DNA of 64,000 nucleotides from an uncultured Chloroflexia bacterium (lineage in GTDB: Bacteria > Chloroflexota > Limnocylindria > Limnocylindrales > CSP1-4), in contig CAWEIJ010000002.1 in the NCBI GenBank assembly GCA_963809215.1, positions 2,019,220-2,083,219 of the forward strand. The letters are read 5' to 3'. Both the position numbers and the translations under genes were made by a program. Positions 1-64,000 of the stretch are shown piece by piece; position 1 is the first letter of the stretch; the number at the start of each line of letters is the position of its first letter. Below the pieces are notes generated by a model, which worked only from the letters and a program-made list of their open reading frames with translations, was not told the origin of the DNA and did not search any database.

Positions 1-152
1 GCCGACGCCGCGGGCACGAGGCCGGCCAGCCCGACGAGCAGGAAGGCCAGCATGGCCGCGGCCGAGGCTCGGGCCACGCGAACGGATCCGTGCACCCGGG
101 CCGGGCGCCGGATGGTCGGGGCGTCAGCCGACCCTTCGGTCAAGCTTGTCAT
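1..152 (-). CDS. partial CDS (N-terminal ~50 codons; gene runs off the left edge): secreted/membrane protein, MTSLTEGSADAPTIRRPARVHGSVRVARASAAAMLAFLLVGLAGLVPAAS...
   Basis: ATG at 150-152 on the minus strand with GGGGGG Shine-Dalgarno ~7 nt upstream, followed by a hydrophobic signal-peptide-like stretch. Absent from the ORF track because it is truncated by the window edge. Confidence 0.4.
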   Translation of the reverse strand, partial: MTSLTEGSADAPTIRRPARVHGSVRVARASAAAMLAFLLVGLAGLVPAAS

Positions 153-330
153 CAGGAACCCCCCTTTCGCCTCGGCCCGTCGACCCAGGGTCAGCGTGCG
201 GTCGCGAGCACCCCCTGCAATTGACGGACCCGGACGGGCACGGGACCGCTCGGTCCGCGCATCCTCCGGGGTTGACACGGTCGTGTCAATGCGAATCGCG
301 GTCGCCGGGACCGCGCTTCGCGAGCCGCGG

Positions 331-394
331 GGACCGGTGCGACGGACGCGGCGACCCGGTGCGACGGACGCGGGGCCCGGTGCGACGGACGCGG
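331..394. repeat. 3 x ~21-bp tandem direct repeat (CCGGTGCGACGGACGCGG core) in the 5' region of the APC permease gene
   Basis: Direct reading: ggaccggtgcgacggacgcgg / cgacccggtgcgacggacgcgg / ggcccggtgcgacggacgcgg. Confidence 0.6.
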
Positions 395-561
395 CGGCAC
401 GAGCCATGCGCCGCCAATTGCCACCACCGCGCAACCAATCCGCTCCCGCGCATCACGGTCTTCACCCTGTGCGCGGGCGACCCGTGCCCGCACGATCGGG
501 CGAACCGGCGCGACGAACGGGCGCGCCGTGCGGCTGGCACGACCGCGGTGGAGGAGACGAG

Positions 562-2163
562 ATGACGAGCGCCCCCGCACCGGAGATGAAACGAACCCTG
601 AGCCTCACGGGCCTGACCATCAACGCGATGGCACTGATCGCCCCGGGGGCGTTCCTCTGGACGACGTTCCAGTCCCAGGCGATCCAGGCGAACGGCGCCT
701 CGACGACGGCGATGGACATGGTCCCGGGCCTGTTGTTCGCGCTCGTGCTCGCCTTCCTCACCGCGTGGAGCTACGGGGAGCTGTCCAACCTCTACCCGGC
801 CGCGGGCGCGGGCTCGTCGTACTACTTCGCGGAGGCCGCCTTCCTCGAGCGCGAGGAGGCGATCCACTACAAGTTCGCCCGACTCGCGAAGTTCGTGGTC
901 GGCTGGATCTCCCACCTCTACTACTGGATCTACCCGGGGATCATGGTGGCGTTCACAGGGATCCTGGCCGTCTACATCCTCGGCCTGTTCGGGGTCACGC
1001 TCGACACACCGTTCGAGATCGTGCTCGTCGCGGGGTTCGCCGCGATCACCGGGCTGATCGCGTTCCGGGGGATCTCGGGATCGACGCTCACGGCCGTCGT
1101 GATCAACGTCATCCAGCTCACCGCCCTGCTGGCCTTCAGCGTCCTCGCCGTGATCTTCCGGCTCAGCCACCCCGAGCTCTCGTATGCGCACAAGGACGTC
1201 CTCTCCGTCGTCCTGCCGCACAACCTGACGAACGTCCTCTTCCAGGGCACGATCGCGATCCTGCTCCTGGTCGGCTTCGAGTCCGTCACGGCGCTCGGCG
1301 CCGAGGCGCACAACCCGAAGCGCGACGTGCGGCGCGCGGTCCTCCTCTCGCTCGCGATCCAGGGCCTCTTCGCCTACGTCATCGAGTACGTGGCCGCGAA
1401 CTTCGCGGTGAGCAGCGCGCTCACCGGGACCGTCACGGATGCGACCGGCAAGGTCACCGCGGTCACCGGCTACGGCGCGGCCGCGGCCTCCGGGGCGCCC
1501 ATCGGCGACCTGGTCAGGCTCATCGGCGACACGATGCTCGGCGGGACGGGCACGGTTCTCGCGCTGATCCTGGCCGCGACCGTCCTCGTGGCGCTGATCG
1601 GGACGACCCTCGCCTGCCTGAACACCGGCGTCCGGATCACGTACGTCATGGGCCGCGATCGCGAAGTCCCGGGGCTGCTGGGTCTCCTCCACGGGCGGTA
1701 CGCCACGCCGCATTTCGGGATCCTCGTGCTCGCGGTGATCTCGGGCGTCCTCGGCGCCTACGGGATCCTCAGCGCGGACAACCTCCTGCAGATCATCCTC
1801 GCCTCGAATGTCGGCACGTTCCTGGTCTATGGGATGACGAACCTCCTCGTCATGATCGCCTTCTGGGCCCGTCCGGAGCGCTCCGCGCTCAAGCACATCC
1901 TCGTCCCGGCCCTCGGCCTGGTCGCCAACGTGGGAATGCTGCTGACGGTGCTCTTCATGAGCATCGCGTCCGGCGGGTCCACCCAGGCGGACACGCTCGT
2001 CGCGGTTGGCATCGTGACGGCCTGGATCGTCATCGGGGCGGCCTGGCTGACCCTGAACTCGCGGGCCACGCAGACGCCCATCCTTGTCCGGCGCAGCCCG
2101 ACCGAGCTCGCGACCGCCGCCGAGCGCGCCTCCGCCAGTGAGCGGATCGAGGCGGCCGGCTGA
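562..2163 (+). CDS. APC-family amino acid permease (12-TM transporter)
   Basis: ORF 52..2163 in-frame; the protein-like sequence begins at MTSAPAPEMKRTLSLTGLTINAMALIAPGAFLWTTF. It has the typical APC permease hydrophobic pattern, and the upstream portion of the ORF is low-complexity non-coding. Confidence 0.85.
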   Translation: MTSAPAPEMKRTLSLTGLTINAMALIAPGAFLWTTFQSQAIQANGASTTAMDMVPGLLFALVLAFLTAWSYGELSNLYPAAGAGSSYYFAEAAFLEREEAIHYKFARLAKFVVGWISHLYYWIYPGIMVAFTGILAVYILGLFGVTLDTPFEIVLVAGFAAITGLIAFRGISGSTLTAVVINVIQLTALLAFSVLAVIFRLSHPELSYAHKDVLSVVLPHNLTNVLFQGTIAILLLVGFESVTALGAEAHNPKRDVRRAVLLSLAIQGLFAYVIEYVAANFAVSSALTGTVTDATGKVTAVTGYGAAAASGAPIGDLVRLIGDTMLGGTGTVLALILAATVLVALIGTTLACLNTGVRITYVMGRDREVPGLLGLLHGRYATPHFGILVLAVISGVLGAYGILSADNLLQIILASNVGTFLVYGMTNLLVMIAFWARPERSALKHILVPALGLVANVGMLLTVLFMSIASGGSTQADTLVAVGIVTAWIVIGAAWLTLNSRATQTPILVRRSPTELATAAERASASERIEAAG

Positions 2164-2213
2164 GCGCCCCTGCGCCGGGTGTCCCGCCCGGCGACCCCCA
2201 TCGGTCCATCGGC

Positions 2214-3136
2214 ATGCCGGCGGCGCCCTCCGTGGCGCCGCCGGCATCGGCCATCCTCGGGGAAGAGGTCGCCGCCGGGGGCGGGCAGCACGTCCGCCTC
2301 CGGCTCGCGACGCTCTCCGTCGTCGGCCCCGTCCGCGAGACGAACGAGGACCACGTGGGCTGGTTCGACGCGGCCGGTCACGACCTCACCGGGACGCCCG
2401 GCGAATCGATCCGGACCGCGGCCCTGGCCGGCCCGGCGGTGGGCCTCATGGTCGCGGACGGCCTCGGCGGCCATGGGCGGGGCGACCTGGCGAGCCGAAC
2501 GGCCACCCGGATCGTCGTGGAGGCGCTGGCGGTGGCGACCCAGCCCGGACCCGGCGACCTCCGGGCGGCCCTCGAGCTCGCCAACGGCGCACTGCTCGCG
2601 GGAGAGCTCGACGGGGCGACCGACCGGCGGCCCGGCCCGCAGACGACCGCGGCGGTCCTCGTGTTCTCCGCGGGATCGCTCCACGTCGCGCACATCGGGG
2701 ACACCCGCGTCTACCGGATGCGCGACGACGTCGTGGAGCTCCTCACGCGTGACCATTCGCAGGCGGCAGAGCTCGTCCGGATGAAGGTCATCAAGCCGCA
2801 CCAGGCCCGCACCCACCCCGGCCGACACCTGCTCACGCGGTCGCTCGGCGGCGACCTCATCCTGCGCGCCGACGCGGCCTCGCGGGCGATCTACCCGGGC
2901 GATGCGTACGCCGTCTGCACCGACGGCTGCTGGGGCGGGCTGGACCAGGAGCACTTCGAGGCGGCGCTCCGCGCCGAGCCGGCCGCGGGCGCCCGTGACC
3001 TCGTCTCGCAGGCGATCGCGTCGGGCGGCGACGATAATGCGACCGTGGCAATCATCCACGTGGACGCCCCGGGCTCGCCCCGCGACGGCGACGGACCCGA
3101 CCGATCGTTCTGGCGACGGCTCCTCGCGGGCCGCAC

Positions 3137-3140
<4 letters not shown>
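2214..3140 (+). CDS. PP2C-family Ser/Thr protein phosphatase
   Basis: Motifs VVGPVRETNEDHVGWFD and MVADGLGGHGRGDLAS. ATGA overlap with the downstream kinase gene. Confidence 0.85.
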
Positions 3141-4120
<980 letters not shown>

Positions 4121-4306
4121 GACGGCAGAGCCCGCAGCCGCGGCTGCATCCGGGCTGCGGGCTCGCCGACCGGGAAGTCGTCAGCGCGGTGTCAGAGCTG
4201 CCCCGGATCGCCGGAACGCTGCCGTCGCGGGCAGCACGACCTGCGGGGCCGGGCAGCGGGTCGCGCACGCGGACGGGACGCCGGCCCGATCGGCCCGCGC
4301 CCGCTC

Positions 4307-4340
4307 GAAGAAGGCCCGTCCCCCAGGACGGGCCTTCTTC
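4307..4340 (+). terminator. strong GC hairpin (15-bp perfect stem GAAGAAGGCCCGTCC / GGACGGGCCTTCTTC, 4-nt loop); intrinsic-terminator-like element between the kinase and LLM genes
   Basis: Perfect inverted repeat read directly; no clear U-tract, which is common in high-GC genomes. A second weaker hairpin lies at 4127-4170. Confidence 0.4.
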
Positions 4341-4570
4341 GGCGAATTGGGCGAGGGATGGGACGGGCGATCGGCCATTCGTCACCGAGTGTGAGGGCGG
4401 GGCCCGCGACCGTCATTACGACTCGTCATCCGACCGGCGGCGTCACCTCCGGCCGCGACGCCCGACGTCAACCTGGCGCCCGCGACGCCAACGCGCCCGC
4501 TGGGGGAAACTGGAGTCGACGGTCGAGCGGCCGGCCGTTCGGGGATCCATCCTGCCACGAGGTGCGGCCA

Positions 4571-5506
4571 ATGCGACCGATGTTCGGGTATCACCTTCCC
4601 AACTACACCTTCCCGGGGGTCGGACCGGAGTCGCTGTTCGAGCACGTCGCGGACCTCGCCCGCCGGGCCGAGGCGGTGGGCTTCGACCTCGTGACGGTGA
4701 TGGACCACTTCTACCAGATCGGCGGGGTCGGGCCCGAAGATGCCTCGATGCTCGAGGCCTATTCCACCCTCGCCGGGATCGCGGCCCGTACCTCGCGCGT
4801 CCGCGTCGGGGCCCTCGTGACCGGCGTCACCTACCGCAACCCGGCGCACCTCGCGAAGATCGTGACCACGCTCGACGTGGTATCCGGCGGCCGGGCCATC
4901 CTGGGGATGGGGGCGGCCTGGAACGAGTCGGAGCACCGCGGGTACGGGTTCGACTTCCCGCGGGTCGGCGAGCGGATGGACCGCCTCGACGAGGCCCTGA
5001 CGATCTGCCGCCTGATGTTCACCGAGGAGCGCCCGACCTTCGAAGGCCGCTTCTACCGGATCGAGGCCGCGCTCAACCGGCCGAGGCCGATCCAGGCCGG
5101 CGGGCCGCGGATCCTCGTCGGCGGCGGCGGCGAGCAGCGGACGCTGCGCCTGGTCGCGCGCCATGCCGACTACGCGCACTGGTTCCCGCTGGGCAAGGAG
5201 GTGCTTCGCCGCAAGGCCGACCTCCTGGAGCGCTACTGCGAGGAGATCGGCCGCGACCCCGCGACGATCACCCGGACGATGGCCTCCCCGGTGCTCCTCG
5301 TGCCCGACGAGCGCGAGGGAGAGGCACGCCTCGCCCGGATCCCGCCGGAGCGCCGCGGCGGGCTCGTGCCGGCTGCGCCGGCGCGGGCCGCGGAGATCCT
5401 GGCCGAGTACGTGGATGCGGGCTTCGGTGGCTTCACGTTCGCCAACACGATGCTGCCGGGCGAGCTCCTCGACCTCGCGGGCGAGCTGATCGCCGCGTTC
5501 GCCTGA
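4571..5506 (+). CDS. LLM-class F420-dependent oxidoreductase (luciferase-like monooxygenase family)
   Basis: MRPMFGYHLPNYTFPGVGPESLFEHVADLARRAEAVGFDLVTVMDHFYQI...ILGMGAAW. The first ~70 codons of the ORF-track ORF are Arg/Gly-rich non-coding read-through. Confidence 0.85.
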   Translation: MRPMFGYHLPNYTFPGVGPESLFEHVADLARRAEAVGFDLVTVMDHFYQIGGVGPEDASMLEAYSTLAGIAARTSRVRVGALVTGVTYRNPAHLAKIVTTLDVVSGGRAILGMGAAWNESEHRGYGFDFPRVGERMDRLDEALTICRLMFTEERPTFEGRFYRIEAALNRPRPIQAGGPRILVGGGGEQRTLRLVARHADYAHWFPLGKEVLRRKADLLERYCEEIGRDPATITRTMASPVLLVPDEREGEARLARIPPERRGGLVPAAPARAAEILAEYVDAGFGGFTFANTMLPGELLDLAGELIAAFA

Positions 5507-5602
5507 GCGGCGGCCGAGCGGCCCCGCGTGCTCCGGCGGCGGGACCGCGGCGGCGCTCGCGCGATGGTGGAGCCTCGCGGTCGTGGAGGCTCGCGGCCCC
5601 CG

Positions 5603-6190
5603 CTACAGGACCTGTCGAGCGGCGACGCGCCCGACGGCGATCGGCATCGACTGGAACGTGACGTAGCTGCCGGTCCACGGCGTCGGCGCGAACCGGAAGC
5701 GGAACGGCAGCAGGAACCCGCGGAGCGCCGCAACCGGGATGCTCGTGTCCGGCGGCGCGTCGTATCCGCCGATGCTCTGCCGCCCGTAGAGCGGGCCGAC
5801 GATTCGCACGCTGACCACGTTGAAGTCGCTCGTGACCGCCGGATCGGCCGTCGCGGTGAACCCGGTGAGCACCCATGCATGACGCCCCGCCGCGACGATC
5901 ATCGCGACGGGCTCGCCGCTGACGCGGAGGCGCGTGACGGCCGACCGGACCGCCGAATCGAAGGTCGGGCTTGCCACGAGGGCGTAGGCCGGATCGACGA
6001 AGCGCCGGAGCCCCGCGAGGAACCCCTGCGGGTCGACGCCCCGCTGCGGGACATGCTGGAAGCGGTTGCTCGCCCGCATGTACGTGAAGTACTGCTGCTG
6101 GCTGGCGCTCGCGTGGTCGCTCCCGCCGACGAGGATGTTGCGCATGATCTGGACGCTCGCCGCGGTGCACCAGGTCCACGTCGCCTGCAT
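5603..6190 (-). CDS. C39-like (papain-fold) peptidase domain protein; the canonical start codon is missing and the true N-terminus probably lies upstream (signal peptide encoded in-frame at ~6250-6330)
   Basis: WCTAASVQIM (Cys motif) and GRHAWVLTGF (His motif) resemble the C39/C39-like Cys-His dyad. The upstream in-frame translation RRIGASGALVLALWTLAAGPVSGASPVSGA is signal-peptide-like but has no ATG/GTG/TTG. Confidence 0.6.
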   Translation of the reverse strand: MQATWTWCTAASVQIMRNILVGGSDHASASQQQYFTYMRASNRFQHVPQRGVDPQGFLAGLRRFVDPAYALVASPTFDSAVRSAVTRLRVSGEPVAMIVAAGRHAWVLTGFTATADPAVTSDFNVVSVRIVGPLYGRQSIGGYDAPPDTSIPVAALRGFLLPFRFRFAPTPWTGSYVTFQSMPIAVGRVAARQVL

Positions 6191-6400
6191 CGAGAAGACA
6201 CCCGGGCGGTAGACGTCGAACGTCTCTGCGCCGGAGACGGGCGAGGCGCCGGAGACGGGGCCTGCGGCCAGGGTCCAGAGCGCGAGGACGAGCGCGCCGG
6301 AGGCGCCGATGCGACGCGCGTGCCGGCCCCGTCCGCCGCGCGCACTCGCGGCCGCGACCGGCGGGGCGAGCCGCGTCCGGGTCGCGGCGTTTCGATGGGG

Positions 6401-7228
6401 TCATGTCTGGGCTGGCTGGTCCGGTGGGATCGCCTGCTGCGCGACGGCAAACCCGTTGCCGTCCGCGTCCGGTGCCGAGGGCGTGTCGACGAGCGTTCCG
6501 CGACGGAGCATCGCACCGGCGTCGGCGATCGACAGCTGCGCCGCGGCGCCATTCAACGTTGCGTTGTCGAAGACGACCGGCGCGTGCGGGGCGAGCGGCG
6601 GGATCCTCCAGCCGACGAGCGGCGCCTCCTCGATCCACTCGGCGGACGCCCCGGGCCCGGCGTACCCGCGGACGGTCGTGAAGCTCCCGGATCGGCGATC
6701 CTTGAGGCTGATCCGCCAGCGGCCCGTCGAGACGCGCGAGATCGTCACGATGATCACGTCGCCGGGCCGAACCGACAGCGAGCGGATGGTGACGGCCGGC
6801 GCCGGCAGGATCTCCCACCAGGCCGAGTAGCGGGGCGTCCCGTCGACGAAGTTCGCCTCCGTTCCTGCCTGGATGAGCGCGGCGCTGCTGACCCCGTCGA
6901 TGCCGACCCACTGGGCGGAATAGGAGGAGCGACCGGTCGGGATGACCGAGGGAACGGTCCACTGGCCGCTCACGCTCCGGTACGGCCCGGCCTCCATGGC
7001 GTAACCCGCCCAGTTCGTCGAGTACCAGCCGAGGTCGCCGGCGCTCCTCACGCCGGCCGGTGTCGCCGCGTGGACAATCGGCTCGGCCGCCGCGGTCGGT
7101 GACGCGAAGGCGGTCCCACTCCGCAACGGGGCGAAGGCCGGCCCGGGAGTGACAGCTCCGCCGGTCGAGACCACGCTCGCTCCGAGCGTCAGCAACGCGG
7201 CGATCGCCAGCATCGGCCTCGCGTGCAT
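6401..7228 (-). CDS. secreted peptidase G1 (eqolisin/scytalidoglutamic peptidase) family protein
   Basis: Signal peptide MHARPMLAIAALLTLGASVVSTGGAV. G1-family hallmarks NWAGYAM and SAQWVGIDG. The ORF-track ORF extends upstream through low-complexity sequence. Confidence 0.7.
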   Translation of the reverse strand: MHARPMLAIAALLTLGASVVSTGGAVTPGPAFAPLRSGTAFASPTAAAEPIVHAATPAGVRSAGDLGWYSTNWAGYAMEAGPYRSVSGQWTVPSVIPTGRSSYSAQWVGIDGVSSAALIQAGTEANFVDGTPRYSAWWEILPAPAVTIRSLSVRPGDVIIVTISRVSTGRWRISLKDRRSGSFTTVRGYAGPGASAEWIEEAPLVGWRIPPLAPHAPVVFDNATLNGAAAQLSIADAGAMLRRGTLVDTPSAPDADGNGFAVAQQAIPPDQPAQT

Positions 7229-7503
7229 CTGCGTCGGACCTCCCGCGCTCCGTCCCGGCCTCGCCGTGTCCGGTGTCGTGCCGCATGGCGGGCCGCAGCA
7301 CCTCGTGCGGCGCCGCGGCACGTCGTCGGGCACAGTCTCCCCCGCGTGGCGCAGGATCTCGACCAAGGGGTGACTAAGAAACGGACACCGACGCCCGGTG
7401 CAGCGCGCGAGCGGGTCCCTGCCCGGCGGAAGACGCGGTCGCCCCGCGTGGTCGACCGCTGCGTGCCGGCGGCATCGGCGTCGCGGGACGCCTGGCGGCG
7501 GCC

Positions 7504-7905
7504 CTACTCCGTTCCGAGCGCCTTCTTCATCATGGCGAGCGAGCGGTCCGGGCCCTTGAAGCCGACGAGGTACTCGAGCCGGATCGGTGCGAAGCACTCG
7601 TAGAAGATCACGTCCTCGTCCGTCAGCTGGCGGAAGGCGTGGACGTAGTTCGAGGGGATGATCAGCAGCGACCCGGGCCCGACCTCGGATTCCTCCTCGC
7701 CCACCTTCGCCCAGAGGCGGCCCTGCTCGACGAGCATCAGCTGCTCCGCGTCATGGGTGTGGTCCGGGATCACGACGCCGCCCCGGTAGACGATCCGGGT
7801 GAGCATGGTCTTCTCGCCCGAGACGGCCTGGCGGAAGACGCCGGGGATGTACTCGACGGTCGGGAACTCGTCCCAGGTCGTGATCTGTCCCATCGCGTTC
7901 TCCAT
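7504..7905 (-). CDS. cupin-domain protein
   Basis: Small beta-barrel pattern with VIPDHTHDAEQLMLVEQG and LLIIPSNYVHAF (His-containing cupin motifs). Confidence 0.7.
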   Translation of the reverse strand: MENAMGQITTWDEFPTVEYIPGVFRQAVSGEKTMLTRIVYRGGVVIPDHTHDAEQLMLVEQGRLWAKVGEEESEVGPGSLLIIPSNYVHAFRQLTDEDVIFYECFAPIRLEYLVGFKGPDRSLAMMKKALGTE

Positions 7906-7966
7906 GTTTCCGCTGTGTCGGATCCTGCCCGGGTCGGCCGGGCCCGATCTGCGCTCCTGTTGCGGC

Positions 7967-8978
7967 TCAGGCGGGCCGGGGCTGCAGTGCCTCCAGGCCG
8001 CGGAGGATCTTCTCGGGGGTGACCGGCAGATCGTCGATCCGGACGCCCGTGGCGTGATAGATGGCGTTGACGATCGCGGGGATCGGCGAGTTCGCCGTCA
8101 TCTCGCCCAGGCCCTTGACCCCGTACGGCCCGCTCGAGGACGGCATCTCCAGGACGACCGACTTCGATCTCCGGCATCTCCAGGATGCCGGGCACCAGGT
8201 ACTCGCTGAAGTCCCGGGGGCTGTGATCCGCGGCCGGGTAATACGGCGCGGTGGTCTCGTAGAGGGCGTGGGACATGCCCATGAACGCGCCGCCGGTGAT
8301 CTGTCCGGCGACGAGCGCCGGGTTGACCTGGCGGCCGACCTCGTAGGCGCTCCGGATGCTCAGGACCCGGACCTCGCCCGTCTCGGTGTCGACCTCGACC
8401 TCGGCCACGGTGCAGGCGTGCGCCTCCGTGGAGTCGGGATCCATGGCGCCGTTCTCCGGGTCGACCGGGCTCTTCGGCTTCATGTAGCTTCCGCGCCCCG
8501 AGATCGTGCGGCCGTACTTGAACTGCGCCAGCGAGGCGATGTCGGCGACCCGGACCGAGCGCGATGGGGCGCCTCGAACCATGAGGTTCCCGTGCCCGTC
8601 GATCTCGAGGTCCTCGACAGCGGCCTCGAGCTCCTCGGAGGCGACGTCGAGCAGCGCCCGACGGGCCTCGAGGGCGGCCGCGATCACGGCGTTGCCGACA
8701 CGGTGGGTGGCGCGACTCGCGAAGGTCCCCATGTCGTGGGGACCGGTGTCCGTGTCCGCGGTGTCGATCACGATCTCCCCGAAATCGACGCCCAGCGTCT
8801 CCGCCGCGATCTGGCCGATGACCGTCTTGAGCCCCTGCCCGAGGTCCGTGGCGGAGAGCGACACGACGAACGACCCGCTCGTCGTGGCGTGGATCAGCGC
8901 CTGCGACGGGTCGCCGCCGAGGTTCATGCCGGTCGGGTAGTTGACGGCGGCGATCCCCGTTCCGCGCAGCCTCGCCAT
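7967..8978 (-). pseudogene. C-terminal part of a CoxL/XdhA-family molybdopterin-binding large subunit, with an apparent +1 frameshift near 8125-8145. The conserved tail GPYGVKGLGEMTANSPIPAIVNAIYHATGVRIDDLPVTPEKIL is in another frame.
   Basis: ORF 7770..8978 is protein-like through ...YLVPGILEMPEIEV, then degenerates. The conserved C-terminus is recovered by a one-nucleotide shift. The start ATG overlaps the upstream ORF stop (TGATG), so this may be a separate subunit or the result of another indel. Confidence 0.6.
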
Positions 8979-10330
8979 CAGTCGCGCCCTCCGTCATGGC
9001 CGGCGACGCGGGGTGCCGACGTCATCGCCCGCAGGTCGTCGGGCAGCTCGTGCCCGACGAGGGCCGCGGCGGCCTGCATCGTCTCGATCAGCGTGGCGTC
9101 CTCCGCGAGCTTCCGGTGTGGCTTCAGGTCGCCGTCGTGGTAGGCGTTGATGAAGCGGATCGTCCAGGGATCCAGGCCGACCCGCTCGGCGATCCTGTCC
9201 ATCTGGACCTCGAGCGCGAAGGAGCCCATCGTCACCCCGAAGCCGCGCATCGCGCTGGTCGGCTGACGGTTCGTGTAGACGCAGTAGGCGTCGATCGACA
9301 CGTTCGGGATCGCGTAGGGTCCGGCGGCGTTTGCCGCGTGCTTCGTCAGCGCGTAGGGCGTCTGGCGGCTGTACGCCCCGGAGTCGGCGTAGCTCGTCAC
9401 CTTGCGGGCGATGATGTGGCCGTCGCGCGAGACGCCGTCCTTGATGTAGATGCGCCAGGCGCTGCGGGTCGACGAGACCTGCATCTCCTCGGAGCGGCTG
9501 TAGGCGAAGCGCACCGGCCGGTTCGTCTTCATCGCCGCGAGCGTGGCGATCGGCTCCACGATGACGTCGACCTTGCCACCGAAGCCGCCCCCCACGGTTC
9601 CCCCCACGAAGTGGAGCCGGTTGCCGGGGACCTGCAGGATGATCGCCGTGTTGTCCAGGCTGAAGTAGAGGGCCTGGGTGTTGGTGTAGACGGTGAAGCG
9701 GCCGTTGGCTTCGGGGACCGCGATGCAGCCGGTCGTCTCCAGCGGGGCTTGCTCGATGGGGCTCGTGTTGTAGACGCCCTCCACGATGTGGTCGGCGCGC
9801 TCGAACGCGGCCTCGACGTCGCCCAGGCGCACCCGCCGGCAGGGATGGCCCTCGTACATGAACGTGTTGTTCCCCCAGCTCGTCACGACCGGGGCACCGG
9901 GAAGGAGCGCCTCCTCGACGTCGAACACCGCGGGCAGCTCCTCCAGGTCGAGGCGGACCTTCGAGACCGCCTCCAGCGCGGCGGCCTCCGTCTCGGCGAC
10001 GATCGCGACGATCGCCTCGCCCCTGAAGCGGACGCGATCCTCGGCGAGCACGTACTCCTCTTCGGGCTCGACGCCGATGAGGCCGAGGATCGTGTACAGG
10101 TTGTGCGGGACGTCCCTGAAGGTCAGGGCCCGGACGAAGCCCGGCACCCGCTCCGCCTCCGACAGGTCGACGCCGTGGATCAGGGCGTGGTGGAGCGGGC
10201 TCCGGACCATCTTGAGATGGAGCATGCCGGGGAACGAGCGGTCGGCGAAGAACTGGGTCCGGCCGGTGACGTGGCCGATCCCGTCGCTGCGTGCGACCGA
10301 CTGGCCGACGACGTTGAGATCGGCGCTCAT
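8978..10330 (-). CDS. N-terminal part (or separate subunit) of a CoxL/XdhA-family molybdopterin-dependent oxidoreductase large subunit
   Basis: Starts MSADLNVVGQSVARSDGIGHVTGRTQFFADR with an ATGA overlap onto the small-subunit stop. Aldehyde oxidase/xanthine dehydrogenase a/b hammerhead and MoCo-binding pattern. Lacks the VAYRCSFR CO-dehydrogenase signature (has AMRGFG). Confidence 0.8.
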   Translation of the reverse strand: MSADLNVVGQSVARSDGIGHVTGRTQFFADRSFPGMLHLKMVRSPLHHALIHGVDLSEAERVPGFVRALTFRDVPHNLYTILGLIGVEPEEEYVLAEDRVRFRGEAIVAIVAETEAAALEAVSKVRLDLEELPAVFDVEEALLPGAPVVTSWGNNTFMYEGHPCRRVRLGDVEAAFERADHIVEGVYNTSPIEQAPLETTGCIAVPEANGRFTVYTNTQALYFSLDNTAIILQVPGNRLHFVGGTVGGGFGGKVDVIVEPIATLAAMKTNRPVRFAYSRSEEMQVSSTRSAWRIYIKDGVSRDGHIIARKVTSYADSGAYSRQTPYALTKHAANAAGPYAIPNVSIDAYCVYTNRQPTSAMRGFGVTMGSFALEVQMDRIAERVGLDPWTIRFINAYHDGDLKPHRKLAEDATLIETMQAAAALVGHELPDDLRAMTSAPRVAGHDGGRD

Positions 10331-10821
10331 CGTGCCTGCTCCTTCGCGTCCTCGCGCATCGCCTCGGCCGCGTCGTGGACCGCCGTGACGATCGGTCGGT
10401 ACCCGGTGCAGCGGCAGATGTTGCCCGCCAGCGCCTGCTTGATGTCGTCGTCGGTCGGGGCCGGCACCCGGTCGAGCAGGGCCGTCGAGACCATGACCAT
10501 TCCGGGCGTGCAGTAGCCGCACTGGAGGGCGTTCGCGTCGAGGAACGCCCGCTGGATCGGGTGCAGGCCTTCGGCCGGCGTGATGCTCTCGAGGGTGGTC
10601 ACGCGTCTTCCCGCGATGTCCTCGACGGGGAGCAGGCAGGCGAGCATCGGCTCCCCGTCCACGAGGACGGTGCAGCTTCCGCAGCCGCCCTGGCGGCAGC
10701 CGTCCTTGGTGGCCGTGAACCCGAGCTGGTTGCGCAGCACGGCCTGCAGGGTCGTCATGGGCCTCACCATGACCTCGACCTCGCGGCCGCCCAGCTCGAA
10801 GATGACGATCGTCGATGCCAT
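10327..10821 (-). CDS. (2Fe-2S)-binding small subunit of a molybdoenzyme (CoxS/XdhC type)
   Basis: CRQGGCGSC...C and CGYCTPG...CRCTGY cysteine motifs. Confidence 0.9.
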   Translation of the reverse strand: MASTIVIFELGGREVEVMVRPMTTLQAVLRNQLGFTATKDGCRQGGCGSCTVLVDGEPMLACLLPVEDIAGRRVTTLESITPAEGLHPIQRAFLDANALQCGYCTPGMVMVSTALLDRVPAPTDDDIKQALAGNICRCTGYRPIVTAVHDAAEAMREDAKEQAR

Positions 10822-10822
10822 G

Positions 10823-11674
10823 CTAGCGACCCTCTCCCGTGGCGCCCGGCGTCATCTGCGCGAGGGCCCTGCCGACGAAGACGCGCACCATCCTGCGCCG
10901 GTACCAGTCCGTGGCGAGGGCATCCGTGAACGGCTCGCATCCCTCGGCTGCGGCGTCGGACGCGGCGCTGATCGCATCGGGCTCCATGCCCGTCCCGAGG
11001 AGCAGCCGTTCGGCCTCGCGGGCACGGATCGGATGCGGGCCGGCCGCGCCGAGCGCGATGCGCGCCTCGGCAACGCGGCCCTCCCGCCACTCGACGCGGG
11101 CCGCGACGGTCACGACGGCCGGCGTGCTGGCATGCTTGCGGCCCAGCTTCAGGAATGCCGCCGGCCCGCTCGGGACCGGGACGTCGACCTCGACGAGGAG
11201 CTCGTCGGCCGCCAGGGCATTGCTCATGAAGCCCGTCAGGAACTCGGCCAGGGGCAGGACGCGCTCGCCTCTCGTGCTGGCGAGGACCACGCTCGCGTCG
11301 AGGGCCAGCAGGGCGACCGCCACGTCGCCGCCAGGTGGCGGCGTGAACAGGTTGCCGCCGACGGTTCCCATGTTGCGGATCGCCCAGCTGGCGGTGTTCC
11401 GGGCCGCCTCGCGGAGCATCGGGACCGCGGCCTGGTCCAGGAGCCGGGTCAGCGTGACCGTGGCGCCGATGCGCAGCACGTCGCCGCTGCGCGCGATCCC
11501 GTCGAGGCCCGCGAGGCGCAGGCCCATCACCGCCTGGGGCAGCGAGATCCCGTCGTTGATGAGCGGCATGGCGACGGTCCCGCCCGCCATCACGAGGAGG
11601 TCCGGGCCATGTCGCTCGAGCAGCCCGAGCGCCTCCGGCAATGAGCGCGGCAAGAGATAGGTCCTGACGGTCAC
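10823..11674 (-). CDS. FAD-binding medium subunit (CoxM/XdhB type, CO dehydrogenase flavoprotein fold)
   Basis: LLVMAGGT and NMGTVGGNL motifs. 2-nt gap to the small-subunit gene. Confidence 0.85.
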   Translation of the reverse strand: MTVRTYLLPRSLPEALGLLERHGPDLLVMAGGTVAMPLINDGISLPQAVMGLRLAGLDGIARSGDVLRIGATVTLTRLLDQAAVPMLREAARNTASWAIRNMGTVGGNLFTPPPGGDVAVALLALDASVVLASTRGERVLPLAEFLTGFMSNALAADELLVEVDVPVPSGPAAFLKLGRKHASTPAVVTVAARVEWREGRVAEARIALGAAGPHPIRAREAERLLLGTGMEPDAISAASDAAAEGCEPFTDALATDWYRRRMVRVFVGRALAQMTPGATGEGR

Positions 11675-12165
11675 GCTGGAATCTCCCTCGTCGTTGTCCG
11701 CTGGTCGTCCGCACCGCCGGCCGAGCGCTCGGCAGCGAGTCGCGAGTCCAGGTTGCGCAGCCCCTGCCCGATCAGCGATCCGGCCAGGCCCTCCGCGAAG
11801 CGGGTGTCGAGCCGGGCAAGCGGTCCGCCGATCACGGCCTGGCCCTCGTAGTCGATCCGCGTTCCGGATCCTGCGTCGGCGAGCCTGAACGTGGCGCTCC
11901 CGGTGAGCGTCCCGAGCGTCCCGTCGAGCTCGCCCTCGAGCCGGCCGTAGGACGGCGCGTCCGCATCGACGAGGCGGACGATCGTCCGATACGTCCCGAC
12001 GACACCGGGGAGACGCAGCGAGATCTGGCCGCGGAACTCGGCGTCGCCGACCTTCTCGATCTCGCGACAGCCCGGGATCACCCCGAGGAGCGCGTCCGGA
12101 TCGCAGATCGCGGCGAAGACCGCGGCCCGGGGCGCATCCATGATGTAGCTGCCGCGTACGTTCAT
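11671..12165 (-). CDS. SRPBCC/CoxG-family protein (carbon monoxide dehydrogenase subunit G-like)
   Basis: ~160-aa SRPBCC pattern with an ATGA overlap onto the medium-subunit gene. Confidence 0.75.
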   Translation of the reverse strand: MNVRGSYIMDAPRAAVFAAICDPDALLGVIPGCREIEKVGDAEFRGQISLRLPGVVGTYRTIVRLVDADAPSYGRLEGELDGTLGTLTGSATFRLADAGSGTRIDYEGQAVIGGPLARLDTRFAEGLAGSLIGQGLRNLDSRLAAERSAGGADDQRTTTREIPA

Positions 12166-13031
12166 CGGCCCCGCCCTCCGACGTCGAGCGCCTGCTCGCC
12201 GCTCGTGCCGGAGGCCGAGCTGCCCGCTGCCGCGCCCGGGCCGGACGCGCCGGGATCGGGGCTCGTCATGGGATCGGGGCTGACCAGGGCGGCCGTGCCC
12301 GGGGTCCGGCCCAGGCCCTGCTCGACGTGGTCGAGATGTCCCAGCATCGCGCGCTCGGCCTCGCCCGGGTCGCGCCTCCGGAGCGCGTCGACGATCCGCC
12401 GGTGATCGCCCAGGGCGGCCTCCCGCACCTCGCGGAGCCCGCCCGTCTGCTCGCGGCTCACCTTGCCGAGCGTGCTGACGATGTTCATGAACTGCGAGAG
12501 CAGGAAGTTGCCCGCCGCGGCGCAGACCGCCTCGTGCAGGGAGATGTCCAGCTCGCTGAACCGGTCCGGGTCGTCGATCGCGCTCGCCAGCGAGGCCACC
12601 AGTGCGTCGAGCGCCGCGAGGTCGCCCTGCGTGATCCGGGACGCGGCGAGGCGGGCATTCCCGGCCTCGACGACGCGCCGGGCCTCGAGGAGCTGACCGA
12701 GAGCGACGCTGTCCTTCGCGAACACGAAGTCGAGGTGGGCGACCAGCTGCCTCGGCTCGAGGGACGTCACGTAGGTCCCGTCGCCCGGGCGGATGTCGAC
12801 GACGCGCATGAGCGACAGCGCCCGAAGTGCCTCGCGCACGACGGGCCGGCTGACGTCCATCATCCCCGCCAGGTTGCGCTCGGCGGGCAGCTTGGTCCCG
12901 GGTCGCAGCTGCTGATCCCTGATCAGCGTGAGCAGGCGGTTCGCGACCTCCTCCGGCAGCGTGCTCCGCGAGACGACCGTGAAGCGAGGCTCAAGTGTCG
13001 CGCCCGCGTCCACGCCCGTCGGGGCGTCCAC
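12162..13031 (-). CDS. GntR/FadR-family transcriptional regulator (wHTH plus FCD domain)
   Basis: LPEEVANRLLTLIRDQQLRPGTKLPAERNLAGMMDVSRPVVREALRAL HTH. The start is probably a GTG at VDAPTGVDAGATLEPRF, since upstream ORF-track sequence is non-coding. Confidence 0.8.
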   Translation of the reverse strand: MDAPTGVDAGATLEPRFTVVSRSTLPEEVANRLLTLIRDQQLRPGTKLPAERNLAGMMDVSRPVVREALRALSLMRVVDIRPGDGTYVTSLEPRQLVAHLDFVFAKDSVALGQLLEARRVVEAGNARLAASRITQGDLAALDALVASLASAIDDPDRFSELDISLHEAVCAAAGNFLLSQFMNIVSTLGKVSREQTGGLREVREAALGDHRRIVDALRRRDPGEAERAMLGHLDHVEQGLGRTPGTAALVSPDPMTSPDPGASGPGAAAGSSASGTSGEQALDVGGRGR

Positions 13032-13109
13032 GCCCGTCAATGCGGTGACGCGAGGCTCTTGTTGCAGCAATGCGGGCGCTCCCTGATCATCTTGTCTCGC
13101 GACATCGTA

Positions 13110-13150
13110 GAGTCTGCTGGTATAGTGGTCAACTGGTAAGACCAATTCGC
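13110..13150. promoter_or_regulatory. FadR-type operator candidate(s) in the AT-rich divergent region between the GntR regulator and the ABM/epimerase genes: CTGGTATAGTGGTCAACTGGTAAGACCAAT
   Basis: AACTGGTAAGACCA matches the t.GT-N-AC.a FadR-subfamily palindrome (TGGT..ACCA). Sits in a local AT-rich island of an otherwise ~70% GC sequence. Confidence 0.5.
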
Positions 13151-13196
13151 GGCCCCACTCCGCCAGCCGCCGCGCGTCCCCCAGGGAGGCCCCGCC

Positions 13197-13484
13197 ATGA
13201 TCGAGCGCCACATCACCTTCTCGGTCCTCCCCGACAGGACCGCCGCGTTCGAGCAGTTCATCGCCAGCGAGTACGGGCCGACCATGGCCAGGGCTCCGGG
13301 CTTCGTGAGGATCGAGCTGCTTCGCGAGGCAGACAGCCCGACCCGCTACCAGATGGTCTTCCGCTTCGTGGATGCCGCGAGCGCCGCCGCCTGGCGGACC
13401 TCGGAAGTCCACCAGGCCCTGCAGCCGGCGCTGCGGGAGCTTCACTCGGACATGCAGGTCCAGGGCTACGAGGTGGTCGCCTGA
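13197..13484 (+). CDS. antibiotic biosynthesis monooxygenase (ABM/Dabb) family protein
   Basis: 95-aa ferredoxin-like ABM pattern (HITFSVLPDRTAAFEQF...). Confidence 0.7.
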   Translation: MIERHITFSVLPDRTAAFEQFIASEYGPTMARAPGFVRIELLREADSPTRYQMVFRFVDAASAAAWRTSEVHQALQPALRELHSDMQVQGYEVVA

Positions 13485-13527
13485 GGGGGCCGGGGATCAC
13501 CGGCGGCGGCACGAGCGAGGGAACGCC

Positions 13528-14517
13528 ATGACCGACGAGCGCGTCCTCGTCACCGGCGGCACGGGCTGCATCGGTGCGTGGGTCGTCCGAAACCTCGTGC
13601 ATGAGCACGTCCCGGTCCTGGTCCTGACCTCGAGCGGGCGGGACGACCGCCTCAGGCTCATCCTGGACGACGCCGAGCGTGGCGCCATCAGCTTCGTGAC
13701 CGCCGACATCTCGGACATCGCGGCGCTCGAATCGGCGGCGGGACGGCACGGCGTCAACCGGATCATCCACCTGGCCGGGATGCAGTTCCCGTTCTGCGCG
13801 GCCGACCCGGTCAGGGGGGCCCAGGTGAACGTGGCAGGCACCGTCACGATCTTCGAGCTGGCCCGGCGCCTCGGCGTCGAGCGCGTCGTCTACGCGAGCA
13901 GCGCGGCCGTCTACGGACCGAAGAGCCACTACGAGGAGGCGGTCCTCGGCCCGGACGCGGATCTCTTCCCCACCTCGCACTACGGCGTCTACAAGGTCGC
14001 GAACGAGCAGTCCGCGCGGGTCTACTGGCAGAACGATGGGATCGCGAGCATCGGGCTGCGTCCGCATTCCGTGTACGGGCCGGGACGCGACCAGGGGATC
14101 ACCTCGAAGCCGACCGTCGCGATGATCGCGGCCGCGGCCGGGCGCCCGTACCACGTCAACTTCAACGGCAGGTACCAGTTCCAGTTCGCCGACGACGCGG
14201 CGAAGGCCTTCCTCCGTGCCGCCCGCGCCCCGTTCGCCGGGGCGGCCGTCTACAACCTCGGTGGGAGCGTCTTCAGCGTCGCCGAGATCGTCGACGCCAT
14301 CGAGACGGTCGAGCCCGCCGCCCGGGGCAGGATCACGTTCGACGATACGCCCCTGGCCCTTCCGGACGCCTTCGACGGCGGCCCCATGGTGGAGGCGCTC
14401 GGGGAATGGGCCGAGACGCCGCTCGAGGACGGGGTCCGCGCGACGCTCGAGTGCTACCGGGCCGCTTTCCGCGCCGGCCTGCTCGACGGCGCGTACCTCG
14501 ACCGCGTGCTGGCATGA
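13528..14517 (+). CDS. NAD-dependent epimerase/dehydratase (extended SDR) family protein
   Basis: VLVTGGTGCIGAWVV Rossmann motif and YGVYK catalytic motif. The real start is at MTDERV inside the longer ORF-track ORF. Confidence 0.85.
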   Translation: MTDERVLVTGGTGCIGAWVVRNLVHEHVPVLVLTSSGRDDRLRLILDDAERGAISFVTADISDIAALESAAGRHGVNRIIHLAGMQFPFCAADPVRGAQVNVAGTVTIFELARRLGVERVVYASSAAVYGPKSHYEEAVLGPDADLFPTSHYGVYKVANEQSARVYWQNDGIASIGLRPHSVYGPGRDQGITSKPTVAMIAAAAGRPYHVNFNGRYQFQFADDAAKAFLRAARAPFAGAAVYNLGGSVFSVAEIVDAIETVEPAARGRITFDDTPLALPDAFDGGPMVEALGEWAETPLEDGVRATLECYRAAFRAGLLDGAYLDRVLA

Positions 14518-14608
14518 TCGGACGTGAGGGTTCCACCACGGGTGGCCGGGGGTCGCCCGGGTCCGGCCCGCCGTCGCACCGCCGCGGCACGGAACCAGGC
14601 TCGATGAG

Positions 14609-15286
14609 ATGGACCTGACGGCCGCGCTGCACGCCGCGGGCGTCGTCCCGGTGATCACGCTCGCGCGGCCGGAGGACGGCGTGCCGGTCGCCGAGGCGCT
14701 CCTCGCCGGCGGGATCGCATGCGTCGAGATCACCTTCCGGTCCGACGCGGCCGTGGCGGCCATCCGGGCGATCCGCGCGCGCGTCCCGGCCATCCTTGTC
14801 GGCGCCGGGACGATCCTCACGACCGCGCAGGCCGACGACGCGATCGCCGCCGGCGCGTCCTTCCTCGTCGCGCCGGGCTTCAACCCGGCGGTCGTCGACC
14901 ACGTCCTCGGCCGGGACGTGCCGATGCTCCCGGGCGTCTGCACCCCGAGCGAGGTCGAGCAGGCGCTCGGGCGCGGCCTCCGGCTGGTCAAGCTCTTCCC
15001 CGCGGCCGCCATCGGCGGCGTCGGCTACATCCGCGCGCTCGCAGGCCCGTACCCGATGGTGCGCTTCGTGCCCACGGGCGGGATCAGGGCCGCCGACGTG
15101 GCGGCGTATCTCGCCGTCCCCCCGGTGGTCGCGGTCGGCGGAACGTGGCTCGCGACGCCCGAGGTCGTCGCCGCGCGGGCGTGGGAGACCATCCGGGGCC
15201 TCGCGGCCGATGCGGCCGCGAGCGTCCGCCAGGCGCGAGTGGACGCCAGCGGGCCCGGTCCGCGGGGCGGCCACCAGCCGGGCTGA
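14609..15286 (+). CDS. eda: KDPG/KHG aldolase (2-dehydro-3-deoxyphosphogluconate / 4-hydroxy-2-oxoglutarate aldolase)
   Basis: VVPVITL, GGIACVEITFRS and VGAGTIL, with the Lys motif VKLFPA. Confidence 0.8.
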   Translation: MDLTAALHAAGVVPVITLARPEDGVPVAEALLAGGIACVEITFRSDAAVAAIRAIRARVPAILVGAGTILTTAQADDAIAAGASFLVAPGFNPAVVDHVLGRDVPMLPGVCTPSEVEQALGRGLRLVKLFPAAAIGGVGYIRALAGPYPMVRFVPTGGIRAADVAAYLAVPPVVAVGGTWLATPEVVAARAWETIRGLAADAAASVRQARVDASGPGPRGGHQPG

Positions 15287-15415
15287 GTCCCGCCGGCGGG
15301 CAGGGCGACGTCGGGTTCGCGGAGATCGGCCACCCGGCACCTCGGGCACGGCTACGATCTCCCACGTGCCCGCGAGCCCCATCACGGCGCACGCGGAGCG
15401 ATCGGAGCAGCGCAG

Positions 15416-16273
15416 ATGGACGTGACGGTTCGCGAGGCCCGGCCCGACGACTGGCAGGAGTGCGGGCGGATCTGCTACGAGGCGTTCGCGACGCTCGCGG
15501 CGCGCCACGGCTTCCCGCCGGACTTCCCGACGGTCGCGGCGGCAGCCGAGCCGATCCGCTGGCTCATCAACCATCCGCGGATCTACGCCGTCGTCGCGGA
15601 GGGCAACGGCCGGATCCTGGGCAGCAACTTCCTCGATGAGCGATCGACCATCTCCGGGCTCGGGCCGATCAGCGTGGACCCGACCGCGCAGGACCACACC
15701 GTGGGGCGCGCCCTGATGACCGCCGTGCTCGATCGGGCCGTCGAGCGGCGCGCCCCGGGCGTCCGGCTCGTCCAGATCGCCTACCACAACCGGTCGCTCA
15801 GCCTCTACGCGAAGCTCGGCTTCGACGTTCGCGGCTCGTTTGCGGCGATGCACGGGACGCCCCTCGGGATCACGCTGCCGGGCTACGCCGTCCGGGCCGC
15901 CACGAGCGCCGACGAAGCCGCCTGCAACGCCCTGTGCGTGCGCGTGCACGGCCACGACCGGGCCGGCGAGGTCGGCGAGGCGATCGCGGCCGGCAACGCC
16001 CGGGTCGTGGAGCGTCTCGGGCACATCACCGGCTATACCACCGGGATCACGTACTTCACGCACTCCGTCGCGGAGACCACCGACGACCTCGAGGCGCTGA
16101 TCGGCGCGGCCACGGACTTCGGCACGCCAGGCTTCCTGGTCCCCCTCGCCAACGCGGCGCTCTTCCGCTGGAGCCTGGCGCATGGCCTGCGCGTCTTCTT
16201 CGTCGTGAACATGATGACGATCGGGATCTACCAGGAGCCCGCGGGCGCTTTCATGCCCTCCGTGGGCTACTGA
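15416..16273 (+). CDS. GNAT-family N-acetyltransferase (two-domain)
   Basis: GNAT motif pattern (RGRGIGRALM-like VGRALMTAVLDRA). Confidence 0.75.
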   Translation: MDVTVREARPDDWQECGRICYEAFATLAARHGFPPDFPTVAAAAEPIRWLINHPRIYAVVAEGNGRILGSNFLDERSTISGLGPISVDPTAQDHTVGRALMTAVLDRAVERRAPGVRLVQIAYHNRSLSLYAKLGFDVRGSFAAMHGTPLGITLPGYAVRAATSADEAACNALCVRVHGHDRAGEVGEAIAAGNARVVERLGHITGYTTGITYFTHSVAETTDDLEALIGAATDFGTPGFLVPLANAALFRWSLAHGLRVFFVVNMMTIGIYQEPAGAFMPSVGY

Positions 16274-16336
16274 GCGGCCGCGGCGGGCACTGACCCTCGG
16301 CCCCGGGAGCCCATCCGGGCGACCAGCCGCTCGGCG

Positions 16337-17764
16337 TCAGAACGAGACCAGCATCTGCCAGATGAAGGTCGCGCCGCCCGCATCGGCCGCCTCCCAGACG
16401 CGCCGGGCCAGCTCTTCGCTCCCCTCGATGGGTCCCGCCAGCTCGGCACGGCGCTCCTCCCACGAGACGCACACGCCTGGCTGGTGCCCGCTCGTCGCCG
16501 GCACGCCGTCGCTCCGCGTGATCGTCGCCGGCGCGACGCGCAGCGGCTCGGGAAGCACGTCCGGGTCGTCGTAGCTGCCGAACTCGCGCGTCGCCTCGAC
16601 CAGCGCCCGCATGTTCTCGGGGCGCGTGTCGTTCTGCATGATCGCGCTCGCGTCCATGATGTAGCCGCCGTCCCGCCCGATCGTCTCGATCAGCGTCCGG
16701 ACCTCGGCGCGGACCTGCTCGGGCGTGCCCATCGCCAGCGTCACGTTGCTGACGCCGCCGCTCAGCGCGAACTTGTCGTGCAGCTTCCGATGCGTCAGGA
16801 GCGGAGTGCCGCGGTCGATGTGGAACACGATGCTCCGGTCCGGCAGCTCGCGGAACGCGTCGAGATGGGCGTCCCAGTTGCCCTCCGCGTAGAACATGGT
16901 CTGGTGGCCGTTGCGCCAGAGCTCCTCGACCAGGGGCTTGACGGTCGGCCAGTAGTGGGACGCGAACTGGTCGGGCCGGACGAACGGGACGCAGCCGCGG
17001 TGCATCCAGTAGCCGATCGGGAGCTGGGATGACGGGTCGGCCGTGGCCGCGGCCAGCCAGTAGAGGTGCGGCATCAGTGCCTCGCAGGCCTTCAGGACCT
17101 TCTCCGGCTGCGTGAACATGTCCATCGTCAGCCCGACATAGCCGCGCAGCTTGTCCCCGATGATGTCGAACGGGGCCTTGAAGATCCCGGAGATCGCGCC
17201 CGGCATCCCGGCCTCGCTGCGCAGGCGCGCCACGTGCGGTCCGAACGCGTTGAAGTACTCGCTCATCGCCATCGCGGCCGACACGAGGGCCACGTTGTGG
17301 CGGAACGTCACGGGTTCCCCGGCCGCGGCGATGCGGCGTGTCGCGCGCGGCAGCCAGACCTCGTAGAGGAACGCGACGGGGTCGTCGATCAGCCGGTCGT
17401 ACTCGTCGTCGCGCATGAACGACGCGTCCTCGGGCGGCTCTCGGTACTGGAAGCCGTTGTCCGGGGGGACGTCCACGCCCGGCACGCCGTAGTAGGTCAC
17501 CGTGGCCGCGTCGGTGATGCCGGTCCAGACGTACACCATGCTCGCGGGGACCGCGTCCCAGTCGTAGTCCTCGCTGCAGCGGACCATCGCCTCGAACGCG
17601 TCGGGATAGTGCTGCGTCAGCTGCTGGCAGGTGAACCCGGCGTGGCGTCCCGTGAACTCCGCCGCGAACGGCCGGATCGGGACCTGGTCCGGCTTCCGGT
17701 TGTTCAGCGCCGTGACGAAGCGCCGAAGCCGGGCCTGGTAGAGCGCCTCCAGGTCCCGGCTCAT
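16337..17764 (-). CDS. uroporphyrinogen decarboxylase (URO-D)-like family protein, MtaA/CmuA-like TIM barrel
   Basis: URO-D-like pattern with a C-terminal GGYIMDASAIMQNDTRPENMRALVEA. Lies convergent with the GNAT gene. Confidence 0.65.
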   Translation of the reverse strand: MSRDLEALYQARLRRFVTALNNRKPDQVPIRPFAAEFTGRHAGFTCQQLTQHYPDAFEAMVRCSEDYDWDAVPASMVYVWTGITDAATVTYYGVPGVDVPPDNGFQYREPPEDASFMRDDEYDRLIDDPVAFLYEVWLPRATRRIAAAGEPVTFRHNVALVSAAMAMSEYFNAFGPHVARLRSEAGMPGAISGIFKAPFDIIGDKLRGYVGLTMDMFTQPEKVLKACEALMPHLYWLAAATADPSSQLPIGYWMHRGCVPFVRPDQFASHYWPTVKPLVEELWRNGHQTMFYAEGNWDAHLDAFRELPDRSIVFHIDRGTPLLTHRKLHDKFALSGGVSNVTLAMGTPEQVRAEVRTLIETIGRDGGYIMDASAIMQNDTRPENMRALVEATREFGSYDDPDVLPEPLRVAPATITRSDGVPATSGHQPGVCVSWEERRAELAGPIEGSEELARRVWEAADAGGATFIWQMLVSF

Positions 17765-17773
17765 CCAGGTCGC

Positions 17774-18762
17774 CTAGGACTCCGACGTGACACGCGTGTA
17801 GGCGGCCGCGACGATCACGATGATCGAGCCGAACACGACCTGGCGCGTCGGCTCGGGCAGCCCCAGGACCGTCAGGAGGGCGGTGAGCACCGTGAGGATG
17901 AGCGCACCGACGATCGTGCCGCCGAAGCCGCCGCGGCCGCCGAGGATCGAGGTCCCGCCGATCACCGCCGCCGCGACGGCAGGCAGCAGCGAGGTGTCCA
18001 CGAGCGACACGCTGGCCGTGTTCGTGAGGCCCGAGATGAGCAGGCCGGCGATGGCCGCCATGACGGCCGAGATCACGTACAGCACGATCAGGACCTGCCA
18101 GGACCGGGTTCCCGACAGCCGCGCGGCGACCGGGTTGTCGCCGATCGCGAACAGGAGCCGGCCGTACCCGGTTCTCCGCAGACCCAGCAGGATCAACACG
18201 GTGAGCGGAACGAAGACCAGGAGGCTGTAGGGGACCACCTGCCCCAGCGTGCTGCTGCCGACCCAGCGAAGCTGGTCCGGCACCCCGGCGCCCGTCTGCA
18301 CCATCTGCAGCTGCCAGACGTTCGAGAGGCCAAGGACGACGAAGCTCATCCCCAGGGTCATGATCAGCGGGTGCACGCGGAACACGCCGACGCCGATGCC
18401 GGTGAGCAGCCCCGCGAGGGCAGCGGCGGCGAGTGCCACGATGATCCCTTCGGCCACGCCGCCGGGGCTGTGCACGAGCGTGGCGGTGACGAACCCGGCC
18501 ATCGAGCCGATCGCGGCGACGGAGAGGTCGATCCCGCCGGTCAGCATCGTCAGCGTCTGGCAGCCGGCCAGGATCGCGAGCGGGATCGACGCCCGCACGA
18601 TGACCCCGGTCCACTCGGGGCTGACGATGCCCGGGTCCGCCAGCTCGATGACGACGACGAGGATCCCGAGCAGCCCCATCAGCGGGACGATCGGCCGGTC
18701 GCGGAAGAGGCGGCGCCAGCCGGCCGCCGTCAGCCATTCGTTCCCGCGAACGGACGCGTTCA
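17774..18762 (-). CDS. sugar ABC transporter permease (RbsC/AraH-type)
   Basis: Polytopic permease pattern. The start ATG overlaps the upstream permease stop (ATGA). Confidence 0.85.
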
Positions 18763-19764
18763 TCGGCTCGCCCGCCGGCTCTCGAGGACGCTGCCGAGAA
18801 TCAGGACCCCGATGAGGATCACGCCCTGGGCGACGAGCGCGAAGTTCGGGTCGAAGCTCAGGAACGTCATGTTGTTCTGGATGATCTGGAGGACCATGAC
18901 GGCCACGACCGGGCCGAACACCCCGCCCCGGCCGCCCGCGAGGCTGACACCGCCGAGAACGACGGCGGCGACGCTCTCGAGGGTGTAGGGCCCCGGGACC
19001 GGCGTGCCGATGCTCGTGCTCGCAGTGAGCGCCAGGCCGGCCACGGCCGCGAACAGGCCGGTCAGCGCGTACGCGACGATCTTGGTCCGGCCGATGGGGA
19101 CGCCACTGCGGAAGGCGGCCAGCTGGTTGCTGCCGACGGCGTAGAGCGAGAGGCCGACGCGCGACCTCGCGATCGGGATCCAGATGACCGCGACGATGAT
19201 CAGGAGAACGATCGCCGCCTTCGGGATCCACGGGTTGCCGAACGGTCCGATCACGAGGTCCATCAGCCACGGCGACGCCGCTCCGCCGGGGGCGGCCCGG
19301 ACCAGCAGCGCGAAGCCCGCCCAGACGAACGACATCGCGAGCGTCACGACGATGTCCGGCACCCGCGTGACGACGACGAGCGAGCCGTTGATCGCGCCGA
19401 GCACCAGGCCCAGGATGAGCACGCCGACGACGACGGCAAGGCCGGTCTCCGCGCTCTGACCCTCCATGAGCGTTGCGGCGATGACGCTCGTGAGCGCCAT
19501 CATCGAGCCGATCGAGAGGTCGATCCCGCCCGCGATGACGGCGACCGCCTGGGCAACCGCGGCAAAGCCCAGCGGCAGGATCGAGATCCCGAGCCCCTGG
19601 ATCCCCGCCACGCCGTAGCTCGGCTGGATGAGCTTCGTGAAGACCAGGAGGATGGCCAGGAGCCCGAGGAGCCCGATCGTCCACGTGCTCCGCTGCGCCC
19701 GTGAGCCGATCGCCCTCGCCCAGCGCGCGGACGGAGCTCCGGCCGGTGCGGTCACGGCGCTCAC
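18760..19764 (-). CDS. sugar ABC transporter permease (RbsC/AraH-type)
   Basis: GTG start overlapping the ATPase stop (GTGA); hydrophobic 8-10 TM pattern. Confidence 0.85.
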   Translation of the reverse strand: MSAVTAPAGAPSARWARAIGSRAQRSTWTIGLLGLLAILLVFTKLIQPSYGVAGIQGLGISILPLGFAAVAQAVAVIAGGIDLSIGSMMALTSVIAATLMEGQSAETGLAVVVGVLILGLVLGAINGSLVVVTRVPDIVVTLAMSFVWAGFALLVRAAPGGAASPWLMDLVIGPFGNPWIPKAAIVLLIIVAVIWIPIARSRVGLSLYAVGSNQLAAFRSGVPIGRTKIVAYALTGLFAAVAGLALTASTSIGTPVPGPYTLESVAAVVLGGVSLAGGRGGVFGPVVAVMVLQIIQNNMTFLSFDPNFALVAQGVILIGVLILGSVLESRRASR

Positions 19765-21359
19765 TGGCCGCTCCCCTGCCCGTCCGCGCGCGCCGTCTCC
19801 ACGCCCGACGATCGCGTCCCGTCCGGGATCCTCGGCGCGACCGCCTCCGGCGCCACCGCCTCCGGCATCGCCGCGTCGGACTGCAGGTGGTAGGCGGCAC
19901 GCAGGAGCGTCGCTTCGTCCGCGTTCGCGCCGGTGATCTCCTCGACCACCCGGCCACCGAAGATGACGATCGCGCGGTCGCACACGAGCTGCACCTCCTT
20001 CAGCTCGGAGGTGTAGAGCAGCACGGCCGCCCCGGCCTCGGCGAGGTCGCGGAGCAGGAGGTAGATCTGCTGCTTGGTCCGGATGTCGATCCCGCGGGTC
20101 GGGTCGAAGCACAGCATGGTCCGCACGCCGCCCGCGACCCAGCGAGCGATCGTCACCTTCTGCTGGTTGCCGCCCGACAGGCGTCGAACCTCGTTTCCGG
20201 CGCGGGCGTCGATCTGGAGCCGGGAGACCGCCTCGTCGACCGTCTGGCGTTCCGCGCGGAGGTCGATCAGCCCCCACCTCCGGACCCGCGTCGTGAAGGG
20301 CAGGGCGATGTTCTCGCGAACCGAGCGCTGCATGAGGAGCGCCTCGGCACGGTCCGCAGCCACGAAGACGAGACCGGCCCGGATCGCGTCGGCAGGATGA
20401 CGGAACGAGGCCGCCGCGCCGTCCACGAGGAGCTCGCCGCTGCTCGGGCGCTGGGAGCCGGCGAGGATGTCGAAGAGCTCGTCCTGCCCCTGGCCCTCGA
20501 GCGCCACCACTCCCAGCACCTCGCCCGGGTAGAGCTCGAACGAGACGTCCTGGAGCTTGGTGCCGGAGGCGAGCCCGCGGACCGAGAGCCGGGGCGTCGT
20601 CGCGACCGCCCGGTGGGCGGCCGTCCGTCCGGCGACCGCAGGCATCTCGCCGGCGATCTGGCCGAGCATGAGCTCGATGATCCGCTCCTCCGACCCGGGC
20701 GTGACGTCGACGACGCCGACGGTCTCGCCCTCACGGAGCACCGTCGCCCGGTCGCACACGGAGGCGATCTCGATGAGGCGGTGCGAGATGAAGATGATCG
20801 AGCGGTCTCCGCCCCGGTGGCTGCCCACGACCTCCAGGACGCGCTGGGTCAGGTTCGCGGGAAGCGCCGCGGTCATCTCGTCGAGCATCAGCACGTCGGG
20901 CTCGATCGCGAGGGCGCGGGCGAGGTCGATGATCCGGAGCGAGGCCAGCGGCAGTCGCCGCGCCATGCTCGACAGGTCCTGGTCCTCGAGGCCCAGCTCG
21001 TGGAGCCAGTGGCGGAACGGCTCCAGCGGCGTATCGGTGAGGCGCAGGTTGGCCCGGATGTCGAGATCCGGGATGAGCGACGGCTCCTGGTAGACGGAGA
21101 CGAGCCCGCCGCGGCGCGCCTCGGCCGGGGAGTGGACCGTCCGCTCGCGGCCGCGGACCGCGATCCTGCCGGAGTCCGGATGGACTGCGCCCGTCAGGAT
21201 CTTGACCAGGGTGCTCTTGCCGGCGCCGTTCGCACCCATGAGCGCATGGACCTCGCCGGGGCGCACGGCGAGCGAGGCGGACCTCAGGGCCACGACGGCG
21301 CCGTAGGTCTTCGAGACGTCGGTGGCCTCGAGCAGGAGGCCGGTCGCGGTGGCAGTCAT
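19761..21359 (-). CDS. sugar ABC transporter ATP-binding protein with two nucleotide-binding domains (RbsA/MglA type)
   Basis: Two Walker A motifs (GANGAGKST and a second NBD), LSGGNQQK signature, and Walker B motifs. Confidence 0.9.
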   Translation of the reverse strand: MTATATGLLLEATDVSKTYGAVVALRSASLAVRPGEVHALMGANGAGKSTLVKILTGAVHPDSGRIAVRGRERTVHSPAEARRGGLVSVYQEPSLIPDLDIRANLRLTDTPLEPFRHWLHELGLEDQDLSSMARRLPLASLRIIDLARALAIEPDVLMLDEMTAALPANLTQRVLEVVGSHRGGDRSIIFISHRLIEIASVCDRATVLREGETVGVVDVTPGSEERIIELMLGQIAGEMPAVAGRTAAHRAVATTPRLSVRGLASGTKLQDVSFELYPGEVLGVVALEGQGQDELFDILAGSQRPSSGELLVDGAAASFRHPADAIRAGLVFVAADRAEALLMQRSVRENIALPFTTRVRRWGLIDLRAERQTVDEAVSRLQIDARAGNEVRRLSGGNQQKVTIARWVAGGVRTMLCFDPTRGIDIRTKQQIYLLLRDLAEAGAAVLLYTSELKEVQLVCDRAIVIFGGRVVEEITGANADEATLLRAAYHLQSDAAMPEAVAPEAVAPRIPDGTRSSGVETARADGQGSGQ

Positions 21360-21441
21360 CGGTACCAGCTGCTTGGAGGAGAGCGCGAGGGACGCCGGTC
21401 CGACCGGCGTCCCTCGCGTGAGCTGCGAATGCGGTAGCTGG

Positions 21442-22575
21442 CTACGCGCCCTTGCAGCTTGCCGGAACGGTATTGGGATCGTACGTGGTCCAGCCCTGGA
21501 TGGACAGGCTGAGCGGCCACAGCGGGTCGAGACCCGGAACGGACACCCATGCCTTCAGCGCCGTCTTGCCGGCGTCGGTCGTGTTGTCGAGCAGGACCGG
21601 GTCCAGCAGGATCGTGTTCGGCTTGGCGCCGGCCGAGGCGGTGACGGCCTCGCCGTTGAGGAGCTTGAGCGCAAGGGTGATGCCGGCGCCACCGACGGAT
21701 GCGGTGTTGGTCACGGCCGCGCCCTTCAGGCCCGGGAAGTTCGTGGGATCGAGGAGCTGTGCGACGAAGCCACCGATGTCAGCATCGGCGATCGGCACGA
21801 ACGGCTTGTTGGCAGCCTTGATCGCATCGACGATCTGCTTGCCCATGCCCGACGCCCAGATCCCCTGGATCTTGTCGTACTGGCCGCTCTGGATGAAGTC
21901 ATTGGTCAGCTGCGTGGTCTTGGCCGGGTCCCAGCCCGTGAACACGCCCTGGTTGTTCGGGACGATCTTGATGTTCGGGTACTGCTTCAGGATGTTCTGG
22001 AAGCCGATGTCGCGATCGGAGTCGGCCGGGTGGCCGGCGAGGCCGCGCGTGTACCAGACCGTGCCCGTGCCGCCCATCTGGTCGAAGAGCCACTTGGCGC
22101 CGAGCTCCGCGTACTTGACCTGGTTGTTGTACAGGTTCCAGGTGCTCGGATCGGTCACGTATGCGTCAACGGAGACGGTCACGATGCCGGCGGCCTTGGC
22201 CTCGGCGAGGGCCGGGTTCAGGGCGTTCGGGTCGTTCGGGTTGAAGACGATCGCGTTGACGCCCTTGGCGATCAGGCTCCGGATGTCGGAGAGCTGACCC
22301 GCCGCGTCCGTGTTGCGATGGATGACGGTGAGGTTCGAGACGGCGCCCGAGGCCGTGGCCTGGGCCTTGGCGGTGCAGACCTGCTCCTCGCGGAAGCCGT
22401 TGCCCACGCTGGCACCGTTCGAGTACCCGATGGAGTACTGCTTGGCCGCGGCGCTCGCAGCCGCCGACGGCGCGGCCGCCGCCGAGGGTGACGGCGTGGC
22501 GCTGCCGGAGCACGCTCCGACGACGACCGCGATCGTGGCCAGCGCGGCCACGCTCCGGGAAAGACTGAGCTTCAT
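21442..22575 (-). CDS. ABC transporter sugar-binding lipoprotein (periplasmic-binding-protein type I)
   Basis: MKLSLSRSVAALATIAVVVGACSGS lipobox followed by a PBP type I pattern. Confidence 0.85.
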   Translation of the reverse strand: MKLSLSRSVAALATIAVVVGACSGSATPSPSAAAAPSAAASAAAKQYSIGYSNGASVGNGFREEQVCTAKAQATASGAVSNLTVIHRNTDAAGQLSDIRSLIAKGVNAIVFNPNDPNALNPALAEAKAAGIVTVSVDAYVTDPSTWNLYNNQVKYAELGAKWLFDQMGGTGTVWYTRGLAGHPADSDRDIGFQNILKQYPNIKIVPNNQGVFTGWDPAKTTQLTNDFIQSGQYDKIQGIWASGMGKQIVDAIKAANKPFVPIADADIGGFVAQLLDPTNFPGLKGAAVTNTASVGGAGITLALKLLNGEAVTASAGAKPNTILLDPVLLDNTTDAGKTALKAWVSVPGLDPLWPLSLSIQGWTTYDPNTVPASCKGA

Positions 22576-23022
22576 GAAACTGGACTCCTCCATCCTCCGA
22601 CCGCGGGCTCTCATCTGGAGCACCGGCCGAACCGTTTGGGCGTCGTCTCGCGTGATCGCTGGATTACGCACCTCCTCGCTTACGAATCGCACGGGCGAGC
22701 CGCGCATGTTCCCGGAAGGTTTCGTTGAAGGCAGGGCCCGACAGCCCGGCCCCGGGGGCGCCACGGCGCTTGATGGACCCGGACACCGCGCAGGGCCCGC
22801 CGGTGGATCGTCGCGGCGGGGATCCGGATGACGGTCGCGACGCCGGCGGCTCTCACGATGGCGACCGCGCGAGGATGCGACCCGGGTCCAACGGAACCGT
22901 CCGGGCCGCCGATGGTCACCATTCCGTCCGCGCCCGCGACCCGGGCGGCAGGTGCAATCGCGGCCGCGCGATCCTGATCGTGCGACTCGCCGCGAGGAAC
23001 GGGACGTGCGGGATGAGCGGCA

Positions 23023-23760
23023 TCAGGCGGGACCTGCCCCGCCCGCCGGCACCTCGACGGCAGCCCGGCCTGCCTTGCGCGCGCGAAAGTCCAGGATGAT
23101 CGCCTCGGTCGCCGTGGCGCCGATCCGGGTGACTCCCAGCTCCATGACGGCCAGGAGCGCGTCGAGCGTGCGGACGCCGCCGGCCGCCTTGATGCGAACG
23201 TGGGGCGACGTGTTCGCGCGCATCAGGCGCAGGTCGTCGTGGGTCGCGCCCGAGGGGGCGAAGCCCGTGCTCGTCTTCACGAAGTCCGCTCCCGCGGCCT
23301 CGGACAGGCGGCAGGCCCGGACCTTCTCGTCGTCGGTCAGATAGGCGTTCTCGAAGATGACCTTGACGATCGCCCCGGCGGCATGCCCGACCTCGACCAC
23401 CGCGCGGATGTCCGCCTCCACGTCCGCATCGCGACCGGACTTGAGCGCGGCGATCTGGAGGACCATGTCCAGCTCGGTGGCGCCGTCGGCGAGCGCCCGC
23501 CTCGCCTCGAAGACCTTGACCTCGGTGGCGTGGTTGCCATGCGGAAACCCGATCGTGGTTCCGACGGCGACGTCCGTGCCCTCCAGGAGGGACTTCGCCC
23601 GCCGGACGTCGGCCGGGCGCACGCAGACCGAGGCGACGTCGTACGTCGCGGCAAGGCGGCAGCCCGCCTCGACGAACGCGTCGTCCAGCTCGGGCCGCAG
23701 CAGGGAGTGGTCGATGGTCTTGGCGATGTCGCGCTCGGTGAGCGTGTCGATGGAGAGCAT
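23023..23760 (-). CDS. deoC: deoxyribose-phosphate aldolase
   Basis: DHSLLRP, VCV, KTSTGF and IKAAGGVR motifs. The real start is at MLSIDTL. Confidence 0.85.
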   Translation of the reverse strand: MLSIDTLTERDIAKTIDHSLLRPELDDAFVEAGCRLAATYDVASVCVRPADVRRAKSLLEGTDVAVGTTIGFPHGNHATEVKVFEARRALADGATELDMVLQIAALKSGRDADVEADIRAVVEVGHAAGAIVKVIFENAYLTDDEKVRACRLSEAAGADFVKTSTGFAPSGATHDDLRLMRANTSPHVRIKAAGGVRTLDALLAVMELGVTRIGATATEAIILDFRARKAGRAAVEVPAGGAGPA

Positions 23761-23780
23761 GGAGCTCCTGCCCGGGATCG

Positions 23781-24695
23781 TCACTTGCAGTACGGCCGCA
23801 GCACGTCCCTCGCGATGAGGAACCCCTGCCTGACCTTGTCGTCGGTGCCCTCGAAGCGCCGATCCTCGTGCTCGATGATGCAGTCGCCCTCGAACCCTGA
23901 CCGGTAGAGCTCGGAGAAGATCACCGACCAGTCCACCTCGCCGAGCCCCGGGATGCGCGGGATCTGCCAGCCCATGCCCATCGAGAAGATGCCCCGCTCG
24001 TAGAGCCCGTCGCGATCGATCATCAGGTCCTTCGCCTGGAAGTGGAGGACGTGGGCGCCGAACTCCTTGAGGAACCGGCGCGCGTCGATCATCTGGAGGA
24101 CCAGGTGCGACGGATCGAAGTTGAGCCCGATCGTCCCGCCCCACTGCTCCAGGATCCGGCGCCACATCCGCGGCGTCGTGGCGATGTTGTGCCCTCCCGG
24201 CCACTCGTCGTAGGAGAACAGCATCGGGCAGTTCTCCAGGGTGATCTTCCGGCCGTGGTCGTTCGCGAAGGCCACGATGTCGGGCCAGACCCGGAGCGCC
24301 TCCTCCCAGTTCTCGTCCTGGTTCCTGGCGCCGTCGCCGCCCATGAACGTGTTCACGAGCGGCACATCCATCTTCTCGGCAGCCGTGATGACGTGCTTCA
24401 GGTGGCTGATGACCTGCGCGCGGTGGGCCGGGTCCGGGTGGAGCGGGTTCGGGTAGAAGCCGAGGCCCGAGATCGAGATTCCCTTGCCCTCGAGCTCACT
24501 CACGATCTCGGTGGCCTGCGCGGATGACAGGTTCGCAACGTCGATGTGGCTCGTCCCCGCATACCGGCGGGTGGGGCCGGTGGCCTTCGGCCAGCATGCG
24601 ATCTCGAGGACCTCGAATCCCGCGCCGGCCGCCCAGTCGGCCACCTCCATGAGCGGCGCGGCGGGGAACGGTGCGGTCAGGAAGCCGAGCTTCAT
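23781..24695 (-). CDS. sugar phosphate isomerase/epimerase (xylose-isomerase-like TIM barrel)
   Basis: TIM-barrel AP-endonuclease-2/xylose-isomerase-like pattern; start at MKLGFLTAPF. Confidence 0.8.
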   Translation of the reverse strand: MKLGFLTAPFPAAPLMEVADWAAGAGFEVLEIACWPKATGPTRRYAGTSHIDVANLSSAQATEIVSELEGKGISISGLGFYPNPLHPDPAHRAQVISHLKHVITAAEKMDVPLVNTFMGGDGARNQDENWEEALRVWPDIVAFANDHGRKITLENCPMLFSYDEWPGGHNIATTPRMWRRILEQWGGTIGLNFDPSHLVLQMIDARRFLKEFGAHVLHFQAKDLMIDRDGLYERGIFSMGMGWQIPRIPGLGEVDWSVIFSELYRSGFEGDCIIEHEDRRFEGTDDKVRQGFLIARDVLRPYCK

Positions 24696-24815
24696 GTCAG
24701 CCGAACCTCCGGGCTCAACGTGGCGGGATTCCTGGGCAGCCCATGATTGTCGATAATCGATTGTGGAGCGTATCACGTCGCCGGGGTCGGTCAAGGCTGG
24801 TCGGGGACGCGGTGC

Positions 24816-25976
24816 TCATGCGGTTCGGGAGACCTCGACCCAGCGGCCGGTCCGCGAGCTCTCGAGGACCGCATCGCCCACGAGCATCTCCTCGTGCCCG
24901 TCGGCGAATGTCGCGTACGAGGGGTTCCGGGACGGGGCCCCGGCGAGGATGTCCGCGTAGATCGCGGCGAAGACCGCGCCGAAGGTGTCGGCGAAACCCT
25001 CCACGTGCCCGCCCGGGAGCCGGGCGGCGGAGCTCCCGCCGGCGTTCATCAGCGCGGGGTTCCGGAGCAGGAGCTCGTTGGGCCGGTCGCGGTGGCCGAT
25101 CCAGAGATGGTCAGGCTGCTCCGAGTCCCACGCCACCGCGGAGGCGGCGCCGTCGATCTGGTAGGCGAGGCTGTTCTTGCGGCCGGGGCTGAGCTGCGAG
25201 ATCGCCACGCAGCCGCGCGCGCCGCCCTCGAAGCGCAGGAGGATCGTCGCGACGTCCTCGGTGTGGATCTCCACCGGGATCGTCTCCACGGCCCGCTCGG
25301 TCGAGAAGGTGAGGACGGGGCCGGCGGGCTTTTGGCGGACCGGGATGAACGTGGCGAGGTCCGCCATGACCGCCTCGACCCGGCGCCCCGTCAGGAACGT
25401 GGTCAGGTCCAGCCAGTGCGAGCCGATGTCGCCCACGGCTCGCAGCGCGCCGCCCCGGTCCGCCTCCAGGCGCCAGTTCCAGTCCGTGTCGTAGAGGAGC
25501 CAGTCCTGGAAGTAGCGGCCGGTGACGAGCCGGACGTCGCCGAGCCCGCCGTCGCGGACCAGGCCGGCCACGTGCTGGTTCAGCGGGTAGAAGCGGATGT
25601 TGAAGTTGACGGCGTTGACCAGGCCGCTGGCCGCGGCGATCCCGACGAGCTCCGCCGATTCCGCGGAGGTCATGGCCAGCGGCTTCTCGCAGATCACGTG
25701 CCGGCCGGCCGCCAGGATCTGGCGCACCTGCGGATGGTGGAGCTCGTTCGGCGACGTGACGTGGACGACCTGGACGGCGTCGTCCGCGAGGGCCTCCGCC
25801 AGGTTCGCGTAGGCGCGGGGCAGGCCCAGCTCGGCAGCCCGCGCGACACCAAGCTCCGGCGTCGCGTCCACCAGCCCGACGACGCGCACGCCGATCCGGC
25901 GCAGCGCCTCGATGTGAACCGTGCCGATGAAGCCGCTGCCGATGACGGCGGTTCCGATGTCGCTGACGTGCCTCAT
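24816..25976 (-). CDS. Gfo/Idh/MocA-family oxidoreductase
   Basis: VIGSGFIGTVHIEAL Rossmann motif and EKPLA motif. Confidence 0.85.
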   Translation of the reverse strand: MRHVSDIGTAVIGSGFIGTVHIEALRRIGVRVVGLVDATPELGVARAAELGLPRAYANLAEALADDAVQVVHVTSPNELHHPQVRQILAAGRHVICEKPLAMTSAESAELVGIAAASGLVNAVNFNIRFYPLNQHVAGLVRDGGLGDVRLVTGRYFQDWLLYDTDWNWRLEADRGGALRAVGDIGSHWLDLTTFLTGRRVEAVMADLATFIPVRQKPAGPVLTFSTERAVETIPVEIHTEDVATILLRFEGGARGCVAISQLSPGRKNSLAYQIDGAASAVAWDSEQPDHLWIGHRDRPNELLLRNPALMNAGGSSAARLPGGHVEGFADTFGAVFAAIYADILAGAPSRNPSYATFADGHEEMLVGDAVLESSRTGRWVEVSRTA

Positions 25977-26071
25977 CACAGACTCCGGTCGCGGCGCGTC
26001 ACCGGCAGCCACCTGCCGCTCGCGCGCACGCCCCATGGTATTGATGGCCAGTCTCGGCCAGGGCGATGGCC

Positions 26072-26125
26072 GGCGGCAATGACAAGAGCGGCCGATTAAC
26101 TGTCAGGACCGGCTGGAGCGGGCCA
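26072..26125. promoter_or_regulatory. left copy of a ~37-54-bp inverted repeat (GGCGGCAATGACAAGAGCGGCCGATTAACTGTCAGGA...) ~100 bp upstream of the minus-strand oxidoreductase operon
   Basis: 36/37 identical to the reverse complement of 27421-27457. Contains outward-facing TTGTCA/TTGACA -35-like hexamers. Confidence 0.6.
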
Positions 26126-26311
26126 TCGGTGGCCTCCCGCCGGCGCTGGGTCGGGGCCCGCCCCACCCTGGGCGGCTCTCTCCCCCGCCGGGGGTGCGCC
26201 TGTTCCGTCCGGTTTTCCGTCCATTTGGCCCTCCTGCCGACAGGCCAGTGGGCCCGATCATCGGCCCACGGCCCCAGCGTCTCCCGGTCGCCGGCCGTGG
26301 CGAACCTGGGC

Positions 26312-27280
26312 ATGGAGGAACTCGTGGCGGTCTTCTTCTGGCAGCACGAGCTCGACCCGGGCTTCCCGCTGTCGCTTCTCGAATACGAGACGCGCACCGC
26401 CGACGACCAGATGCACTGGCACGAGTACTTCGAGATCGCGCTCTGCCTGGAGGGGGGCGGGCGGTTCCAGTTCGGGCGGCGGAGCTACCCAGCGGAACCG
26501 GGTGATGTCTTCCTGATCGACGACGCGGAGCCGCACGTGGGCGTGGCCGACGCCTCCGGACGGATGCGCCTGCTCCTGACGCTCTTCCGGCCTGAGCTCA
26601 TCGCGGCGCCGGGTGGGCGGAGCTTCGATGCCGAGTACCTGTCGCCCTTCCGGTGCGGCGGACGCCCGTTCGCGAACCGCCTCCCGGCCGGCGGTGCTGC
26701 CGCCGGCGAGGTGCGGCCCATCCTCCTCGAGCTCAAGGAGATCTGGGACCGGGAGGATCCTGGCGACCGGCACCTCCTGGATGCGAACCTGCGCCGCGTG
26801 CTCGGCGTCCTGGTCCGCCATGCTCGCGCGCACGAGTCGGTGCGGGACGACGCGGCTGCGCCGGACGATGCGGCCGGGCCCGCCGATCGCCACGAGCACG
26901 TGCGGCCCGTCCTGAGCTACGTGGAGCAGCATTTCCGGGAGAGCCTGACGCTCGAGCGGGTCTCGGAGCACGTGCACGTGAGCGCCTCACGCGTGCGCCA
27001 CCTGTTCAAGGACGCGACGAGCGTTGGCTTCAAGGAGTACGTCACGAACCTGCGCCTGGCCGAGGCCAAGCGGCTCCTCGTGACCACCGACATCTGCGTG
27101 CAGGAAGTGGCCTACACCGTCGGCTACACGAACCTGAACCAGTTCTACAAGGTGTTCGGGCGCTACTCCTCGATGTCGCCCGCCGATTACCGACGCTACT
27201 ACCAGCCGTCGGGTGGCGCAGGCGTCGTGCTGCGGCTGGACCGCGAGCGTGCCCCCGAGGGACCCGTGCGCGTCGCCTGA
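26312..27280 (+). CDS. AraC-family transcriptional regulator (N-terminal cupin sensor plus C-terminal HTH)
   Basis: C-terminal HTH_AraC pattern (VSEHVHVSASRVRHLFKDATSVGFKEYVTNLRLAEAKRLL...YTNLNQFYKVFGRY). Confidence 0.85.
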   Translation: MEELVAVFFWQHELDPGFPLSLLEYETRTADDQMHWHEYFEIALCLEGGGRFQFGRRSYPAEPGDVFLIDDAEPHVGVADASGRMRLLLTLFRPELIAAPGGRSFDAEYLSPFRCGGRPFANRLPAGGAAAGEVRPILLELKEIWDREDPGDRHLLDANLRRVLGVLVRHARAHESVRDDAAAPDDAAGPADRHEHVRPVLSYVEQHFRESLTLERVSEHVHVSASRVRHLFKDATSVGFKEYVTNLRLAEAKRLLVTTDICVQEVAYTVGYTNLNQFYKVFGRYSSMSPADYRRYYQPSGGAGVVLRLDRERAPEGPVRVA

Positions 27281-27403
27281 CCAATCGGCCGGGTCTCCCC
27301 GGTCGGGCAGTCCGGGTCCAGCGTCCCGGTCCGGGTCCAGCGTCGTCCAGGCGCGGCCAGGTGCGGCGGCGCGGCCAGGTCCGGCCATGCGCAGGCCGCG
27401 ATG

Positions 27404-27457
27404 GAGTGGGCACCAGCCGCTCCTGACAGTTAATCGGCCGCTCTTGACATTGCCGCC
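27404..27457. promoter_or_regulatory. right copy of the inverted repeat (TCCTGACAGTTAATCGGCCGCTCTTGACATTGCCGCC), ~97 bp upstream of the plus-strand OYE/FadH gene
   Basis: Mirror of the 26072-26125 copy. TTGACA -35-like hexamer oriented toward 27554. Confidence 0.6.
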
Positions 27458-27553
27458 CGTGCTCGCCGGGCACGAGACTGGCGCGAGACGCGCACCGGTC
27501 GGGGCGTCCCGCCTCCGCTGCGGATGCGACCCGCGCGAGACAGGGAGAGCTCC

Positions 27554-29728
27554 ATGCCGTCGTTCCCGCACCTGTTCAGCCCGATCCAGCTCGGCGGCCT
27601 GGAGCTGCCGAACCGCGTGGTCCACGTCCCGACGGACATCAGCTCGTCCCATGCCGACGGCGAGGTGAGCGAGCGCGACATCCACCACCACACCGACATC
27701 GCGCGCGGCGGGGCCGGGTTCATCATCGTGGGCGCCACGACGCCGGACATGAAGACCGGGCGGCCGACCGTCACGTGCCTGGTGGCCGACGGCGACAACT
27801 ACATCCCGGGCCTCGCGCGGCTCGCCGAGGGGATGCACCGCTACGGCGCGCTCTGCGCCGTCCAGCTCCAGCATCCCGGCCGCCAGTGCGCGATCCCGCG
27901 GTACAACACGCTGGGCGCCACCGACCGCGTGCTCAAGCTCCCATGGTCGGCGGGACACGAGATCATCTACGAGAACGCCGAGGAGAAGGGCAAGGAGATC
28001 CGGGCGGCCTCGATCTCCGAGATCCTCGAGCTCGTCGACCTCTTCAGCGAAGCAGCCTGGCGGGTGAAGCAGGCCGGCTTCGATGCCGTGGAGCTCCACG
28101 CGGCGCACGGCTACCTGCTCTCCGAGTTCATGAGCCCCTTCCTCAACATGCGCAACGACCGCTTCGGCGGCAGCTTCGAGAACCGGATGCGCTTCCCTCT
28201 CGCGGTCGTCGACTCGATCCAGAAGAAGTGCGGCAAGGGCTTCCCGGTGCTCGTGCGCTACTCCTTCGACGAGTGGTACGCGGGCGGGCGCGGAGCGGAG
28301 GAGGGCGTCGAGATCGCGCGAGTCCTCGAGCGGGCGGGGTGCGCGGCCGTGGACCTCTCGATGGGAATGCAGGAGAGCCCCGGCGCCGGGTTCGACCCGA
28401 TGCAGTACCCGCAGGGCTGGGCGACCTACGCCGCCGAGGCCGTCAAGAAGGCGATCCGGATCCCGGTCATCACCAGCCATTCCCTGCGCGACCCGGAGTA
28501 CTGCGAACGGATCATCGCGGAGGGCAAGACCGACCTCGTCGGCCTGGCCCGCCAGCTCCTGGCCGACCCGTACTGGCCGGTCAAGGCGCAATACGGGCGG
28601 GTGAAGTCGATCCGGAAGTGCATCTCCTGCCTGGGCGGCTGCTGGCAGGAGTCGCTCATGGCGAAGCACGAGATCGCGTGCTCGATCAACGCGGCGTGCG
28701 GGAACCCTGCCTACGCGGAGATGAAGCGGACGACCACGGCGGTGCGGATCGCCGTCGTCGGCGGTGGGCCGGCGGGCATGGAGGCGGCGCGGATCGCCAC
28801 GGAGCGCGGCCACGCGGTGACGCTGTTCGAGAAGGCCGGGGAGCTGGGCGGCGCGCTGCTCTACTGCTGCCTGGTCCCGGGCAAGGAGAAGATGCGCTGG
28901 TACCTGGACTGGATCCGGAACCAGCTGCTCGACCTCCGCGTCGACATCCGGCTCGACCACGCCCCCACGGTCGACGAGCTCCGCGGGTTCGACGTCGTCC
29001 TCAACGCGACCGGGGCGATCTCGTACGTCCCCGACGTCCTCGGCGCGGCGGACGCGATCGTGCCCTTCGAGGAGGCGATGGCCTGCCCGAAGATCGCCTG
29101 CGAGTGCCATCCCGGCGCGCGCACCCTCCACAAGCTCGGGCAGCACGTCCTCCTGTGGGGCGACCACTACGCCGCGGCGGACACGGCCGCGTTCCTGGGC
29201 AGCATCGGCCGGCAGGTCACCATCGTCACGGAGAAGCGCGAGTTCGCGGCGGAGTGCGAGGTCATCCACATGTACGTCCTGCGCAAGCGGTTCGCGCAGG
29301 GCGACGCCGAGGTGCTCACCTCCCGCCCGTTCAAGCACCCGGTCACGGTGATCACGAACGCCACTGTCCGCGAGGTGCGCGCGGGCGAGGTCGTCATCGA
29401 GGACCACGAGTTCGGCCGCACCACCCTGCAGGTCGACGACGTGGTCTCGTGCCACACCCGACCCGCGACCGAGCTCTTCACCGGGCTCCAGGCCGCGGGC
29501 GTCCACGTGGTGAACGTCGGCGACTCGGTTCGGCCGCGTACTCTGTACCACGCGGTGAAGGAAGGATCGGCGTTCGGGCTTGCGGTGGACGAGCACATGC
29601 TCTTCAACTCCAACCACGCGATCCTGAACGAGCTGCCGATCGACGTCCTGGCGCAGCTCCAGCGCGAAGAGACCCCGGCCTACTCCCGCCAGCAGGTCAT
29701 CGTTCTCGCCGGGAGGCGCGATGCCTGA
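27554..29728 (+). CDS. NADH:flavin oxidoreductase (Old Yellow Enzyme TIM barrel) fused to a FAD/NAD(P)-binding pyridine-nucleotide-disulfide-like domain (2,4-dienoyl-CoA-reductase-like architecture)
   Basis: OYE motifs (HAAHGYLLSEF) plus a 4-Cys cluster CISCLGGCWQE and VVGGGPAGMEAA Rossmann motif. Confidence 0.85.
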   Translation: MPSFPHLFSPIQLGGLELPNRVVHVPTDISSSHADGEVSERDIHHHTDIARGGAGFIIVGATTPDMKTGRPTVTCLVADGDNYIPGLARLAEGMHRYGALCAVQLQHPGRQCAIPRYNTLGATDRVLKLPWSAGHEIIYENAEEKGKEIRAASISEILELVDLFSEAAWRVKQAGFDAVELHAAHGYLLSEFMSPFLNMRNDRFGGSFENRMRFPLAVVDSIQKKCGKGFPVLVRYSFDEWYAGGRGAEEGVEIARVLERAGCAAVDLSMGMQESPGAGFDPMQYPQGWATYAAEAVKKAIRIPVITSHSLRDPEYCERIIAEGKTDLVGLARQLLADPYWPVKAQYGRVKSIRKCISCLGGCWQESLMAKHEIACSINAACGNPAYAEMKRTTTAVRIAVVGGGPAGMEAARIATERGHAVTLFEKAGELGGALLYCCLVPGKEKMRWYLDWIRNQLLDLRVDIRLDHAPTVDELRGFDVVLNATGAISYVPDVLGAADAIVPFEEAMACPKIACECHPGARTLHKLGQHVLLWGDHYAAADTAAFLGSIGRQVTIVTEKREFAAECEVIHMYVLRKRFAQGDAEVLTSRPFKHPVTVITNATVREVRAGEVVIEDHEFGRTTLQVDDVVSCHTRPATELFTGLQAAGVHVVNVGDSVRPRTLYHAVKEGSAFGLAVDEHMLFNSNHAILNELPIDVLAQLQREETPAYSRQQVIVLAGRRDA

Positions 29729-29764
29729 TCGTCGCGGTCCGCATCGGCACGCGAGCTCCCGGGC

Positions 29765-30802
29765 ATGAGCGGATCGGGTCCGGCCCTGCCCCGCGCGGAC
29801 GCGCCGCTCCGCGTGGGCGTCGTGGGGACCGGGTTCATGGGCGAGACCCACGTGGCCGCGTGGGCGGCCGAGGGCATCCGCGCCGTGATCCACGACGTGG
29901 ATGCCGGCCGTGCCGCGACGCTCGCCGACCGGTACGGGGTGCGAATGGCGGCCACCCGCGAGGAGCTTCTCGGCGCCGTGGACGTCGTGGACGTCTGCAC
30001 GCCGACGCATCTCCATGCCGAGGTCGCCATCGCCGCCGCGCGCGCCGGCTGCCACGTGATCTGCGAGAAGCCCATGGCGCGCACGCTGGCGGACGCCGAG
30101 GCGATGCTCGCGGCGGCGCGCGACGCCGGCGTCCGGCTCTTCGTGGCGCACGTGGTGCGGTTCTTCCCCGAGTACGTCGCGGCGCGGTCGGCGGTGCTCG
30201 ACGGCGCGATCGGCGAGCCCGGCGTCCTCCGCCTGACCCGGGCGAGCTTCCGCCCGCGACATCCCGCGGGGCACTGGTTCTTCGACCACGCCAAGTCGGG
30301 GGGGATCGTCCTGGACCTGATGGTCCACGACCTCGACTTCGCGCGCTGGATCGCGGGCGACGTCGTCGCGGTCCACTGCCGGTCCGCAAGCGTGGCGTAC
30401 CCCGGCGCGGGCGTCGACCACGCCGTGGCGATCCTCACCCACCGCTCGGGCGCGATCAGCCATGTCTCGGCGTCGTGGGGCTACGCTCCACCCACGTTCA
30501 CGACGTCGTTCGAGATCGCCGGATCGCACGGGCTCATCGAGCAGAGCTCGGCCGCGACCTCCCCGGTGATGCCGTCGCTGCTCGCGGGCGCATCGGACGG
30601 CGGCACCACGGCGCTGGCAGACACGGCGCTCGCCGGGGACCCGTTCCGGCTGGAGCTCGCGGAGTTCGCGCGGGCGATCCGCGACGGCACCGACGCGCGG
30701 ATCAGCGCCGAGGACGGACTGGCGGCGCTCCGAATCGCGCTCGCCGCCGACGAGTCCGCGCAGACTGGAGCGGTCGTCCGGATCGCGCCGGAGGCCGCGT
30801 GA
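29765..30802 (+). CDS. Gfo/Idh/MocA-family oxidoreductase
   Basis: VGVVGTGFMG and EKPMA motifs. Confidence 0.85.
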   Translation: MSGSGPALPRADAPLRVGVVGTGFMGETHVAAWAAEGIRAVIHDVDAGRAATLADRYGVRMAATREELLGAVDVVDVCTPTHLHAEVAIAAARAGCHVICEKPMARTLADAEAMLAAARDAGVRLFVAHVVRFFPEYVAARSAVLDGAIGEPGVLRLTRASFRPRHPAGHWFFDHAKSGGIVLDLMVHDLDFARWIAGDVVAVHCRSASVAYPGAGVDHAVAILTHRSGAISHVSASWGYAPPTFTTSFEIAGSHGLIEQSSAATSPVMPSLLAGASDGGTTALADTALAGDPFRLELAEFARAIRDGTDARISAEDGLAALRIALAADESAQTGAVVRIAPEAA

Positions 30803-31821
30803 TGGCCCTCGAGGCGCAGGGCGGCGCACCCGTTCGGATCGGCGTCCTCTCGGCCGAGCACGTCCACGCGCCTACGTACATCTCGCTCCTCGCCTCGATG
30901 CCGGGCGCTCATCTCGTGGGTGTCTGGGACGACGACCGGCAGCGGGCGGCGAGCGCGGCGGAGCCGGTCTCGACGCGCGCCTTCGCGGACGTCGATGACC
31001 TGCTCGAACGCGTCGACGGGGTCGTGATCGCGTCTGCCAACAGCCGCCACCGACGGCTCGCCGAGATCGCCGCTGCGGCGGGGGTGCACGTCCTGTGCGA
31101 GAAGCCGCTCGCCACCACCATCGACGACGCCCGCGCGATCGTGGACGCCTGCGCCGCCGCCGGCGTTCGCCTGATGACCGCGTTCCCGTCCCGCTGGAAC
31201 CCGGCCGCGCGAGCGCTCGAGTCGGCCGTCCGCACCGGGGCGCTTGGCACGCCGGTCTTCCTCGAGGGCGCGAACACCGGGACGATGCCGGACGTCCACG
31301 CGCCGTGGTTCGTGGATCCCGCGCTCGCCGGGGGCGGCGCCGTGACCGACCACGTGGTGCACCTGGCGGACCTCTACCGGTGGATCCTGCGCTCGGAGGT
31401 CGTGGAGGTCTACGCCGTCGCGAACCGGATCCTCCAGGAGCGGTTCGCCCGGGTCGAGACCGGTGGCCTCGTCTCGATGCGGTTCGCCAACGGCGTGTCG
31501 GCCACGATCGACTGCAGCTGGAGCAAGCCGCGCTCGTACCCGACGTGGGGCGGCCTCTCGGTGCAGGCGATCGGCACGGGCGGAGCGTTCGGCATCGATG
31601 CCTTCCGGCAGCGGCTCGCCGTCTACGGAACCCGCGACGTCGGCATCTCGTGGCGGGCGTGGGGCCCGGATGCCGATGCCGGGATGCTGGCGGAGTTCCT
31701 GTCCGCCGTCCGGGAGGACCGGGAACCGGCCGTCACGGGCCTCGACGGGCTGCGGGCGGTCGAGATCGTGGACGCCGCGTACCGCTCCATCGCTGCCGGC
31801 GCGCCGGTCCCGCTCGGATGA
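30802..31821 (+). CDS. Gfo/Idh/MocA-family oxidoreductase
   Basis: Start ATG overlaps the previous stop (TGATG). EKPLA motif. Hidden inside the long off-frame ORF 27775..31821 in the track. Confidence 0.8.
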   Translation: MALEAQGGAPVRIGVLSAEHVHAPTYISLLASMPGAHLVGVWDDDRQRAASAAEPVSTRAFADVDDLLERVDGVVIASANSRHRRLAEIAAAAGVHVLCEKPLATTIDDARAIVDACAAAGVRLMTAFPSRWNPAARALESAVRTGALGTPVFLEGANTGTMPDVHAPWFVDPALAGGGAVTDHVVHLADLYRWILRSEVVEVYAVANRILQERFARVETGGLVSMRFANGVSATIDCSWSKPRSYPTWGGLSVQAIGTGGAFGIDAFRQRLAVYGTRDVGISWRAWGPDADAGMLAEFLSAVREDREPAVTGLDGLRAVEIVDAAYRSIAAGAPVPLG

Positions 31822-32768
31822 CCGCTGCCCGGCACCTCGGGCTCGACCTCGGGGGAACGCAGCTGAAATGGGCGGTCGTGGAGACCGCGGACGGGACCTG
31901 GAACCGCCTGGCGACCGACCTCGTCCCGACCCGCGTCGACGCGGGTGCGGACGGGATCATCGAGCAGCTGGCGGAGACGGCCGCGGCGGCCGGCCCCGCC
32001 TGGGGCCCGATCGCATCGGTCGGCGTGGGGATACCGGGACGGTACGACGCCGCCGCGGGCCGCGTGGTCATGACGCCGAACATCCCGGTGCGCTGGGAGG
32101 GCACGCGCCTGGTGGCCCGGCTCGAGGCGATCGTCGGGGTGCCCGTTCATCTCATCAACGATGCCCGCGCGTTCACGCTCGCCGAGCTCCGCCTCGGCGC
32201 CGGGCGGGGCGCCCAGACGCTCATCGGCATGACGCTGGGCACCGGCGTCGGCGGCGGGATCGCCATCCGGGGCACGCTCCACCTCGGACATGACGGCGCG
32301 GCCGGCGAGATCGGCCACCAGACGATCGACCCCGACGGCCCGCTCTGCAACTGCGGCAATCGCGGCTGCGTCGAGGCGTTCGCCCGGGCGGACGTCATCG
32401 CCGCCACGTGCGGGACGTCCACGGTCGAGGAAGCGGTCAGGGCGGCGGCCGCGGGCGACGCGCGAGCGATCGATGGGCTCGCCCAGGTCGGACGGTACCT
32501 GGGGATCGGCATCGCCAACATCGTGACCGTCCTGACCCCGGATCGCGTCGTGGTCGGCGGCGGTGTCTCGGCGGCCGGCGAGATCCTGTTCGCGTCCGTC
32601 CGCGCCGAGCTCGACCGGCGGGTCCGGATGACCGGGACCGGTAGCGTCGAGCTGGTCCGGGCGGAGCTCGGGATCTGGGCCGGAGCGATCGGCGCGGCGA
32701 TCCACGGAGCGGAGGCCGCGGCGGACGCTGCCGGGATGACGGGACCGAGGAGGCAGATGAACCGATGA
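31818..32768 (+). CDS. ROK-family sugar kinase (glucokinase/N-acetylglucosamine kinase-like)
   Basis: LGLDLGGTQLKWAVV motif, CNCGNRGCVE zinc motif and ROK signature. ATGA overlaps at both ends. Confidence 0.85.
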   Translation: MTAARHLGLDLGGTQLKWAVVETADGTWNRLATDLVPTRVDAGADGIIEQLAETAAAAGPAWGPIASVGVGIPGRYDAAAGRVVMTPNIPVRWEGTRLVARLEAIVGVPVHLINDARAFTLAELRLGAGRGAQTLIGMTLGTGVGGGIAIRGTLHLGHDGAAGEIGHQTIDPDGPLCNCGNRGCVEAFARADVIAATCGTSTVEEAVRAAAAGDARAIDGLAQVGRYLGIGIANIVTVLTPDRVVVGGGVSAAGEILFASVRAELDRRVRMTGTGSVELVRAELGIWAGAIGAAIHGAEAAADAAGMTGPRRQMNR

Positions 32769-33910
32769 GCGACTTCGGGATCGTGAGCGGGCGCCTCGTC
32801 CTCGACGACCGCGTCGTCGCGGGCCGCGTCGTCGTCGAGGACGGTCGCATCGCGGCGGTCGAACCGGATCCGTCCGTCGAAGGCGGCCCGTGGATCCTGC
32901 CCGGCTTCGTTGACGTCCACGTCCACGGCTGGGGCGGGTACAGCGCGATGGGCCCCGCGCCGTCCCTCGATGGCATGGCGCGCGCGCTCCTGGCGCGCGG
33001 CGTCACGTCGTTCCTGCCGACCGCCGTCACTGCGCCGCTCGACGGGCTGCGGACCTTTGCCGAGACGGTCCGCGGCTGGATGCCCGGCGCCCCGCCGGAT
33101 GGAGCGGCGCCGCTGGGCTTCAACCTCGAGGGGCCGTTCGTCTCGCCCCAGCGCGTGGGCGCCCAGAACCCCGCGTTCGTGCGGGCTCCCGCCGATGTCG
33201 CGCTCGCCGATCTCGAGCCCCTGGTCGACGGCTTCCGGCTCACGACGATCGCGCCGGAGGCGCCCGGCGCGGTCGACCTGATCCGCTGGCTCGCCGCGCG
33301 CGGCGTGGTGGCGTCGCTCGGCCACTCCGTGGCGACGGCCGCCGAGGCGCACGCGGGCTACGACGCCGGCGCGCGGACGACCACGCACGTGTTCAACGCG
33401 ATGTCGGGGATCCACCAGCACACGCCCGGCCTCGCGGCGGTGGCGCTCTCGCGGGACGATGTCTACACCGAGCTCATCGCCGACGGCCACCACGTGGATC
33501 GCGAGCTGTGGCCGCTGATCCTGCGCACGAAGCCGGCGGACCGGCTCGTCCTGGTGAGCGACGCGATCGAGCTGGCAGGGACGCCGCTGGAGCGCGGCTC
33601 CCTCGGCGGCCTCGAGGTGCAGGTGCAGGGCGACCGATGCACGCTCGTGTCGAACGGCGCGCTCGCGGGCTCGGTCATCGCCCTCGACACGTCCGTTCGG
33701 AACCTCGCGCGGTTCGGGCTGGAGATGCCGCGGGTCGCCGCGGCGGCGAGCGCCAACCCGCTGGCGCTGATCGGGGTCACCGATCGCGGACGGATCGCCG
33801 CCGGCCTCCTGGCGGACCTGGTGGAGCTCGACGCGGCCTTCGTCGTGCAACGGGTCATGCGCGCGGGACGGTGGTTCGAGGGCCCCGGGGCCGCAGCACC
33901 CCGCGCGTGA
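32765..33910 (+). CDS. nagA: N-acetylglucosamine-6-phosphate deacetylase (amidohydrolase superfamily)
   Basis: FVDVHVHG and HxFNAMSG-type motifs characteristic of NagA. Confidence 0.8.
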   Translation: MSDFGIVSGRLVLDDRVVAGRVVVEDGRIAAVEPDPSVEGGPWILPGFVDVHVHGWGGYSAMGPAPSLDGMARALLARGVTSFLPTAVTAPLDGLRTFAETVRGWMPGAPPDGAAPLGFNLEGPFVSPQRVGAQNPAFVRAPADVALADLEPLVDGFRLTTIAPEAPGAVDLIRWLAARGVVASLGHSVATAAEAHAGYDAGARTTTHVFNAMSGIHQHTPGLAAVALSRDDVYTELIADGHHVDRELWPLILRTKPADRLVLVSDAIELAGTPLERGSLGGLEVQVQGDRCTLVSNGALAGSVIALDTSVRNLARFGLEMPRVAAAASANPLALIGVTDRGRIAAGLLADLVELDAAFVVQRVMRAGRWFEGPGAAAPRA

Positions 33911-33952
33911 GTCGCGTCAGCGCGGCCTGACGTCGCGAAGGGCAGCCCGGGC

Positions 33953-33985
33953 CGGCACCGCGACGAGGATCGCCCGCCGCGGTGC
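33953..33985. terminator. GC hairpin (GGCACCGCG-N15-CGCGGTGCC) between the convergent nagA and giant-protein genes; bidirectional terminator candidate
   Basis: 9-bp perfect inverted repeat read directly. Confidence 0.35.
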
Positions 33986-34001
33986 CGTCATGACCCCCCG
34001 T

Positions 34002-37000
34002 TCAGGGCCCGGGCGTGAAGCTGACGTTGTCGAAGGTGGCGGTCCCGAGCTTGGTGTTGACGTGCGAGCATTCCTCGAGCCCGAGGGTCGCCGCCGTCGG
34101 GATCGTGGCGAGGCTGGTCGAGGCGACCTGGGTCCAGGCGACGCCGTCAGACGACAGGAAGGCCGTGAACGACGAGCCGGAGCGGACCATCTTCATCCAG
34201 ACGTTGGGGAACGCGTAGGTCGTCGAGGCCTGGACCGAGCTGCTGAACTTCCACTGGACCTTGACGACGCCGCTGTTGTTGACCGCGATCAGGAAGTAGG
34301 GCGAGCCCGAGGACGTCGAGGCCTTCCAGATGAGCCCGGCCTTGCTGTTGGAGCTGCCGGTGTTCGTCTGGCTCGTCACCCGGGCGATGAGCGTGCCGTT
34401 GCCCGACACCGGCTGGTAGACGTAGTGGAACTGGTCGTACGTGCCGTAGATGTCGGCCCCTGAGCCGCTGACGGTGAAGACGCCGCCGGCGTAGGTCGCC
34501 GAGCCCGCGACCGCGGGAGACCCGATGTCGGCGTCGGTCCAGGGCGACGGCAGGCCGCCACCCGTGCTGGCCGTGACGGTCAGGCTGACGCTGGTCGTGT
34601 GGGTGGCCGAGGGCGCCGTGCCGGTGACCGTCAGCGGGTAGGTGCCGGGCGTGACGCCCGAGCCCACGGTGAGGGTCAGGGCCGAGCCTGCGCCGGCGGT
34701 GACGCTCGCCGGGCTGAAGCCGGCCGTCACCCCCGCCGGCAGGCCCGAGGCCGCCAGGCTGATGCTCTCGGCGCTGCCCGAGACGAGGGCGGTGCTGATG
34801 GTGCTGCCGCCGGCGGCACCCTGCACGACCGAGACGCTCGAGGGGCTGGCGCTCATCGAGAAGTCGTTGGTCACCGGAGCCGTGACGGTCAGGCTGACGC
34901 TGGTCGTGTGGGTGGCCGAGGGCGCCGTGCCGGTGACCGTCAGCGGGTAGGTCCCGGGCGTGACGCCCGAGCCCACGGTGAGGGTCAGGGCCGAGCCTGC
35001 GCCGGCGGTGACGCTCGCCGGGCTGAAGCCGGCCGTCACCCCCGCCGGCAGGCCCGAGGCCGCCAGGCTGATGCTCTCGGCGCTGCCCGAGACGAGGGCG
35101 GTGCTGATGGTGCTGCCGCCGGCGGCACCCTGCACGACCGAGACGCTCGAGGGGCTGGCGCTCATCGAGAAGTCGTTGGTCACCGGAGCCGTGACGGTCA
35201 GGCTGACGCTGGTCGTGTGGGTGGCCGAGGGCGCCGTGCCGGTGACCGTCAGCGGGTAGGTGCCGGGCGTGACGCCCGAGCCCACGGTGAGGGTCAGGGC
35301 CGAGCCTGCGCCGGCCGTGACGCTCGCCGGGCTGAAGCCGGCCGTCACCCCCGCCGGCAGGCCCGAGGCCGCCAGGCTGATGCTCTCGGCGCTGCCCGAG
35401 ACGAGGGCGGTGCTGATGGTGCTGCCGCCGGCGGCACCCTGCACGACCGAGACGCTCGAGGGGCTGGCGCTCATCGAGAAGTTGTTGGGCGGCGGGGAGC
35501 TGCTGGTGACCGTCAGCTTCACGGTCACGCTGTGCGTGGCCGAAGCCGACGTCCCCGTCACCGTGATGGAGTAGCTCGCGGCCGGGACCGCGGCCCCGAC
35601 CGAGAACGTCAGCGTCGAGCTCCCGCCGGTGGTCACCGACGCCGGGCTGAAGGCGGCAGTGACGCCCGCCGGCAGGCCGGTCGCGCTGAGCGTGATCGAT
35701 TCCGCGCTGCCCGAGATCAGGCCCGTCCCGATCGTCGTCTGGCCCGCCGCGCCGGCGGCAACGCTCAGCGAGGATGGCTTCGCCGTGACCGTGAAGTTGT
35801 TCGGTGGGGGCGGCGCGGCGGTCGGCAGGCTCACCGATCCGAAGGTCGCCGTGCCCAGGGCCGTGGTGCTATGGGAGGTCACCGCCATCCCGGCGAGGAC
35901 CGTCCCCGAGACCCCCAGGACCTGGCTCGAGCCGGCGACCGGCGTCCAGCTCACCCCGTCCGGCGAGGTGTACGCGGTGACGATGCTCCCCGACCGCAGC
36001 ACGGAGACGTAGGCCGGGACCGTTCCGGCGATGTTGGCGATGGTCACCACGTTGGCGTTCGTGGTGGGCCGCTGGAGCACGAACAGGCCCGCGCCAGGGG
36101 TGACCACGAGGGCATAGAACGGCGCGCCCGCATCCGTGCTCTGGCGGAGCATCACGCCGGCCCTCGCCCGGCTGTTCGTGTTCGTCTGGGTCAGGACGCG
36201 GGCATTCGCGCCGCCGTCCGCGGCGAGCGGCTGCCAGACGAGGTGGAGCTGGTCCGCCGTCCCGCCGATGTCGCGCCCGGAGCCGGAGATCGTCCAGGTG
36301 CCGTTGCTCAGCGAGTCGCTGCCCGCGACCGGCGGGGATCCGATGTCGACGCCGGTCCATCCGTTGGTCGACGTCCCCCAGGTCACGCTCGCCTGGTTCG
36401 ACCTGAAGCTGCCGACGGTCGTGACGCTCGCCACGACGATGTCGGTGCCCGAGACGCTGCTGCCGTAGGTGAAGGACGCGTGCCCGGTCGCGTCGGTCAC
36501 CGCGCTCCCGGTGACGCCCGCGTTCGGGCCGACGATGATCGTGAAGCCGACGGTGACGTTCGGGACGACGGCGCCGCCGCCATCCTGGAGGAGCGCCGTC
36601 TCGGTGACCTGGCCACCGACTGGCTGCGAGGCCGACGCCGGGCCGAGGGTGAGAGTCGCGGTGTCCGATCCCGCCGCGCCGATGGCACGCCACTGGATCG
36701 ACTCGTTCTGGCCGCAGTAGCCGCGGTCGATGCCGCCGGTGTCGAGGACATGGGTGCTGTCGACGAGCGTCGTGGGGACGCCGGCGATGGTGATGGTCAC
36801 CGTCGGCGCGACCGTGACCGGCGTGCAGATGTTGCCCGGGTAGCCGCTCGTGTCGAAGTTGTCGGAGCCCGGGTTGTTCGTGGGCGGGTTCTCGGTGAGG
36901 ATGACGCTCTTGCCCGCCGGGACCGTGAACGAGCCCCAGAGGCTGAACGCCTTGCCGCCCGGGACGGACGAGTGGATGTCGGCCGAGACGCTGCTGACCG

Positions 37001-37343
37001 TGACGTCGGCGGTTCCCGGGTTGTCGAGGCGGATCGCCCCGGCGTCATAGCAGGTGGTGAGGGTTCCGCATGCCGTCTGGCCCGGGACGGTGCCGCCCAG
37101 GAAGGTCGTGTTCGGAGCGCCGACCCAGGGAACCGGGAAGGCCGCCGGGTTCGGGTTGTTCGTCTCCTTGTCCTCGGCGTAGCCGACGGAGACGTTGAGG
37201 CCGCCTGCGCTCGAACCGGCGGCGATGGTCGCTCCGAGCAGGCCCTGGGGCGCGACGGCGACCGACGATCCGAACGCGGTCGCCGTCGCGAACACCAGGG
37301 CAAGGCCCGAGCGGACCCCCCGCTTCCAGCTCGATGCCTTCAT
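34002..37343 (-). CDS. giant secreted repeat protein (~1113 aa): signal peptide, Big_1-like Ig domain, lectin-like ~150-aa domain, 5 Ig-like 103-aa repeats, C-terminal lectin-like domain
   Basis: Start MKASSWKRGVRSGLALVFATATAFGSSVAVA with GGGGGG SD. Internal near-identical repeats. It is the lower part of ORF 34002..38720. Confidence 0.75.
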   Translation of the reverse strand: MKASSWKRGVRSGLALVFATATAFGSSVAVAPQGLLGATIAAGSSAGGLNVSVGYAEDKETNNPNPAAFPVPWVGAPNTTFLGGTVPGQTACGTLTTCYDAGAIRLDNPGTADVTVSSVSADIHSSVPGGKAFSLWGSFTVPAGKSVILTENPPTNNPGSDNFDTSGYPGNICTPVTVAPTVTITIAGVPTTLVDSTHVLDTGGIDRGYCGQNESIQWRAIGAAGSDTATLTLGPASASQPVGGQVTETALLQDGGGAVVPNVTVGFTIIVGPNAGVTGSAVTDATGHASFTYGSSVSGTDIVVASVTTVGSFRSNQASVTWGTSTNGWTGVDIGSPPVAGSDSLSNGTWTISGSGRDIGGTADQLHLVWQPLAADGGANARVLTQTNTNSRARAGVMLRQSTDAGAPFYALVVTPGAGLFVLQRPTTNANVVTIANIAGTVPAYVSVLRSGSIVTAYTSPDGVSWTPVAGSSQVLGVSGTVLAGMAVTSHSTTALGTATFGSVSLPTAAPPPPNNFTVTAKPSSLSVAAGAAGQTTIGTGLISGSAESITLSATGLPAGVTAAFSPASVTTGGSSTLTFSVGAAVPAASYSITVTGTSASATHSVTVKLTVTSSSPPPNNFSMSASPSSVSVVQGAAGGSTISTALVSGSAESISLAASGLPAGVTAGFSPASVTAGAGSALTLTVGSGVTPGTYPLTVTGTAPSATHTTSVSLTVTAPVTNDFSMSASPSSVSVVQGAAGGSTISTALVSGSAESISLAASGLPAGVTAGFSPASVTAGAGSALTLTVGSGVTPGTYPLTVTGTAPSATHTTSVSLTVTAPVTNDFSMSASPSSVSVVQGAAGGSTISTALVSGSAESISLAASGLPAGVTAGFSPASVTAGAGSALTLTVGSGVTPGTYPLTVTGTAPSATHTTSVSLTVTASTGGGLPSPWTDADIGSPAVAGSATYAGGVFTVSGSGADIYGTYDQFHYVYQPVSGNGTLIARVTSQTNTGSSNSKAGLIWKASTSSGSPYFLIAVNNSGVVKVQWKFSSSVQASTTYAFPNVWMKMVRSGSSFTAFLSSDGVAWTQVASTSLATIPTAATLGLEECSHVNTKLGTATFDNVSFTPGP
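34600..35530. repeat. 3 tandem, essentially identical 309-bp coding repeats (Ig-like domain units). The same unit recurs at ~38000-38620 in the neighbouring gene.
   Basis: Opposite-strand ORFs at 34642, 34960 and 35260 translate to identical 102-aa peptides; the period is 309 bp. Confidence 0.85.
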
Positions 37344-37399
37344 GACGTGAGCCCCCCGTGTGTTGCGGATGGTGTGGGACGCGTGGCCTGACGTCCCTG

Positions 37400-40300
37400 T
37401 CAGGGCTGGGTGATGGTGACGGTGTCGAAGGTGGCGCTGCCGAGGACGTTCGCGTTGTGGCTCGTGACGGCCATCCCGGCGAGGACGGTCGTGGGCATGG
37501 CGGTGATGGTCTGGGACGTGCCCGCGATGAACGTGAAGGTGACGCCGTCGGAGCTCGTGTAGGCGCTGAAGGTGTTGCCCGAGCGGGCGATCCGCAGGTA
37601 GAGCGGCGGGACGCCGGCGACCTTCGTGGCCTGGGAGGTGGTGCCGCCCTGGGTCGTCCGCCACTGGGTGGCGACGCCCTTGGTGGTGGTCATGAGGACG
37701 GCGTAGTAGGGCGCGGCCGGGTCGCTGCTCGCGCGCAACATGATGCCGGCCTTGGCGCTCGACGAGGTGTTGGTCTGCGAGGTGATCCGGACCGTCAGGG
37801 TCGAGTTGCCGGTCAGGGCTCTGGGAGACGAAGTTGAACTGGTCCGAGGCGTTGAAGATGTCGGCCCCTGAGCCGCTGACGGTGAACACGCCGCCGGCGT
37901 AGGTCGCCGAGCCCGCGACCGCGGGAGACCCGATGTCGGCGTCGGTCCAGGGCGACGGCAGGCCGCCACCCGTGCTGGCCGTGACGGTCAGGCTGACGCT
38001 GGTCGTGTGGGTGGCCGAGGTCGCCGTGCCGGTGACCGTCAGGGGGTAGGTCCCGGGCGTGACGCCCGAGCCCACGGTGAGGGTCAGGGCCGAGCCTGCG
38101 CCGGCCGTGACGCTCGCCGGGCTGAAGCCGGCCGTCACCCCCGCCGGCAGGCCCGAGGCCGCCAGGCTGATGCTCTCGGCGCTGCCCGAGACGAGGGCGG
38201 TGCTGATGGTGCTGCCGCCGGCGGCACCCTGGACGACCGAGACGCTCGAGGGGCTGGCGCTCATCGAGAAGTTGTTGGGCGGCGGAGCCGTGACGGTCAG
38301 GCTGACGCTGGTCGTGTGGGTGGCCGAGGGCGCCGTGCCGGTGACCGTCAGCGGGTAGGTGCCGGGCGTGACGCCCGAGCCCACGGTGAGGGTCAGGGCC
38401 GAGCCTGCGCCGGCGGTGACGCTCGCCGGGCTGAAGCCGGCCGTCACCCCCGCCGGCAGGCCCGAGGCCGCCAGGCTGATGCTCTCGGCGCTGCCCGAGA
38501 CGAGGGCGGTGCTGATGGTGCTGCCGCCGGCGGCACCCTGCACGACCGAGACGCTCGAGGGGCTGGCGCTCATCGAGAAGTCGTTGGGCGGCGGGGAGCT
38601 GCCCGGCACGCTGACGTTGTCGAAGGTCGCCGTGCCGAGCGCGCTCGTCTTGTGCGATGTCACGGCTAGGCCCGCGAGCATCGCCCCGGTCACCCCCGGG
38701 CTCGCGCTCGAGCCGGGCACGGCCGTCCAGGTGGCGCCGTCGCTCGAGGTGAACGCCGTGAACTTCGTGCCCGATCGCGTGATCCTGGAGGTAGATCGGG
38801 AGCGTGGCCGCGACCTTCGAGCTCTGCGAGGTCGTGACCCCCTGGCTGTTGCGCCACTGGACGACGACGCCGCTTCCGGGCGTGTAGAGCGCTGAATAGT
38901 AGGGAGAGCCCGGGTCGGTGGTCGCGCGCATCATCACGCCCGACTTGGCCGAGGAGCTCGTGTTCGTCTGGGTGACGAGCCGGGCGCTCACGTGCCGTCC
39001 GAGCTCGTCGAGACGGATGCGAAGTTGAACTGGTCGCTCGTGCCGTAGATGTCGGCGCCGGCGCCGATGACCGTGAAGGTGGGGCTCGTGTAGCCGCCCG
39101 ATCCGGTGATCGCGGGCGCGCCGATGTCCTGGTCGGTCCAGCCGGTGGGCAGGGGTCCGAGCGGCGGGGTCGTCGACGCCCACGACCTGGACGTGATCGA
39201 ACGCGACGGTGCTGTACTGGCCGATGTTGTGGGCCGTGTCGAAGAGCCCGATCGTGACCGGGCCCGTCATGGCCAGCGTGACGACGCCGATCTGCGTCCA
39301 GTTGACGCCGTCCGCGGAGATCGACGAGACGAACGTGTTGCCCGACCGCTGCAGCTGCACCCACTTGTTCGGCGAGGCGAAGCCGGTCGGGTAGGTCTTT
39401 GGTGTCACCCCGCCCGGGCCCGTGTACTGCATGCGCGCGCCGTTGCCCATCGCCGGCGTCACGGGCGGCAGCGGGCTGATGCAGCCGTTCGCGTCGCAGG
39501 CCACGCCGTTGATGTTCGGCGTGTTCGGGCTGACGTCGGGCGCCACGAGCGCGTCGACGAAGGCCGTGCCGGCCGCCGTGGACTGCGCGACCATGACGCC
39601 GGCCTTCGCCCAGGAGCTCGAGTTCGACTGGTAGCGGACCCGGGCGGTGATCGTCCCGTCGCCGGTCAGGGCCTGGTAGACGTAGTGGAACTGCTCGTTG
39701 GCGCCGTAGACATCCGAGCCCGAGCCGTCGACGTAGAACGTCCCGCTGCTCGCCGCGTAGTCGGCCGCGCCGACGGTGATCGGGGCGCCGACGTCGACGC
39801 TCTGCCACGACGAGGGCATCGTCGATGTCACCGGCTCGTAGTTGGCCGTGTAGGACCCCGGACCGGACCCGGCGGTGAACGTGTCGGTGAGCGTGCTGCC
39901 GTCCGCGAAGCCGGCGAACCGGTACCGGCTCCCGCCGATCGCCTGGACGAGCGGCATCCCGGCGATCACGTGCTGGACGCCGACGACGTCGGTCGTGCTG
40001 AAGGGGCCCGTGACCCACTGGCCGTCGATCGCGTAGCCCGCCCCGGCCACGTTCGCGCTCGCCGTCCAGGTGGTGGTGTTGGGATGGAGATCCTGGGTCA
40101 CGACGGTCTGGAGGCCGAGCGAGTCGGTGACGGTCAGCGTGATCCGATAGAAGCTCGTCGGCGTCTGGGACGGGTCCGTCGGGACCTGGAAGCTGCCGGA
40201 GGTGACGCCCGTCACGGGTCCGTAGAACGGGGATGCCACCTCGGCGGAGAAGGACGGCTGCGCAACGCCGTTGGCGTAGAAGTCGACCTTCCAGGAGTAG

Positions 40301-42285
40301 GCGCTCGGCGGCTCGGCGCCGTCGACCGCGTCCGTCGCGGTCCCGCTGAAGGCGACGGCCTGCCCGGCGTTGTAGGTCGCCGGCGCGCTGATCGCCACGA
40401 TGGGAGGCGAGGCCCCCACGGTGACCTGGGTGGTCGCCGTCCCCACCTGTGACCCGTTGCTCACCGTGAGCGTGGCGGTGTAGGTCCCGGCGCTCGCATA
40501 CGTGTGCGACGGGTTGGCAGCCGTCGAGAGCCCCGAGCCGTCACCGAAGTTCCAGGAGTAGCTGAGCGGCAGCCCGTAGGGGTCGGTCGAGCCGGCCGAC
40601 GAGAACTGGACCGGTAGCGGTGCCGGCCCCGCGTTCGGCGTCGCCGACGCCGTGGCAGTCGGGGCGAACGGCCCCGGAGCGGAGATCCGGTAGATCGAGC
40701 CGCTGAAGATGCTCGCGTAGTAGAGGTTCCCGTCGGGCCCCTCCTCCAGGTCCGCGATGGTCCCGACGGCGCTGTCGAAGACGGTGTCGGAGACGACGGT
40801 CCGGTACGTCGGGTCGAACGTCACCGCGTCGATCGACAGCTGGTTGTAGTCGCCGACGAAGACGACGTTGGCGTACTGCCGAGGGAACGTCGTCCCCGTG
40901 TAGGCCGCCACGGCCGAGGCCGCGCCGTCGACCGGGTAGTGGCCGTAGGCGTAGACCGGATTGATGCCGCCGCAGCTCCCGCAGTTGCCCTCGACGAAGT
41001 CCCAGCCGTAGTTGCCCCCGGGCTGGATCGTGTCGAGCTCCTCCCAGTAGCTCGAGCCCGTGTCCTCCGTCATCGGCTGGCCCGTCGGCAGGAACGACCA
41101 GCGGAACGGGTTGCGCAGCCCGTAGGCATAGATGTACGGGATTGCGTTGGGCACGTTCAGGAACGGGTTGTCGCTCGGGACCGACCCGTCGAGGTTGAAG
41201 CGCAGCATCTTGCCGTAGATGTTCGTGAGGGTCTGCGCGTTCGTGATCGACGGGACGTTGTCGCCGACGCTCCACCAGAGCTTGCCGTCGGGCCCGATCT
41301 TCACCGTCTGGCCGGGGTGGTGCCCGTTCTGGATCTGGTTGCCCTGGTAGTAGACCTTCTCGGTCGTGAGGTCGATCGCGTTGTTCACGACCGTGAACCG
41401 GGACAGCCTCGTGTACGGCTGCGTCCCGGAGCTGTTCGTGACGTTGACGACGTACGAGATGTACACGTAGCCGTTCGTCGCGAAGTTCGGGTCGAGCGCG
41501 AGGCCCAGCAGGCCGCACTCCGTGTTGTAGAAGACGTTGGGGAGCGTCACGAGGGGGGTCGGGAGGACGGCGCCGTTGCGGTAGATCAGGATGACCCCGG
41601 TCTGCTCGCCGACATAGATGTCGCCGTTGGGGGCGAAGGCGAGGAGGATGGGCTTCGTCAGCGATCCGGCGAGCTTCGTCTGCGTGAAGCCGGGCGGAAG
41701 GACCTGGTTGATCGGGGTCGTGACCGTCGCCGACGCGCTGAACGGCGTCGACGACTCGGTCCCGGTGACCGTGGCCGTGTTGGAGAGCGATCCGCCCGCC
41801 GCGGCCGTGACCTGGCCGGTGATCGTGACCGACCAGGACCCCCCGGCGGAGAGCGTCGCTGCGCTGCACGTGACGGTCGGGCTGGCGAAGCTGCAGCTGC
41901 CGGTGCTCGCGGTCATCCACGGCGACGACGGGAAGCTGCCGATGCCGAGGCCGACGAGCGTGTCGGTCAGGCTCAGGCCCGACGCTGCCGCGCCGCCCGT
42001 GTTCGCCACGGTGATCGTGTAGGCGAGCGCCTGGCCGCTGCTGACCGGGTTGGGGGAGGACGTGACGGCGATGGAGACTGCCGGGCCGACGGCCAGGGCC
42101 GGGCTGGTCACGGCGGCGGTCGCCCCGACCAGGGCAAGGATCGCGACCGCGCGCAGCGCGATCCTGCGGACCGGGCCGCGGTGGCCCCGTGCCCGCCCGG
42201 GCGCGCGCCGCGCGTCCGCCCGGCCGCCGTCGTCCCGCCGCCGAAGCAGCGTCATGAGACTCCTGCGGGATCGCCTGGCTTCCAT
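37400..42285 (-). pseudogene. giant secreted protein (~1630 aa if repaired): signal peptide, DUF11 conserved-repeat domain, PQQ-dependent soluble glucose/sorbosone dehydrogenase (GSDH) beta-propeller, 2 PKD domains, lectin-like ~150-aa domains and Ig-like repeats. Reading frame broken by at least 4 single-nt indels (~39165, ~38990, ~38785, ~37820).
   Basis: Protein-like segments are distributed over three frames (ORFs 37813..42423, 34002..38720 upper part, 37400..37969). Each junction is restored by a one-nt shift. RBS GGAGG upstream of the ATG at 42285. Confidence 0.7.
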
Positions 42286-42301
42286 CCTGAACCTCCAACC
42301 A

Positions 42302-42328
42302 GATGAATGGGATGAATTGGATGAGTGC
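42302..42328. repeat. 3 x 9-bp tandem repeat GATGAATGG / GATGAATTG / GATGAGTGC in the 85-bp intergenic spacer immediately upstream of the RBS of the 37400-42285 gene
   Basis: Direct reading; AT-richer than surrounding sequence. Confidence 0.5.
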
Positions 42329-42370
42329 GGCGGGTGGATCAAGGTGCGCGCGCCTCCGGGTTCGGGCGGC

Positions 42371-45300
42371 TCAGGGGCCGGGGACGAGGCCAACGGTGTC
42401 GAACGTGGCGGCGCAGAGCGCACCGGTGTTATGGGACGTCACGGCCATCCCGGCGAGGACGGCGGTGGGCAGGGCGATCGTCTGGGAGCTGCCCGGGACG
42501 AGCGTCCAGTTGACGCCGTCGGTGCTCGTGTAGGCAGTGAACGTGTTGACCAGGCGCGCGATGCGCAGGTAGAGCGGCGGGACGCCGGCGACCTTCGACG
42601 TCTGCGAGGTGGATCCCCCCTGGGCCGTGCGCCACTGGACCACGACGCCCTTGGTCGTGGTCATGAGGATCGCGTAATACGGCGAGCCCGAGGCACTCGA
42701 GGCTCGGAACATCAGGCCTGCCTTTGCGCTCGGATTGGTGTTCGTCTGGCTGGCCACGCGGGCGCTGAGGGTCCCGTTGCCGGTGAGGGCCTGGCTGACG
42801 AAGTTGAACTGGTCGGCGGTGGCGTAGATGTCGGCCCCGGCCCCGTTGACCGTGAAGACGCCGGCGCTGTACGTGGCCGAGCCGGCGAGGGCAGGAGCCC
42901 CGATGTCGGCGTCGGTCCAGGGCACCGGCAGCGGCGGCGGGGGCGCGGTGACCGTCAGGCTGACCGTGGTCGCGTGGGTCGCCGAGGGGGCGGTCCCGGT
43001 GACGGTCAGGGGATACGTCCCGGTGGGGACGCTGGCGGCGACGGCGAGGCCGAGCGTCGCGCTGCCGCCGGCGCTGACCGAGGTCGGGGTCAGGGTGGCG
43101 GTCACGCCCGCCGGCAGGCCGCTGACCGCGAGGGCGACCGTCTCGGCGCTGCCCGAGATGAGGGCGGTGGTGATGCTCGTCCCGCCCGAGGCGCCCTGGG
43201 CGATCGAGAGGCTCGACGGGCCCGCGGCGATCGAGAAGTCGTTGGGGGTGACCGTGGACAGCCCGACGTTGTCGAAGGTGGCGGCCCCGAGGGCGGTCGC
43301 GGTGTGACACGTGACGGCCAGCCCGGCGAGGACGGCGGCGGGCATGGCGATGGTCAGGCTCGAGCCGGGCACCGCCGTCCAGCTGACCCCGTCGGGGCTG
43401 GTGTAGGCAGTGAAGGTGCTGGCCGAGCGGACGATGCGCAGGTAGACCGGGACGGTGCCCGCGATCTTGACCTGGCCGGTGGTGCCGCCCTGGGCCGTGC
43501 GCCACTGGACGGCGACGCCGTTGGCCGGGGTGGCGAAGACCGCGTAGTTGGGCGCCCCGGGATCGCTCGTGGCGCGCAGCATGAGCCCGGCCTTGGCCCA
43601 GGCGTTCGAGTTGGCCTGGCTGGCCACGCGGGCGCTGAGGGTCCCGTTGCCGGTGAGGGCCTGGCTGACGAAGTTGAACTGGTCGGCGGTGGCGTAGATG
43701 TCGGCCCCGGCCCCGTTGACCGTGAAGACGCCGGCGCTGTACGTGGCCGAGCCGGCGAGGGCAGGAGCCCCGATGTCGGCGTCGGTCCAGGGCACCGGCA
43801 GCGGCGGCGGCGGCGCGGTGACCGTCAGGCTGACCGTGGTCGCGTGGGTCGCCGAGGGGGCGGTCCCGGTGACGGTCAGGGGATACGTCCCGGTGGGGAC
43901 GCTGGCGGCGACGGCGAGGCCGAGCGTCGCGCTGCCGCCGGCGCTGACCGAGGTCGGGGTCAGGGTGGCGGTCACGCCCGCCGGCAGGCCGCTGACCGCG
44001 AGGGCGACCGTCTCGGCGCTGCCCGAGATGAGGGCGGTGGTGATGCTCGTCCCGCCCGAGGCGCCCTGGGCGATCGAGAGGCTCGCCGGGCCCGCGGCGA
44101 TCGAGAAGTCGTTGGGCGTGACCGTCGAGAGGGCGACGCTGTCGAAGGTGGCGGCCCCGAGGGCGGTCGCGTTGTGGGACGTGACGGCCAGCCCGGCGAG
44201 GATGGCGGCGGGCATGCTGATGGTCAGGCTCGAGCCGGGCACCGCGGTCCAGCTGACGTTGTCGGGGCTGGTGTAGGCAGTGAAGGTGCTGGCCGAGCGG
44301 ACGATGCGCAGGTAGACCGGGACGGTGCCCGCGATCTTGACCTGGCCGGTGGTGCCGCCCTGGGCCGTGCGCCACTGGACGGCGACGCCGTTGGCCGGGG
44401 TGGCGAAGACCGCGTAGTTGGGCGCCCCGGGATCGCTCGTGGCGCGCAGCATGAGCCCGGCCTTGGCCCAGGCGTTCGAGTTGGCCTGGCTGGCCACGCG
44501 GGCCGTGAGGGTCCCGTTGCCGGTGAGGGCCTGGCTGACGAAGTTGAACTGGTCGGCGGTGGCGTAGATGTCGGCCCCGGCCCCGTTGACGCTGAAGACG
44601 CCGGCGCTGTACGTGGCCGAGCCGGCGAGGGCAGGAGCCCCGATGTCGGCGTCGGTCCAGGGCACCGGCAGCGGCGGCGGCGGCGCGGTGACCGTCAGGC
44701 TGACCGTGGTCGCGTGGGTCGCCGAGGGGGCGGTCCCGGTGACGGTCAGGGGATACGTCCCGGTGGGGACGCTGGCGGCGACGGCGAGGCCGAGCGTCGC
44801 GCTGCCGCCGGCGCTGACCGAGGTCGGGGTCAGGGTGGCGGTCACGCCCGCCGGCAAGCCGCTGACCGCGAGGGCGACCGTCTGGGCGCTGCCCGAGATG
44901 AGGGTCGTGGTGATGCTCGTCCCGCCCGAGGCGCCCTGGGCGATCGAGAGGCTCGCCGGGCCCGCGGCGATCGAGAAGTTGTTGGGCGTGACCGTCGAGA
45001 GGGCGACGCTGTCGAAGGTGGCGGCCCCGAGGGCGGTCGCGTTGTGGGAGGTGACGGCCAGCCCGGCGAGGATGGCGGCGGGCATGCTGATGGCCTGGCT
45101 CGAGCCGGGCACCGCGGTCCAGCTGACGTTGTCGGGGCTCGTGTAGGCAGTGAAGGTGCTGGCCGAGCGGACGATGCGCAGGTAGACCGGGACGGTGCCC
45201 ACGATCTTGACCTGGCCGGTGGTGCCGCCCTGGGCCGTGCGCCACTGGACGGCGACGCCGTTGGCCGGGGTGGCGAAGACCGCGTAGTTGGGCGCCCCGG

Positions 45301-48300
45301 GATCGCTCGTGGCGCGCAGCATGAGCCCGGCCTTGGCCCAGGCGTTCGAGTTGGCCTGGCTGGCCACGCGGGCCGTGAAGGTCCCGTTGCCGGTGAGGGC
45401 CTGGCTGACGAAGTTGAACTGGTCGGCGGTGGCGTAGATGTCGGCCCCGGCCCCGTTGACGCTGAAGACGCCGGCGCTGTACGTGGCCGAGCCGGCGAGG
45501 GCAGGAGCCCCGATGTCGGCGTCGGTCCAGGGCCACGGGACGGGCGAGATCGACACGCTGTCGAACGTCGCCGAGCCGAGGGTCCCCCACGTGTGCGAGG
45601 TCACGGCGAGGCCGGCGAGGACGGGCCCGCTCAGGCCGACGCTCGACGGCGGAGCCCGGCACCGGCGTCCACGAGATCCCGTCCGGCGAGGTGTACGCCG
45701 TCGCTGTCCCGGCCGACATCGAGACGGCGAGATGGACCGGCGGTCCGCCCGCGGCCACGAGCTGCGAGCTGGCGCCGGCGAGCGTCGTCCTCCACTGGAT
45801 CGCGATCCCGTTGCCGGGCGTGACGAACACCGCGTAGTAGGGCGAGCCGGGGTCGATGCTCGACCTGAGCATCACGCCGGCCTTCGCCCACGCTGACGTG
45901 TTGGTCTGCGAGATCGCCCGCGCGACGATCGACCCGTCCGTCGGGAGCGTCTGCCAGGCGAAGTGGAACGCGTCGGCCGTCGACCAGATGTCCCCGCCGC
46001 CGCCCTGGACCGTCCAGGTCCCGGCGGTGAGCGATTGCGCGCCGGTGACGCCCGTCGAGCCGATGTCGGCGCAGGTCCAGCCCGTCGGGCATGCCCCCGG
46101 CGGCGGCCCGGCGTTGCCGAGCGTGACGGTGTCGAAGGTCACCGTGCTGAGCTGGCTCGTGTTGTGGGACGTGACGGCGAGGCCCGCGAGGATCGTCCCG
46201 GTCAGGCCGAGGCTCACGCTCGCGTTGGGAATGGGGGTCCAGTTGAGCCCGTCGCTCGACGTGTACGCCGTGAACGTGCCGTTCGACTGCGCCACCTCGA
46301 GCCACGCGGGGGCGACGCCCGGCGTCGTCACCTGCGAGGACGCCCCACCCTGCGTCGTCCGCCACTGGACCGCGATCCCGTTCGAGGGCGTCACGAACGC
46401 GGCGAAGTAGGGCGAGCCCGGGTCGGACGTCGCCCGCATCATCAGGCCCGCCTTCGCCCAGGAGCTCGTGTTCGTCTGGGTGTCGAGACGGGCGCTGAGC
46501 GCACCGTTGCCGGTCAGCGGCTCGCTCAGGAAGCGGAAGCTGTCGGACGTTCCCCAGATGTCGCCGCCGCCGCCCTGGACGGTCCAGCTGCTGCCAGTGA
46601 CGTACTGCGCTCCGCCCGGGACCGGGAAGCCGATGTCCCCGCAGGTCCAGCCGGTCGGGCAGAGGCTTGGCGGGGGCGCCGCGGACGCCGTGGCGGACAC
46701 GGTGTCCATCGTGTCGGTGGCGAGGGTCGACGCGGAGCCGGAGCTGACCGCCAGGCCGCCGACGACGCCGGTCGTCGGGCCGAACGTCACGCTCGAGCCG
46801 ATGATCGGCGACCACGCGACCCCGTCGGGAGAGGTGAACGCGGTGTACGTCGTCTGCGAGCGGGTGATCTCCAGGTACTGCGGCGGCGTGCCCGCGATGC
46901 TCACCAGCGGCGTCACCCGCATACCTGCCGCGCTTCGGTAGAGGACCTGGACCCCGTTTGCCGGCGTCACGAAGACGCCGTAGGAGAGCGCGCCCGGAGT
47001 CGTCGCGTCGGCCCGGAACTCGAGGCCGGCCTGCGCGCCCGCCGTGTTCTGCTGGGCAGTGACGTGGGCGACGAGCGTCGCGTCACCGGAGAAGGCCTGG
47101 TAGACGTAGTGCAGCTGGTCGGCGTAGCCAGCGTTCCCGATCCCCGCTCCGGAAAGCGACCAGACCCCGCTGCTGAGCGACTGGTTGCCGACCGCTCGCC
47201 GGGTTGCCGATGTCGGTGCACGTCCAGCCGCCGGGACATGGCGATGACGACGGCGGCGGGTTCGGCGGCGCGCCGGGCGGGCCGATCGCGACCGTGTCCA
47301 CGGTCGAGGCCGTGGCCGTTCCGTTCGTGCCGGACGCCGCGGCCAGGCCGACCATCGCCGTGGTCGGCACGACGACGCTCGCCGTGCTGCCGGCGACGAG
47401 CGTGAACGTGGAACCGTCGGGCGACGTCGCCGCCCCGAGCGTGTCCCCGACCCGCTGGATCTCCAGGTAGAACGGCAGCGCGGGCGCGGTGACCTGCACG
47501 CTCTTGACGGCCCCCAGGAAGGCCGTCCGGTACTTCGCGGAGACGGTGCCGGCGCCGTTGTACGTGACGGCGTAGAACGGCGAGCCCGGATCGTTCGCCT
47601 GCCGGACCATGAGCCCGGTCTGCGTTGCGCTCCCCGGTGTGGCCCGTCACCCGGGCCGTGATCTGCGCGTCGCCGGAGACGGCCTGGCTCATGAGACGGA
47701 GCTGGTCGGTCCCGCCGGCGAGACCGAGGCCGGCGCCGCCCGCGGCGATCGACCACGACCCGGCGCGGACGGTCTCGCTGCCCGCGGGCGCGGGGCTGCC
47801 GACGTCCTGGCACGTCCAGCCGGTCGGGCAGCTGGCGTCGACCGGCGGCGTCGTCGGCGTGACGGGGGCGAACGCGAAGACGGTCCCGTCACCGGAGCCC
47901 ATGTAGACCGTGCCGTTCGAGACGCTCGGCGGCGAGTACGTCACTGCGCCCGTCTGGTAGCTCGAGAGGACGTTCCCGGTGGCGGCGTCGAGCACCTCGA
48001 GGTACTTCCCGGCCCCGGCGAAGACCATCCCGTTGTCGTACGCGAGGGCGGGAATGACGGGACTGGCCAGCCCGCGGGCCCAGACGACGTTGCCCGTGCC
48101 GGGGTCGACGGCCCGGACGGCTCCCGGATAGCCGACCCCGTTGATCGTCGTGTTCCCGCCCGCGGCGTAGAGGAGGCCCTGGGCGAACGCCATCGAGGAG
48201 ACGCTGCCGTCCCCGCACGTCGGGCAGATGCCGCTGACGGCCACCTGGTCGTACCAGACCGGCCCCGCGGCGATGTTCGAGCGAAGGAACGCGTAAAGAA

Positions 48301-49381
48301 AGCCGTTCTTGTTGATCCCGGCGACCAGCGCACGCCCGGTCGAGTCGGTGAACAGGATCGGCGAATCCCCCCAGTCGGAATCCGCGTTCATCGTGCTCTG
48401 CGGGATCTGCCACGAGCTCAGGATGGAGAGCGAGGTGGCGTCCAGGGCGACCATCGCCTCCGAGTACGCCTGGGTGCTCTGGTTGAGCGTGCCCGTGGTG
48501 ACGTAGACGATGTTCGTCGCCGGATCGATCGACGGGGTCGTCCAGACGCCGCCGCCGACCTGGCCGCCTGGCACGAGGCTGGCCGTCGCCATCACCGCGT
48601 GGGTCGTCAGGTCGACGCGCAGGAGCTGGCCCTGGACGAGCGGGCAGTCCCCCAGGCTTGCAACGCCGATATACACGGAGTTGCCGTAGATGAGCGGGCT
48701 GGCCCAGTTGTAGTAGCCGTTCGCCGGGTTGCCGATCGGGATCGACCAGAGGACCTGGCCGGTCGCGGCGCTGAGCGCGTACCAGTTGCCGTCGCCCCCG
48801 CCGACGTAGACCGTGCCGTTGGAGACGTTCGCGGTGGACGACACGCCGAGCGCCGGCGGGGAGCACTGGGGCGCGGTCGTCGTGCCGATGAACGTCTTCC
48901 AGATAAGCGCGCCCGTGGACGCGTTGAGCGCGTACTCGTAGCCATCCCACGAGCCCACGTAGGCCACGCCGCCCACGATCGTGGGCGAGGCGGCGATGAC
49001 GCCGCCCGTCTTGTACGTCCAGAGCGGCCGCAGGTTCGGCGCGCCGGCGGCCGAGAGGATCGTCTCGGAGCTCGCGGCCGTGAGCTGCGGGTTCTGCAGG
49101 TACATCGGCCAGTCGACCGCGGGCGACGCCGCGAGCGCCGTCGCCGGAGCTCCGAGCTGCGCGCCCAGGGCGGCGTTGAGCACCAGGACGAGCGCCCCGG
49201 CGACCTTCCAGGCCGCCCTCCGTCGTCCCGTTCCCGCACGCAGACGCGCGCGGTGCGCTCGGATGCCCGTGCCGACTGGCACGCCCACGTTTCGCCGCCC
49301 TCGATCGATTGCATCGGGCGCTGCCGATGGAGCTCCGGATCCGACGGCTGCGCCGCTCGCCGGATCGAAGGGGATAGGCAT
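42371..49381 (-). pseudogene. giant secreted protein (~2330 aa if repaired): signal peptide, PQQ-repeat beta-propeller, multiple CPTGWTCxDIG-prefixed lectin-like ~150-aa domains, 3.3 x 290-aa (Ig-like plus lectin-like) near-identical repeats. Frame broken by at least 3 single-nt indels (~47635, ~47205, ~45648).
   Basis: Protein-like segments lie in ORFs 46967..49549, 47083..47610, 42429..47813 (upper part) and 42371..45604. Junctions are restored by one-nt shifts. Confidence 0.7.
42800..45500. repeat. ~3.1 tandem copies of a near-identical 870-bp coding repeat
   Basis: Opposite-strand ORFs at 42828, 43698, 44568 and 45438 are near-identical and spaced exactly 870 bp. Confidence 0.85.
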
Positions 49382-49996
49382 CGTGGCGCTGGCGCGCCGA
49401 AGCCCCCCAATGCCGCGTGGTCCTGATCGGACCGAGAATGATTGCCTGGCAACGAGGTGGACCATTCGAATGAATGGGACGCTGGCCCGCCATCGCCGCC
49501 GTCGCGGAGTATCGCGCCGACGCAATCGCGCGTCAAGACCGCGTGTCAAGGGTCCAATTGACCCTTTTCAGATGACCCGTGGACTCGTCCCTTCGAGGTC
49601 GCGATGACCGGTCGGTGAGGGCTCCGCGGCGCGCGCGGCCACCGGGAATCCGCCGCACGGGCCGTCCGTACTGGGCCATCCTGCGCCCCGGACGGGCACA
49701 AGACGGCCCCGGACGCCACCGGAGCGCACCGTCGCCCTGACGTGTGGCGGGCCGCCCTAGGAACATCGTGCGGGTTGGCGCCGGCCCAGCGGCTGCCCAA
49801 AGTCTGGTCTTGAAAGCGTCCCGCCACGGGTTGCTCTCGGGTCGCACCAGGTCCTCTGCGTCGAGGTTCTCTCACCTGCCGGGCGGCCATCGAACGGGAG
49901 ACGACGTCAATGTTCTCGAACGTAACCGGTCGGACGGTCGCGCCCGCCGTCCCGGGTCCCGCCGGGCGACGGCCGGCCTTCCAGCGGCCCCGCGGC

Positions 49997-51770
49997 ATGG
50001 CGACGGCGGTTGTCGTGGTAGCCGCCCTGGTTTCCTGGAGCGCCGGCGCGGTGCCGGGACTCGCTGCGACCAACACGAAGCAGGCCGCGACGCTCGCCCA
50101 GGCCGGGGCCTGCCCGACGGGCTGGACGTGCGCCGACATCGGGGCACCGAAGGTCGCGGGCGGCACGAGCCTGGCCGGCGGCGCCTTCACGCTCACCGCG
50201 TCGGGCGCGGACATCTTCGCGTCGTCGGACCAGTTCCAGCTCGCATGGCAGTCGCTCCCGGGTGACGGGTCGATCATCGCGCGGATCACCTCCCAGGCGA
50301 ACACGTCGGTGAGCGCCAAGGCGGGGATCATGCTGCGAGCGTCGACGGATCCCGGATCCCCGTACTACGCCGTCCTCATGACCACCACCAAGGGCGTCGC
50401 GACCCAGTGGCGCAAGACGGCAGGCGCGACCACGTCGCAGGCAACCAAGGTTCCCGGCGTTCCCGCGCGCTGGCTTCGGATCACGCGAAGCGGCAACACC
50501 TTCACCGCGTACACGGGCGCAGACGGCGTGGCGTGGACCCCCGTGGCAGGCTCGGCACAGACGTTCGCCCTCCCGACCGTCGCGCTCGCCGGCCTGGCCG
50601 TCACCAGCCACAACGGCGGCGTTCTCGGCACGGCCACCTTCGACAACGTGACATCGTCCGCCACGCCGACACCGCCGCCGACGCCAGCGCCGACATCCAC
50701 ACCGACGCCGGCCCCAACCGCGACGCCGACGCCGACGCCGACGCCGACCGCCACGCCCAAGCCGACGCCGACGCCCACTCCCGCCCCCACGACGTCGCCG
50801 ACGCCCGCACCGATCGGTTCGTCGCAGTTCGTCGGGCGGAGCGGCACGACGCTGACGCTCGGCGGCGCGCCGTACGTCTTCACTGGCTTCAACATCTACA
50901 ACGCGAACAGTCGCTCGAACTGCGGCGCGACGGCCGGCACGGGCAGCTACCTCGACACGGCCCTCGGCGACATCGGGTCGGCCCACCCCGTCATCCGCGC
51001 GTGGTTCTTCCAGAGCCTGGCGACCAGCAACGGGGTGCGCGACTGGTCCGCCTTCGATCACACCCTCGCGATCGCTGCGGCGCACGGCGTCAAGGTCATC
51101 GCCACCCTTGGCAACCAGTGGACGTCGTGCGAGACCGGCGGCTACAAGTGGGACAGCTGGTACACGGGCGGGTACAGGACCGTCCGTCGATCCCGGCAAC
51201 GTCACGACCTATCGCCAGTGGGTCAGCGACGTGGTCGCCCGCTACAAGGACAACCCGACGATCGCGTTCTGGCAGCTCATCAACGAGTCGGAGATCAAGG
51301 CCGACAACTCCTCGAGCTGTGGCCCGGCGGCGGATCTCTACAACTTCGCGGCTGACGTCTCAGCCCTGGTCCACTCGATCGATGCCAACCACCTCGTCTC
51401 GCTCGGTGAGATGGGCGGCGGCCAGTGCGGCATGCAGGGCTCCGACTACCAGAAGATCCATTCGATCCCGACGATCGACCTCTGCGAGTTCCACGACTAC
51501 GGCCATCCCACCACTGCGCTGCCGACGAACTTCGCGAATGATCTCGCCGCCTGCAGGGCGGACGGCAAGCCGCTCTACATCGGCGAGGCCGGGATCCAGG
51601 TCACCGACGTCGGTAGCACCAGCCTCCGGGCAACGGACCTCTGGAACAAGTGGTCCGCCCAGATGGCGGCGGGCGCCGCGGGGTTCCTGGTCTGGTCCTG
51701 GAATAACAGCCCCGACGGCACGACCTACCAGGTCGGCCCGGGCGATCCGCTCATGAGCATGGCCTGGTAA
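49997..51770 (+). pseudogene. secreted glycoside hydrolase family 5 (clan GH-A, mannanase/cellulase-like) with N-terminal lectin-like ~150-aa domain and Pro/Thr linker; single +1 frameshift near 51176-51182
   Basis: Signal peptide MATAVVVVAALVSWSAGA, then CPTGWTCADIG and the D-domain, then (TP)n linker. Catalytic motifs WQLINESE (acid/base NE) and LYIGEAG (nucleophile). The two halves are in ORFs 49910..51355 and 51108..51770. Confidence 0.75.
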
Positions 51771-51938
51771 CGGACGGGGCCGGACCGGCACCGGGAGCGA
51801 CGCTCCGACGCTCCGACGCAACGATCACAACGGTCACAACGCATCAGGGCCGCCCGCACGGGCGGCCCTGGCCATTCGTTCCCGGAGGCCGGACCTCGGT
51901 CGGGCGTGCGCCGCCATCGCCCGAGCGGACCCGAGTCC

Positions 51939-53306
51939 TCAGCAGGTCCCCGGTGATCCCAGGGCCGGTGCGAGCGGTGCGTGGGAGGTGATCACGCTCC
52001 AGACCGCCGGCGTGGCGGGGCTCACCTCGTACCGGGAGGCTCCAAGCCGGCAACCCAGGTTCCAGAAGACGTAGGCCGCAACGCCGCCGGCCGCTCCGGC
52101 CTGGTAGACGTCGGCGAAGAAGCTGGCACGGCCAGTTGCGAGCCCGTTGTAGATGACGCCCGGCATCGCGGCTCCATCGCCCGATCCCTGGGGCATCCCG
52201 AACTCGCCGTCGAAGAGCGGCTTGTGGATGGATCGCGCGTATGCCGCGATGGCCGGCATCAGGTCGAGGTCATGGCGCGAGTACGTCTTGAACCCGACGA
52301 TGTCGTTGCCGGGCAGTGCGTACAGGGTCTGCCACCAGGGAAGCGCGGGTGTCTCGTCCTCCATGTGGTTGAAGGCACCGAGCGTCACCAGGTGGTTCGG
52401 GTCGCCCGCGTGGACCATCGCGAGGGTCGACCGGTAGAACGTCGTCAGGCGGTCGAGATCGGACGGCGATCGCGGCGCGGTCGGCTCGCCAACGATGTAG
52501 TAGAACGCGATCCCGGGCTCCTTCGCGTAGCGCGCCGTGGCGAAGGCGATGAACGGGCGCCACGCCTCCGGGTCGAACGGGTCGCGACCCTGGCTGACCA
52601 GCACCCAGCGCATGGCCGAGAGGTCCATCACGACGAACATGTGCCGCGCGCGGGCAGCCTGGACCAGGTAGTCGAGGTTCTGCCAGACGACGGGATCCGC
52701 CCAGTCCTGGTTGGCCGTGCGGCTGTCCCACTCGTCGGTCGGGCGCACGAGGTTGAGGCCGGCGCGCGCGCCCAGGTCGAGCATTGCGTCGATGTAGCTC
52801 CGGAAGGTCGTCGTGTGCCACGCCGCGGCGCCCCCGATGATCCCCGGGTACATCGTGAACCCGGACAGCGGCACAGGCCGCGACCGACAGGTGAACCGCC
52901 TGCCGTCCGTCGCGAGGAAGCTCCCGGCTCCGGCCGCCAGGCCGGCGAGGCACGGCGCTTCGGCCGCTCCGGTCGTGGCTCGAGAGCCGGCCGAGGCAAG
53001 CGTGGCGGCGATGGGCGCCTGCGTCCCGATCGCGAGCGCGGACGCTGCCGCGGCGGGCCCCGGGCTCGCGGCCGCGGGCTCGTCCGCCGTGGCCAGCGGC
53101 ACCTGCGTGCCGTTCGCGGGCGCCTCCGTCGCGGCAGGTGGCGCCTGGGTCGCCGGTGCCGGGGGAGCGGTCAGGCTCGCCGGGGTCGTCGTGGCGGACG
53201 GCTGCGTCGCCGCGACCAATGGCGGCGCCGACGAGCACGCGGCAACCGCGGAGACGACCAGCACGGACAGCAGGCGGACACGCCAGCCAGTCCCGTGACC
53301 TGTCAT
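51939..53306 (-). CDS. clan GH-A (GH5-like) glycoside hydrolase lipoprotein with Ala/Pro-rich linker
   Basis: Lipobox LLSVLVVSAVAACSS; (beta/alpha)8 pattern with a GEFG nucleophile-like motif. Confidence 0.65.
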   Translation of the reverse strand: MTGHGTGWRVRLLSVLVVSAVAACSSAPPLVAATQPSATTTPASLTAPPAPATQAPPAATEAPANGTQVPLATADEPAAASPGPAAAASALAIGTQAPIAATLASAGSRATTGAAEAPCLAGLAAGAGSFLATDGRRFTCRSRPVPLSGFTMYPGIIGGAAAWHTTTFRSYIDAMLDLGARAGLNLVRPTDEWDSRTANQDWADPVVWQNLDYLVQAARARHMFVVMDLSAMRWVLVSQGRDPFDPEAWRPFIAFATARYAKEPGIAFYYIVGEPTAPRSPSDLDRLTTFYRSTLAMVHAGDPNHLVTLGAFNHMEDETPALPWWQTLYALPGNDIVGFKTYSRHDLDLMPAIAAYARSIHKPLFDGEFGMPQGSGDGAAMPGVIYNGLATGRASFFADVYQAGAAGGVAAYVFWNLGCRLGASRYEVSPATPAVWSVITSHAPLAPALGSPGTC

Positions 53307-53334
53307 CGTCCGTGCGCGCTCCCGTCGTGGCCCG

Positions 53335-55131
53335 TCAGCCGGCGGGCCCCACGCCCACGTCGATCAGCCGCCAGCTGTTGCCGCCCGACGAGAACGTCCG
53401 CACGATCGTGCCGGTCCCCGACGGGTTGTCGTAGATGCCGGGGTAGGCGCGGTTGAGCGCGTCGAGCTCCGCGTAGCCAACGTTCTCGGGCACGAGCAGG
53501 TAGCGGACGCCGAACGACTGTGGAGACGACAGGGCGGCCTGGAAGTCGCGGTCCGTGGTGATCACGAACTGGCGTGGCCGCATCGACTGGAGCACAACCG
53601 GGAAGCCCGAGGAGACGTCGACGAGCACCTGGCCATCGCGAAGGCCGAGCGAGTCGACATAGGCGGCGACCTCGCGGCCCACCTCGTACTGCCCGAGGGG
53701 CGAGACCGTTCCGAACTCCGGGCCGATGTGGACGATCGGCCGAAGGAAGAACCCTTCACCTCCCTCGGTCGGGTTATTGCGCTCGTCAAGCATCGTCAGC
53801 GTCCCCACCGGGACGGTGACGAACAGGAGCAGCACGATCAACGCGGTGGCCCAGCGATGCGCGTCGACCGCCCACTGCAGCCGAGCCGGCAACGCCTGTG
53901 CGACGCGCCCCGCGCCGCGCCGAGCCGGTCGCGCCACCGCCGCGAGGATCCGGGCCGGGACCGCGACGCCGCGGCGCCTGGAGACCGCGGGCAGGATGTC
54001 GGGCAGCCTGCCGGGACGCGAGCCCAGCACGGCCGCGGCGAGGAGGCAGTCCAGGGGGATCACGGCGATCGAGTAGCGCAGCCAGCCGAGGGTCCGGCCC
54101 GTCAGGAACCCGAAGACGGACCAGGCCACGACCATGCCGAGCGTCGCGAGAACTGCCATCGCGGCCGCGTTCGGCCGCCTGCGGCCGGCGATGAGTCCCA
54201 GCGGGACGAGCGCGAGGACGGCGGGCGACAGGCCAATGACCTGTCGTGCGATGTAGACGTAGCCGGCCGCGGTTCCCTGGCCCGTGTGAACGGAGACGTC
54301 GGCGGCTGCCAGCGCGAGCTGGGACGCGATGCCGTAGACCGAGGTGAACTGCTCGAACGGGTTCCCAACGATCAGGAGGCTCGCGAACGCGAACCCGACG
54401 AAGGCCGCGACGGCCGGCACGAGGAGGACCGTGGCGTCGGCAAGCCCGGTCAGCGCGCGCCTTCGGCCGGTGCCATGGGCCCGGAGGGCCCCGACCACGC
54501 CGACGAGCGCGGCAGCGCCCAGCGCGGCGGGAATCGCCTCGTATCGCGTGAGATAGCCGAGCGCGAGCGCGATGCCGCCGAGAACGAGGGCCGCCAGCGT
54601 CCCGTCACGCAGCCACCGGGCGACATACCGGGCCGCCACGATGAGGGTGAGCATGAAGACCGCCTCGCTCATCCCGTTCGCGGCGTAGTAGACGACCATC
54701 GGGTGGAGCGCGAACACGGCGACGATCGCCGCCCGCGTCCGCCCGTTCACGCCCCAGTCGGTGGCGGACTCCCATACCTGCCAGACGGCCGCGGCCATGC
54801 ACGCGGCGCTCACGATGGAGCCGGCGAATCCCACCGCGACGAGGTCCGGCCAGATCCGCCAGAAGAGGATGAGCGGAAGCGTGAGCAGCGATGGAAGCGG
54901 GCCCCAGACGAAGCCGATCGCCGCGAGGTGCGGGTCCCGGCTGAAGAGCATGTAGTCGGCGTTGCCGACCCGGCTCCAGGCGTCCCCGACGATGCTGTGG
55001 AACCCGAGCACGAGGATCGCGGCCGCCACCAGGTAGCCGGCGAACGACAGGAGGAAGATCGCGCGGGCAGGCGTGATCGCGGCGACGGGGATCGCCAGCC
55101 TGCGGGCCGGCAGGCGCTCAGCCAGCAGCAT
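53335..55131 (-). CDS. polytopic membrane protein, GT-C-fold glycosyltransferase-like (ArnT/PMT/GT39-like architecture: ~12 TM segments plus a C-terminal ~200-aa soluble domain)
   Basis: Hydrophobicity pattern only, with no confidently recognised catalytic motif. Overlaps the upstream GT2 gene by 14 nt. Confidence 0.5.
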   Translation of the reverse strand: MLLAERLPARRLAIPVAAITPARAIFLLSFAGYLVAAAILVLGFHSIVGDAWSRVGNADYMLFSRDPHLAAIGFVWGPLPSLLTLPLILFWRIWPDLVAVGFAGSIVSAACMAAAVWQVWESATDWGVNGRTRAAIVAVFALHPMVVYYAANGMSEAVFMLTLIVAARYVARWLRDGTLAALVLGGIALALGYLTRYEAIPAALGAAALVGVVGALRAHGTGRRRALTGLADATVLLVPAVAAFVGFAFASLLIVGNPFEQFTSVYGIASQLALAAADVSVHTGQGTAAGYVYIARQVIGLSPAVLALVPLGLIAGRRRPNAAAMAVLATLGMVVAWSVFGFLTGRTLGWLRYSIAVIPLDCLLAAAVLGSRPGRLPDILPAVSRRRGVAVPARILAAVARPARRGAGRVAQALPARLQWAVDAHRWATALIVLLLFVTVPVGTLTMLDERNNPTEGGEGFFLRPIVHIGPEFGTVSPLGQYEVGREVAAYVDSLGLRDGQVLVDVSSGFPVVLQSMRPRQFVITTDRDFQAALSSPQSFGVRYLLVPENVGYAELDALNRAYPGIYDNPSGTGTIVRTFSSGGNSWRLIDVGVGPAG

Positions 55132-56788
55132 CGGGCAGCGCCTCGGTTCCCTTCGGGGCCGCGTGCAGGAGGTCGAGCCCGTGGGCCGTCTTCTCCCAGA
55201 ACGACGGGGCGACGATCAGCTGGACGAGCGCCTTGATCGCGGCGATCGACATCATGGTCCAGTAGACCGGTGCCGCCAGCGCCGCGAACGTCAGGGCCGA
55301 GCCGTTCTCGCGGTGCGCCGAGACCAGGCTCGTGTACAGGAACACGAAGTTGCCGAGCACGAACGAGAGCAGCGACAGGTAGTACACCCAGGCCGGGAAG
55401 AGCGCCTGGATCACCGGCGGATGGATGACGAACCATGCCAGCGTGAGCAGCCAGAACATCGGGTTGACGATCGCGAGCAGCGGCGTACCCAGCACGAACA
55501 GGCAGAACCCGGCGAACCCCATCGGCCCGAGCTCGCGCCACAGGCGCCCCGGCTCGCGCATGTGGACGAGCCAGGTCTGGAGGTAGCCCTTGTACCAGCG
55601 TGAGCGCTGCTTGACCCAGTTCACGAAGTCGCTGTTCGCCTCCTCGAGCGTGACCGAGTCGAGGAGCCGGGTCCGATAGCCGGCGCGATGGAGGCGGACG
55701 CCCAGGTCGGCGTCCTCGGTGACGTTCTACGGATCCCATCCGCCGATCGACTCGAGGATCTCTCGCCGGAAGTGGTTCGACGTTCCGCCGAGCGGGATCG
55801 GTGCCTGCGCATCCACGAGGCCCGGAAGCAGCTCGGAGAACCACAGCGCGTACTCGGCCGTGAACCAGCGGGTCAGCAGGTTCTGCTCGGCGTTGTGGTA
55901 GCTCAGCCGGGCCTGGAGACAGGCCACGTTCGCGTCCACTTTCGCGAACGCCGCGACCGCCCGGCGGAGCTGGAGCGAGTCGGGTCGGTCCTCGGCGTCG
56001 TAGATGGTCAGGAACTCGCCGCGGGCGGCGGCCAGCCCGACGAGGCAGGCCTTGGGCTTGGTCTTCGGGATCGAATGGGGCACCCTGACGATCTGGATGT
56101 ACGGCGGCGGGTTCCGCGCCTCGGCGGCCTGGATCGTCTCGAGGTCGTCCTCCTCGAGGAGCAGCTTGATGTCGAGCTTCTCGTGCGGGTAGTTCATGGC
56201 GGCGAGCGACGCGATCAGGCGTGCCATGATCGAGGGCTCCCGGTACGCGGGCACGAGGACCGTGTAGACCGGCAGGTCCTCGGGGCGGAGCGCCTTCGCC
56301 TCCTCGTCCGAGATCGCGATGCCACGCGGGCGGCTGAGCGACCGCGCGAAGATCACCGCCCGGTAGAGCAGGGCGGCGAGGTATGCAAGCGTCACGATCG
56401 TGATCCCGGCGATCGCGACTCCCACCGGCGCGACGATGCCGGCAGCCACCACGACGAGGGCGAGGATGCCCAGCCAGCGCCGCTGCCCGCGGCTGAGGGT
56501 GGTGCGGGCCGACATGTGGGGCGGCAGCTCCGGCATGGCCCGCACGACGGGCGCCGGACGCAGCGCGTCCTCGGGCCGGGGCCCGGCCGCCGACGCGGCC
56601 TGGCCGGGCTCAACGTCCGCGGGCACGCGGATCCGGACGCCGCATCGGTCGCAGCGCTCCTGGCCGACGTGCACCCGCGATCGGCAGAACCAGCAGCGGC
56701 CTGCGTGCGCGCCGGCGTTCATCGGCACGGCCGCCGCTGGCGCGCGGCCGGCGCCTGCGTCCGAACTGGCCAGGTCGGCGACCGTCAC
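55118..56788 (-). pseudogene. family-2 processive glycosyltransferase (cellulose/chitin/PNAG-synthase-like; DAED...TED...QRSRW) with N-terminal CxxC-x12-CxxC zinc-ribbon. Interrupted by an in-frame TAG at 55727-55729 between the GGWDP and NVTEDADLG motifs.
   Basis: ORFs 55727..57292 and 55118..55624 are in the same frame, separated only by the TAG. GTG start overlaps the exosortase stop (GTGA). Confidence 0.7.
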
Positions 56789-58410
56789 GAGACGGCCTTC
56801 TGGAGCTGGTCGGCGACGATGGCGCGCCCCATCGACACGAGGAAGTCGTCCGTCGACTGGAACCGCGGAGCGGCGGCCGTCGGTCCGGAGGCGGCGCCCG
56901 AGAACGTCGCGCCCGGCCCACCGGTCACGAAGATCACGACCCGCTCGAAGTAGGTCCCGGTGCCATCCGTGTAGGGCCACTCCCACCACAGGGCGGACCA
57001 GTCCGTCCCCTGCGAGGGGTTGTAGTAGTCGATCACCTGGCCGGTGACGCCGCTCCCCACGTCCACGGAAGAGGTGCTGTCGATCCGGTACCCGTGGAAC
57101 TGGTAGCAGGCGTCGAGACCATAGGCGGCCAGGGTGCCGGGATCGCTCGTGTTGATCACGTCGAGGTAGATCGGAACGCTTGACTGGAGGGGCGCGGACG
57201 CGTCGGACGAGTAGAGCACGCGGTTCCATGTCGCCGCGCTGCCGAAGAACTGCTGTGCCTGCGGGAAGGCGGCCACGTACTGGGCCTGCCATCCCGGGAG
57301 CTGCGGGTTGAGGGCGTTCACCGGGGCGATCCGCGCGTTCCCGAGCTCACCCGCAATGGCGGAGTATCGGGCCAGGGCGCCGTCGCTCACGCCGATGGCG
57401 ACGGCACAGGCCACGCCCACCGCGAGCGCGACCCGGACCTTCCGGACCGGCGACGGGATCGCGAGCGCCGTGTCGGGCCGCCGGACCGGGAGCGCAAGGT
57501 GGACCCCGAACCGGTGCGCCAGCGCCAGCATCACGAACAGGACGACGTCGAAGAGGACGAGACCCGCGTACGGGTGGAGCACGTCGAGGGCCGCCGCCTC
57601 GCCCCAGGCCGCCCCGGCTGCCAGGATTCCGAGGATCCGCACGACGTTGAGGACCCACACGAGCACGAGGCCGACCGCGAGCCACGTCAGGCGTCGCCGT
57701 CGCGACCCCTGGCCAAGGTCGGCGAGAACCCCGCCGAGGAGGAGATAGCCGACGAGCCCGTTCACCCCGGAGCAGGCCGACCCGATGCTCACGGCGAACG
57801 CCGAGGGGCCGGATCCGACGAAGAAGAGGGTGGGATCGCCGGGGGCCGCGCTGGCGAACGGGAGGATCGTCGTGACCCTCCCGACGGCCGCCGCCGCCAG
57901 GTCCGCGAAGGCCCGCATGGCGTCGCCCAGGACGGGTATGTAGGGGGCGGGCCACGCCAGGAACAGGAAGACGATCGGGATTTGGACGGCCCACAGGCGT
58001 CGCGTGCCGAAGAGGAGCGCGATCGTGCCGGCGACGAAGAAGGGGAGGCTCACGAGATCCAGCCGCGAGAGCCAGAACTCGGCCGACTGCGATGGCATCA
58101 GCCAGAGGATCGCGCCCGCGAGCCCGATCAGCGTGAGACCCACGATGTAGTCGAGCTGCCGGTCGTGGATCGGGAGGGGAACCGGTGACCGTGCGAGCCG
58201 GGCCCAGGCGATGACGAGCGCGAGGATCGGCACGAAGCCGAGATAGGCAAGCGGGGTCTGGAGCGTCAGCCCGCTGATGAGGCTCTCGAACGTGTAGTGG
58301 TACGCGACCGCCACGAGCGCGATGAGCGCCAGGGCGCGCCACGGCAGCCCGCGCAGGAAATCCGGCGCGGAGCCGGGAAGGCGCAGCCCGCTGGGGAGGA
58401 CGCGAGGCAT
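56785..58410 (-). CDS. exosortase/archaeosortase-family transpeptidase fused to a C-terminal EpsI-like periplasmic domain
   Basis: 8-TM core with the exosortase triad context (GSACSGVNGL Cys, LNVVRIL Arg, LHPYAG His). C-terminal ~200-aa soluble domain. Start at MPRVLPSGLRL. Confidence 0.7.
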   Translation of the reverse strand: MPRVLPSGLRLPGSAPDFLRGLPWRALALIALVAVAYHYTFESLISGLTLQTPLAYLGFVPILALVIAWARLARSPVPLPIHDRQLDYIVGLTLIGLAGAILWLMPSQSAEFWLSRLDLVSLPFFVAGTIALLFGTRRLWAVQIPIVFLFLAWPAPYIPVLGDAMRAFADLAAAAVGRVTTILPFASAAPGDPTLFFVGSGPSAFAVSIGSACSGVNGLVGYLLLGGVLADLGQGSRRRRLTWLAVGLVLVWVLNVVRILGILAAGAAWGEAAALDVLHPYAGLVLFDVVLFVMLALAHRFGVHLALPVRRPDTALAIPSPVRKVRVALAVGVACAVAIGVSDGALARYSAIAGELGNARIAPVNALNPQLPGWQAQYVAAFPQAQQFFGSAATWNRVLYSSDASAPLQSSVPIYLDVINTSDPGTLAAYGLDACYQFHGYRIDSTSSVDVGSGVTGQVIDYYNPSQGTDWSALWWEWPYTDGTGTYFERVVIFVTGGPGATFSGAASGPTAAAPRFQSTDDFLVSMGRAIVADQLQKAVS

Positions 58411-58459
58411 CGCGGAGCCTCCCCCGCCGAGGGGGGTCACGTGACGGGCCCGGGCTTGG

Positions 58460-59125
58460 CTAGCTGGTGGTGATCGACGAGTCGGTGGTGCGCCGGCGGA
58501 GCAGGAACCAGCCTGTTCCGAGGCCACCCGTGAGGATCAGCAGCGCTGCCGCCGGAACCTCGGGCACCTCGCCGCCAGGTGCGGGCGGTGGGACGCCCGG
58601 CGAGTTGTGGCAGTCCCCGCTCCGGGAGTCCACGTCACGATCGAGGATCGAGTCGAAGTGGCTGAAGATGTGCTGCGCGTTGCCCGAGGTCACGCCCGAG
58701 ATGCCAACGGAATAGTCGACGAACCCGCTGCTGGGGTAGGTGAAGCTGGCTGGGTTCCCGGCGGCTGCGTTGCTCTGGCCGCTGCAGTCCAGGCCACTGG
58801 CCACGGTGTAGGACGTCGAAGCCAGGACGACGCCACCTGAGGTGACCGTGAGCGTGTACGTCCCGCCGAACGATTGGGGCGCAGGGTCGGCCGGCTTCTG
58901 GACGCAGACGTAGTCCAGGAGGCTGGCCGGGCCGGAGCCGAACAGGCGACCGGAGACGCCGCTGCCGCCGTACACCAGCGAGCCGCAGCCGCCACCGGTG
59001 CACTCGCCCGTGGTGGTGTTGATGCTCTTGCGGAACGTGTGGGCGGACACGGCCGTCGTCGATAGGATGGAAAAGAGAAAGATCAGGACAACCGCAGCCA
59101 ACGGCCGCAGCCTTCTGCTCGACAT
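58460..59125 (-). CDS. small Cys-rich secreted protein with C-terminal PEP-CTERM-type sorting signal (VPEVP, then AAALLILTGGLGTGWFLL, then RRR); putative exosortase substrate
   Basis: N-terminal signal peptide MSSRRLRPLAAVVLIFLFSILSTTAVSA. 6 Cys. C-terminal tripartite motif read directly. Confidence 0.7.
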   Translation of the reverse strand: MSSRRLRPLAAVVLIFLFSILSTTAVSAHTFRKSINTTTGECTGGGCGSLVYGGSGVSGRLFGSGPASLLDYVCVQKPADPAPQSFGGTYTLTVTSGGVVLASTSYTVASGLDCSGQSNAAAGNPASFTYPSSGFVDYSVGISGVTSGNAQHIFSHFDSILDRDVDSRSGDCHNSPGVPPPAPGGEVPEVPAAALLILTGGLGTGWFLLRRRTTDSSITTS

Positions 59126-59807
59126 CGAGGACCCCCCTAGGAATGAACGACGCGGATACCCGCGATGATGTGGATGCCTGGCCCTCCGGGGCCGCTGCTC
59201 GAGAGCCGCTGATCCTCCTTTCGTGCCGTTGACGGAACCGGACCGCCTGTCGTGGGGCTCCGCGGCGGAGATGAAGACGACGGTCCGCGGATCCCGTGAC
59301 GAGCGATCGCGCGAAAGTTACGGGATACCGGCACCCAAATCAAGTACTTTTGGCCCTTGTGACGCACGCGAATCCGAACCGCAAGGTTCGCTGATCCCGG
59401 CTCGCCAGCGCCGCAACCGGCGCCCCCGACGTGCGACACGCAGGGATCGATCCTGGTTCGAGATGCGCGCGCGCGAGCCGGACGCGCTCGATCGACTCGC
59501 CTCCCGGGGGTGCTGGCCCACCTTCTCGATGCGCCTGGCGGAACAGCCGGCAGCACGCGGGCGACTGCATCTGGCAAGAGGAGTGCGACGCCTTCCGCCG
59601 ACGTCGTGGGTCGGCCCTGGTCCGCTCGCGCGGTCGTCGCCGGACCGACTCCCCTGCCCTGCCCATCGCGCTGCCGCTGTCCGCCGACGTCGGGACCTCC
59701 CGCGCGCCTGATCGGCGCCGGCCTCGGCGTGGCGGGCGGGCGTGGCGGGAAGGAGTCGGCTCGTCTACCGTTACGCGGGGCACGAGACGCGAGGAGGTCG
59801 AGGGCGC

Positions 59808-60089
59808 ATGCGCATGACGGACCTGAAGCCGGGCTGGGCCATCGTCGGCAACGACGGGCGCCGCCTCGGCACGGTCCAGAGCGTGGGCCAGAACTACATC
59901 ATCGCGTCGCGATCGGGGCTCGCCGGCCCGCTCTACGTGCCCGCGTCCAACGTCGCCAACGTGGAGAACGAGGTCGTCTACCTCAACCTCGCGAAGCGTG
60001 AGGCCGACCAGATGGGCTGGGAGCAGCCGCCCCGCAACCCGGACGCCCCGGATGCGACGCAGGCGACGGACCTGCACCGGCACGTCTGA
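59808..60089 (+). CDS. small conserved hypothetical protein (DUF2171/PRC-barrel-like)
   Basis: MRMTDLKPGWAIVGNDGRRLGTVQSV...YIIASRSGLAGPLYVPASNVANVENEVVYLNL pattern. The longer ORF-track start at 59742 is less likely. Confidence 0.5.
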   Translation: MRMTDLKPGWAIVGNDGRRLGTVQSVGQNYIIASRSGLAGPLYVPASNVANVENEVVYLNLAKREADQMGWEQPPRNPDAPDATQATDLHRHV

Positions 60090-60169
60090 CCACGCCGCGT
60101 GAGGGGCCAGGCCATCGGTCCGAGGCAGTCGGGCCGCATCCGCCCGACACGCCCGTCGATCACCGGGAC

Positions 60170-61480
60170 ATGACCGCGGCGTCGGAGCGCGGCGCGCGCC
60201 GCTGGCCGGGAGCGCTTCGCCACCGCAACTTCCGGCTCTTCTGGTTCGGCCAGCTGATCTCGCTGGCCGGGACATGGATGCAGTCGCTCGCCCAGGCGTG
60301 GCTCGTCCTCCTCCTGACCCACGACCCGCTCTGGCTGGGCTTCGTGGCCGCGATCCAGTTCCTTCCGGTGCTCGTCCTCGGGCTGTTCGGGGGCGTGATC
60401 GCGGACGTCCTGCCCAAGCGCACAACGATCGTCGGGACCCAGGTCGCCTCGATGCTCCTGGCGTTCGCTCTCGCCGCGCTCACCTTCGCAAACGTCGTGC
60501 AGGTGTGGCACATCCTTGTTCTCGCCGCGCTGCTCGGGCTCGTCAACGCCGTCGACATGCCGACGCGCCAGGCGTTCGTGGTCGAGATGGTGGGTCGAGC
60601 CGACGTCACGAACGCGGTCGGGCTGAACTCGGCGATCTTCAACGCCGCCCGGATCGTCGGGCCGGCGATCGGCGGCCTCCTCATCGGCGCCCTGGGCGTG
60701 ACGGCCTGCTTCTTCCTCAACGGCCTCAGCTTCCTCGCGGTGATCGTCGGGCTGCTCATGATGCGCGAGGCCGAGCTCCTGCCGGCCGCCCGGCTCGCCC
60801 GGCCGACGAGCGTGCGAGACGTGGCGGACACCCTGGCCGAAGGGCTGCGCTACGTGCGGGCGACCCCGGTCGTCCTGCTCGCCGTCGTCCTCGTTGGGCT
60901 GGTCTCCACCTTCGCGATGAACTTCAACGTCGTCGCCCCGGCGCTGGCGCAGACCGTGCTGGGCGTCGGGGCCACCGGACTCGGGTTCCTGATGGCGTCG
61001 ATGGGGCTCGGGTCGCTCACCGCCGCGCTCCTCGTGGCGTCGCTCGACCGGCCGCGGCCGACGATCATCGTCATCGGCGCGTTCGGCCTCGGCGCGCTCG
61101 AGATCGTCCTCGGCGGCGTGAGCTCCTACCCGGTCGCGCTCGTCGCCATGTACGGCGCCGGCTTCGCCGCGATCGCCATGATGGTGTCGGCGAACACCTC
61201 GATCCAGCTGGCGGTGCCCGACCGGCTCCGCGGCCGCGTTCTCTCCGTCTACACGACCGTCTTCGCGGGCTCGACCCCGATCGGCGCGCCGATCATCGGC
61301 TGGCTCGCGTCCGCCTTCAGCACGCAGGTCGCCCTGGTCGTGGGCGGCGGGATCGCGCTGGTCGCCGCGCTCGTGGCCGGCGCCTGGGTCGCCCGCGGCG
61401 GCCTTACGTCCGCGGGCTCCGCAGGGGCGGCAGGACGCCGCCGCCAGGCTGCCGTCAGCCCGGGGGAAGGCGCGCCGTAG
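60170..61480 (+). CDS. MFS transporter (EntS/MFS_3-like, 12 TM)
   Basis: FRLFWFGQLISLAGTWMQSLAQAW N-terminus typical of this MFS subfamily. Confidence 0.85.
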   Translation: MTAASERGARRWPGALRHRNFRLFWFGQLISLAGTWMQSLAQAWLVLLLTHDPLWLGFVAAIQFLPVLVLGLFGGVIADVLPKRTTIVGTQVASMLLAFALAALTFANVVQVWHILVLAALLGLVNAVDMPTRQAFVVEMVGRADVTNAVGLNSAIFNAARIVGPAIGGLLIGALGVTACFFLNGLSFLAVIVGLLMMREAELLPAARLARPTSVRDVADTLAEGLRYVRATPVVLLAVVLVGLVSTFAMNFNVVAPALAQTVLGVGATGLGFLMASMGLGSLTAALLVASLDRPRPTIIVIGAFGLGALEIVLGGVSSYPVALVAMYGAGFAAIAMMVSANTSIQLAVPDRLRGRVLSVYTTVFAGSTPIGAPIIGWLASAFSTQVALVVGGGIALVAALVAGAWVARGGLTSAGSAGAAGRRRQAAVSPGEGAP

Positions 61481-61489
61481 GCGGCGCCC

Positions 61490-63073
61490 TTACAGCGAGG
61501 AGACGACGGCGGCGGCGATCCGCTCCGCGTTGGCCGAGATCGTGAGGGCCGGGTGGAAGCCGATCGCTGACGGGATCGCCGACGCGTCCGAGACGAACAG
61601 GCCGGGGTGGCGGTGGACCTCGCCGAGCGGCGAGACGACCCCGTCGTCTGCGGACGATCCCATGATCGCGCCGCCCAGCGGGTGGACGGTCACGCTGCGC
61701 CCGGCGAGCGCCCAGGTCGGCGACGCGACGAGCCGGCCGCCGTAGGCGTCGGCGAGCTCGGACAGCAGGCGCCACTGGCGCGCGAGCAGGGCCGCGTCCG
61801 TCCGGCGGTAATCCCACGCGACGTCGAACGCGGGTCCGTTGCGCCCGCGCCGAAGCACCATCCGTCCCGTCGCGGAATCGCGGCCGATCGCGAAGACCGC
61901 GGTGGCGTGCCGGGCTGCCCCGAGCCGTGCGTCGTCGGGGGGCCCGCCGAGCGTGCCGCGCAGGAGGCTCGAGCCAAGGCGGGTCCCGAGAAGCGCGTCC
62001 ACGAGCCCGTTGGCCGCTGGCCAGAGGAGCCGCCCGAGCGGACCGAGCGGCACCGGGCCCGCGCCTGCGGCTCGCGCCACCACGTCCATGACCGGGGTGC
62101 TGAAGGTGGGGGTCGCGATCGTGATGCCCGGTCCGGCGTCGAAGGCGCGCAGGACCGCCGTGACGTCCGGGCCATGCGACGGATCGATGGGTCCCGGCGT
62201 CCCGACGATCGCCCCGATGAAGTCGCCGTTGCCGGAGAACCGCTCGCCGAGGCGGCTGCTGAGGCGCGGGAGCGTTCGGTGCTGGTCACGGGCACGCAGG
62301 AGGAGCTCGGTCGTGCCGAGCGTTCCGGCGGCGAGCACCACCACCCGGGCCGTGAGCGTCGAGCGCCGGCGATCCGGCACGCTCGCGAGGGAGACCCGGT
62401 AGCCACCCGGCGCCGGCTCGACGGTGATCGCGCGCAGCCCGGTCCTGATCTCGGCCCCGAGGGTCCGTGCCTTCGCGAGGTACGTGGCGTCGAGGGATCG
62501 CTTCGCCCCGAAGCGACACCCGAACTCGCACTCGGCGACCAGCCGGCAGGCGTTCCAGTCAACGGCGAGCGGCGGGCGCAGCATGGCGTCCGTGCGGCCC
62601 AGGCGCTCGACCGCCCGGTCCATGGCGACGTTCTTGGGAAGACTGCGCGGGTCCGGCACGGGGGAGGGCCGCAGCTCGGCCTCCACCATCCCGTAGAACG
62701 GATCGAGGCCGGCACGATCGACGCCGGTTGGCCAGCGCTCGTCGAAGACGCGGGCATCCGGCCGCACCAGGACGTTCGCGTACACGAGCGATCCCCCACC
62801 CAGGCCGGCAGCGGTCAACGTTGCGATCCCGGAATGGAACCGGAGGTCGAAGAGGCCGGTCCACGACCGCCGGGCCGGGTGGCGCCAGAGCAGGCGCGGC
62901 GCGTCGAACGGGTCGCGAGGGAAGTCGTGGTCCTCGTAGCTCCGACCACGCTCGACGACGCATACCCGCCGTCCCGCCTCGGCCAGGCGGAGCGCGGCGA
63001 TGGAGCCGGCAAAGCCGGATCCGATCACGACCGCGTCGTACGTCGGGGAACCGGCCGCCGCGGTCGCGGTCAC
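61490..63073 (-). CDS. GMC-family FAD-dependent oxidoreductase (cholesterol-oxidase-like)
   Basis: YDAVVIGSGFAGS Rossmann motif. GTG start overlapping the upstream gene stop (GTGA). C-terminal GMC pattern. Confidence 0.8.
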   Translation of the reverse strand: MTATAAAGSPTYDAVVIGSGFAGSIAALRLAEAGRRVCVVERGRSYEDHDFPRDPFDAPRLLWRHPARRSWTGLFDLRFHSGIATLTAAGLGGGSLVYANVLVRPDARVFDERWPTGVDRAGLDPFYGMVEAELRPSPVPDPRSLPKNVAMDRAVERLGRTDAMLRPPLAVDWNACRLVAECEFGCRFGAKRSLDATYLAKARTLGAEIRTGLRAITVEPAPGGYRVSLASVPDRRRSTLTARVVVLAAGTLGTTELLLRARDQHRTLPRLSSRLGERFSGNGDFIGAIVGTPGPIDPSHGPDVTAVLRAFDAGPGITIATPTFSTPVMDVVARAAGAGPVPLGPLGRLLWPAANGLVDALLGTRLGSSLLRGTLGGPPDDARLGAARHATAVFAIGRDSATGRMVLRRGRNGPAFDVAWDYRRTDAALLARQWRLLSELADAYGGRLVASPTWALAGRSVTVHPLGGAIMGSSADDGVVSPLGEVHRHPGLFVSDASAIPSAIGFHPALTISANAERIAAAVVSSL

Positions 63074-63993
63074 CCGAACGGGAGCCTCGGGCGGACGTAC
63101 ACGTCCCACAGCGAGCCCACGAAGTACCGCCAGAATCCCAGCCATGCGAGCGCGCTCGCGACCAGCCCGCGTCCCCGCAGCAGCCGGAAGGTCGTCGCCT
63201 GGCGCAGCAGGTCCGGCAGGCGCAGATAGAGCACGCCCGCTCCTTCGACAGGATCCTCCTCGCCGTCGCCGGCGTGGACCGTCACGAAGAGGGTCGTGGT
63301 GTCGGCCCAGACGTCGAAGCCCGGGTCGTCGTGGACCTGCTTGACCCCGAGCAGGAGGTGGCGCCGGCCCTCACGGTCGGTGAACGGGAGGCGGTACCGG
63401 AACTGCCGCCAACCCGGCGTCACCTGCACGAGGAGGTTGAACAACCCGTTGCCGATCGGAAGGCGCCCGCCCAGCGCGGGGCAGTCGACGCTGCCGGTCG
63501 CCCTCGCCACGTGGGCAGGGTCGGCCAGGAAGCGGTCCAGGTCCTCGACGACGATGGCGAGCCGGACCGCCAGCGACGTGCCCGCGGTGCGTCCCTCGGC
63601 CTCGCCCGTGCGCGGATCGGTCGTGCCCTGCGCCCACGTCCCGCGCATCGTCTCGACGAAGCGCAGCCCGGTGGGAGGCGCCAGCGGGCCGGACGGCTCG
63701 AACGGGACGCTGTGCGCGGCGAGGTAGGCGCGCGCGTCTCGAACGCCCATGTCCACGATCCGGCTCATGTCGCCCGCGGAGAAGAAGACCAGGTAGTCGA
63801 GGGGGACGGGCGTCGCGTGCCGGATGACGTGGACCGTGACGTGGCGATGCCCGGTGTCCGTGCCGGCGGCGACCGCGGCGTTGATCCGCTCGATCTCGGC
63901 GAGCTCCTCGTAGAAGCGCCCGTCCGCGACCGCCTCGATGATGTCGAAGTACTGGCGGTACGGCCCCGTCTTGGTGTCGGCCGTCTCGGCCAC
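63070..63993 (-). CDS. hypothetical protein co-transcribed with the GMC oxidoreductase (may start at or beyond 63993)
   Basis: Protein-like composition over the whole ORF; no family recognised. Confidence 0.45.
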   Translation of the reverse strand: MAETADTKTGPYRQYFDIIEAVADGRFYEELAEIERINAAVAAGTDTGHRHVTVHVIRHATPVPLDYLVFFSAGDMSRIVDMGVRDARAYLAAHSVPFEPSGPLAPPTGLRFVETMRGTWAQGTTDPRTGEAEGRTAGTSLAVRLAIVVEDLDRFLADPAHVARATGSVDCPALGGRLPIGNGLFNLLVQVTPGWRQFRYRLPFTDREGRRHLLLGVKQVHDDPGFDVWADTTTLFVTVHAGDGEEDPVEGAGVLYLRLPDLLRQATTFRLLRGRGLVASALAWLGFWRYFVGSLWDVYVRPRLPFG

Positions 63994-64000
63994 GGTCCAG

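What the first reader, a model, noticed from the sequence alone, without database searches (positions are those of the whole stretch)
7967..51770. Cluster of single-nucleotide frame disruptions, insertion-biased, concentrated in the repeat-rich genes
At least ten coding genes need a one-nucleotide correction to restore conserved protein sequence. They fall in the CoxL-like gene (~8135, and possibly at 8978) and in gene 37400-42285 (~39165 in a GGGG run, ~38990, ~38785, ~37820). They also fall in gene 42371-49381 (~47635 in a CCCC run, ~47205, ~45648) and in the GH5 gene (~51178). Nine of the ten are apparent +1 insertions, often in short G/C runs. About 30 other genes in the window are intact. 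Either these paralogous surface-protein genes are decaying or phase-variable pseudogenes, or the consensus is error-prone in repeats. An insertion-dominated profile is typical of unpolished long-read data. The distinction matters for every functional inference in the island.
Basis: seen in the sequence. Interest (0 to 1): 0.6.

Follow-up and report, generated by a model that had tools for sequence, protein, structure and literature searches.

The report
Spurious frameshifts from assembly consensus errors
Ten single-base frame breaks in five genes of this uncultured soil bacterium's contig are real in the sequence but are most likely leftover assembly errors, not dying or switchable genes, so the affected genes should be read in their repaired form.

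Summary
Refined positions are 8162, 39166, 38990, 38784, 37816, 47632, 47196, 45645 and 51183. One edit per site gives stop-free ORFs of 336, 1627, about 2335 and 619 aa. Site 8978 is not a lesion. It is a natural 450+336 aa gene split conserved in all six fetched relatives and over 100 protein clusters.

Consensus error is the best explanation (about 0.78). At the three sites with orthologues, every relative lacks the extra base. A Logan contig of the window's own haplotype, built from a public run, lacks the 8162 base and encodes an intact protein. Across 21 shared genes, short-read-style contigs have none broken, while long-read-style sister contigs have 1-7 broken. dN/dS does not rise downstream of the lesions.

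Eight lesions lie in a 25.8-kb strain-specific island, not in its near-identical repeats. Real decay of island genes remains possible (about 0.18). Phase variation and recoding are not supported.

The parts
7967..8978 (-). C-terminal half (MoCoBD_2) of a split xanthine-dehydrogenase/CoxL-type Mo-binding subunit. It is broken by one extra base at 8162 (coding strand GAA[G]TCGG).
   Evidence: Pfam MoCoBD_2 hit. Frame switch. All six relatives lack the base and encode an intact 336 aa. The same-haplotype Logan contig L149 lacks it.
8978..10330 (-). N-terminal half (450 aa) of the same enzyme. The boundary at 8978 is a natural stop/start overlap, not a frameshift.
   Evidence: More than 100 protein clusters at 88-99% identity are 448-452 aa. 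All six fetched loci have the 450+336 aa genes with a 1-nt overlap.
5603..6404 (-). 266-aa gene downstream of Peptidase_A4. It is broken 23 codons in by one extra base at 6335 (GCGG[C]GGAC).
   Evidence: absent in all six relatives. (absent in Logan contig L150).
37400..42285 (-). Gene 2: a 1627-aa secreted multidomain protein (DUF11, GSDH beta-propeller, PKD, three ConA-like/DUF1349 units, two Ig-like 309-nt repeats). Lesions at ~39166 (+1), ~38990 (-1), ~38784 (+1) and ~37816 (+1).
42371..49381 (-). Gene 3: a protein of about 2335 aa (PQQ-type beta-propeller plus eight ConA-like units, including an 870-nt tandem array). Lesions at ~47632, ~47196 and ~45645, all +1.
49910..51770 (+). GH5 glycoside hydrolase with an N-terminal ConA-like domain and a Pro/Thr linker (619 aa when repaired). 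One extra T at 51183 inside the catalytic domain.
   Evidence: Eight aligned metagenome relatives lack the base. dN/dS is 0.18 downstream versus 0.22 upstream.
33895..59739 (.). 25.8-kb strain-specific island holding 8 of the 10 frameshifts and the TAG. In the ~99.5%-identical sister strain it is replaced by 4.35 kb of unrelated DNA.
34002..37391 (-). Gene 1: an intact 1129-aa paralogue. Its 34413-35187 segment is 95-100% identical to 37821-38594 of gene 2.
55727..55729 (-). In-frame TAG stop inside a family-2 glycosyltransferase gene (~55131-56790), reading 'GGWDP*NVTEDADLG'.
   Evidence: The Pfam Glyco_trans_2_3 profile covers positions 3-91 before the stop and 96-191 after it, in the same frame.

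Best explanation
The frame breaks are residual single-base consensus errors, mostly spurious extra bases, in a long-read-derived metagenomic contig. They are not biological features. Each error shifts the reading frame, so gene callers split or truncate five otherwise intact genes.

Shown:
- The breaks exist, and one edit per site restores full-length conserved proteins.
- Wherever a comparison is possible, the extra base is private to this assembly.
- For 8162, an independent assembly of the same haplotype lacks the base.

Inferred:
- The seven lesions in genes 2 and 3, which have no close orthologue, are the same phenomenon.
- The window comes from a long-read assembly without short-read polishing.
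- Errors are enriched in the island because it belongs to one of several co-occurring, near-identical haplotypes. It would then have had lower or more heterogeneous read support during polishing.
For: 1. At 8162, 6335 and 51183, all relatives lack the window's extra base and have intact genes: six, six and eight relatives respectively.
2. Logan contig L149 (run ERR12035936) matches the window's haplotype, with 3 mismatches in 1.5 kb against 22 to the sister strain. It lacks the 8162 base and encodes an uninterrupted C-half down to the natural stop. L150 lacks the 6335 base.
3. Both of those lesions sit 2-5 nt from sites that differ between co-occurring haplotypes (8160 T/C, 6330 A/G). That fits mis-polishing of mixed reads.
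4. In the same 21 orthologous genes, the MEGAHIT- and scaffold-type contigs L002-L004 have 0 broken genes. The Flye-style contigs L001, L005 and L006 from one ENA sample have 7, 1 and 4. Most of the broken genes differ between contigs, and where the same gene recurs the break sites differ. The window has 2.
5. The sister contig carries about 1 private indel per kb, 61% of them insertions, and 15 of 23 insertions do not duplicate a neighbouring base. The window's resolved insertions look the same, with 3 of 4 non-duplicative.
6. There is no decay downstream of the lesions. GH5 dN/dS is 0.18 downstream versus 0.22 upstream. The CoxL C-half gives 0.16-0.18 versus 0.08-0.13. There are no stops in about 4,580 repaired codons.
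7. Database 'fused' homologues from long contigs (P0001, P0002, P0004) are themselves frameshifted at other positions in the same gene.
8. The window's source contig is 2.96 Mb and spans near-identical repeat arrays, which fits long reads.
9. The literature reports that Nanopore-only MAGs below about 40x coverage keep frameshifting indels (PMC9262707). A large soil MAG catalogue was built with metaFlye and a single round of Medaka (PMC12313526).
Against: 1. No reads were available, and only 8162 could be compared with a same-haplotype sequence. The platform of run ERR12035936 is unknown to me.
2. The 5.7-fold enrichment in a strain-specific accessory island (p = 0.015) is also what genuine decay of dispensable genes would predict.
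3. The same island holds an in-frame TAG in a GT2 gene. Indel-type consensus error does not explain a nonsense codon.
4. The 9:1 insertion bias is stronger than in the sister contig (35:22), although the difference is not significant (p = 0.15).
5. Lesions avoid the near-identical repeats where mapping ambiguity should be worst. Gene 1 (3.4 kb) and the 3-kb 870-nt array have none.
6. Three of four resolved insertions complete a short perfect tandem (GTCG.GTCG, CCGT.CCGT, and the 3-mer tandem GCG.GCG (equivalently CGG.CGG)), against 14% expected by chance (p = 0.01, post hoc). This could reflect a templated mutational process as easily as basecaller stutter.
Confidence: 0.78

Rival explanations
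1. The island lesions are genuine, very recent frameshift mutations. On this view the strain-specific surface-protein and glycan island is being inactivated (accessory-gene decay), while the two core-gene lesions at 8162 and 6335 are assembly errors.
For: Eight of ten frameshifts, plus an in-frame TAG in a GT2 gene, lie in the 25.8-kb island that the ~99.5%-identical sister strain lacks. Lesions spare the recently homogenised near-identical repeats, as expected if gene conversion from intact copies erases damage. No same-strain sequence covers any island lesion.
Against: Repair of single bases leaves about 4,580 codons with no stop and no other lesion. dN/dS downstream of the GH5 lesion is as low as upstream. 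The GH5 extra base does not duplicate a neighbour, as slippage would. The lesions are of the same kind as 8162, which is shown to be absent from the same haplotype. A 9:1 insertion excess runs against the usual bacterial bias towards deletions (general knowledge).
Confidence: 0.18
2. The genes are phase-variable contingency loci switched on and off by slippage in short G/C runs.
For: Two lesions fall in 4-nt G/C runs (39166, 47632). The genes encode surface-type repeat proteins.
Against: No lesion lies in a tract longer than 4 nt. All 27 runs of 5-6 nt in genes 2 and 3 are unaffected, and there are no long simple-sequence repeats. Three resolved insertions are not run extensions. The lesions also hit a cytoplasmic Mo-enzyme subunit and a GH5 catalytic domain.
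Confidence: 0.02
3. The breaks are programmed ribosomal frameshift or other recoding sites.
For: No specific evidence beyond the existence of the frame changes.
Against: Orthologues are in frame at all three comparable sites. There is no shared motif at the ten sites. The zero frame stays open for tens to hundreds of codons past the sites, so there is no stop-codon pause. As many as four shifts occur in one gene.
Confidence: 0.01

Closest known systems
Indel-induced spurious frameshifts in long-read (Nanopore or PacBio) assemblies and MAGs, the problem measured by the IDEEL test
   Same: Single-base indels fragment otherwise conserved genes. They are private to one assembly. Their density differs between contigs of one sample. 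They are absent from short-read contigs of the same lineage. PMC9262707 states that consensus indels cause frameshift errors and that bins below about 40x coverage need polishing.
   Different: The classic description places the errors in homopolymers. Here most lesions are outside runs or in runs of 2-4 nt, they are 90% insertions, and they are enriched in a strain-specific island. This points to low or mixed-haplotype support rather than homopolymer miscalling.
Genuine pseudogenes in flexible genomic islands
   Same: Lesions are concentrated in strain-specific accessory genes for surface and glycan functions. One neighbouring gene has a nonsense codon.
   Different: There is no secondary degradation, no relaxed selection, and no shared lesions with relatives. 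The one lesion testable against the same haplotype is absent there.
Contingency loci (phase variation by simple-sequence slippage)
   Same: On/off frame changes in genes for exposed repeat proteins.
   Different: No long mononucleotide or multimer tract lies at any lesion.
Split large subunits of xanthine dehydrogenase / CO-dehydrogenase family molybdoenzymes
   Same: The 8978 junction separates the hammerhead and MoCoBD_1 domains from MoCoBD_2, with overlapping stop and start codons. The junction is conserved across the clade.
   Different: This is a fixed ancestral gene fission, not part of the lesion cluster. More distant homologues (P0003, P0007) are fused.

Membership tests
Assembly consensus indel artefact | The indel is absent from an independent assembly or reads of the same strain. 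| tested here: met
   Met for 8162 only. Logan contig L149 has the window's haplotype and lacks the base. The island sites could not be tested.
Assembly consensus indel artefact | The indel is private to the assembly, and orthologues are in frame. | tested here: met
   Sites 8162, 6335 and 51183 were compared with 6, 6 and 8 relatives. Genes 2 and 3 have no close orthologue.
Assembly consensus indel artefact | A single-base repair restores a full-length conserved ORF with no other lesion. | tested here: met
Assembly consensus indel artefact | The same kind of lesion occurs at other sites in other long-read contigs of the lineage, and none occurs in short-read contigs. | tested here: met
   0, 0 and 0 broken genes versus 7, 1 and 4 out of 21. 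Frameshifted database homologues.
Assembly consensus indel artefact | The source assembly was made from long reads without short-read polishing. | not testable with these tools
   Only indirect evidence: a 2.96-Mb contig that spans near-identical repeats. The source record is not exposed.
Genuine frameshift pseudogene | The lesion is supported by independent sequence of the same strain. | tested here: not met
   Not met for 8162. The broken 402-aa product was not found on any other contig, which is uninformative. Island sites were not testable.
Genuine frameshift pseudogene | Relaxed selection or additional degenerative lesions are present. | tested here: not met
   dN/dS downstream is about the same as upstream. 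No stops in the repaired ORFs. One TAG in the neighbouring GT2 gene leaves the island as a whole inconclusive.
Phase-variable contingency locus | The frame change lies in a long homopolymer or multi-copy simple-sequence repeat. | tested here: not met
   The longest run at any lesion is 4 nt. Runs of 5-6 nt are untouched. No long simple-sequence repeats.
Programmed ribosomal frameshift | The shift site is conserved in orthologues. | tested here: not met
   Orthologues are in frame.
Programmed ribosomal frameshift | A slippery motif with a stimulatory element is present. | tested here: inconclusive
   No common motif by inspection of the ten contexts. RNA structure was not examined.
Natural split of XDH/CoxL-type large subunit (site 8978) | The same boundary and two separate ORFs are found in relatives. 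| tested here: met

The most novel reading that the evidence does not exclude
The island lesions are real. On this reading, an uncultured high-G+C soil bacterium has been caught in the act of inactivating a strain-specific island of giant ConA-like repeat surface proteins, a GH5 and a GT2. The process would be unusually insertion-biased and would add single bases that complete short quasi-repeats.
Probability: 0.12. Interest if true: 0.35.

Novelty: not a real feature. Interest (0 to 1): 0.12.

Why it matters
The value is practical. Gene calls in this 64-kb window, and probably across the whole 2.96-Mb contig, include truncated and chimeric proteins. One example is the 773-aa database entry P0121, which carries a frameshifted tail. 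Any functional reading of the island should use the repaired ORFs of 1627, about 2335 and 619 aa.

The work also corrects two possible mis-annotations. The 8978 boundary is a genuine gene split. Several 'fused' database homologues are themselves frameshift artefacts.

It also shows a usable check that needs no access to the reads. Exact-protein look-ups of small neighbouring genes can retrieve independently assembled short contigs that span a suspect site.

Tried and rejected
It gave neither an orthologue nor the organism's name.
- I concatenated the two island-flanking proteins into one query for the last homology search. It returned only distant, long hits, so that search was wasted.
- Exact look-ups found nothing, which is uninformative, for P0121, the NagA-like gene, the broken 402-aa CoxL product, the 221-aa island gene and the luciferase-like gene.
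- I could not link ERR12035936 or ERZ25039489 to a platform or study, because no supplements are held for the paper.
- Pfam DUF1349 matches to single repeat units were below threshold. I relied on the paralogue alignment instead.
- My first GH5 dN/dS run used a wrong frame and was discarded (redone).
- I considered that the lesions mark recombination or mis-assembly junctions and rejected it. The 95-100% identity tract shared by genes 1 and 2 ends about 35 nt from lesion 37816, not at it. No tRNA, Rfam element or long flanking repeat marks the island borders.
- I considered homopolymer-driven error or slippage as the general cause and rejected it.
Full report
WHAT IS IN THE SEQUENCE

The window is 70-75% G+C, so open reading frames appear in every frame. 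I therefore called coding frames from third-position G+C, using a frame plot and a seven-state Viterbi pass. Three-frame translation shows conserved peptide continuing in the new frame at nine sites.

Phase arithmetic and nucleotide contexts give these lesions:

| Site | Type | Context |
|---|---|---|
| 8162 | +1 | coding strand GAA[G]TCGG |
| ~39166 | +1 | GGGG run |
| ~38990 | -1 | GGCACG-TGAGC |
| ~38784 | +1 | |
| ~37816 | +1 | |
| ~47632 | +1 | CCCC run |
| ~47196 | +1 | |
| ~45645 | +1 | |
| 51183 | +1 | ACCG[T]CCGTC |

One edit per site yields ORFs without any internal stop: 336, 1627, 2304-2335 and 619 aa. Pfam domains are split across frames before repair, and the GH5 match lengthens across the break afterwards. 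The repaired ConA-like (DUF1349-type) units of genes 2 and 3 align end to end with intact units from gene 1, from GH5 and from the undamaged parts of gene 3.

SITE 8978 IS NOT A LESION

I searched with a repaired, concatenated CoxL-type protein. It returned more than 100 clusters at 88-99% identity that are 448-452 aa long and contain only the N-terminal domains. All six loci I fetched carry a 450-aa gene and a 336-aa gene overlapping by one base, exactly as in the window. Truly fused forms occur only in more distant homologues (P0003, P0007). Three 'fused' entries from long contigs (P0001, P0002, P0004) turn out to be frameshifted themselves, at other positions.

I used 21 intact proteins from a short-read-style relative (L003) as tblastn probes against the window, and built a seven-way alignment. 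This showed a further window-private +1 insertion at 6335 (GCGG[C]GGAC), 23 codons into the gene downstream of Peptidase_A4. It also showed a private intergenic insertion at 5589.

Pfam scans of all remaining genes found full-length domains everywhere except in one family-2 glycosyltransferase. That gene is interrupted by an in-frame TAG at 55727-55729, reading 'GGWDP*NVTEDADLG'. In total 38 of 44 genes are intact.

COMPARISON WITH RELATIVES

L001 and L147 are two stretches of one 270-kb ENA contig with a Flye-style name. They match the window at about 99.5% over most of the shared DNA, with one block of 6-10% divergence at 18-22.5 kb.

Polarising indels with five outgroups shows that this sister contig carries about 22 private indels in 20 kb and breaks 7 of 21 genes. 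The window carries three private insertions. Two other Flye-style contigs from the same sample break 1 and 4 of the 21 genes. Most of the broken genes differ between contigs, and where the same gene recurs the break sites differ. Three short-read-style contigs (a MEGAHIT k141 contig and two METAG scaffolds) break none.

At 8162 and 6335, all six relatives lack the window's extra base. At 51183, all eight aligned JGI relatives lack it. These include L087, which is 89% identical in protein and syntenic with window 47748-52048.

THE CLOSEST THING TO A READ-LEVEL TEST

I looked up the exact products of small intact genes next to the lesions. This retrieved two contigs that Logan had assembled independently from public run ERR12035936.

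- L149 spans window 8924-7418. It has 3 mismatches to the window and 22 to the sister strain, so it is the window's own haplotype. It lacks the extra base at 8162 and encodes the C-half uninterrupted to its natural stop.
- L150 lacks the extra base at 6335, but it is a slightly different haplotype.
- Both lesions lie 2-5 nt from positions that differ between these co-occurring haplotypes (8160, 6330). This suggests the consensus was polished from mixed reads.

SIGNATURE OF THE LESIONS

None of the lesions lies in a run longer than 4 nt. The 27 runs of 5-6 nt in genes 2 and 3 are untouched, and there are no long simple-sequence repeats. Three of the four precisely resolved window insertions add a base that differs from both neighbours. 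The same is true for 15 of 23 insertions in the clearly error-laden sister contig.

Genuine +1 mutations are usually duplications within runs (general knowledge). The signature therefore fits consensus error better than slippage, and it rules out classical phase variation.

Selection is not relaxed downstream of the lesions. GH5 dN/dS is 0.18 downstream versus 0.22 upstream. The CoxL C-half gives 0.16-0.18 versus 0.08-0.13.

WHERE THE LESIONS CLUSTER

Window 33895-59739 (25.8 kb) is replaced by 4.35 kb of unrelated DNA in the sister strain. This island holds genes 1-3, GH5, an apiosidase-like gene, the GT2 gene and an EpsH exosortase.

Eight of the ten frameshifts, and the TAG, lie in the island. 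That is a 5.7-fold rate excess over the 36.6 kb of shared core (p = 0.015). The lesions avoid the near-identical repeats: the 309-nt units shared by genes 1 and 2, and the repeat core of the 870-nt array in gene 3. 'Error-prone in repeats' is therefore not the right description.

I infer, without proof, that the island had lower or more heterogeneous read support because only one of several co-occurring haplotypes carries it. Real decay of accessory genes predicts the same enrichment, and the TAG is easier to explain that way. This is why I keep that rival at about 0.18.

COMPARISON WITH WHAT IS KNOWN

The pattern matches the well-described problem of frameshifting indels in long-read assemblies. 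PMC9262707 reports that Nanopore consensus indels cause frameshift errors in gene calling, and that bins below about 40-fold coverage need short-read polishing. PMC12313526 describes a Nanopore-only soil MAG catalogue built with metaFlye and one round of Medaka, in which lower-coverage MAGs showed Nanopore-associated errors. Its contig naming matches the sister contigs. Any link between that study and the window is only an inference.

The pattern differs from the textbook case in three ways. The lesions are mostly outside homopolymers, they are strongly insertion-biased (9:1, p = 0.02), and they are enriched in the island.

VERDICT

The frameshifts are most probably not a biological feature (confidence 0.78). 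Reads are needed to settle the eight island sites and the TAG.

Noticed in passing
window 55727-55729 (GT2 gene ~55131-56790, minus strand): An in-frame TAG stop splits a family-2 glycosyltransferase domain, reading 'GGWDP*NVTEDADLG'. The Pfam profile covers positions 3-91 before the stop and 96-191 after it, in the same frame. It is a nonsense lesion, not an indel, and it lies inside the strain-specific island.
   Followed up: partly
The one at 6335 breaks a 266-aa gene 23 codons from its start. All six relatives and Logan contig L150 lack it.
   Followed up: yes
window 33895-59739: A 25.8-kb strain-specific island holds three giant ConA-like repeat proteins, GH5, an apiosidase-like gene, GT2 and an EpsH exosortase. 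The ~99.5%-identical sister strain (L147 12080-16432) has 4.35 kb of unrelated DNA in its place. No tRNA, Rfam element or long direct repeat marks the borders.
   Followed up: partly
window ~18000-22500: Across the ABC-transporter genes, divergence from the sister strain jumps from about 0.5% to 6-10%. This looks like a recombined segment.
   Followed up: no
window 34413-35187 vs 37821-38594; 42608-45517: A 775-nt stretch, including 309-nt Ig-like tandem units, is 95-100% identical between intact gene 1 and broken gene 2. That suggests recent gene conversion or duplication. Gene 3 contains four 870-nt tandem units. None of these repeats carries a lesion.
   Followed up: partly
window 8978 and proteins P0001, P0002, P0004: The CoxL-type large subunit is naturally split into 450 and 336 aa, with a TGATG stop/start overlap, throughout this clade. 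Several database 'fused' homologues from long contigs are frameshift artefacts that read through the junction or garble the C-terminus.
   Followed up: yes
window 8162, 6335, 51183: Each resolved insertion turns an imperfect short repeat into a perfect tandem: GTCG.GTCG, the 3-mer tandem GCG.GCG (equivalently CGG.CGG), and CCGT.CCGT. That is 3 of 4 resolved insertions, against 14% expected by chance (p about 0.01, post hoc, tiny n). The sister contig's insertions show no such excess (4 of 23). Unexplained.
   Followed up: partly
window 8160 and 6330; loci L149, L150, L148: Logan contigs from run ERR12035936 reveal at least three co-occurring haplotypes within about 1% of the window. Lesions 8162 and 6335 each lie 2-5 nt from a site that is polymorphic among them.
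   Followed up: partly
L087 (JGI Ga0182010_10009805) vs window 47748-52048: A related species (85.5% nucleotide identity) shares the synteny of the gene-3 N-terminus, GH5 and the next gene, with GH5 intact. So this part of the island is not unique to the window's strain. The contig ends 116 nt short of lesion 47632.
   Followed up: partly

Follow-up and report, generated by a model that had tools for sequence, protein, structure and literature searches.

An AraC-family regulator gene in an uncultured Chloroflexota genome is bracketed by two nearly identical segments in opposite orientation, which raises the question of whether the pair marks a mobile element, a DNA switch or the control sequences of two promoters. 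In the stretch of DNA analysed here (the window; 64 kb, G+C ~72%), 36 of 37 positions of the 37-mer at 26072-26108 agree with the reverse complement of 27421-27457, which bears out the 37-nt inverted repeat described by an earlier sequence-only reading. Allowing up to three mismatches, the 37-mer occurs exactly twice in the window, and 100 dinucleotide-preserving shuffles yielded no match; a 19-mer core put through the same test again gave two window matches and none in the shuffles. Repeat finding delimited the full arms as 26047-26119 and 27410-27482, each 73 nt long, 85% complementary and 1290 nt apart, with perfectly matching tracts of 25-37 nt. Pairwise alignment resolved this similarity into blocks, with a core of ~48 nt, ~15 variable positions and, on the outward side, a second shared block, GCCAGTCTCG. 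The earlier reading had described weaker similarity extending ~17 bp inward; an inward extension does exist, but it covers ~11 nt only (CcGGCTGGaGC), and most of the additional likeness lies outward instead (~25 nt). From the end of the 37-mer to the start codon of the neighbouring operon is 96-97 nt on each side.

26047-26119, minus strand: left arm, predicted operator-promoter module facing the Gfo/TIM/deoC operon (repeat pair; 78.6 bits with the position matrix described below; conserved upstream of Gfo in orthologous loci)
27410-27482, plus strand: right arm, predicted operator-promoter module facing the OYE-FadH operon (repeat pair; 80.2 bits with the same matrix; conserved upstream of OYE in orthologous loci)

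The gene between the arms encodes a protein with an N-terminal AraC_binding/cupin-type domain (PF02311, 2.3e-14; PF07883, 4.1e-08) and a C-terminal DNA-binding domain (PF12833 HTH_18, 6.5e-20; PF00165, 6e-12). The latter matches E. coli AraC (2k9s, E=5e-10), and solved XylR domains match as well. The first ATG of the open reading frame, at 26066, falls inside the left arm. Because the closest homologues are 312-322 aa long (most of the 120 matches listed measure 296-330 aa), translation most likely starts at the ATG at 26312, which would make the left arm intergenic. Every named NCBIfam equivalog stayed below its cut-off for this protein, including the arabinose regulator AraC (NF007860, 77 bits against a cut-off of 208). 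By these profiles the regulator is thus a member of the AraC family and the orthologue of no named regulator; its closest homologue among the matches listed is 93% identical. A conserved block between the left arm and araC is probably the araC promoter region, judging from its conservation and orientation.

26312-27280, plus strand: AraC-family regulator gene, 322 aa, N-terminal cupin/AraC_binding and C-terminal HTH_18 domains (Pfam; homologue lengths)
26214-26261, plus strand: araC-side block TTTCCGTCCATTTGGCCCTCCTGCC-N17-GATCAT, conserved and oriented toward araC in all araC-containing loci

Outside the arms, Pfam and NCBIfam agreed with the gene content previously read on either side. The left operon runs away from araC on the minus strand and its strand is continued by transporter genes; the right operon runs away on the plus strand. 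Matches to deoC and nagA lie above the NCBIfam cut-offs. The ROK protein matches PF00480 only, with no match to a DNA-binding domain.

23023-25976, minus strand: left target operon, first three genes (Pfam, NCBIfam, synteny)
24816-25976, minus strand: Gfo/Idh/MocA oxidoreductase (Pfam/NCBIfam)
23781-24794, minus strand: xylose-isomerase-like TIM-barrel protein (Pfam/NCBIfam)
23023-23781, minus strand: deoC, deoxyribose-phosphate aldolase (above the NCBIfam equivalog cut-off)
21442-22764, minus strand: periplasmic sugar-binding protein, continuing the strand of the left operon (Pfam/NCBIfam)
19761-21359, minus strand: ABC ATPase, continuing the strand of the left operon (Pfam/NCBIfam)
27554-33910, plus strand: right target operon, comprising OYE/FadH, two Gfo/Idh/MocA, ROK kinase and NagA genes (Pfam, NCBIfam, synteny)
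27554-29728, plus strand: OYE/FadH-type flavoenzyme (Pfam/NCBIfam)
29765-30802, plus strand: first Gfo/Idh/MocA oxidoreductase of the right operon (Pfam/NCBIfam)
30802-31821, plus strand: second Gfo/Idh/MocA oxidoreductase of the right operon (Pfam/NCBIfam)
31842-32768, plus strand: ROK kinase (Pfam/NCBIfam)
32765-33910, plus strand: nagA, deacetylase (above the NCBIfam cut-off)

Two RNA-level candidates in this region were set aside. A search of 25700-27800 against Rfam at a permissive E-value returned one sub-threshold match inside araC (M23), dismissed because its 21 bits fall below the gathering score of 41. An RNA helix sequestering the Shine-Dalgarno sequence in the conserved OYE leader, modelled with RNAalifold, gained no support, with compensatory changes in 0/16 pairs and a covariation term of +0.56.

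The arms were then compared with those of relatives whose AraC orthologues are 61-93% identical overall, ten loci with orthologues of 61-90% identity forming the core set. After a fuzzy search, a 49-column position matrix was built from 15 unique sites; its hits are confined to the two known sites in the 64-kb window and, across all loci, to the promoter sites. Within the ten-locus set, the motif stands upstream of both operons in every locus that has the same gene order, with both operons adjoining araC. In ~35 related loci from Limnocylindrales-like Chloroflexota, copies occur only upstream of one or other of the two operons, and their number per locus never exceeds two. Alignments of whole promoter regions in the operon-ward orientation gave a mean pairwise identity of 0.88 for a 45-nt block and of 0.96 (Gfo side) and 0.77 (OYE side) for the more outward block GAGACTGG, compared with 0.55-0.58 for the spacer between them and 0.45-0.54 for the upstream flank. 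Such block-wise conservation is the pattern expected of functional sites.

Loci with altered gene order separate the motif from the regulator gene. At one (L007), the OYE operon and araC diverge, the Gfo/TIM/DeoC genes continue the OYE strand so that the two operons are fused, and the single motif is upstream of OYE. Two others (L008 and L009) have the OYE gene only and one motif copy each, and in L009 an extra HTH_20 gene sits between OYE and araC. In a further two (L017, on contig CAVWSU010000006.1, and L030), the Gfo/TIM operon keeps its motif with no adjacent araC, the neighbouring gene being unrelated to the locus. Because the motif follows the operons in these rearranged loci, comparison of the sequences indicates that it is a property of the operon promoters and not of an araC-carrying cassette.

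The 45-nt block itself resolves into two 17-bp half-sites separated by 4 bp (17+4+17, a 21-bp register) with the consensus rGCCGyTCyTGwCAkT. The two half-sites, AGCCGCTCCTGACAGTT and GGCCGyTCyTGwCATTG, have 12 of 17 positions in common. Strong internal symmetry appears only as a direct repeat at the 21-bp offset (0.77, the next best offset reaching 0.52), and a palindromic reading of the half-sites was rejected, its best value being 0.53 against 0.77 for the direct repeat. A matrix for the half-site alone scores above 14 bits at only four positions in the 64 kb:

26098-26114, minus strand: left distal half-site HS1, AGCCGGTCCTGACAGTT (25.5 bits; 21-bp direct-repeat register)
26077-26093, minus strand: left proximal half-site HS2, GGCCGCTCTTGTCATTG, containing TTGTCA (26.0 bits; direct-repeat register)
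27415-27431, plus strand: right distal half-site HS1, AGCCGCTCCTGACAGTT (28.7 bits)
27436-27452, plus strand: right proximal half-site HS2, GGCCGCTCTTGACATTG, containing TTGACA (27.2 bits)

Neither the araC-side block nor the rest of either intergenic region contains a further isolated half-site of the araO2-like or autoregulatory kind that reaches 6 bits; the conserved araC-side block thus does not score as a half-site, and the half-site matrix found no distal half-site for AraC-style looping.

The promoter elements were located relative to this operator. The sequence-only reading had pointed to a TTGTCA in the left arm and a TTGACA in the right arm, both facing outward; the two hexamers are present as it described, but its proposal that they are -35-like fared less well. 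They lie 24 nt from GAGACT, the sole conserved -10-like element; their first base is T, C or G depending on the orthologue (the variants being CTGACA, GTGTCA and GTGACA); and the sequence 17 nt downstream of them is unconserved and lacks A2/T6. On these three grounds they were rejected as the primary -35. They are probably the TGwCA core of the proximal half-site rather than a -35. A second hexamer, TTGCCG, lies 6 nt further on and is separated from GAGACT by a spacer of 18 nt, or of 17 nt where the loci are most distantly related.

26074-26079, minus strand: proposed -35-like hexamer TTGCCG (CGGCAA on the plus strand), overlapping HS2 by 3 bp (sequence; nearly invariant in orthologues)
26050-26055, minus strand: proposed -10-like hexamer GAGACT (AGTCTC on the plus strand), inside the GAGACTGG block (block identity 0.96 against 0.58 for the spacer, Gfo side)
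27450-27455, plus strand: proposed -35-like hexamer TTGCCG (sequence; conservation; 18-nt spacer to GAGACT)
27474-27479, plus strand: proposed -10-like hexamer GAGACT (conserved block at a fixed spacing from the operator in all sites)

From their spacing and conservation, and from these only, we infer that TTGCCG and GAGACT serve as the -35 and -10 in a lineage whose promoter consensus is uncharacterised; GAGACT matches TATAAT at 3/6 positions. The start codon of the Gfo/Idh/MocA or OYE-FadH gene follows ~65-70 nt past GAGACTGG/GAGACT, with a GGAG ribosome-binding site. A strict sigma-70 consensus and terminator scan of 25900-27650 found nothing, which is consistent with weak, activator-dependent promoters.

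The reading of the inverted repeat that we consider likely is that a single AraC-type operator-promoter module is used twice, facing outward from araC, for two sugar-catabolism operons. That the arms form an inverted repeat would follow solely from the opposed directions of the two promoters, each facing away from araC. On this reading the locus is an ordinary regulon layout and not a mobile element. Symmetric, AraC-controlled outward promoters were what the sequence-only reading had favoured, and that interpretation gains support from synteny, from a motif that follows the operons, from the 17+4+17 direct repeats and from the restriction of the site to this locus.

Under the proposed mechanism, each half-site would accommodate one DNA-binding domain of an AraC-family dimer. 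The cupin domain would bind a sugar or pathway intermediate, the dimer would then occupy both half-sites at both promoters, and RNA polymerase would be recruited by contact at the -35 region in the style of a class II activator. Transcription would begin ~7 nt past GAGACT, near 26043 on the minus strand and 27486 on the plus strand, leaving a leader of ~68 nt before each first gene in which the GGAG ribosome-binding site lies. The outcome would be co-induction of the Gfo/TIM-barrel/DeoC genes and sugar ABC transporter with the OYE-FadH, the two Gfo oxidoreductases, the ROK kinase and NagA. In this scheme we infer that the AraC protein is what binds the site, that it activates and does not repress, and that a sugar or pathway intermediate is the effector; co-localisation and site geometry provide circumstantial support for the link between the AraC protein and the site.

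A more tentative suggestion is that operators and regulator form a co-evolving unit, possibly an undescribed Limnocylindrales-like catabolic regulon for an N-acetylated and/or deoxy sugar. Its members, an equally tentative list, would be OYE/FadH, three Gfo/Idh/MocA proteins, the TIM-barrel isomerase-like protein, DeoC, ROK kinase, NagA and the ABC importer. The enzyme set of this two-operon regulon matches no textbook sugar pathway. A literature search combining Limnocylindria and AraC found no papers. For a phylum-level lineage represented almost entirely by metagenomes, the present analysis supplies the operator/promoter of an AraC-family regulator with precise limits and comparative validation. 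It makes the regulator, the operator and the pathway's inducer directly testable, and the module could serve as an inducible promoter part for high-GC hosts. The principle is the standard AraC arrangement and nothing new; the value lies in a defined regulator, operator and regulon for uncultured Limnocylindrales-like Chloroflexota.

The closest parallel in design is the E. coli arabinose system. At P_BAD, araI1-araI2 comprise 17-bp direct-repeat half-sites in a 21-bp register, and araI2 overlaps by 4 bp the weak -35 of a promoter that reads CTGACG-18-TACTGT (PMC11983282, PMC2241862). The locus described here likewise combines a cupin plus double helix-turn-helix regulator with two 17-bp direct repeats in a 21-bp register, and its proximal half-site overlaps the hexamer proposed as a weak -35 (by 3 bp, against 4 bp for araI2), which is followed by an 18-nt spacer (TTGCCG-18-GAGACT). 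As in E. coli ara, one of the target operons is transcribed divergently from the regulator gene, and several promoters share one kind of operator. The E. coli ara regulon also includes the araFGH, araE and araJ promoters. The half-sites themselves are unrelated (rGCCGyTCyTGwCAkT here, TAGCxxxTxxxxCCxxA in E. coli), and, unlike E. coli ara, the present locus yielded no isolated distal looping half-site and no CRP site. Likeness to E. coli AraC is confined to the sequence of the DNA-binding domain, with no equivalog cut-off reached, and the host is an uncultured member of the Chloroflexota.

RhaS acting at rhaBAD is an AraC/XylS-family class II activator (PMC11983282). In common with XylS/Pm and RhaS/rhaBAD, both served by class II activators of the AraC/XylS family, the module described here would have two tandem sites at about -70 to -35, the proximal of which would overlap the -35 box, and a weak core promoter dependent on its activator. 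The half-sites of XylS measure 15 bp and have another consensus; those of RhaS are generally regarded as forming an inverted pair. Neither XylS/Pm nor RhaS/rhaBAD is known to place two outward promoters around the regulator gene.

Of the other explanations, the one that fares best accepts the operator-promoter as real and supposes that a different protein binds it, or that the AraC protein acts as a repressor. The two araC-less loci (L017 and L030) that keep the site can be cited for another binder, as can the extra HTH_20 gene of L009; the absence of an adjacent araC in the former would mean that the regulator acts in trans, that the site is decaying or that another protein binds it. Against this, only loci of this cluster carry the site, and araC accompanies it in every lineage except two; the ROK protein matches PF00480 and no DNA-binding domain. 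Repression would also be possible from an operator placed over the -35, but the weak promoter hexamers argue for activation, and 17+4+17 direct repeats upstream of and abutting a -35 are the pattern of AraC/XylS activators. We regard this alternative as rather unlikely.

Similarity between the arms might instead stem from a recent local duplication or from ongoing gene conversion, with the shared sequence having no function. In its favour, a genome's own two copies resemble each other more closely than do pairs drawn across genomes: the within-genome distance in ten genomes is 3.2 differences against 5.0 across genomes, and over the 45-nt block of 18 unique pairs it is 0.065 per site within against 0.098 across, with 0/20,000 permutations as low. 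The effect stops at the edges of the block. In the spacer, distances are 0.412 within and 0.435 across genomes (p=0.12), showing no co-variation, and in the next 20 nt the two sides are unrelated (0.70). Position 38 (the w of TGwCA) largely distinguishes the two sides, being T in Gfo-side copies and A in OYE-side copies, and the block is retained among orthologues even though their AraC proteins show only 61-93% identity. Lineages differ at block positions 34-35, the dinucleotide immediately before TGwCA in HS2, in having CT, CC or AG. Because homogenisation is limited to the 45-nt block and leaves the spacer unaffected, this pattern favours two sites that track the specificity of one protein over gene conversion. 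Gene conversion is not favoured as the cause of the within-genome likeness, neither spacer nor downstream sequence being homogenised, though the regions compared are short and brief conversion tracts might contribute; a functionless duplicate or conversion product is very unlikely.

A further alternative is a mobile origin, as a MITE-like or composite cassette in which the arms would be terminal inverted repeats and araC the gene mobilised. Likeness to a MITE is evident in two inverted repeats of 50-70 nt within 1.4 kb that bracket a single gene, and in perfectly matching tracts (25-37 nt) that exceed the typical length of an operator. Copy number speaks against it. The most conserved 20-mer was searched in one genome per species across 185,579 species and found in 10 stretches, nine of them this locus in Chloroflexota MAGs, whose labels read Limnocylindrales, Chloroflexia or Chloroflexota, and one in Nocardia; a degenerate pattern with 24 specified bases found 15 stretches in JGI metagenomes, all of them this locus with every site upstream of a Gfo or OYE gene. 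The copy number of the source genome is taken from these relatives, and near-exact patterns of this kind would miss degenerate sites. The sequence-only reading had named copies scattered at non-promoter locations as the mark of a MITE, and neither the species genomes nor the metagenomes hold any.

MITEs are also set apart by other features of the locus. There are two copies at one locus and never more. The arms separate from araC in relatives, staying with the operons where araC is absent (L017, L030) or the order is altered (L007-L009). Outside the arm ends, TATTGATG (26039-26046) differs from GCGAGACG (27483-27490), so the arms lack a target-site duplication. Transposase genes are absent from the vicinity, and conservation is not uniform but runs in blocks around a variable spacer, as protein-binding sites do. 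A mobile cassette is accordingly a most improbable account of the repeat.

The Nocardia stretch, the one match outside the Chloroflexota, has no matrix hit and no related genes nearby.

Equally improbable is an invertible switch in which recombination between the arms flips araC and changes expression: a pair of inverted repeats separated by 1.3 kb and matching perfectly over 25-37 nt would suit it, as would the reversed araC-side block of L017 and L030, but araC is never inverted, being divergent from Gfo and co-directional with OYE in 18/18 unique two-copy loci and in further araC-containing partial loci, the neighbourhood encodes no recombinase, and L017 and L030 lack araC altogether and so represent no simple flip. 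In these two loci the araC-side conserved block stands in the opposite orientation relative to the Gfo motif, and what was once the araC promoter, now directed into the Gfo operon, may have taken over control of that operon.

The AraC-family regulator gene araC has a conserved block beside it, and each of the two operons directed away from it (the Gfo operon, with Gfo/Idh/MocA, TIM-barrel and DeoC genes, and the OYE operon, headed by OYE/FadH) has a leader:

26214-26261, plus strand: conserved araC-side block, TTTCCGTCCATTTGGCCCTCCTGCC-N17-GATCAT
25977-26049, minus strand: leader of the Gfo operon
27480-27553, plus strand: leader of the OYE operon, about 70 nt, strongly conserved among orthologues

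The araC-side block was found in every araC-containing locus, always pointing toward araC, and the half-site matrix does not pick it up as an AraC half-site. It probably comprises the araC promoter (perhaps CTGCCG-16-GATCAT) together with an upstream site.

In two related lineages, represented by the comparison loci L017 (2349-2530) and L030 (748-929), araC is absent beside the Gfo/TIM-barrel operon; the neighbouring gene in L017, which starts MTLDVRWLGHVPYREAWDLQH, is unrelated to the locus in the window. Both retain the operator with a changed -35 region (CATTGGCRCT), and in both the araC-side block is reversed and now directed into the Gfo operon, an arrangement that may represent rewiring following araC loss. 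A third relative, L007, carries the OYE/Gfo/Gfo and Gfo/TIM/DeoC genes head-to-tail on one strand (3278-7835), divergent from araC, and its one operator copy precedes OYE. This gene order is a natural fusion of both operons. Two complete versions of the locus, encoding AraC proteins 81% and 78% identical to that of the window, occur on separate contigs of a single Limnocylindrales metagenome-assembled genome (JBBQRX010000008.1, loci L010, L014 and L019, and JBBQRX010000051.1, locus L018); either the two are genuine paralogues or the bin is mixed. An exact match to the 20-mer of the operator core in Nocardia sp. NPDC050799 (L020, 3794-3813) is attributed to chance; random expectation over 596 Gb is about four such matches, and the Nocardia stretch has no match to the 49-column operator matrix and no gene of the locus in its vicinity.

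In the RNAalifold prediction for the OYE leader, a GUCCC segment pairs with the GGGAG Shine-Dalgarno region, a structure left unsupported because none of the 16 pairs of the helix shows compensatory change. In the Gfo leader, a conserved TACCATG directly follows GAGACTGG, and GCGCGCGAGCGGCAG...CTGCCGGTGACGCGC makes up an imperfect GC-rich hairpin. L013 and L006 have lost this hairpin, which is therefore dispensable. A longer Gfo reading frame would begin at an in-frame ATG at 26036, but the orthologous gene calls, 386 aa in length, place the start at 25976. Two short tandem duplications, GTCCGGGTCCAGCGTC x2 and GGCGCGGCCAGGTSCGGC x2 (27310-27385, plus strand), come after the araC stop codon and before the right operator-promoter arm, in a stretch that is not conserved in orthologues. 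Because no terminator-like site was found downstream of araC, transcription may run on from it into the OYE operon.

The predicted regulon spans the following genes:

19761-33910: OYE/FadH flavoenzyme, three Gfo/Idh/MocA oxidoreductases, TIM-barrel isomerase- or dehydratase-like protein, DeoC, ROK kinase, NagA and sugar ABC importer

Only deoC and nagA exceed the cut-off of any named pathway model; one Gfo/Idh/MocA oxidoreductase has its best partial match to levoglucosan dehydrogenase, at 153 bits where the cut-off is 650. The enzyme set may constitute a pathway, so far undescribed, that acts on an N-acetylated or deoxy sugar.

Elsewhere in the window, a 309-nt tandem repeat occurs in 3.0 copies at 34570-35488 and 2.0 copies at 37978-38594, the copies being 98-99% identical. 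The repeats sit within a very long minus-strand reading frame (34002-38720, running on to about 42438) that probably encodes a giant, repetitive protein whose repeat unit is 103 aa long; the plus-strand reading frames tested in this region gave no Pfam match. GC skew is strongly positive from 34 to 46 kb. Within the long repetitive region lies a lone half-site-like sequence, AGCTGTTCGTGACGTTG (41430-41446, plus strand; 12.9 bits), the sole half-site match in the window between 6 and 25 bits and probably a product of chance.

Follow-up and report, generated by a model that had tools for sequence, protein, structure and literature searches.

DUF1349-family ConA-like modules shared by three large secreted repeat proteins and a GH5 enzyme at a Chloroflexia locus

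Three repeat-protein genes and a divergent GH5 gene

The window, a stretch of 64,000 nucleotides from an uncultured Chloroflexia bacterium analysed at its full length, carries three co-directional genes on the minus strand, termed A (42371..49381), B (37400..42285) and C (34002..37343). As originally noted, these are separated by spacers of 85 and 56 bp, in agreement with gene ends at 42371, 37400 and 34002. GGAGG or G-rich sites lie upstream of the ATG starts at 42285 and 37343; for A, a GTG at 49288 is a likelier start than the ATG at 49381. The GH5 gene (49910..51770) is encoded divergently on the plus strand, again as anticipated, and starts at either ATG 49910, as in the orthologue of the relative L002, or ATG 49997. 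No Rfam families or tRNAs were found in the window, including the long divergent intergenic region between A and GH5. The proteins encoded by A, B, C and GH5 all have a signal-like N-terminus, and the repeat proteins differ in their head domains as had been claimed: a PQQ_2 propeller in A, DUF11 and GSDH in B, and a Big_1-like domain in C.

Gene A encodes a protein of 2335 aa once three surplus bases, at 47639, 47198 and 45644, are removed, with the head followed by eight DUF1349 modules and three Ig-like spacers. The head is a PQQ_2 / BamB-type beta-propeller (47867..49120, minus strand; PQQ_2 104.8 bits), which among PDB sequences comes nearest to designed 'Cake' propellers and BamB. An assignment as eight-bladed quinoprotein alcohol/glucose dehydrogenase was rejected: the TIGR03075 model gives 94.9 bits where 480 are required, and the match spans only positions 18-187 of its 530. 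Judged by sequence, the A head is a generic PQQ-like-repeat propeller and not a demonstrable quinoprotein dehydrogenase.

Gene B yields 1627 aa after four single-base corrections, and combines DUF11 (41755..42078, minus strand; 47.1 bits), GSDH, PKD, a beta region, three DUF1349 modules and two Ig-like spacers. Its PQQ-dependent glucose/sorbosone dehydrogenase-type six-bladed propeller (40714..41661, minus strand) matches GSDH (PF07995) at 188.5 bits, and B residues ~200-530 align with the sGDH/aldose sugar dehydrogenases 1C9U, 2G8S and 2ISM (E 5e-27 to 4e-24). The alignment with 1C9U matches both the catalytic His (KDHQSG / NGHHPGQ) and the R-N PQQ-contact motif. By profile and catalytic His, B carries a GSDH-type domain and is a predicted PQQ enzyme. 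Of the sugar-dehydrogenase propellers proposed earlier in the plural, that of B thus holds as GSDH/sGDH-type, whereas that of A fails the quinoprotein models. Unlike the sGDH/aldose sugar dehydrogenases, the B domain sits inside a 1627-aa secreted multidomain protein, flanked by DUF11 and by PKD plus DUF1349 arrays. Where two PKD domains had been expected, Pfam detects a single stretch (40417..40665, minus strand; PKD_4 81.2 bits; residues 541-623), and B residues ~620-830 have no Pfam match.

Gene C, an ORF without interruption, encodes 1113 aa. The signal-like N-terminus is followed by a conserved beta-rich head, an Ig domain assigned as Big_1-like (PF02369; 36414-36608) by profile match or invasin/intimin Ig fold, module C1 (35817-36371), four Ig-like spacers (34560-35804) and module C2 (34008-34553), all on the minus strand. 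The GH5 protein, 619 aa once one extra base at ~51185 is removed, consists of a DUF1349 module (50111-50665), a Pro/Thr linker (50659-50813) and the catalytic domain (all plus strand), the latter matching PF00150 at 36.8-37.2 bits (cut-off 23.5). The best PDB matches are all GH5 endo-beta-1,4-mannanases (3ZIZ at 9e-18); INESE aligns with ANEP (NE motif), and the E of IGEAG with EEYG (nucleophile Glu). The catalytic domain is predicted to be mannanase-like, closest to endo-beta-1,4-mannanases.

A repeated module with a predicted ConA-like fold

An HMM built from five copies finds 14 copies of the repeat module between 34008 and 50665, with eight in A, three in B, two in C and one at the N-terminus of the divergently encoded GH5; none was found by the same HMM elsewhere in the 64-kb window. 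Copies score 120 to 345 bits, with the exception of B1, which is split by an insert (81 + 37 bits). Pairwise identity ranges from 25 to 97%, with A8, B3 and the GH5 module forming a common subtype (58-71% identity). The consensus agrees with the signature originally described, and the HMM match bears out the claim that the N-terminal domain of the GH5 enzyme is the same module. The module extends over ~183 aa including the linker (~165 aa folded), in place of the ~150 aa first estimated.

In A, modules A1 (47275..47830) and A2 (46683..47237) are divergent: A1 lacks G-x-G-x-D-I-W and WAKAG and is split by a frame change at ~47639, while the first ~14 positions of A2 lie in another frame (indel at ~47198). 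Module A3 (46110..46661; 320.6 bits) is of the CPTGWTC type, and A4 (45539..46091) is split by a frame change at ~45644. The region 42377..45541 holds A5 (44990-45541), A6 (44120-44671), A7 (43250-43801) and A8 (42377-42931), alternating with Ig-like spacers at 44675-44992, 43805-44122 and 42935-43252. The repeat unit of this stretch is 870 bp, with A5-A7 mutually 92-97% identical. In B, module B1 (39175-39819) carries a ~30-aa insert, B2 (38595-39152) is spread over three frames and B3 (37403-37961) over two, with spacers at 38277-38594 and 37968-38282; all A and B repeats are on the minus strand. The proposed alternation of module and spacer hence applies to the C-terminal half of A only, A1-A5 being directly tandem and the B and C spacers occurring in tandem runs.

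Nine beta-rich Ig-like spacers of ~105 aa (103-106 aa) were found, three in A, two in B and four in C, with 309-bp units 98-100% identical within and between B and C. For the spacer, neither Pfam nor PDB sequences give a significant match; AF2 models it with low confidence (pLDDT 44-68), and its homologues are mainly short fragments, a few with DUF5980 or NEW3.

The module had been described as unclassified. However, pieces of A match Pfam DUF1349 (PF07081) at 35.6 and 51.7 bits, above the gathering cut-off of 32.4 bits, and database relatives already bear that name. Pieces of B, C and GH5 score below the cut-off (25.3, 20.5 and 26.5 bits) or give no match; their modules are unambiguous homologues of those in A, at 165-250 bits with our own HMM (B1 excepted, 81 + 37). 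Pfam GH43_C2 is also matched. A PDB sequence search with a single module gave no match at E <= 10 except a spurious nigerythrin, and being uninformative, led us to take the fold from prediction. The AF2 model has a pLDDT of ~97 across the module, and Foldseek places 3MEP and 3O12 on top, with GH43 C-terminal domains, CBM66 and legume lectins ranking next. The predicted fold is the two-sheet jelly-roll sandwich of ConA-like lectins and glucanases (legume lectin, GH16, LamG) and agrees with the solved DUF1349 members 3MEP and 3O12. The ConA-like beta-sandwich proposed earlier is thus upheld by a high-confidence prediction with both lectins and a true CBM, CBM66, among its neighbours, and the copies are new members of a known, widespread and uncharacterised family.

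The two solved members, 3MEP (ECA2234, Pectobacterium) and 3O12 (yeast YJL217W, 'regulation of enolase protein 1'), each consist of one domain of ~180 aa, whereas the module here is secreted, present in up to eight copies and fused to propellers, GSDH and GH5; its identity to 3MEP is only ~13%. The structural neighbours CBM66 (Bacillus subtilis SacC levanase, 4B1M/4AZZ) and GH43_C2 share 14-18% identity with the module, which is not a sequence-level member of either; for CBM66 the likeness is structural only (14-16% identity). The ligand of CBM66 is the terminus of fructans, and GH43_C2 lies against a catalytic site that it helps to complete; neither occurs in long tandem arrays as the module does.

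The wider family comprises 16,380 clusters at 50% identity, with relatives named 'DUF1349 domain-containing protein' or 'regulation of enolase protein 1 (concanavalin A-like superfamily)', and 70 of 74 sampled relatives match PF07081. Thousands of large proteins contain the module, in 1-12 copies each, with fn3, Big_7, TIG or PKD as spacers. Fusion partners include GH16, GH5, GH71, RGI lyase, Agd3 deacetylase and SASA esterase, as well as the non-glycan partners purple acid phosphatase, PhoD, phosphoesterase and PHB depolymerase. The architecture was thought unusual, yet metagenomes commonly encode giant proteins with multiple DUF1349 modules; a fusion of GSDH with DUF1349 is less frequent, though present as a conserved orthologue in several lineages. 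Searches of the literature for DUF1349 / PF07081 turned up incidental mentions, with no functional study and no demonstrated ligand.

The existence of many giant multi-repeat proteins fused to varied enzymes suggests a non-catalytic targeting or binding module, and its position varies from N-terminal in GH5 to C-terminal arrays in A, B and C. The module could instead be catalytic itself, a ConA-fold glycosidase, lyase or transglycosylase, making these proteins poly-enzymes. The polar residues D34, D40, K70, R76, Q99, R101 and H166 are indeed strongly conserved (invariant or near-invariant), and the fold is common to the true enzymes GH16 and PL7. However, A1 and A2 have lost several of these residues, the closest structures (3MEP, 3O12, the GH43 C-terminal accessory domain, CBM66) are non-catalytic or of unknown function, and up to 8-12 tandem copies per protein, along with fusion to genuine catalytic domains, are what CBMs typically show. 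We consider a catalytic module quite improbable.

Frame disruptions in A, B and GH5

A, B and GH5 had been taken as plain genes, overlooking eight frame disruptions. Only C of the four genes is a continuous ORF, with A, B and GH5 needing three, four and one single-base corrections, located by GC3 frame tracking and split HMM matches. An extra base is present at each of the A sites (~47639, ~47198 and ~45644), and B requires deletions at ~39176, ~38788 and ~37820 and an addition at ~38990. The extra base at ~51185 in GH5 shifts the frame upstream of the NE motif, interrupting the coding sequence. Corrected in this way, all three genes give clean proteins.

Each break is a 1-nt indel against ~85%-identical relatives, which have their own, different indels (~25 in 4.9 kb for L001). 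The 2332-aa ORF of L002 was rejected as an intact A reference, being out of frame over long stretches and open only through high GC; this orthologue served only to locate indels. The L002 GH5 orthologue is a single 627-aa ORF, collinear with the corrected window protein. Programmed ribosomal frameshifting was also rejected because the eight sites share no heptamer or motif; the shifts are mixed +1 and -1.

Since a CoxL-like gene (~8980) and a GT2 gene elsewhere in the window likewise show damage, the likeliest cause of the breaks is not biological but lies in consensus errors of a long-read assembly. Alternatively, A, B, GH5 and the TAG-bearing GT2 could be recently inactivated pseudogenes of a decaying locus. 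The eight indels fall within 17.8 kb (~0.45 per kb), denser than in the rest of the window, most sites have no homopolymer context, and one lies inside the unique, non-repetitive GH5 catalytic sequence. Against this, GC3 stays at 0.9-0.99 and domains continue perfectly past the breaks, with no accumulated stops or substitutions, while the three +1 events in A restore the original frame. Furthermore, damage to the unrelated CoxL-like and GT2 genes, the different indels carried by the same genes in long-read-style contigs of relatives, and the intact orthologues in the related loci L004 and L083 all argue against decay, which we regard as unlikely.

Genomic context and proposed role

Downstream of GH5, the minus strand encodes an apiosidase-like (PF13204) glycoside-hydrolase-type protein (51939..53306; 28.1 bits, cut-off 26.5), a PMT_2 (GT-C type) membrane glycosyltransferase (53335..55131), a membrane GT2 with the QRSRW motif of the processive type (55118..56749), which contains an in-frame TAG at 55727-55729, and an exosortase (EpsH) family membrane protein (56785..58527; 77.8 bits). 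Genes for a sugar ABC transporter and for sugar catabolism are located upstream. Both PMT_2 and GT2 adjoin A/B orthologues in L004 and L083/L084; the exosortase was not seen in the sequence fetched at related loci.

Locus L004 contains PMT_2, GT2, B-like (1216 aa), A-like (1482 aa) and GH5 genes, all intact. An Actinocrinis MAG (L083/L084) encodes a GT2+PMT_2 fusion, a GT2, and A-like (six modules), B-like (two) and C-like (one) proteins, and L086 has two A-like, a GH5 and two C-like genes. Relatives belong to Actinocrinis, Ktedonobacterales, other Chloroflexota MAGs and a contig labelled Sinomonas; in a scan of GTDB representatives the nearest genomes are at 66-68% aa identity. The A/B/C trio lies beside GT2 and GT-C again in the Actinocrinis MAG and the Sinomonas-labelled contig, a recurrence that suggests a conserved extracellular-glycan locus.

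The GH5-DUF1349 fusion was seen in the window lineage only, the GH5s of L004 and L086 being without the module. This restricted distribution counts against the reading proposed next.

We propose that the DUF1349 module, at 1-8 copies per protein, is most likely a non-catalytic targeting or binding module that would direct the secreted proteins to a single shared polymer, with a glycan the most plausible candidate. Proteins so targeted would be B (PQQ-type sugar dehydrogenase), A (propeller), C (conserved head) and the mannanase-like GH5. Carbohydrate binding is suggested by domain architecture only, and since the family's fusion partners include enzymes that do not act on glycans, the ligand could be something other than a carbohydrate. 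Recurrence of A/B/C beside GT2 and GT-C, sometimes with GH5, favours an extracellular or cell-envelope glycan produced by the organism itself. GT2/GT-C would synthesise this glycan, the GSDH oxidise or modify it and GH5 trim it, while multivalent DUF1349 arrays may keep the proteins in place, with the ~105-aa beta-rich units serving as spacers. On balance we consider it probable, by a modest measure, that the arrays are targeting modules on a self-made glycan and the breaks assembly errors.

It is also possible, if on the unlikely side, that the modules are CBMs for an external plant or fungal polysaccharide such as beta-mannan, within a biomass-degrading and -oxidising set that would pair the mannanase with an AA12-like PQQ dehydrogenase. 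The relationship of GH5 to endo-beta-1,4-mannanases, its typical CBM-linker-catalytic layout with Pro/Thr linker, the mainly polysaccharide-degrading partners within the family, the adjacent apiosidase-like protein and the upstream sugar uptake and catabolic genes are all consistent with an external substrate. However, A/B/C are repeatedly linked to the biosynthetic GT2 and GT-C in three lineages, the GH5-module fusion is not conserved, and arrays of up to eight modules plus spacers on non-hydrolytic heads resemble retention or scaffold proteins more than CBM-enzymes.

A self-made glycan would find an analogy in the Streptomyces cslA-glxA-cslZ(-lpmP) apical glycan locus (PMC11022532, PMC9040799), where by the same logic a processive GT2 synthase is encoded beside a secreted or extracellular oxidoreductase and a glycoside hydrolase, the set producing and remodelling a surface glycan. 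The parts are non-homologous: a copper radical oxidase and GH6 in Streptomyces, in contrast to a PQQ-type GSDH propeller and GH5 here. GT-C and exosortase are present here, and the DUF1349 arrays have no counterpart in the Streptomyces locus. More tentatively, the arrays might represent a new CBM family for a self-made surface or matrix glycan, and GT2/GT-C/A/B/C (+GH5) an undescribed synthesis-oxidation-trimming system of soil Actinomycetota and Chloroflexota, analogous to CslA-GlxA-CslZ but with a secreted PQQ-dependent dehydrogenase; we think this doubtful.

For the present, the observation is correct and concerns a domain family already known, encoded in an assembly that contains errors. 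DUF1349 has >16,000 clusters and two orphan crystal structures, and the locus together with the conserved cluster offers a concrete context for assigning its function, with the same module on a mannanase-like GH5, a PQQ sugar dehydrogenase and two further secreted proteins beside glycan synthases. If the module does bind glycan, it would constitute a new CBM family and would account for the giant secreted proteins, thousands of them, that are labelled 'hypothetical' in metagenomes from soil.

Module repeats across four neighbouring genes

An HMM built from five module copies was used to search the whole window. It detected 14 modules of ~183 aa, longer than the ~150 aa of the original prediction, all located between 34008 and 50665 and with no further copies elsewhere in the window. 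The module was originally described as unclassified, but it matches the Pfam family DUF1349 (PF07081) at 35.6 and 51.7 bits (cut-off 32.4), with GH43_C2 as a secondary match. Database relatives carry names such as 'DUF1349 domain-containing protein' or 'regulation of enolase protein 1 (concanavalin A-like superfamily)'. One module together with a spacer was modelled with AlphaFold2 from 65 aligned sequences; the module is predicted to be a 13-strand all-beta sandwich, with pLDDT ~97. Foldseek ranks 3MEP (ECA2234) and 3O12 (yeast YJL217W) highest for this model, followed by GH43 C-terminal domains, CBM66 and legume lectins, which is in keeping with the concanavalin A-like fold that had been guessed from sequence.

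Gene A (42371-49381, minus strand) encodes a propeller followed by modules A1-A5 in direct tandem and three spacer-module units of 870 bp each. Gene B (37400-42285, minus strand) encodes DUF11, a glucose/sorbosone dehydrogenase-type (GSDH) propeller, PKD, a ~200-aa region without detected domain, B1 (with a ~30-aa insert), B2, two spacers and B3. The gene C product (34002-37343, minus strand) comprises a conserved ~200-aa head, a Big_1-like Ig domain, C1, four spacers and C2, while the GH5 protein contains one module, a Pro/Thr linker and the catalytic domain. Modules share between 25% and 97% identity; A8, B3 and the GH5 module group together as a subtype (58-71% identity), and A1 and A2 lack the G-x-G-x-D-I-W and WAKAG motifs.

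The spacers, labelled Ig-like, are 103-106 aa in length and are located at 34560-35804, 37968-38594, 42935-43252, 43805-44122 and 44675-44992. No Pfam match or PDB sequence match was found for this ~105-aa unit, and its AlphaFold2 model is beta with low confidence. Most homologues are short fragments; some come from Acidobacteria, and a DUF5980 tag is found on a few, although these links are weak. Hence, it is the spacer, not the lectin-like module, that is truly without a family. Identity among the 309-bp spacer units is 98-100%, both within and between genes B and C. A stretch of ~770 nt, composed of these units and the start of the next module, is 95-100% identical between C (34413-35487) and B (37821-38594). 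This reflects either recent gene conversion or duplication between the neighbouring genes, or mis-assembly of the repeats.

Reading frames and frame breaks

The ~72% G+C content of the window crowds raw ORF lists with spurious long frames, and the true reading frame was followed via third-position GC (GC3). Between 49.2 and 34.0 kb the minus-strand coding signal forms three blocks, which end at 42371, 37400 and 34002, with the intergenic gaps of 85 and 56 bp recovered as predicted. GGAGG/G-rich sites precede ATG 42285 (gene B) and ATG 37343 (gene C), while for gene A the ribosome-binding site is better at GTG 49288 than at ATG 49381. The GH5 coding signal is on the plus strand, from 49910 or 49997 to 51770. 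The divergent A/GH5 intergenic region (49382-49909) is long, at ~530-620 bp depending on start codons, and contains no Rfam match. By inspection, all four proteins have a signal-peptide-like N-terminus (a basic then a hydrophobic stretch), and none has an obvious C-terminal anchor.

Of the three minus-strand blocks, only gene C is a single open frame. The repeats of the original prediction are real, but its description left out the frame breaks. The high-GC3 frame switches at ~47640, ~47180 and ~45640 in gene A, at ~39170, ~39000, ~38760 and ~37800 in gene B, and at ~51190 in the GH5 gene. All of these switches fall mid-domain within recognisable domains, and the protein sequence continues unbroken across them. 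The breaks were mapped by alignment to two contigs of one ENA metagenome assembly (L001 and L002), which carry a syntenic locus at ~85% nucleotide identity. All proved to be single-base indels: extra bases at 47639, 47198 and 45644 in gene A (minus strand), at ~39176, ~38788 and ~37820 in gene B (minus strand, with one base missing at ~38990), and at ~51185 in the GH5 gene (plus strand). Once these are corrected, A, B and GH5 read without stops as proteins of 2335, 1627 and 619 aa, respectively. The indels in L001 and L002 differ from those of the window, L001 having ~25 in the 4.9-kb B region; the 2332-aa gene A ORF of L002 is seemingly intact, yet is out of frame internally. Intact orthologues are carried by L004, a draft-genome contig with the label Sinomonas, and by an Actinocrinis MAG.

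We consider the breaks in A, B and GH5 to be probably assembly errors. Pseudogenisation, which would make the breaks real, is in line with their higher density at this locus than in the rest of the window but appears unlikely, and it bears on gene integrity rather than on module function. The repeat locus is not alone in showing frame errors, as a CoxL/xanthine-dehydrogenase-type molybdenum hydroxylase large subunit gene (minus strand) is divided between frames at ~8980-8993. Its Hammerhead and MoCoBD_1 domains lie at 8981-10522 and MoCoBD_2 at 8185-8978 (from profile position 24), with a second GC3 frame change near 8185. No slippery motif is shared among the eight break sites. The hexamer CGTCGA is present at three of the eight (45644, 39176 and 51185), whereas its occurrences, each extended by 4 nt on both sides, make up only 3.8% of the window; this post hoc observation could reflect context- or methylation-specific basecalling error.

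Head domains and the DUF1349 family

The original mention of sugar-dehydrogenase propellers, in the plural, was an overstatement, as only B carries a domain of this type. Residues ~200-530 of B can be aligned with soluble PQQ glucose dehydrogenase, whose catalytic His and R-N motif are conserved. The A propeller is of the PQQ-like-repeat/BamB type and fails the quinoprotein enzyme models. The C head with Big_1 shares 60-73% identity with a common ~505-aa family (head, Big_1 and one DUF1349) of hundreds of proteins from Ktedonobacterales, other Chloroflexota and Actinocrinis MAGs. The model of this region (pLDDT 86) resembles invasin/intimin Ig domains, and neither an enzyme fold match (model search) nor a Pfam family was found for the head. 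This ~200-aa head (36650-37259) is rich in invariant Cys, His, Asp and Trp residues and contains the motifs VGYAEDKETN, CGTL..CYDAG and LVDSTHVLDTGGID.

A full HMMER scan of the module against 1.84 billion representatives matched 16,380 clusters at E <= 1e-3, of which 2,814 remain at E <= 1e-30, and the best matches are proteins of 500-3,900 aa with 3-12 module copies. The architecture had therefore been rated as more unusual than it is. Among 74 sampled relatives, glycan-enzyme partners include GH16, GH5, GH71, GH39-C, RGI lyase, pectate-lyase-like, Agd3 deacetylase, SASA esterase and galactose-oxidase-like domains. Purple acid/PhoD phosphatases and PHB depolymerase represent non-glycan enzymes, in addition to PQQ_2 propellers and fn3, Big_7, TIG and PKD spacers. 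Such promiscuous, multi-copy and position-independent occurrence points to an accessory binding module, and makes it very unlikely that DUF1349 is itself catalytic. The binding role originally proposed is thus likely, as judged from the domain-architecture behaviour of the family; a literature search found no DUF1349 ligand.

A conserved cluster with glycosyltransferases

Beyond the GH5 gene are encoded an apiosidase-like protein, a PMT_2 (GT-C) glycosyltransferase, a membrane GT2 with QRSRW motif and an exosortase-family protein. The exosortase (EpsH) family gene (56785-58527, minus strand) adjoins the GT2/GT-C genes; none was found in the fetched flanks of the Actinocrinis or L004 clusters. 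The GT2 gene (55118-56749, minus strand) has an in-frame TAG at 55727-55729 within the conserved motif GGWDP-x-NVTEDADLG, where relatives lead us to expect an aromatic residue and TAC is one base away. The stop codon stems either from an erroneous substitution or from a genuine nonsense mutation of the processive-type synthase gene.

The association of A/B/C with GT2/GT-C genes is conserved in other loci. The L004 cluster is intact, with PMT_2, GT2, B-like, A-like and GH5 genes, and its B head is 68% identical (aa) to that of the window. L004 is a 16-kb contig (NZ_JAUSTE010000025.1, G+C 62.7%) labelled Sinomonas atrocyanea DS1015. The Actinocrinis MAG encodes a GT2+PMT_2 fusion, GT2, and A-like (6 modules), B-like (2) and C-like (1) proteins, while a 54%-GC contig (L086) contains two A-like, one GH5 and two C-like genes. 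At 80 GSDH-PKD loci from reference genomes, DUF1349 modules occur only in the close relatives L003 and L004.

On the opposite side of the locus lies a sugar-uptake and catabolism cluster (16337-33910). It encodes a sugar-type ABC transporter (binding protein, ATPase and two permeases), a DeoC-type aldolase, a xylose-isomerase-like TIM barrel, three GFO/IDH/MocA oxidoreductases, an AraC regulator, an OYE-type flavoenzyme, a ROK kinase and an amidohydrolase, the latter two syntenic in L002. The GH5 catalytic domain is nearest to GH5 endo-beta-1,4-mannanases and retains both catalytic Glu. Binding of the modules to exogenous mannan-type biomass seems rather unlikely. We lean slightly towards a model in which the DUF1349 arrays act as multivalent binding modules that would direct the dehydrogenase, the propeller protein, the C protein and GH5 to one shared polymer, most likely a glycan produced by the adjoining GT2/GT-C machinery. 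The logic would be analogous to that of Streptomyces CslA-GlxA-CslZ (PMC11022532, PMC9040799), although the components are not homologous to those of this locus. The A, B, C and GH5 modules add new, expanded members to a domain family that is known yet uncharacterised, and the conserved cluster provides a moderately interesting lead.

Follow-up and report, generated by a model that had tools for sequence, protein, structure and literature searches.

Near-identical domain repeats within and between three adjacent genes of an uncultured Chloroflexota bacterium are consistent with repeat expansion and gene conversion between paralogues

Introduction

Three tandem neighbouring genes in the genome of an uncultured Chloroflexia bacterium carry coding repeats that are almost identical at the DNA level, both within a gene and from one gene to the next. 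What keeps these repeats so similar, even at synonymous sites? An initial annotation, made from the sequence alone, proposed recent duplication or ongoing gene conversion between paralogues and compared the locus to adhesin and antigen-variation loci. We evaluated this proposal in the window, which is the whole stretch of DNA analysed (64,000 nt; GTDB CSP1-4; assembly GCA_963809215.1, contig CAWEIJ010000002.1, positions 2,019,220–2,083,219). The host belongs to an uncultured soil or fen lineage of the Chloroflexota.

Gene layout and domain content

The three genes, referred to as g1, g2 and g3 (Table 1), lie on the minus strand, as does every repeat. The plus-strand ORFs previously listed at 34642, 34960, 35260, 38059 and 38359 are present, and because GC3 phase analysis marks the minus strand as coding (GC3 0.94–0.99) they are shadow ORFs. 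The gene model proposed for g1 stands, with a 100% match to a database protein (P0001). The model of g2 as a single ORF does not, because the assembled sequence changes frame four times. The description of the loci as giant genes has to be qualified, as single-base indels interrupt g2 and g3 (three frame changes in g3). The edited g3 ORF is collinear with 1720-aa orthologues, and the fragment 42371–45604 has been deposited as a 1077-aa protein of its own (P0019).

The products of g1–g3 are secreted modular proteins, each with a distinct N-terminal head and a tail in which two types of module are combined, DUF1349/ConA-like jelly rolls of ~180 aa and Ig-like spacer domains of ~103 aa. The head is a PQQ-type propeller in g3, a glucose/sorbosone-dehydrogenase beta-propeller with PKD in g2 and a Cys-containing beta-sandwich in g1. 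Each of g2 and g3 has its own start and signal peptide, and an enzyme-like head. The signal peptides of the three genes point to secretion only. A motif search of g1, g2 and g3 found no LPXTG-type motif or other wall anchor, and g1 has no hydrophobic C-terminal tail, its array being followed by a further ConA-like module rather than being terminal.

The structural model of a ConA+Ig unit is all-beta (pLDDT 85). The predicted ConA part has the DUF1349 jelly-roll fold, with the DUF1349 structures 3o12 and 3mep as top Foldseek hits (E 1e-6 to 1e-5; TM, target, 0.71–0.74). Further fold matches were CBM66 (4b1m; E 8e-4, TM 0.66, 15% identity, a similarity of fold only) and GH43 and GH16 jelly rolls, and the Ig part resembled the S-layer protein SbsC and sialidase linker Ig domains. 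Pfam assigned DUF1349 (cut-off 32.4 bits) to the 1077-aa g3 fragment with 51.8 bits, a score summed over modules, and to a three-module piece at 45600–47300 with 35.2 bits. Other pieces scored 20–27 bits, single modules being below the gathering threshold, and GH43_C2 hits were also returned for the ConA-like modules. Judging by their fold, the ConA-like modules are probably carbohydrate-binding.

Table 1. Genes, repeat units, shared tracts and frame breaks at the locus (window coordinates)
Feature	Position	Strand	Description	Basis
g1	34002-37343	-	intact, 1113 aa, secreted protein	ORF and GC3 phase
g1 module order		-	signal peptide, Cys-containing beta-sandwich head + Big_1-like Ig, ConA-like module, 1 diverged Ig unit, 3 near-identical Ig units, C-terminal ConA-like module	Pfam DUF1349/Big_1, tblastn module map, head-domain model and fold search
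g1 copy of g1/g2 shared tract	34448-35503	-	linker, 3 Ig units, first ~40 codons of C-terminal ConA module	gapped alignments
g1 309-bp units u3, u2, u1 (three in tandem)	34570-35496	-	each one 103-aa Ig-like domain; 1-7 nt apart	
"Native" diverged Ig unit of g1	35497-35805	-	64-69% identical to the near-identical units, 83% to L018 orthologue	
g2	37400-42285	-	4 single-base indels as assembled; edited, stop-free 1627-aa ORF	
g2 module order		-	DUF11, glucose/sorbosone dehydrogenase (GSDH), PKD, atypical ConA, ConA, 2 Ig units, ConA	Pfam and module map
g2 frame break 4	37820	-	1 extra base (CAGAGCCC); ~35 nt downstream of 3' edge of shared tract	
g2 copy of g1/g2 shared tract	37856-38602	-	747 bp; probable donor	
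g2 309-bp units u2, u1 (two in tandem)	37978-38595	-	2-9 nt from g1 units	
g2 frame break 3	38784	-	extra G, CAGGATC vs CAGATC	
g2 frame break 2	38990-38991	-	1 missing base, giving in-frame TGA	
g2 frame break 1	39168	-	extra C in CCCC run	
g3	42371-49381	-	3 single-base insertions as assembled; edited, stop-free 2335-aa ORF; start somewhere in 49246-49381	
g3 module order		-	PQQ-like beta-propeller, 4 distinct ConA modules, 3 (ConA+Ig) units, C-terminal ConA	
Partial fourth 870-bp unit	42750-42928	-	first ~60 codons of C-terminal ConA module equal the units at protein level, then diverge	
Three full 870-bp units	42929-45538	-	ConA-like module + Ig-like domain; 96.0-98.5% identical	
g3 frame break 3	45641	-	1 extra base, context GAGCGTC; ~100 nt upstream of 870-bp array	
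g3 frame break 2	47190	-	1 extra base, context GGTCGGC	
g3 frame break 1	47632 (good to a few nt)	-	extra G in GGGG run	
ConA-GH5 family member	49910-51770	+	divergent orientation; signal peptide, ConA-like module, GH5 cellulase-type domain; broken by 1 extra base near 51185	

Near-identical repeat units

The repeats reported by the initial annotation were all recovered. Its 309-bp unit, said to occur three times in g1 and at least twice in g2, was detected by Tandem Repeats Finder with a period of 309 at 34570–35488 (3.0 copies, 99% matches) and at 37978–38594 (2.0 copies, 98% matches). Aligned in register, the five units differ from one another at 1–9 of 309 nt, and g1_u1 is 2 nt from g2_u1 and 7 nt from its own neighbour, g1_u2. 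The 870-bp unit, placed earlier at 42800–45500 in 3.1 copies, forms an array of ~3.2 copies in g3 (42750–45538) if the partial fourth unit is counted. Its period is above the 500-bp limit of Tandem Repeats Finder, and the array was seen as copies 870 bp apart. Differences among these units fall evenly on the three codon positions, and non-synonymous codons outnumber synonymous ones. Whole-window self-BLAST, in the role of the self dot-plot that had been suggested, gave 98.4% identity over 625 bp between g1 and g2 (34879–35503 against 37978–38602) and 94% over 2299 bp inside the 870-bp array. Both the copy numbers and the precise identities are those of the assembly alone.

Probable sequence exchange between g1 and g2

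The tract shared by g1 and g2 is 97.5–99% identical, compared with 88.7% DNA identity and 78% identity at third codon positions between the g2 head of the window and that of L018, the closest relative, a Chloroflexota metagenome-assembled genome (MAG). The edges of the tract are abrupt. At 34447/37855 identity drops from ~99% to ~58% within a few nucleotides, and at the 5' edge (35503/38602) the tract adjoins non-homologous domains. A four-gamete test on the five 309-bp units found seven incompatible site pairs, although there are few informative sites (seven) and polishing artefacts could mimic such mosaicism.

The g1 and g2 units of the window are 98–100% identical to each other and 82–86% identical to the g2 units of L018. 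The latter value is the orthologous level, as the unconverted g1 unit is 83% identical to its L018 orthologue. Because the g2 units, at 84–86%, stand at this level relative to the L018 g2 units, g2 is the probable donor, and transfer would have run from g2 to g1, a direction read against L018 as the single outgroup, whose own sequence contains many errors. The extra g1 units of L018 are 88–95% identical to the L018 g3 units and only 79–89% identical to the L018 g2 units, and the donor paralogue appears to differ between the two related species (g2 in the window, g3 in L018). Another relative, L001, has its own g2/g1 tract (896 bp, 99.9% identical) with boundaries different from those in the window, and this homogenisation is independent of the window event. 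These comparisons support the original proposal that identity at synonymous sites reflects recent duplication and exchange between paralogues, and the similarity of g1 and g2 would be due to recombination and not to shared ancestry alone. We note that polishing can itself make repeat copies more alike or turn them into mosaics, and that the identity as well as the four-gamete signal would then be exaggerated.

Copy number in related genomes

The order g3-g2-g1 is conserved in the related Chloroflexota MAGs L001, L003, L004, L009, L014 and L018. Most relatives have a single ConA+Ig unit in g3, the window has three and L018 has four; L018 also has three Ig units in g2 and four in g1. Orthologues of g1 are ~794–811 aa long with at most one Ig unit, and g1 of the window has four. 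Two Ig units are present in the close relative P0002 and one, a hybrid, in P0121. These repeat numbers (one, three or four units in g3, zero to four Ig units in g1) are compared between species, and short-read variants may be collapsed. One unit per gene is the ancestral state. The orthologues of g1, g2 and g3 are all full-length in short-read MAGs, and for this reason none of the three genes is a silent cassette.

Frame breaks

The window contains nine single-base frame breaks, seven in g2 and g3 and two elsewhere. One break truncates a conserved subunit of a Mo-enzyme immediately ahead of the GxKGxGE at its C-terminus. Eight of the nine are +1 insertions. The orthologue alignment continues straight through each break, and after seven one-base edits the reading frames of g3 and g2 are open over 2335 and 1627 aa, with no internal stop. 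GC3 is maintained at ~0.97 in the shifted frames, and the 3,962 restored codons keep the GC3 signal and contain no nonsense mutations. At the same locus, ~19 breaks occur in L018 and seven in L009, both Nanopore-only MFD MAGs, compared with none in L004 and L012, which are short-read MAGs. The MFD MAGs were produced with Flye and a single round of Medaka (PMC12313526). The window itself probably comes from a Nanopore assembly. Bacterial pseudogenes are expected to show deletion bias, and the excess of +1 breaks counts in favour of artefact because it runs in the opposite direction. Eight of the nine breaks fall within 14 kb of ConA-family genes, where ~2 would be expected if they were uniformly distributed, a clustering not predicted by simple random error. 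Most breaks also lie outside long homopolymers and outside the near-identical repeats, the regions in which mis-mapped reads would be anticipated. On balance, we lean towards consensus errors of long-read metagenome assembly, rather than biology, as the source of the nine breaks.

Alternative explanations

The concentration of eight breaks in ConA-family genes, with g1 intact, is also what would be seen if g2, g3 and the ConA-GH5 gene were genuine, very recent pseudogenes in a cluster being lost, with g1 functional and the repeats neutral relics. The codon pattern of the 870-bp units (even differences, non-synonymous codons in excess) and the position of most breaks outside long homopolymers agree with such decay. 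We nevertheless consider it unlikely, while giving it some weight, as the restored codons lack nonsense mutations and their GC3 signal is undiminished, the 8:1 insertion bias is contrary to the bias towards deletions seen when bacterial genes decay, and the ninth break is in an unrelated conserved enzyme gene. Moreover, similar breaks occur in all three genes, including g1, in Nanopore MAG relatives and in none of the short-read MAGs. The same breaks indicate poor local consensus quality, and repeat collapse, chimeric joins or consensus polishing with reads assigned to the wrong repeat copy or to a co-occurring strain might have created or exaggerated the near-identity, the copy numbers and the g1/g2 tract. 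Related long-read MAGs are still more error-rich here, and the hybrid Ig unit of the short-read relative P0121 is of the kind that collapse would create. Such an artefact is improbable given that the independently assembled L018 has arrays in the same positions, that a few consistent differences are kept among the units (within the Ig core, four of the five are at third positions of codons), that arrays of 0.9–2.8 kb are short relative to typical long reads, and that the tract edges lie inside coding sequence that otherwise aligns well, the junction in g1 showing no lesion.

A single recent duplication, for example by one g2–g1 unequal crossover, without continuing exchange, would be too young to have diverged. 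It would fit the very high identity, the absence of extra units outside the window/L018 lineage and the small number of informative sites (seven). We hold it to be quite improbable, because it sits poorly with the seven four-gamete incompatibilities, with g1_u1 being nearer to g2_u1 than to g1_u2, with the same g1 array position being g2-like in the window and g3-like in L018, and with the separate homogenisation in L001. It is hardly credible that the frameshifted g2 and g3 are silent donors from which the Ig/ConA tail of an expressed g1 is rewritten, as in pilE/pilS or vlsE. Such a system would have g1 as its sole intact gene, sharp-edged exchanged tracts and a flow towards g1, as appears here from g2 and in L018, whose g1 units look g3-derived. 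However, g2 and g3 each have a start, a signal peptide and an enzyme-like head of their own, other genomes carry intact, full-length orthologues of them, and they would be just two potential donors; their frame breaks are probably artefacts that one-base edits remove to restore full ORFs, and we found nothing to suggest selection by a host or predator.

We consider it likely that intragenic repeat expansion and gene conversion between paralogues produced the repeats, with the frame breaks being most probably consensus errors. The analysis establishes the repeats with their identities, the edges of the tract, the folds of the modules, the conserved synteny, the between-species differences in copy number and the phylogenetic incongruence. 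We infer homologous recombination as the mechanism; it would act on the modules because these are homologous within and between g1–g3 and so offer a substrate, in two modes. Unequal crossing-over or replication slippage inside a gene would expand or contract the arrays, taking g3 from a single ancestral unit to 3.2 units of 870 bp and adding the extra 309-bp units of g1 and g2. Non-reciprocal gene conversion, acting over a distance of 3.4 kb between genes, would paste a 0.75–1.06-kb tract, comprising Ig units and the beginning of the ConA module that follows, from g2 into g1. Both kinds of event would long postdate the divergence from the closest sequenced relative, and this would account for the identity of synonymous sites.

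Comparison with known systems

The likeness to adhesin and antigen-variation loci found no support, considering the PQQ-propeller and GSDH heads, the ConA-like (DUF1349/CBM66-like) modules, the GH5 neighbour, the missing wall anchor and the full-length orthologues. Antigenic variation of the pilE/pilS and vlsE type combines one expression site with promoterless, truncated silent donors, whereas in g2 and g3 a start, a signal peptide and a catalytic-type head are present and the orthologues are intact. Periscope-type repeat surface proteins include SasG/Aap G5-E, Rib/alpha C, Sgo_0707 SHIRT, Esp and CdrA, and the high DNA identity of their repeats is thought to drive intragenic recombination (PMC8201768). 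Like these proteins, the locus has tandem, whole, folded beta-sandwich domains of very high DNA identity (1–9 nt differences among 309-bp units, 96–98.5% identity among 870-bp units), and the repeat number differs between related genomes, in periscope proteins between closely related strains and here between species. Unlike them, g1–g3 show neither surface anchoring (no LPXTG) nor a head projected by a repeat stalk with terminal geometry, and a ConA-like module follows the array. The arrays are short (2–4 units), one type of unit consists of two domains (ConA+Ig), the heads are enzyme-like propellers and do not resemble binders of host ligands, exchange also takes place between adjacent paralogous genes, and the host is an uncultured soil/fen Chloroflexota. 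The modules resemble the DUF1349 (PF07081)/CBM66-type modules of glycoside hydrolases in fold match, Pfam hits and the GH5-fused member in the window, but here there are up to eight modules per protein, on PQQ-propeller or GSDH heads and not on classical CAZyme domains.

Concerted evolution by gene conversion is known in bacteria from duplicated tuf genes, rRNA operons, and PE/PPE and other surface-protein families. The locus shares the features of these cases: paralogues within a genome are closer than orthologues, tracts in diverged genes are sharply bounded, and incompatible sites indicate mosaicism among copies (from few sites, and polishing could mimic it). It differs in that the converted segment is a domain cassette, the donor paralogue appears to differ between two related species (g2 here, g3 in L018), and conversion is coupled to copy-number change in the recipient. 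Repeats of this kind are real but well known, an ordinary phenomenon found here in a new host and a new type of domain.

Tandem repeats and the domains they encode

We examined three neighbouring minus-strand genes, g1, g2 and g3, which encode secreted modular proteins. The window has a G+C content of ~72%, and from 34 to 49.4 kb the minus strand is coding, with a GC3 of 0.94-0.99 in one phase at a time. As the initial annotation had proposed, g1 carries three tandem 309-bp units and g2 carries two (Tandem Repeats Finder). Aligned in register, the five units differ pairwise at 1-9 of 309 nt, with 1 nt separating the second and third g1 units (g1_u2 and g1_u3) and 2 nt separating the first units of the two genes (g1_u1 and g2_u1). 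The 870-bp period is above the limit of Tandem Repeats Finder and was seen instead as copies at 870-bp spacing. Its reported copy number of about three also held, since there are three full units and the module that follows has approximately its first 60 codons in common with a fourth. A self dot-plot, run as a self-BLAST of the whole window, recovered both repeats and no additional near-identical copies. The repeats are real. The identical opposite-strand peptides at 34642, 34960, 35260, 38059 and 38359 do correspond to existing ORFs, but these are only shadow ORFs of the minus-strand genes. Differences among the 870-bp units are few in number, at a GC3 of ~97%, and are evenly spread across codon positions; this could reflect relaxed or diversifying selection, and consensus error is also possible.

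We mapped the modules of the three genes by tblastn, using one module of each type as query. The 309-bp unit is therefore one Ig-like domain of 103 amino acids (Ig), and the 870-bp unit is a DUF1349/ConA-like module (ConA) followed by an Ig-like domain. In a structure model of one 870-bp unit (pLDDT 85), we compared the two parts by fold search. The first is a jelly roll whose best matches are the DUF1349 structures 3o12 and 3mep (TM 0.73-0.74), with further matches to CBM66 (4b1m), GH43 C-terminal and GH16 domains. The second part, an Ig-like sandwich, is similar to the S-layer protein SbsC and to sialidase linker domains. PDB sequence searches with the ConA+Ig unit and the g1 head as queries gave no significant match.

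The g1 head is a conserved domain without a Pfam family. Its 37 homologues share invariant YAE-KE, DNFDTS-YP and THVLDTGG-D motifs and four conserved Cys. Its model (pLDDT 73) consists only of tandem beta-sandwiches and is followed by a Big_1-like Ig; fold matches are intimin/invasin- and MG-domain-like only, with no recognisable enzyme among them. The g1 protein is rich in S (14.5%), T (14.1%), A (13.1%) and G (12.6%). Plus-strand GC skew is steadily positive from 34000 to 46000 (0.09-0.15 versus ~0 elsewhere in the window) because the coding strand is C-rich, encoding Ser/Thr/Ala/Gly/Val-rich proteins.

Coordinates of the genes, repeat arrays and frame breaks in the window
Feature	Position	Strand	Description
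Cupin gene	7504-8097
Nicotinate-dehydrogenase-like cluster	7967-13006	minus
NdhM-like gene	7967-8993	minus	molybdopterin-binding subunit
g1	34002-37343	minus	intact, 1113 aa, 100% identity to database protein P0001; signal peptide, head, ConA-like, one diverged Ig, three near-identical Ig, ConA-like
309-bp array, g1	34570-35488		3.0 copies, 99% matches
g1 head	36360-37343	minus	residues 1-328
g2	37400-42285	minus	DUF11, glucose/sorbosone dehydrogenase, PKD, atypical ConA, ConA, two Ig, ConA
309-bp array, g2	37978-38594		2.0 copies, 98% matches
g3	42371 to ~49381	minus	PQQ-type propeller, four distinct ConA, three (ConA+Ig), C-terminal ConA
g3 C-terminal fragment	42371-45604	minus	deposited separately as 1077-aa protein P0019
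870-bp array, g3	42929-45538		three full units, 96.0-98.5% identity
ConA-GH5 gene	49910-51770	plus	ConA-like module fused to a GH5 cellulase-type domain
GH5/apiosidase-like gene	51939-53363	minus
One-base insertions	47632, 47190, 45641, 39168, 38784, 37820, 51185, ~8160
One-base deletion	38990

Gene layout in related genomes

The closest loci among species-representative genomes come from Chloroflexota ("Chloroflexia", Ktedonobacterales) and Dormibacteraeota MAGs from soils and fens, and the best locus in the GTDB representative set is 66-68% identical to the window. The gene order g3-g2-g1 is kept in six of these loci (L001, L003, L004, L009, L014 and L018). In relatives, g3 usually comprises a PQQ propeller, five ConA, one Ig and one ConA (~1710-1735 aa), g2 a GSDH head, ConA, Ig and ConA (~1210-1250 aa), and g1 a head, ConA, 0-1 Ig and ConA (~794-811 aa). 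Among the loci compared, expanded arrays are confined to the window and L018, its closest relative, whose g2 heads share 87.6% identity at the protein level and 88.7% at the DNA level. The window has three ConA+Ig units in g3, two Ig units in g2 and four in g1, compared with four, three and four in L018. Two further g1 orthologues of ~90% identity, P0002 and P0121, come from one sample (short-read assembly SRR5664280); one has two Ig units and the other a single Ig that is a hybrid of diverged and repeat-type units. These variants are either products of unequal crossover or the result of short-read collapse.

Evidence for exchange between paralogues

The initial annotation attributed the near-identity to recent duplication or ongoing gene conversion, and the comparisons below bear out both together. 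We calibrated the segment shared by g1 and g2 against the orthologous heads of the window and L018. Third codon positions of the heads are 78% identical, whereas the shared tract is 97.5-99% identical. In a gapped alignment, identity is near-perfect from 35503/38602 to 34448/37856 and then drops suddenly to ~58%. The sequences flanking the 5' edge are non-homologous, being an Ig unit on the g1 side and a ConA module on the g2 side. The unconverted g1 Ig unit and its L018 orthologue share 83% identity. The near-identical g1 and g2 units of the window are 82-86% identical to the L018 g2 units, which is the orthologous level, but only 77-80% identical to the extra g1 units of L018. Those extra units are 88-95% identical to the g3 units of L018. 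This identity matrix suggests that the g1 array position was filled from g2 in the window, a putative g2-to-g1 transfer, and from g3 in L018. Seven informative-site pairs among the five 309-bp units show all four gametes.

The more distant species represented by L001 (MAG MFD01476) shows the same kind of pattern. The last 896 bp of its g2 and g1 are 99.9% identical (10635-11530 versus 13041-13936), a tract that takes in an Ig and a complete ConA module and ends a few nt past the stop codon. Its boundaries differ from those of the window, and the homogenisation is an independent event. Several tests therefore point to paralogue exchange in addition to tandem duplication, and the recombination reading is right in substance, with comparative evidence behind it. 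A caveat to this conclusion is that polishing the consensus of repeats can itself make copies uniform or give rise to mosaics. The locus offers a clear natural case, from an uncultured soil Chloroflexota lineage, of adjacent paralogues that exchange domain cassettes and change in copy number, and two related species probably differ in the donor gene.

Frame breaks in g2 and g3

The initial gene model of g1 stands as an intact gene, whereas g2 and g3 are not open as assembled and their models have to be corrected for seven indels that are probably consensus errors. We detected breaks with a GC3-phase Viterbi track, a strand-aware break detector and orthologue-guided tblastn. The Viterbi track switches coding phase without a gene boundary at ~47640, 47180, 45645, 39176, 38999, 38775 and 37810. 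The intact orthologues of the short-read locus L004 are collinear across the g3 breaks in tblastn (residues 1-560, 546-688, 691-1210 and 1211-1714 in frames -1, -2, -3 and -1). On inspection, six of the seven breaks proved to be one-base insertions and the remaining one a one-base deletion; short runs (GGGG, CCCC, GG) hold some of them but not others. Removing or adding one base per site yields stop-free ORFs of 2335 aa for g3 and 1627 aa for g2.

Outside g2 and g3, the window contains a further two +1 breaks, the first of them (~51185) within the GH5 domain of the ConA-GH5 gene. The second (~8160), the only one found outside ConA-family genes, is in the NdhM-like gene (GTCGGTCGTC versus GTCGTCGTC), just upstream of the conserved GxKGxGE C-terminus (…GPYGVKGLGEMT…LQPRPA-stop); as assembled, this ORF continues in the wrong frame to 7770. 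A candidate frameshift at ~8990, splitting a molybdopterin dehydrogenase large subunit, was rejected, since its two ORFs correspond to NdhL and NdhM (3hrd_A and 3hrd_B), nicotinate dehydrogenase subunits that are naturally split. The break at 37820 was also considered as a conversion junction; it falls within g2, the probable donor, ~35 nt beyond the end of the tract, and is probably unrelated. Four of the nine breaks have a G/C and GTCG-like context (CGGTCGG, GCGTCGG, TCCGTCG, TCGGTCG). GTCG-like motifs are frequent in sequence of 72% GC, so that chance may account for the pattern, and we found no single motif explaining all nine. In L018 (1-15500, MAG MFD02134) the three-gene locus has ~19 breaks compared with 1 in ~9.5 kb of flank, and some one-base insertions recur at one unit position in several repeat copies, for instance at 378 (two copies) and 737 (three copies). 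Such recurrence reflects either context-specific consensus error of a systematic kind or the spread of indels through homogenisation of the repeats.

We consider it probable that the nine breaks are consensus artefacts. Orthologue alignment is seamless across every break, GC3 is undiminished, and there is no nonsense codon in the 3,962 restored codons. One break lies in an unrelated conserved enzyme gene. Bacterial gene decay is deletion-biased, and insertions here outnumber deletions 8:1, in the opposite direction. We give the reading of g2 and g3 as genuine recent pseudogenes a smaller, minority chance. The window is probably from a long-read assembly, judging by its 2.96-Mb contig and its relatives. 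Nanopore-only MFD MAGs, which were assembled with Flye and given one Medaka polishing round (PMC12313526), carry many breaks in this locus (~19 in L018, 7 in L009, 3 each in L003 and L011), whereas no break occurs in the short-read MAGs L004 and L012, where the orthologues of g2 and g3 are intact.

A simple error model fits less well with the distribution of the breaks. Eight of the nine fall inside 14 kb of ConA-family genes, most of them outside the near-identical repeats, and the ConA family likewise holds ~19/20 breaks in L018 and 7/9 in L009. It is possible that strain heterogeneity in a copy-number-variable locus confused the consensus and so produced the clustering. The clustering could also be real biology, with g2 and g3 as switched-off reservoirs from which Ig/ConA cassettes are gene-converted into the intact g1. 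We regard this as very improbable; if true, free-living soil Chloroflexota would possess a cassette-type system that varies a secreted glycan-binding protein.

In practice, the locus is a warning for annotation, as genes of 1.6 and 2.3 thousand codons are fragmented by seven single-base indels. P0019 is deposited from the same 2.96-Mb contig as P0001, and the frame breaks have therefore already been carried into public annotation. The clustering of breaks in ConA-family genes recurs across several long-read MAGs, and Nanopore-only metagenome assemblies may therefore mis-call repeat-rich modular genes in a systematic way. The practical value is a flag for assembly and annotation quality in such genes.

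Putative function and genomic neighbourhood

The divergent neighbour of the three genes encodes the ConA-GH5 fusion. This gene adjoins the GH5/apiosidase-like gene, which suggests that the 34-53 kb region as a whole is a polysaccharide-related secretome island. From the folds and neighbours, we infer that g1-g3 encode secreted glycan-binding or glycan-processing proteins in which the ConA-like modules would be carbohydrate-binding modules and the Ig domains spacers. We found nothing useful in the literature on DUF1349 function. The locus indicates that secreted multi-DUF1349 proteins form a large, uncharacterised family whose members, with PQQ-propeller, GSDH or GH5 partners, probably act on polysaccharides. 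In the nicotinate-dehydrogenase-like cluster elsewhere in the window, the large and medium Mo subunits are naturally split, and further genes encode an FAD-binding subunit, a CoxG-like protein and a GntR/FCD regulator; the cupin gene accompanies the cluster.

Comparison with known systems

The initial annotation had likened the locus to adhesin and antigenic-variation loci. This analogy fails at its defining point, as g2 and g3 are complete genes with heads, signal peptides and intact orthologues. The nearest described phenomenon is that of the Periscope proteins (SasG, Rib, Sgo_0707 and others), variable-length repeat surface proteins in which near-identical DNA repeats encode folded domains and promote intragenic recombination and repeat-number change (PMC8201768). 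The g1-g3 genes share the repeat identity and, between the genomes of different species, the variation in number. However, they differ in anchoring and stalk: we found no LPXTG motif or other evident anchor in their products, and we therefore do not file them as Periscope members. The homogenisation between genes corresponds to classical concerted evolution by gene conversion. The phenomenon is thus already well known in kind, and this locus is a further case of it.
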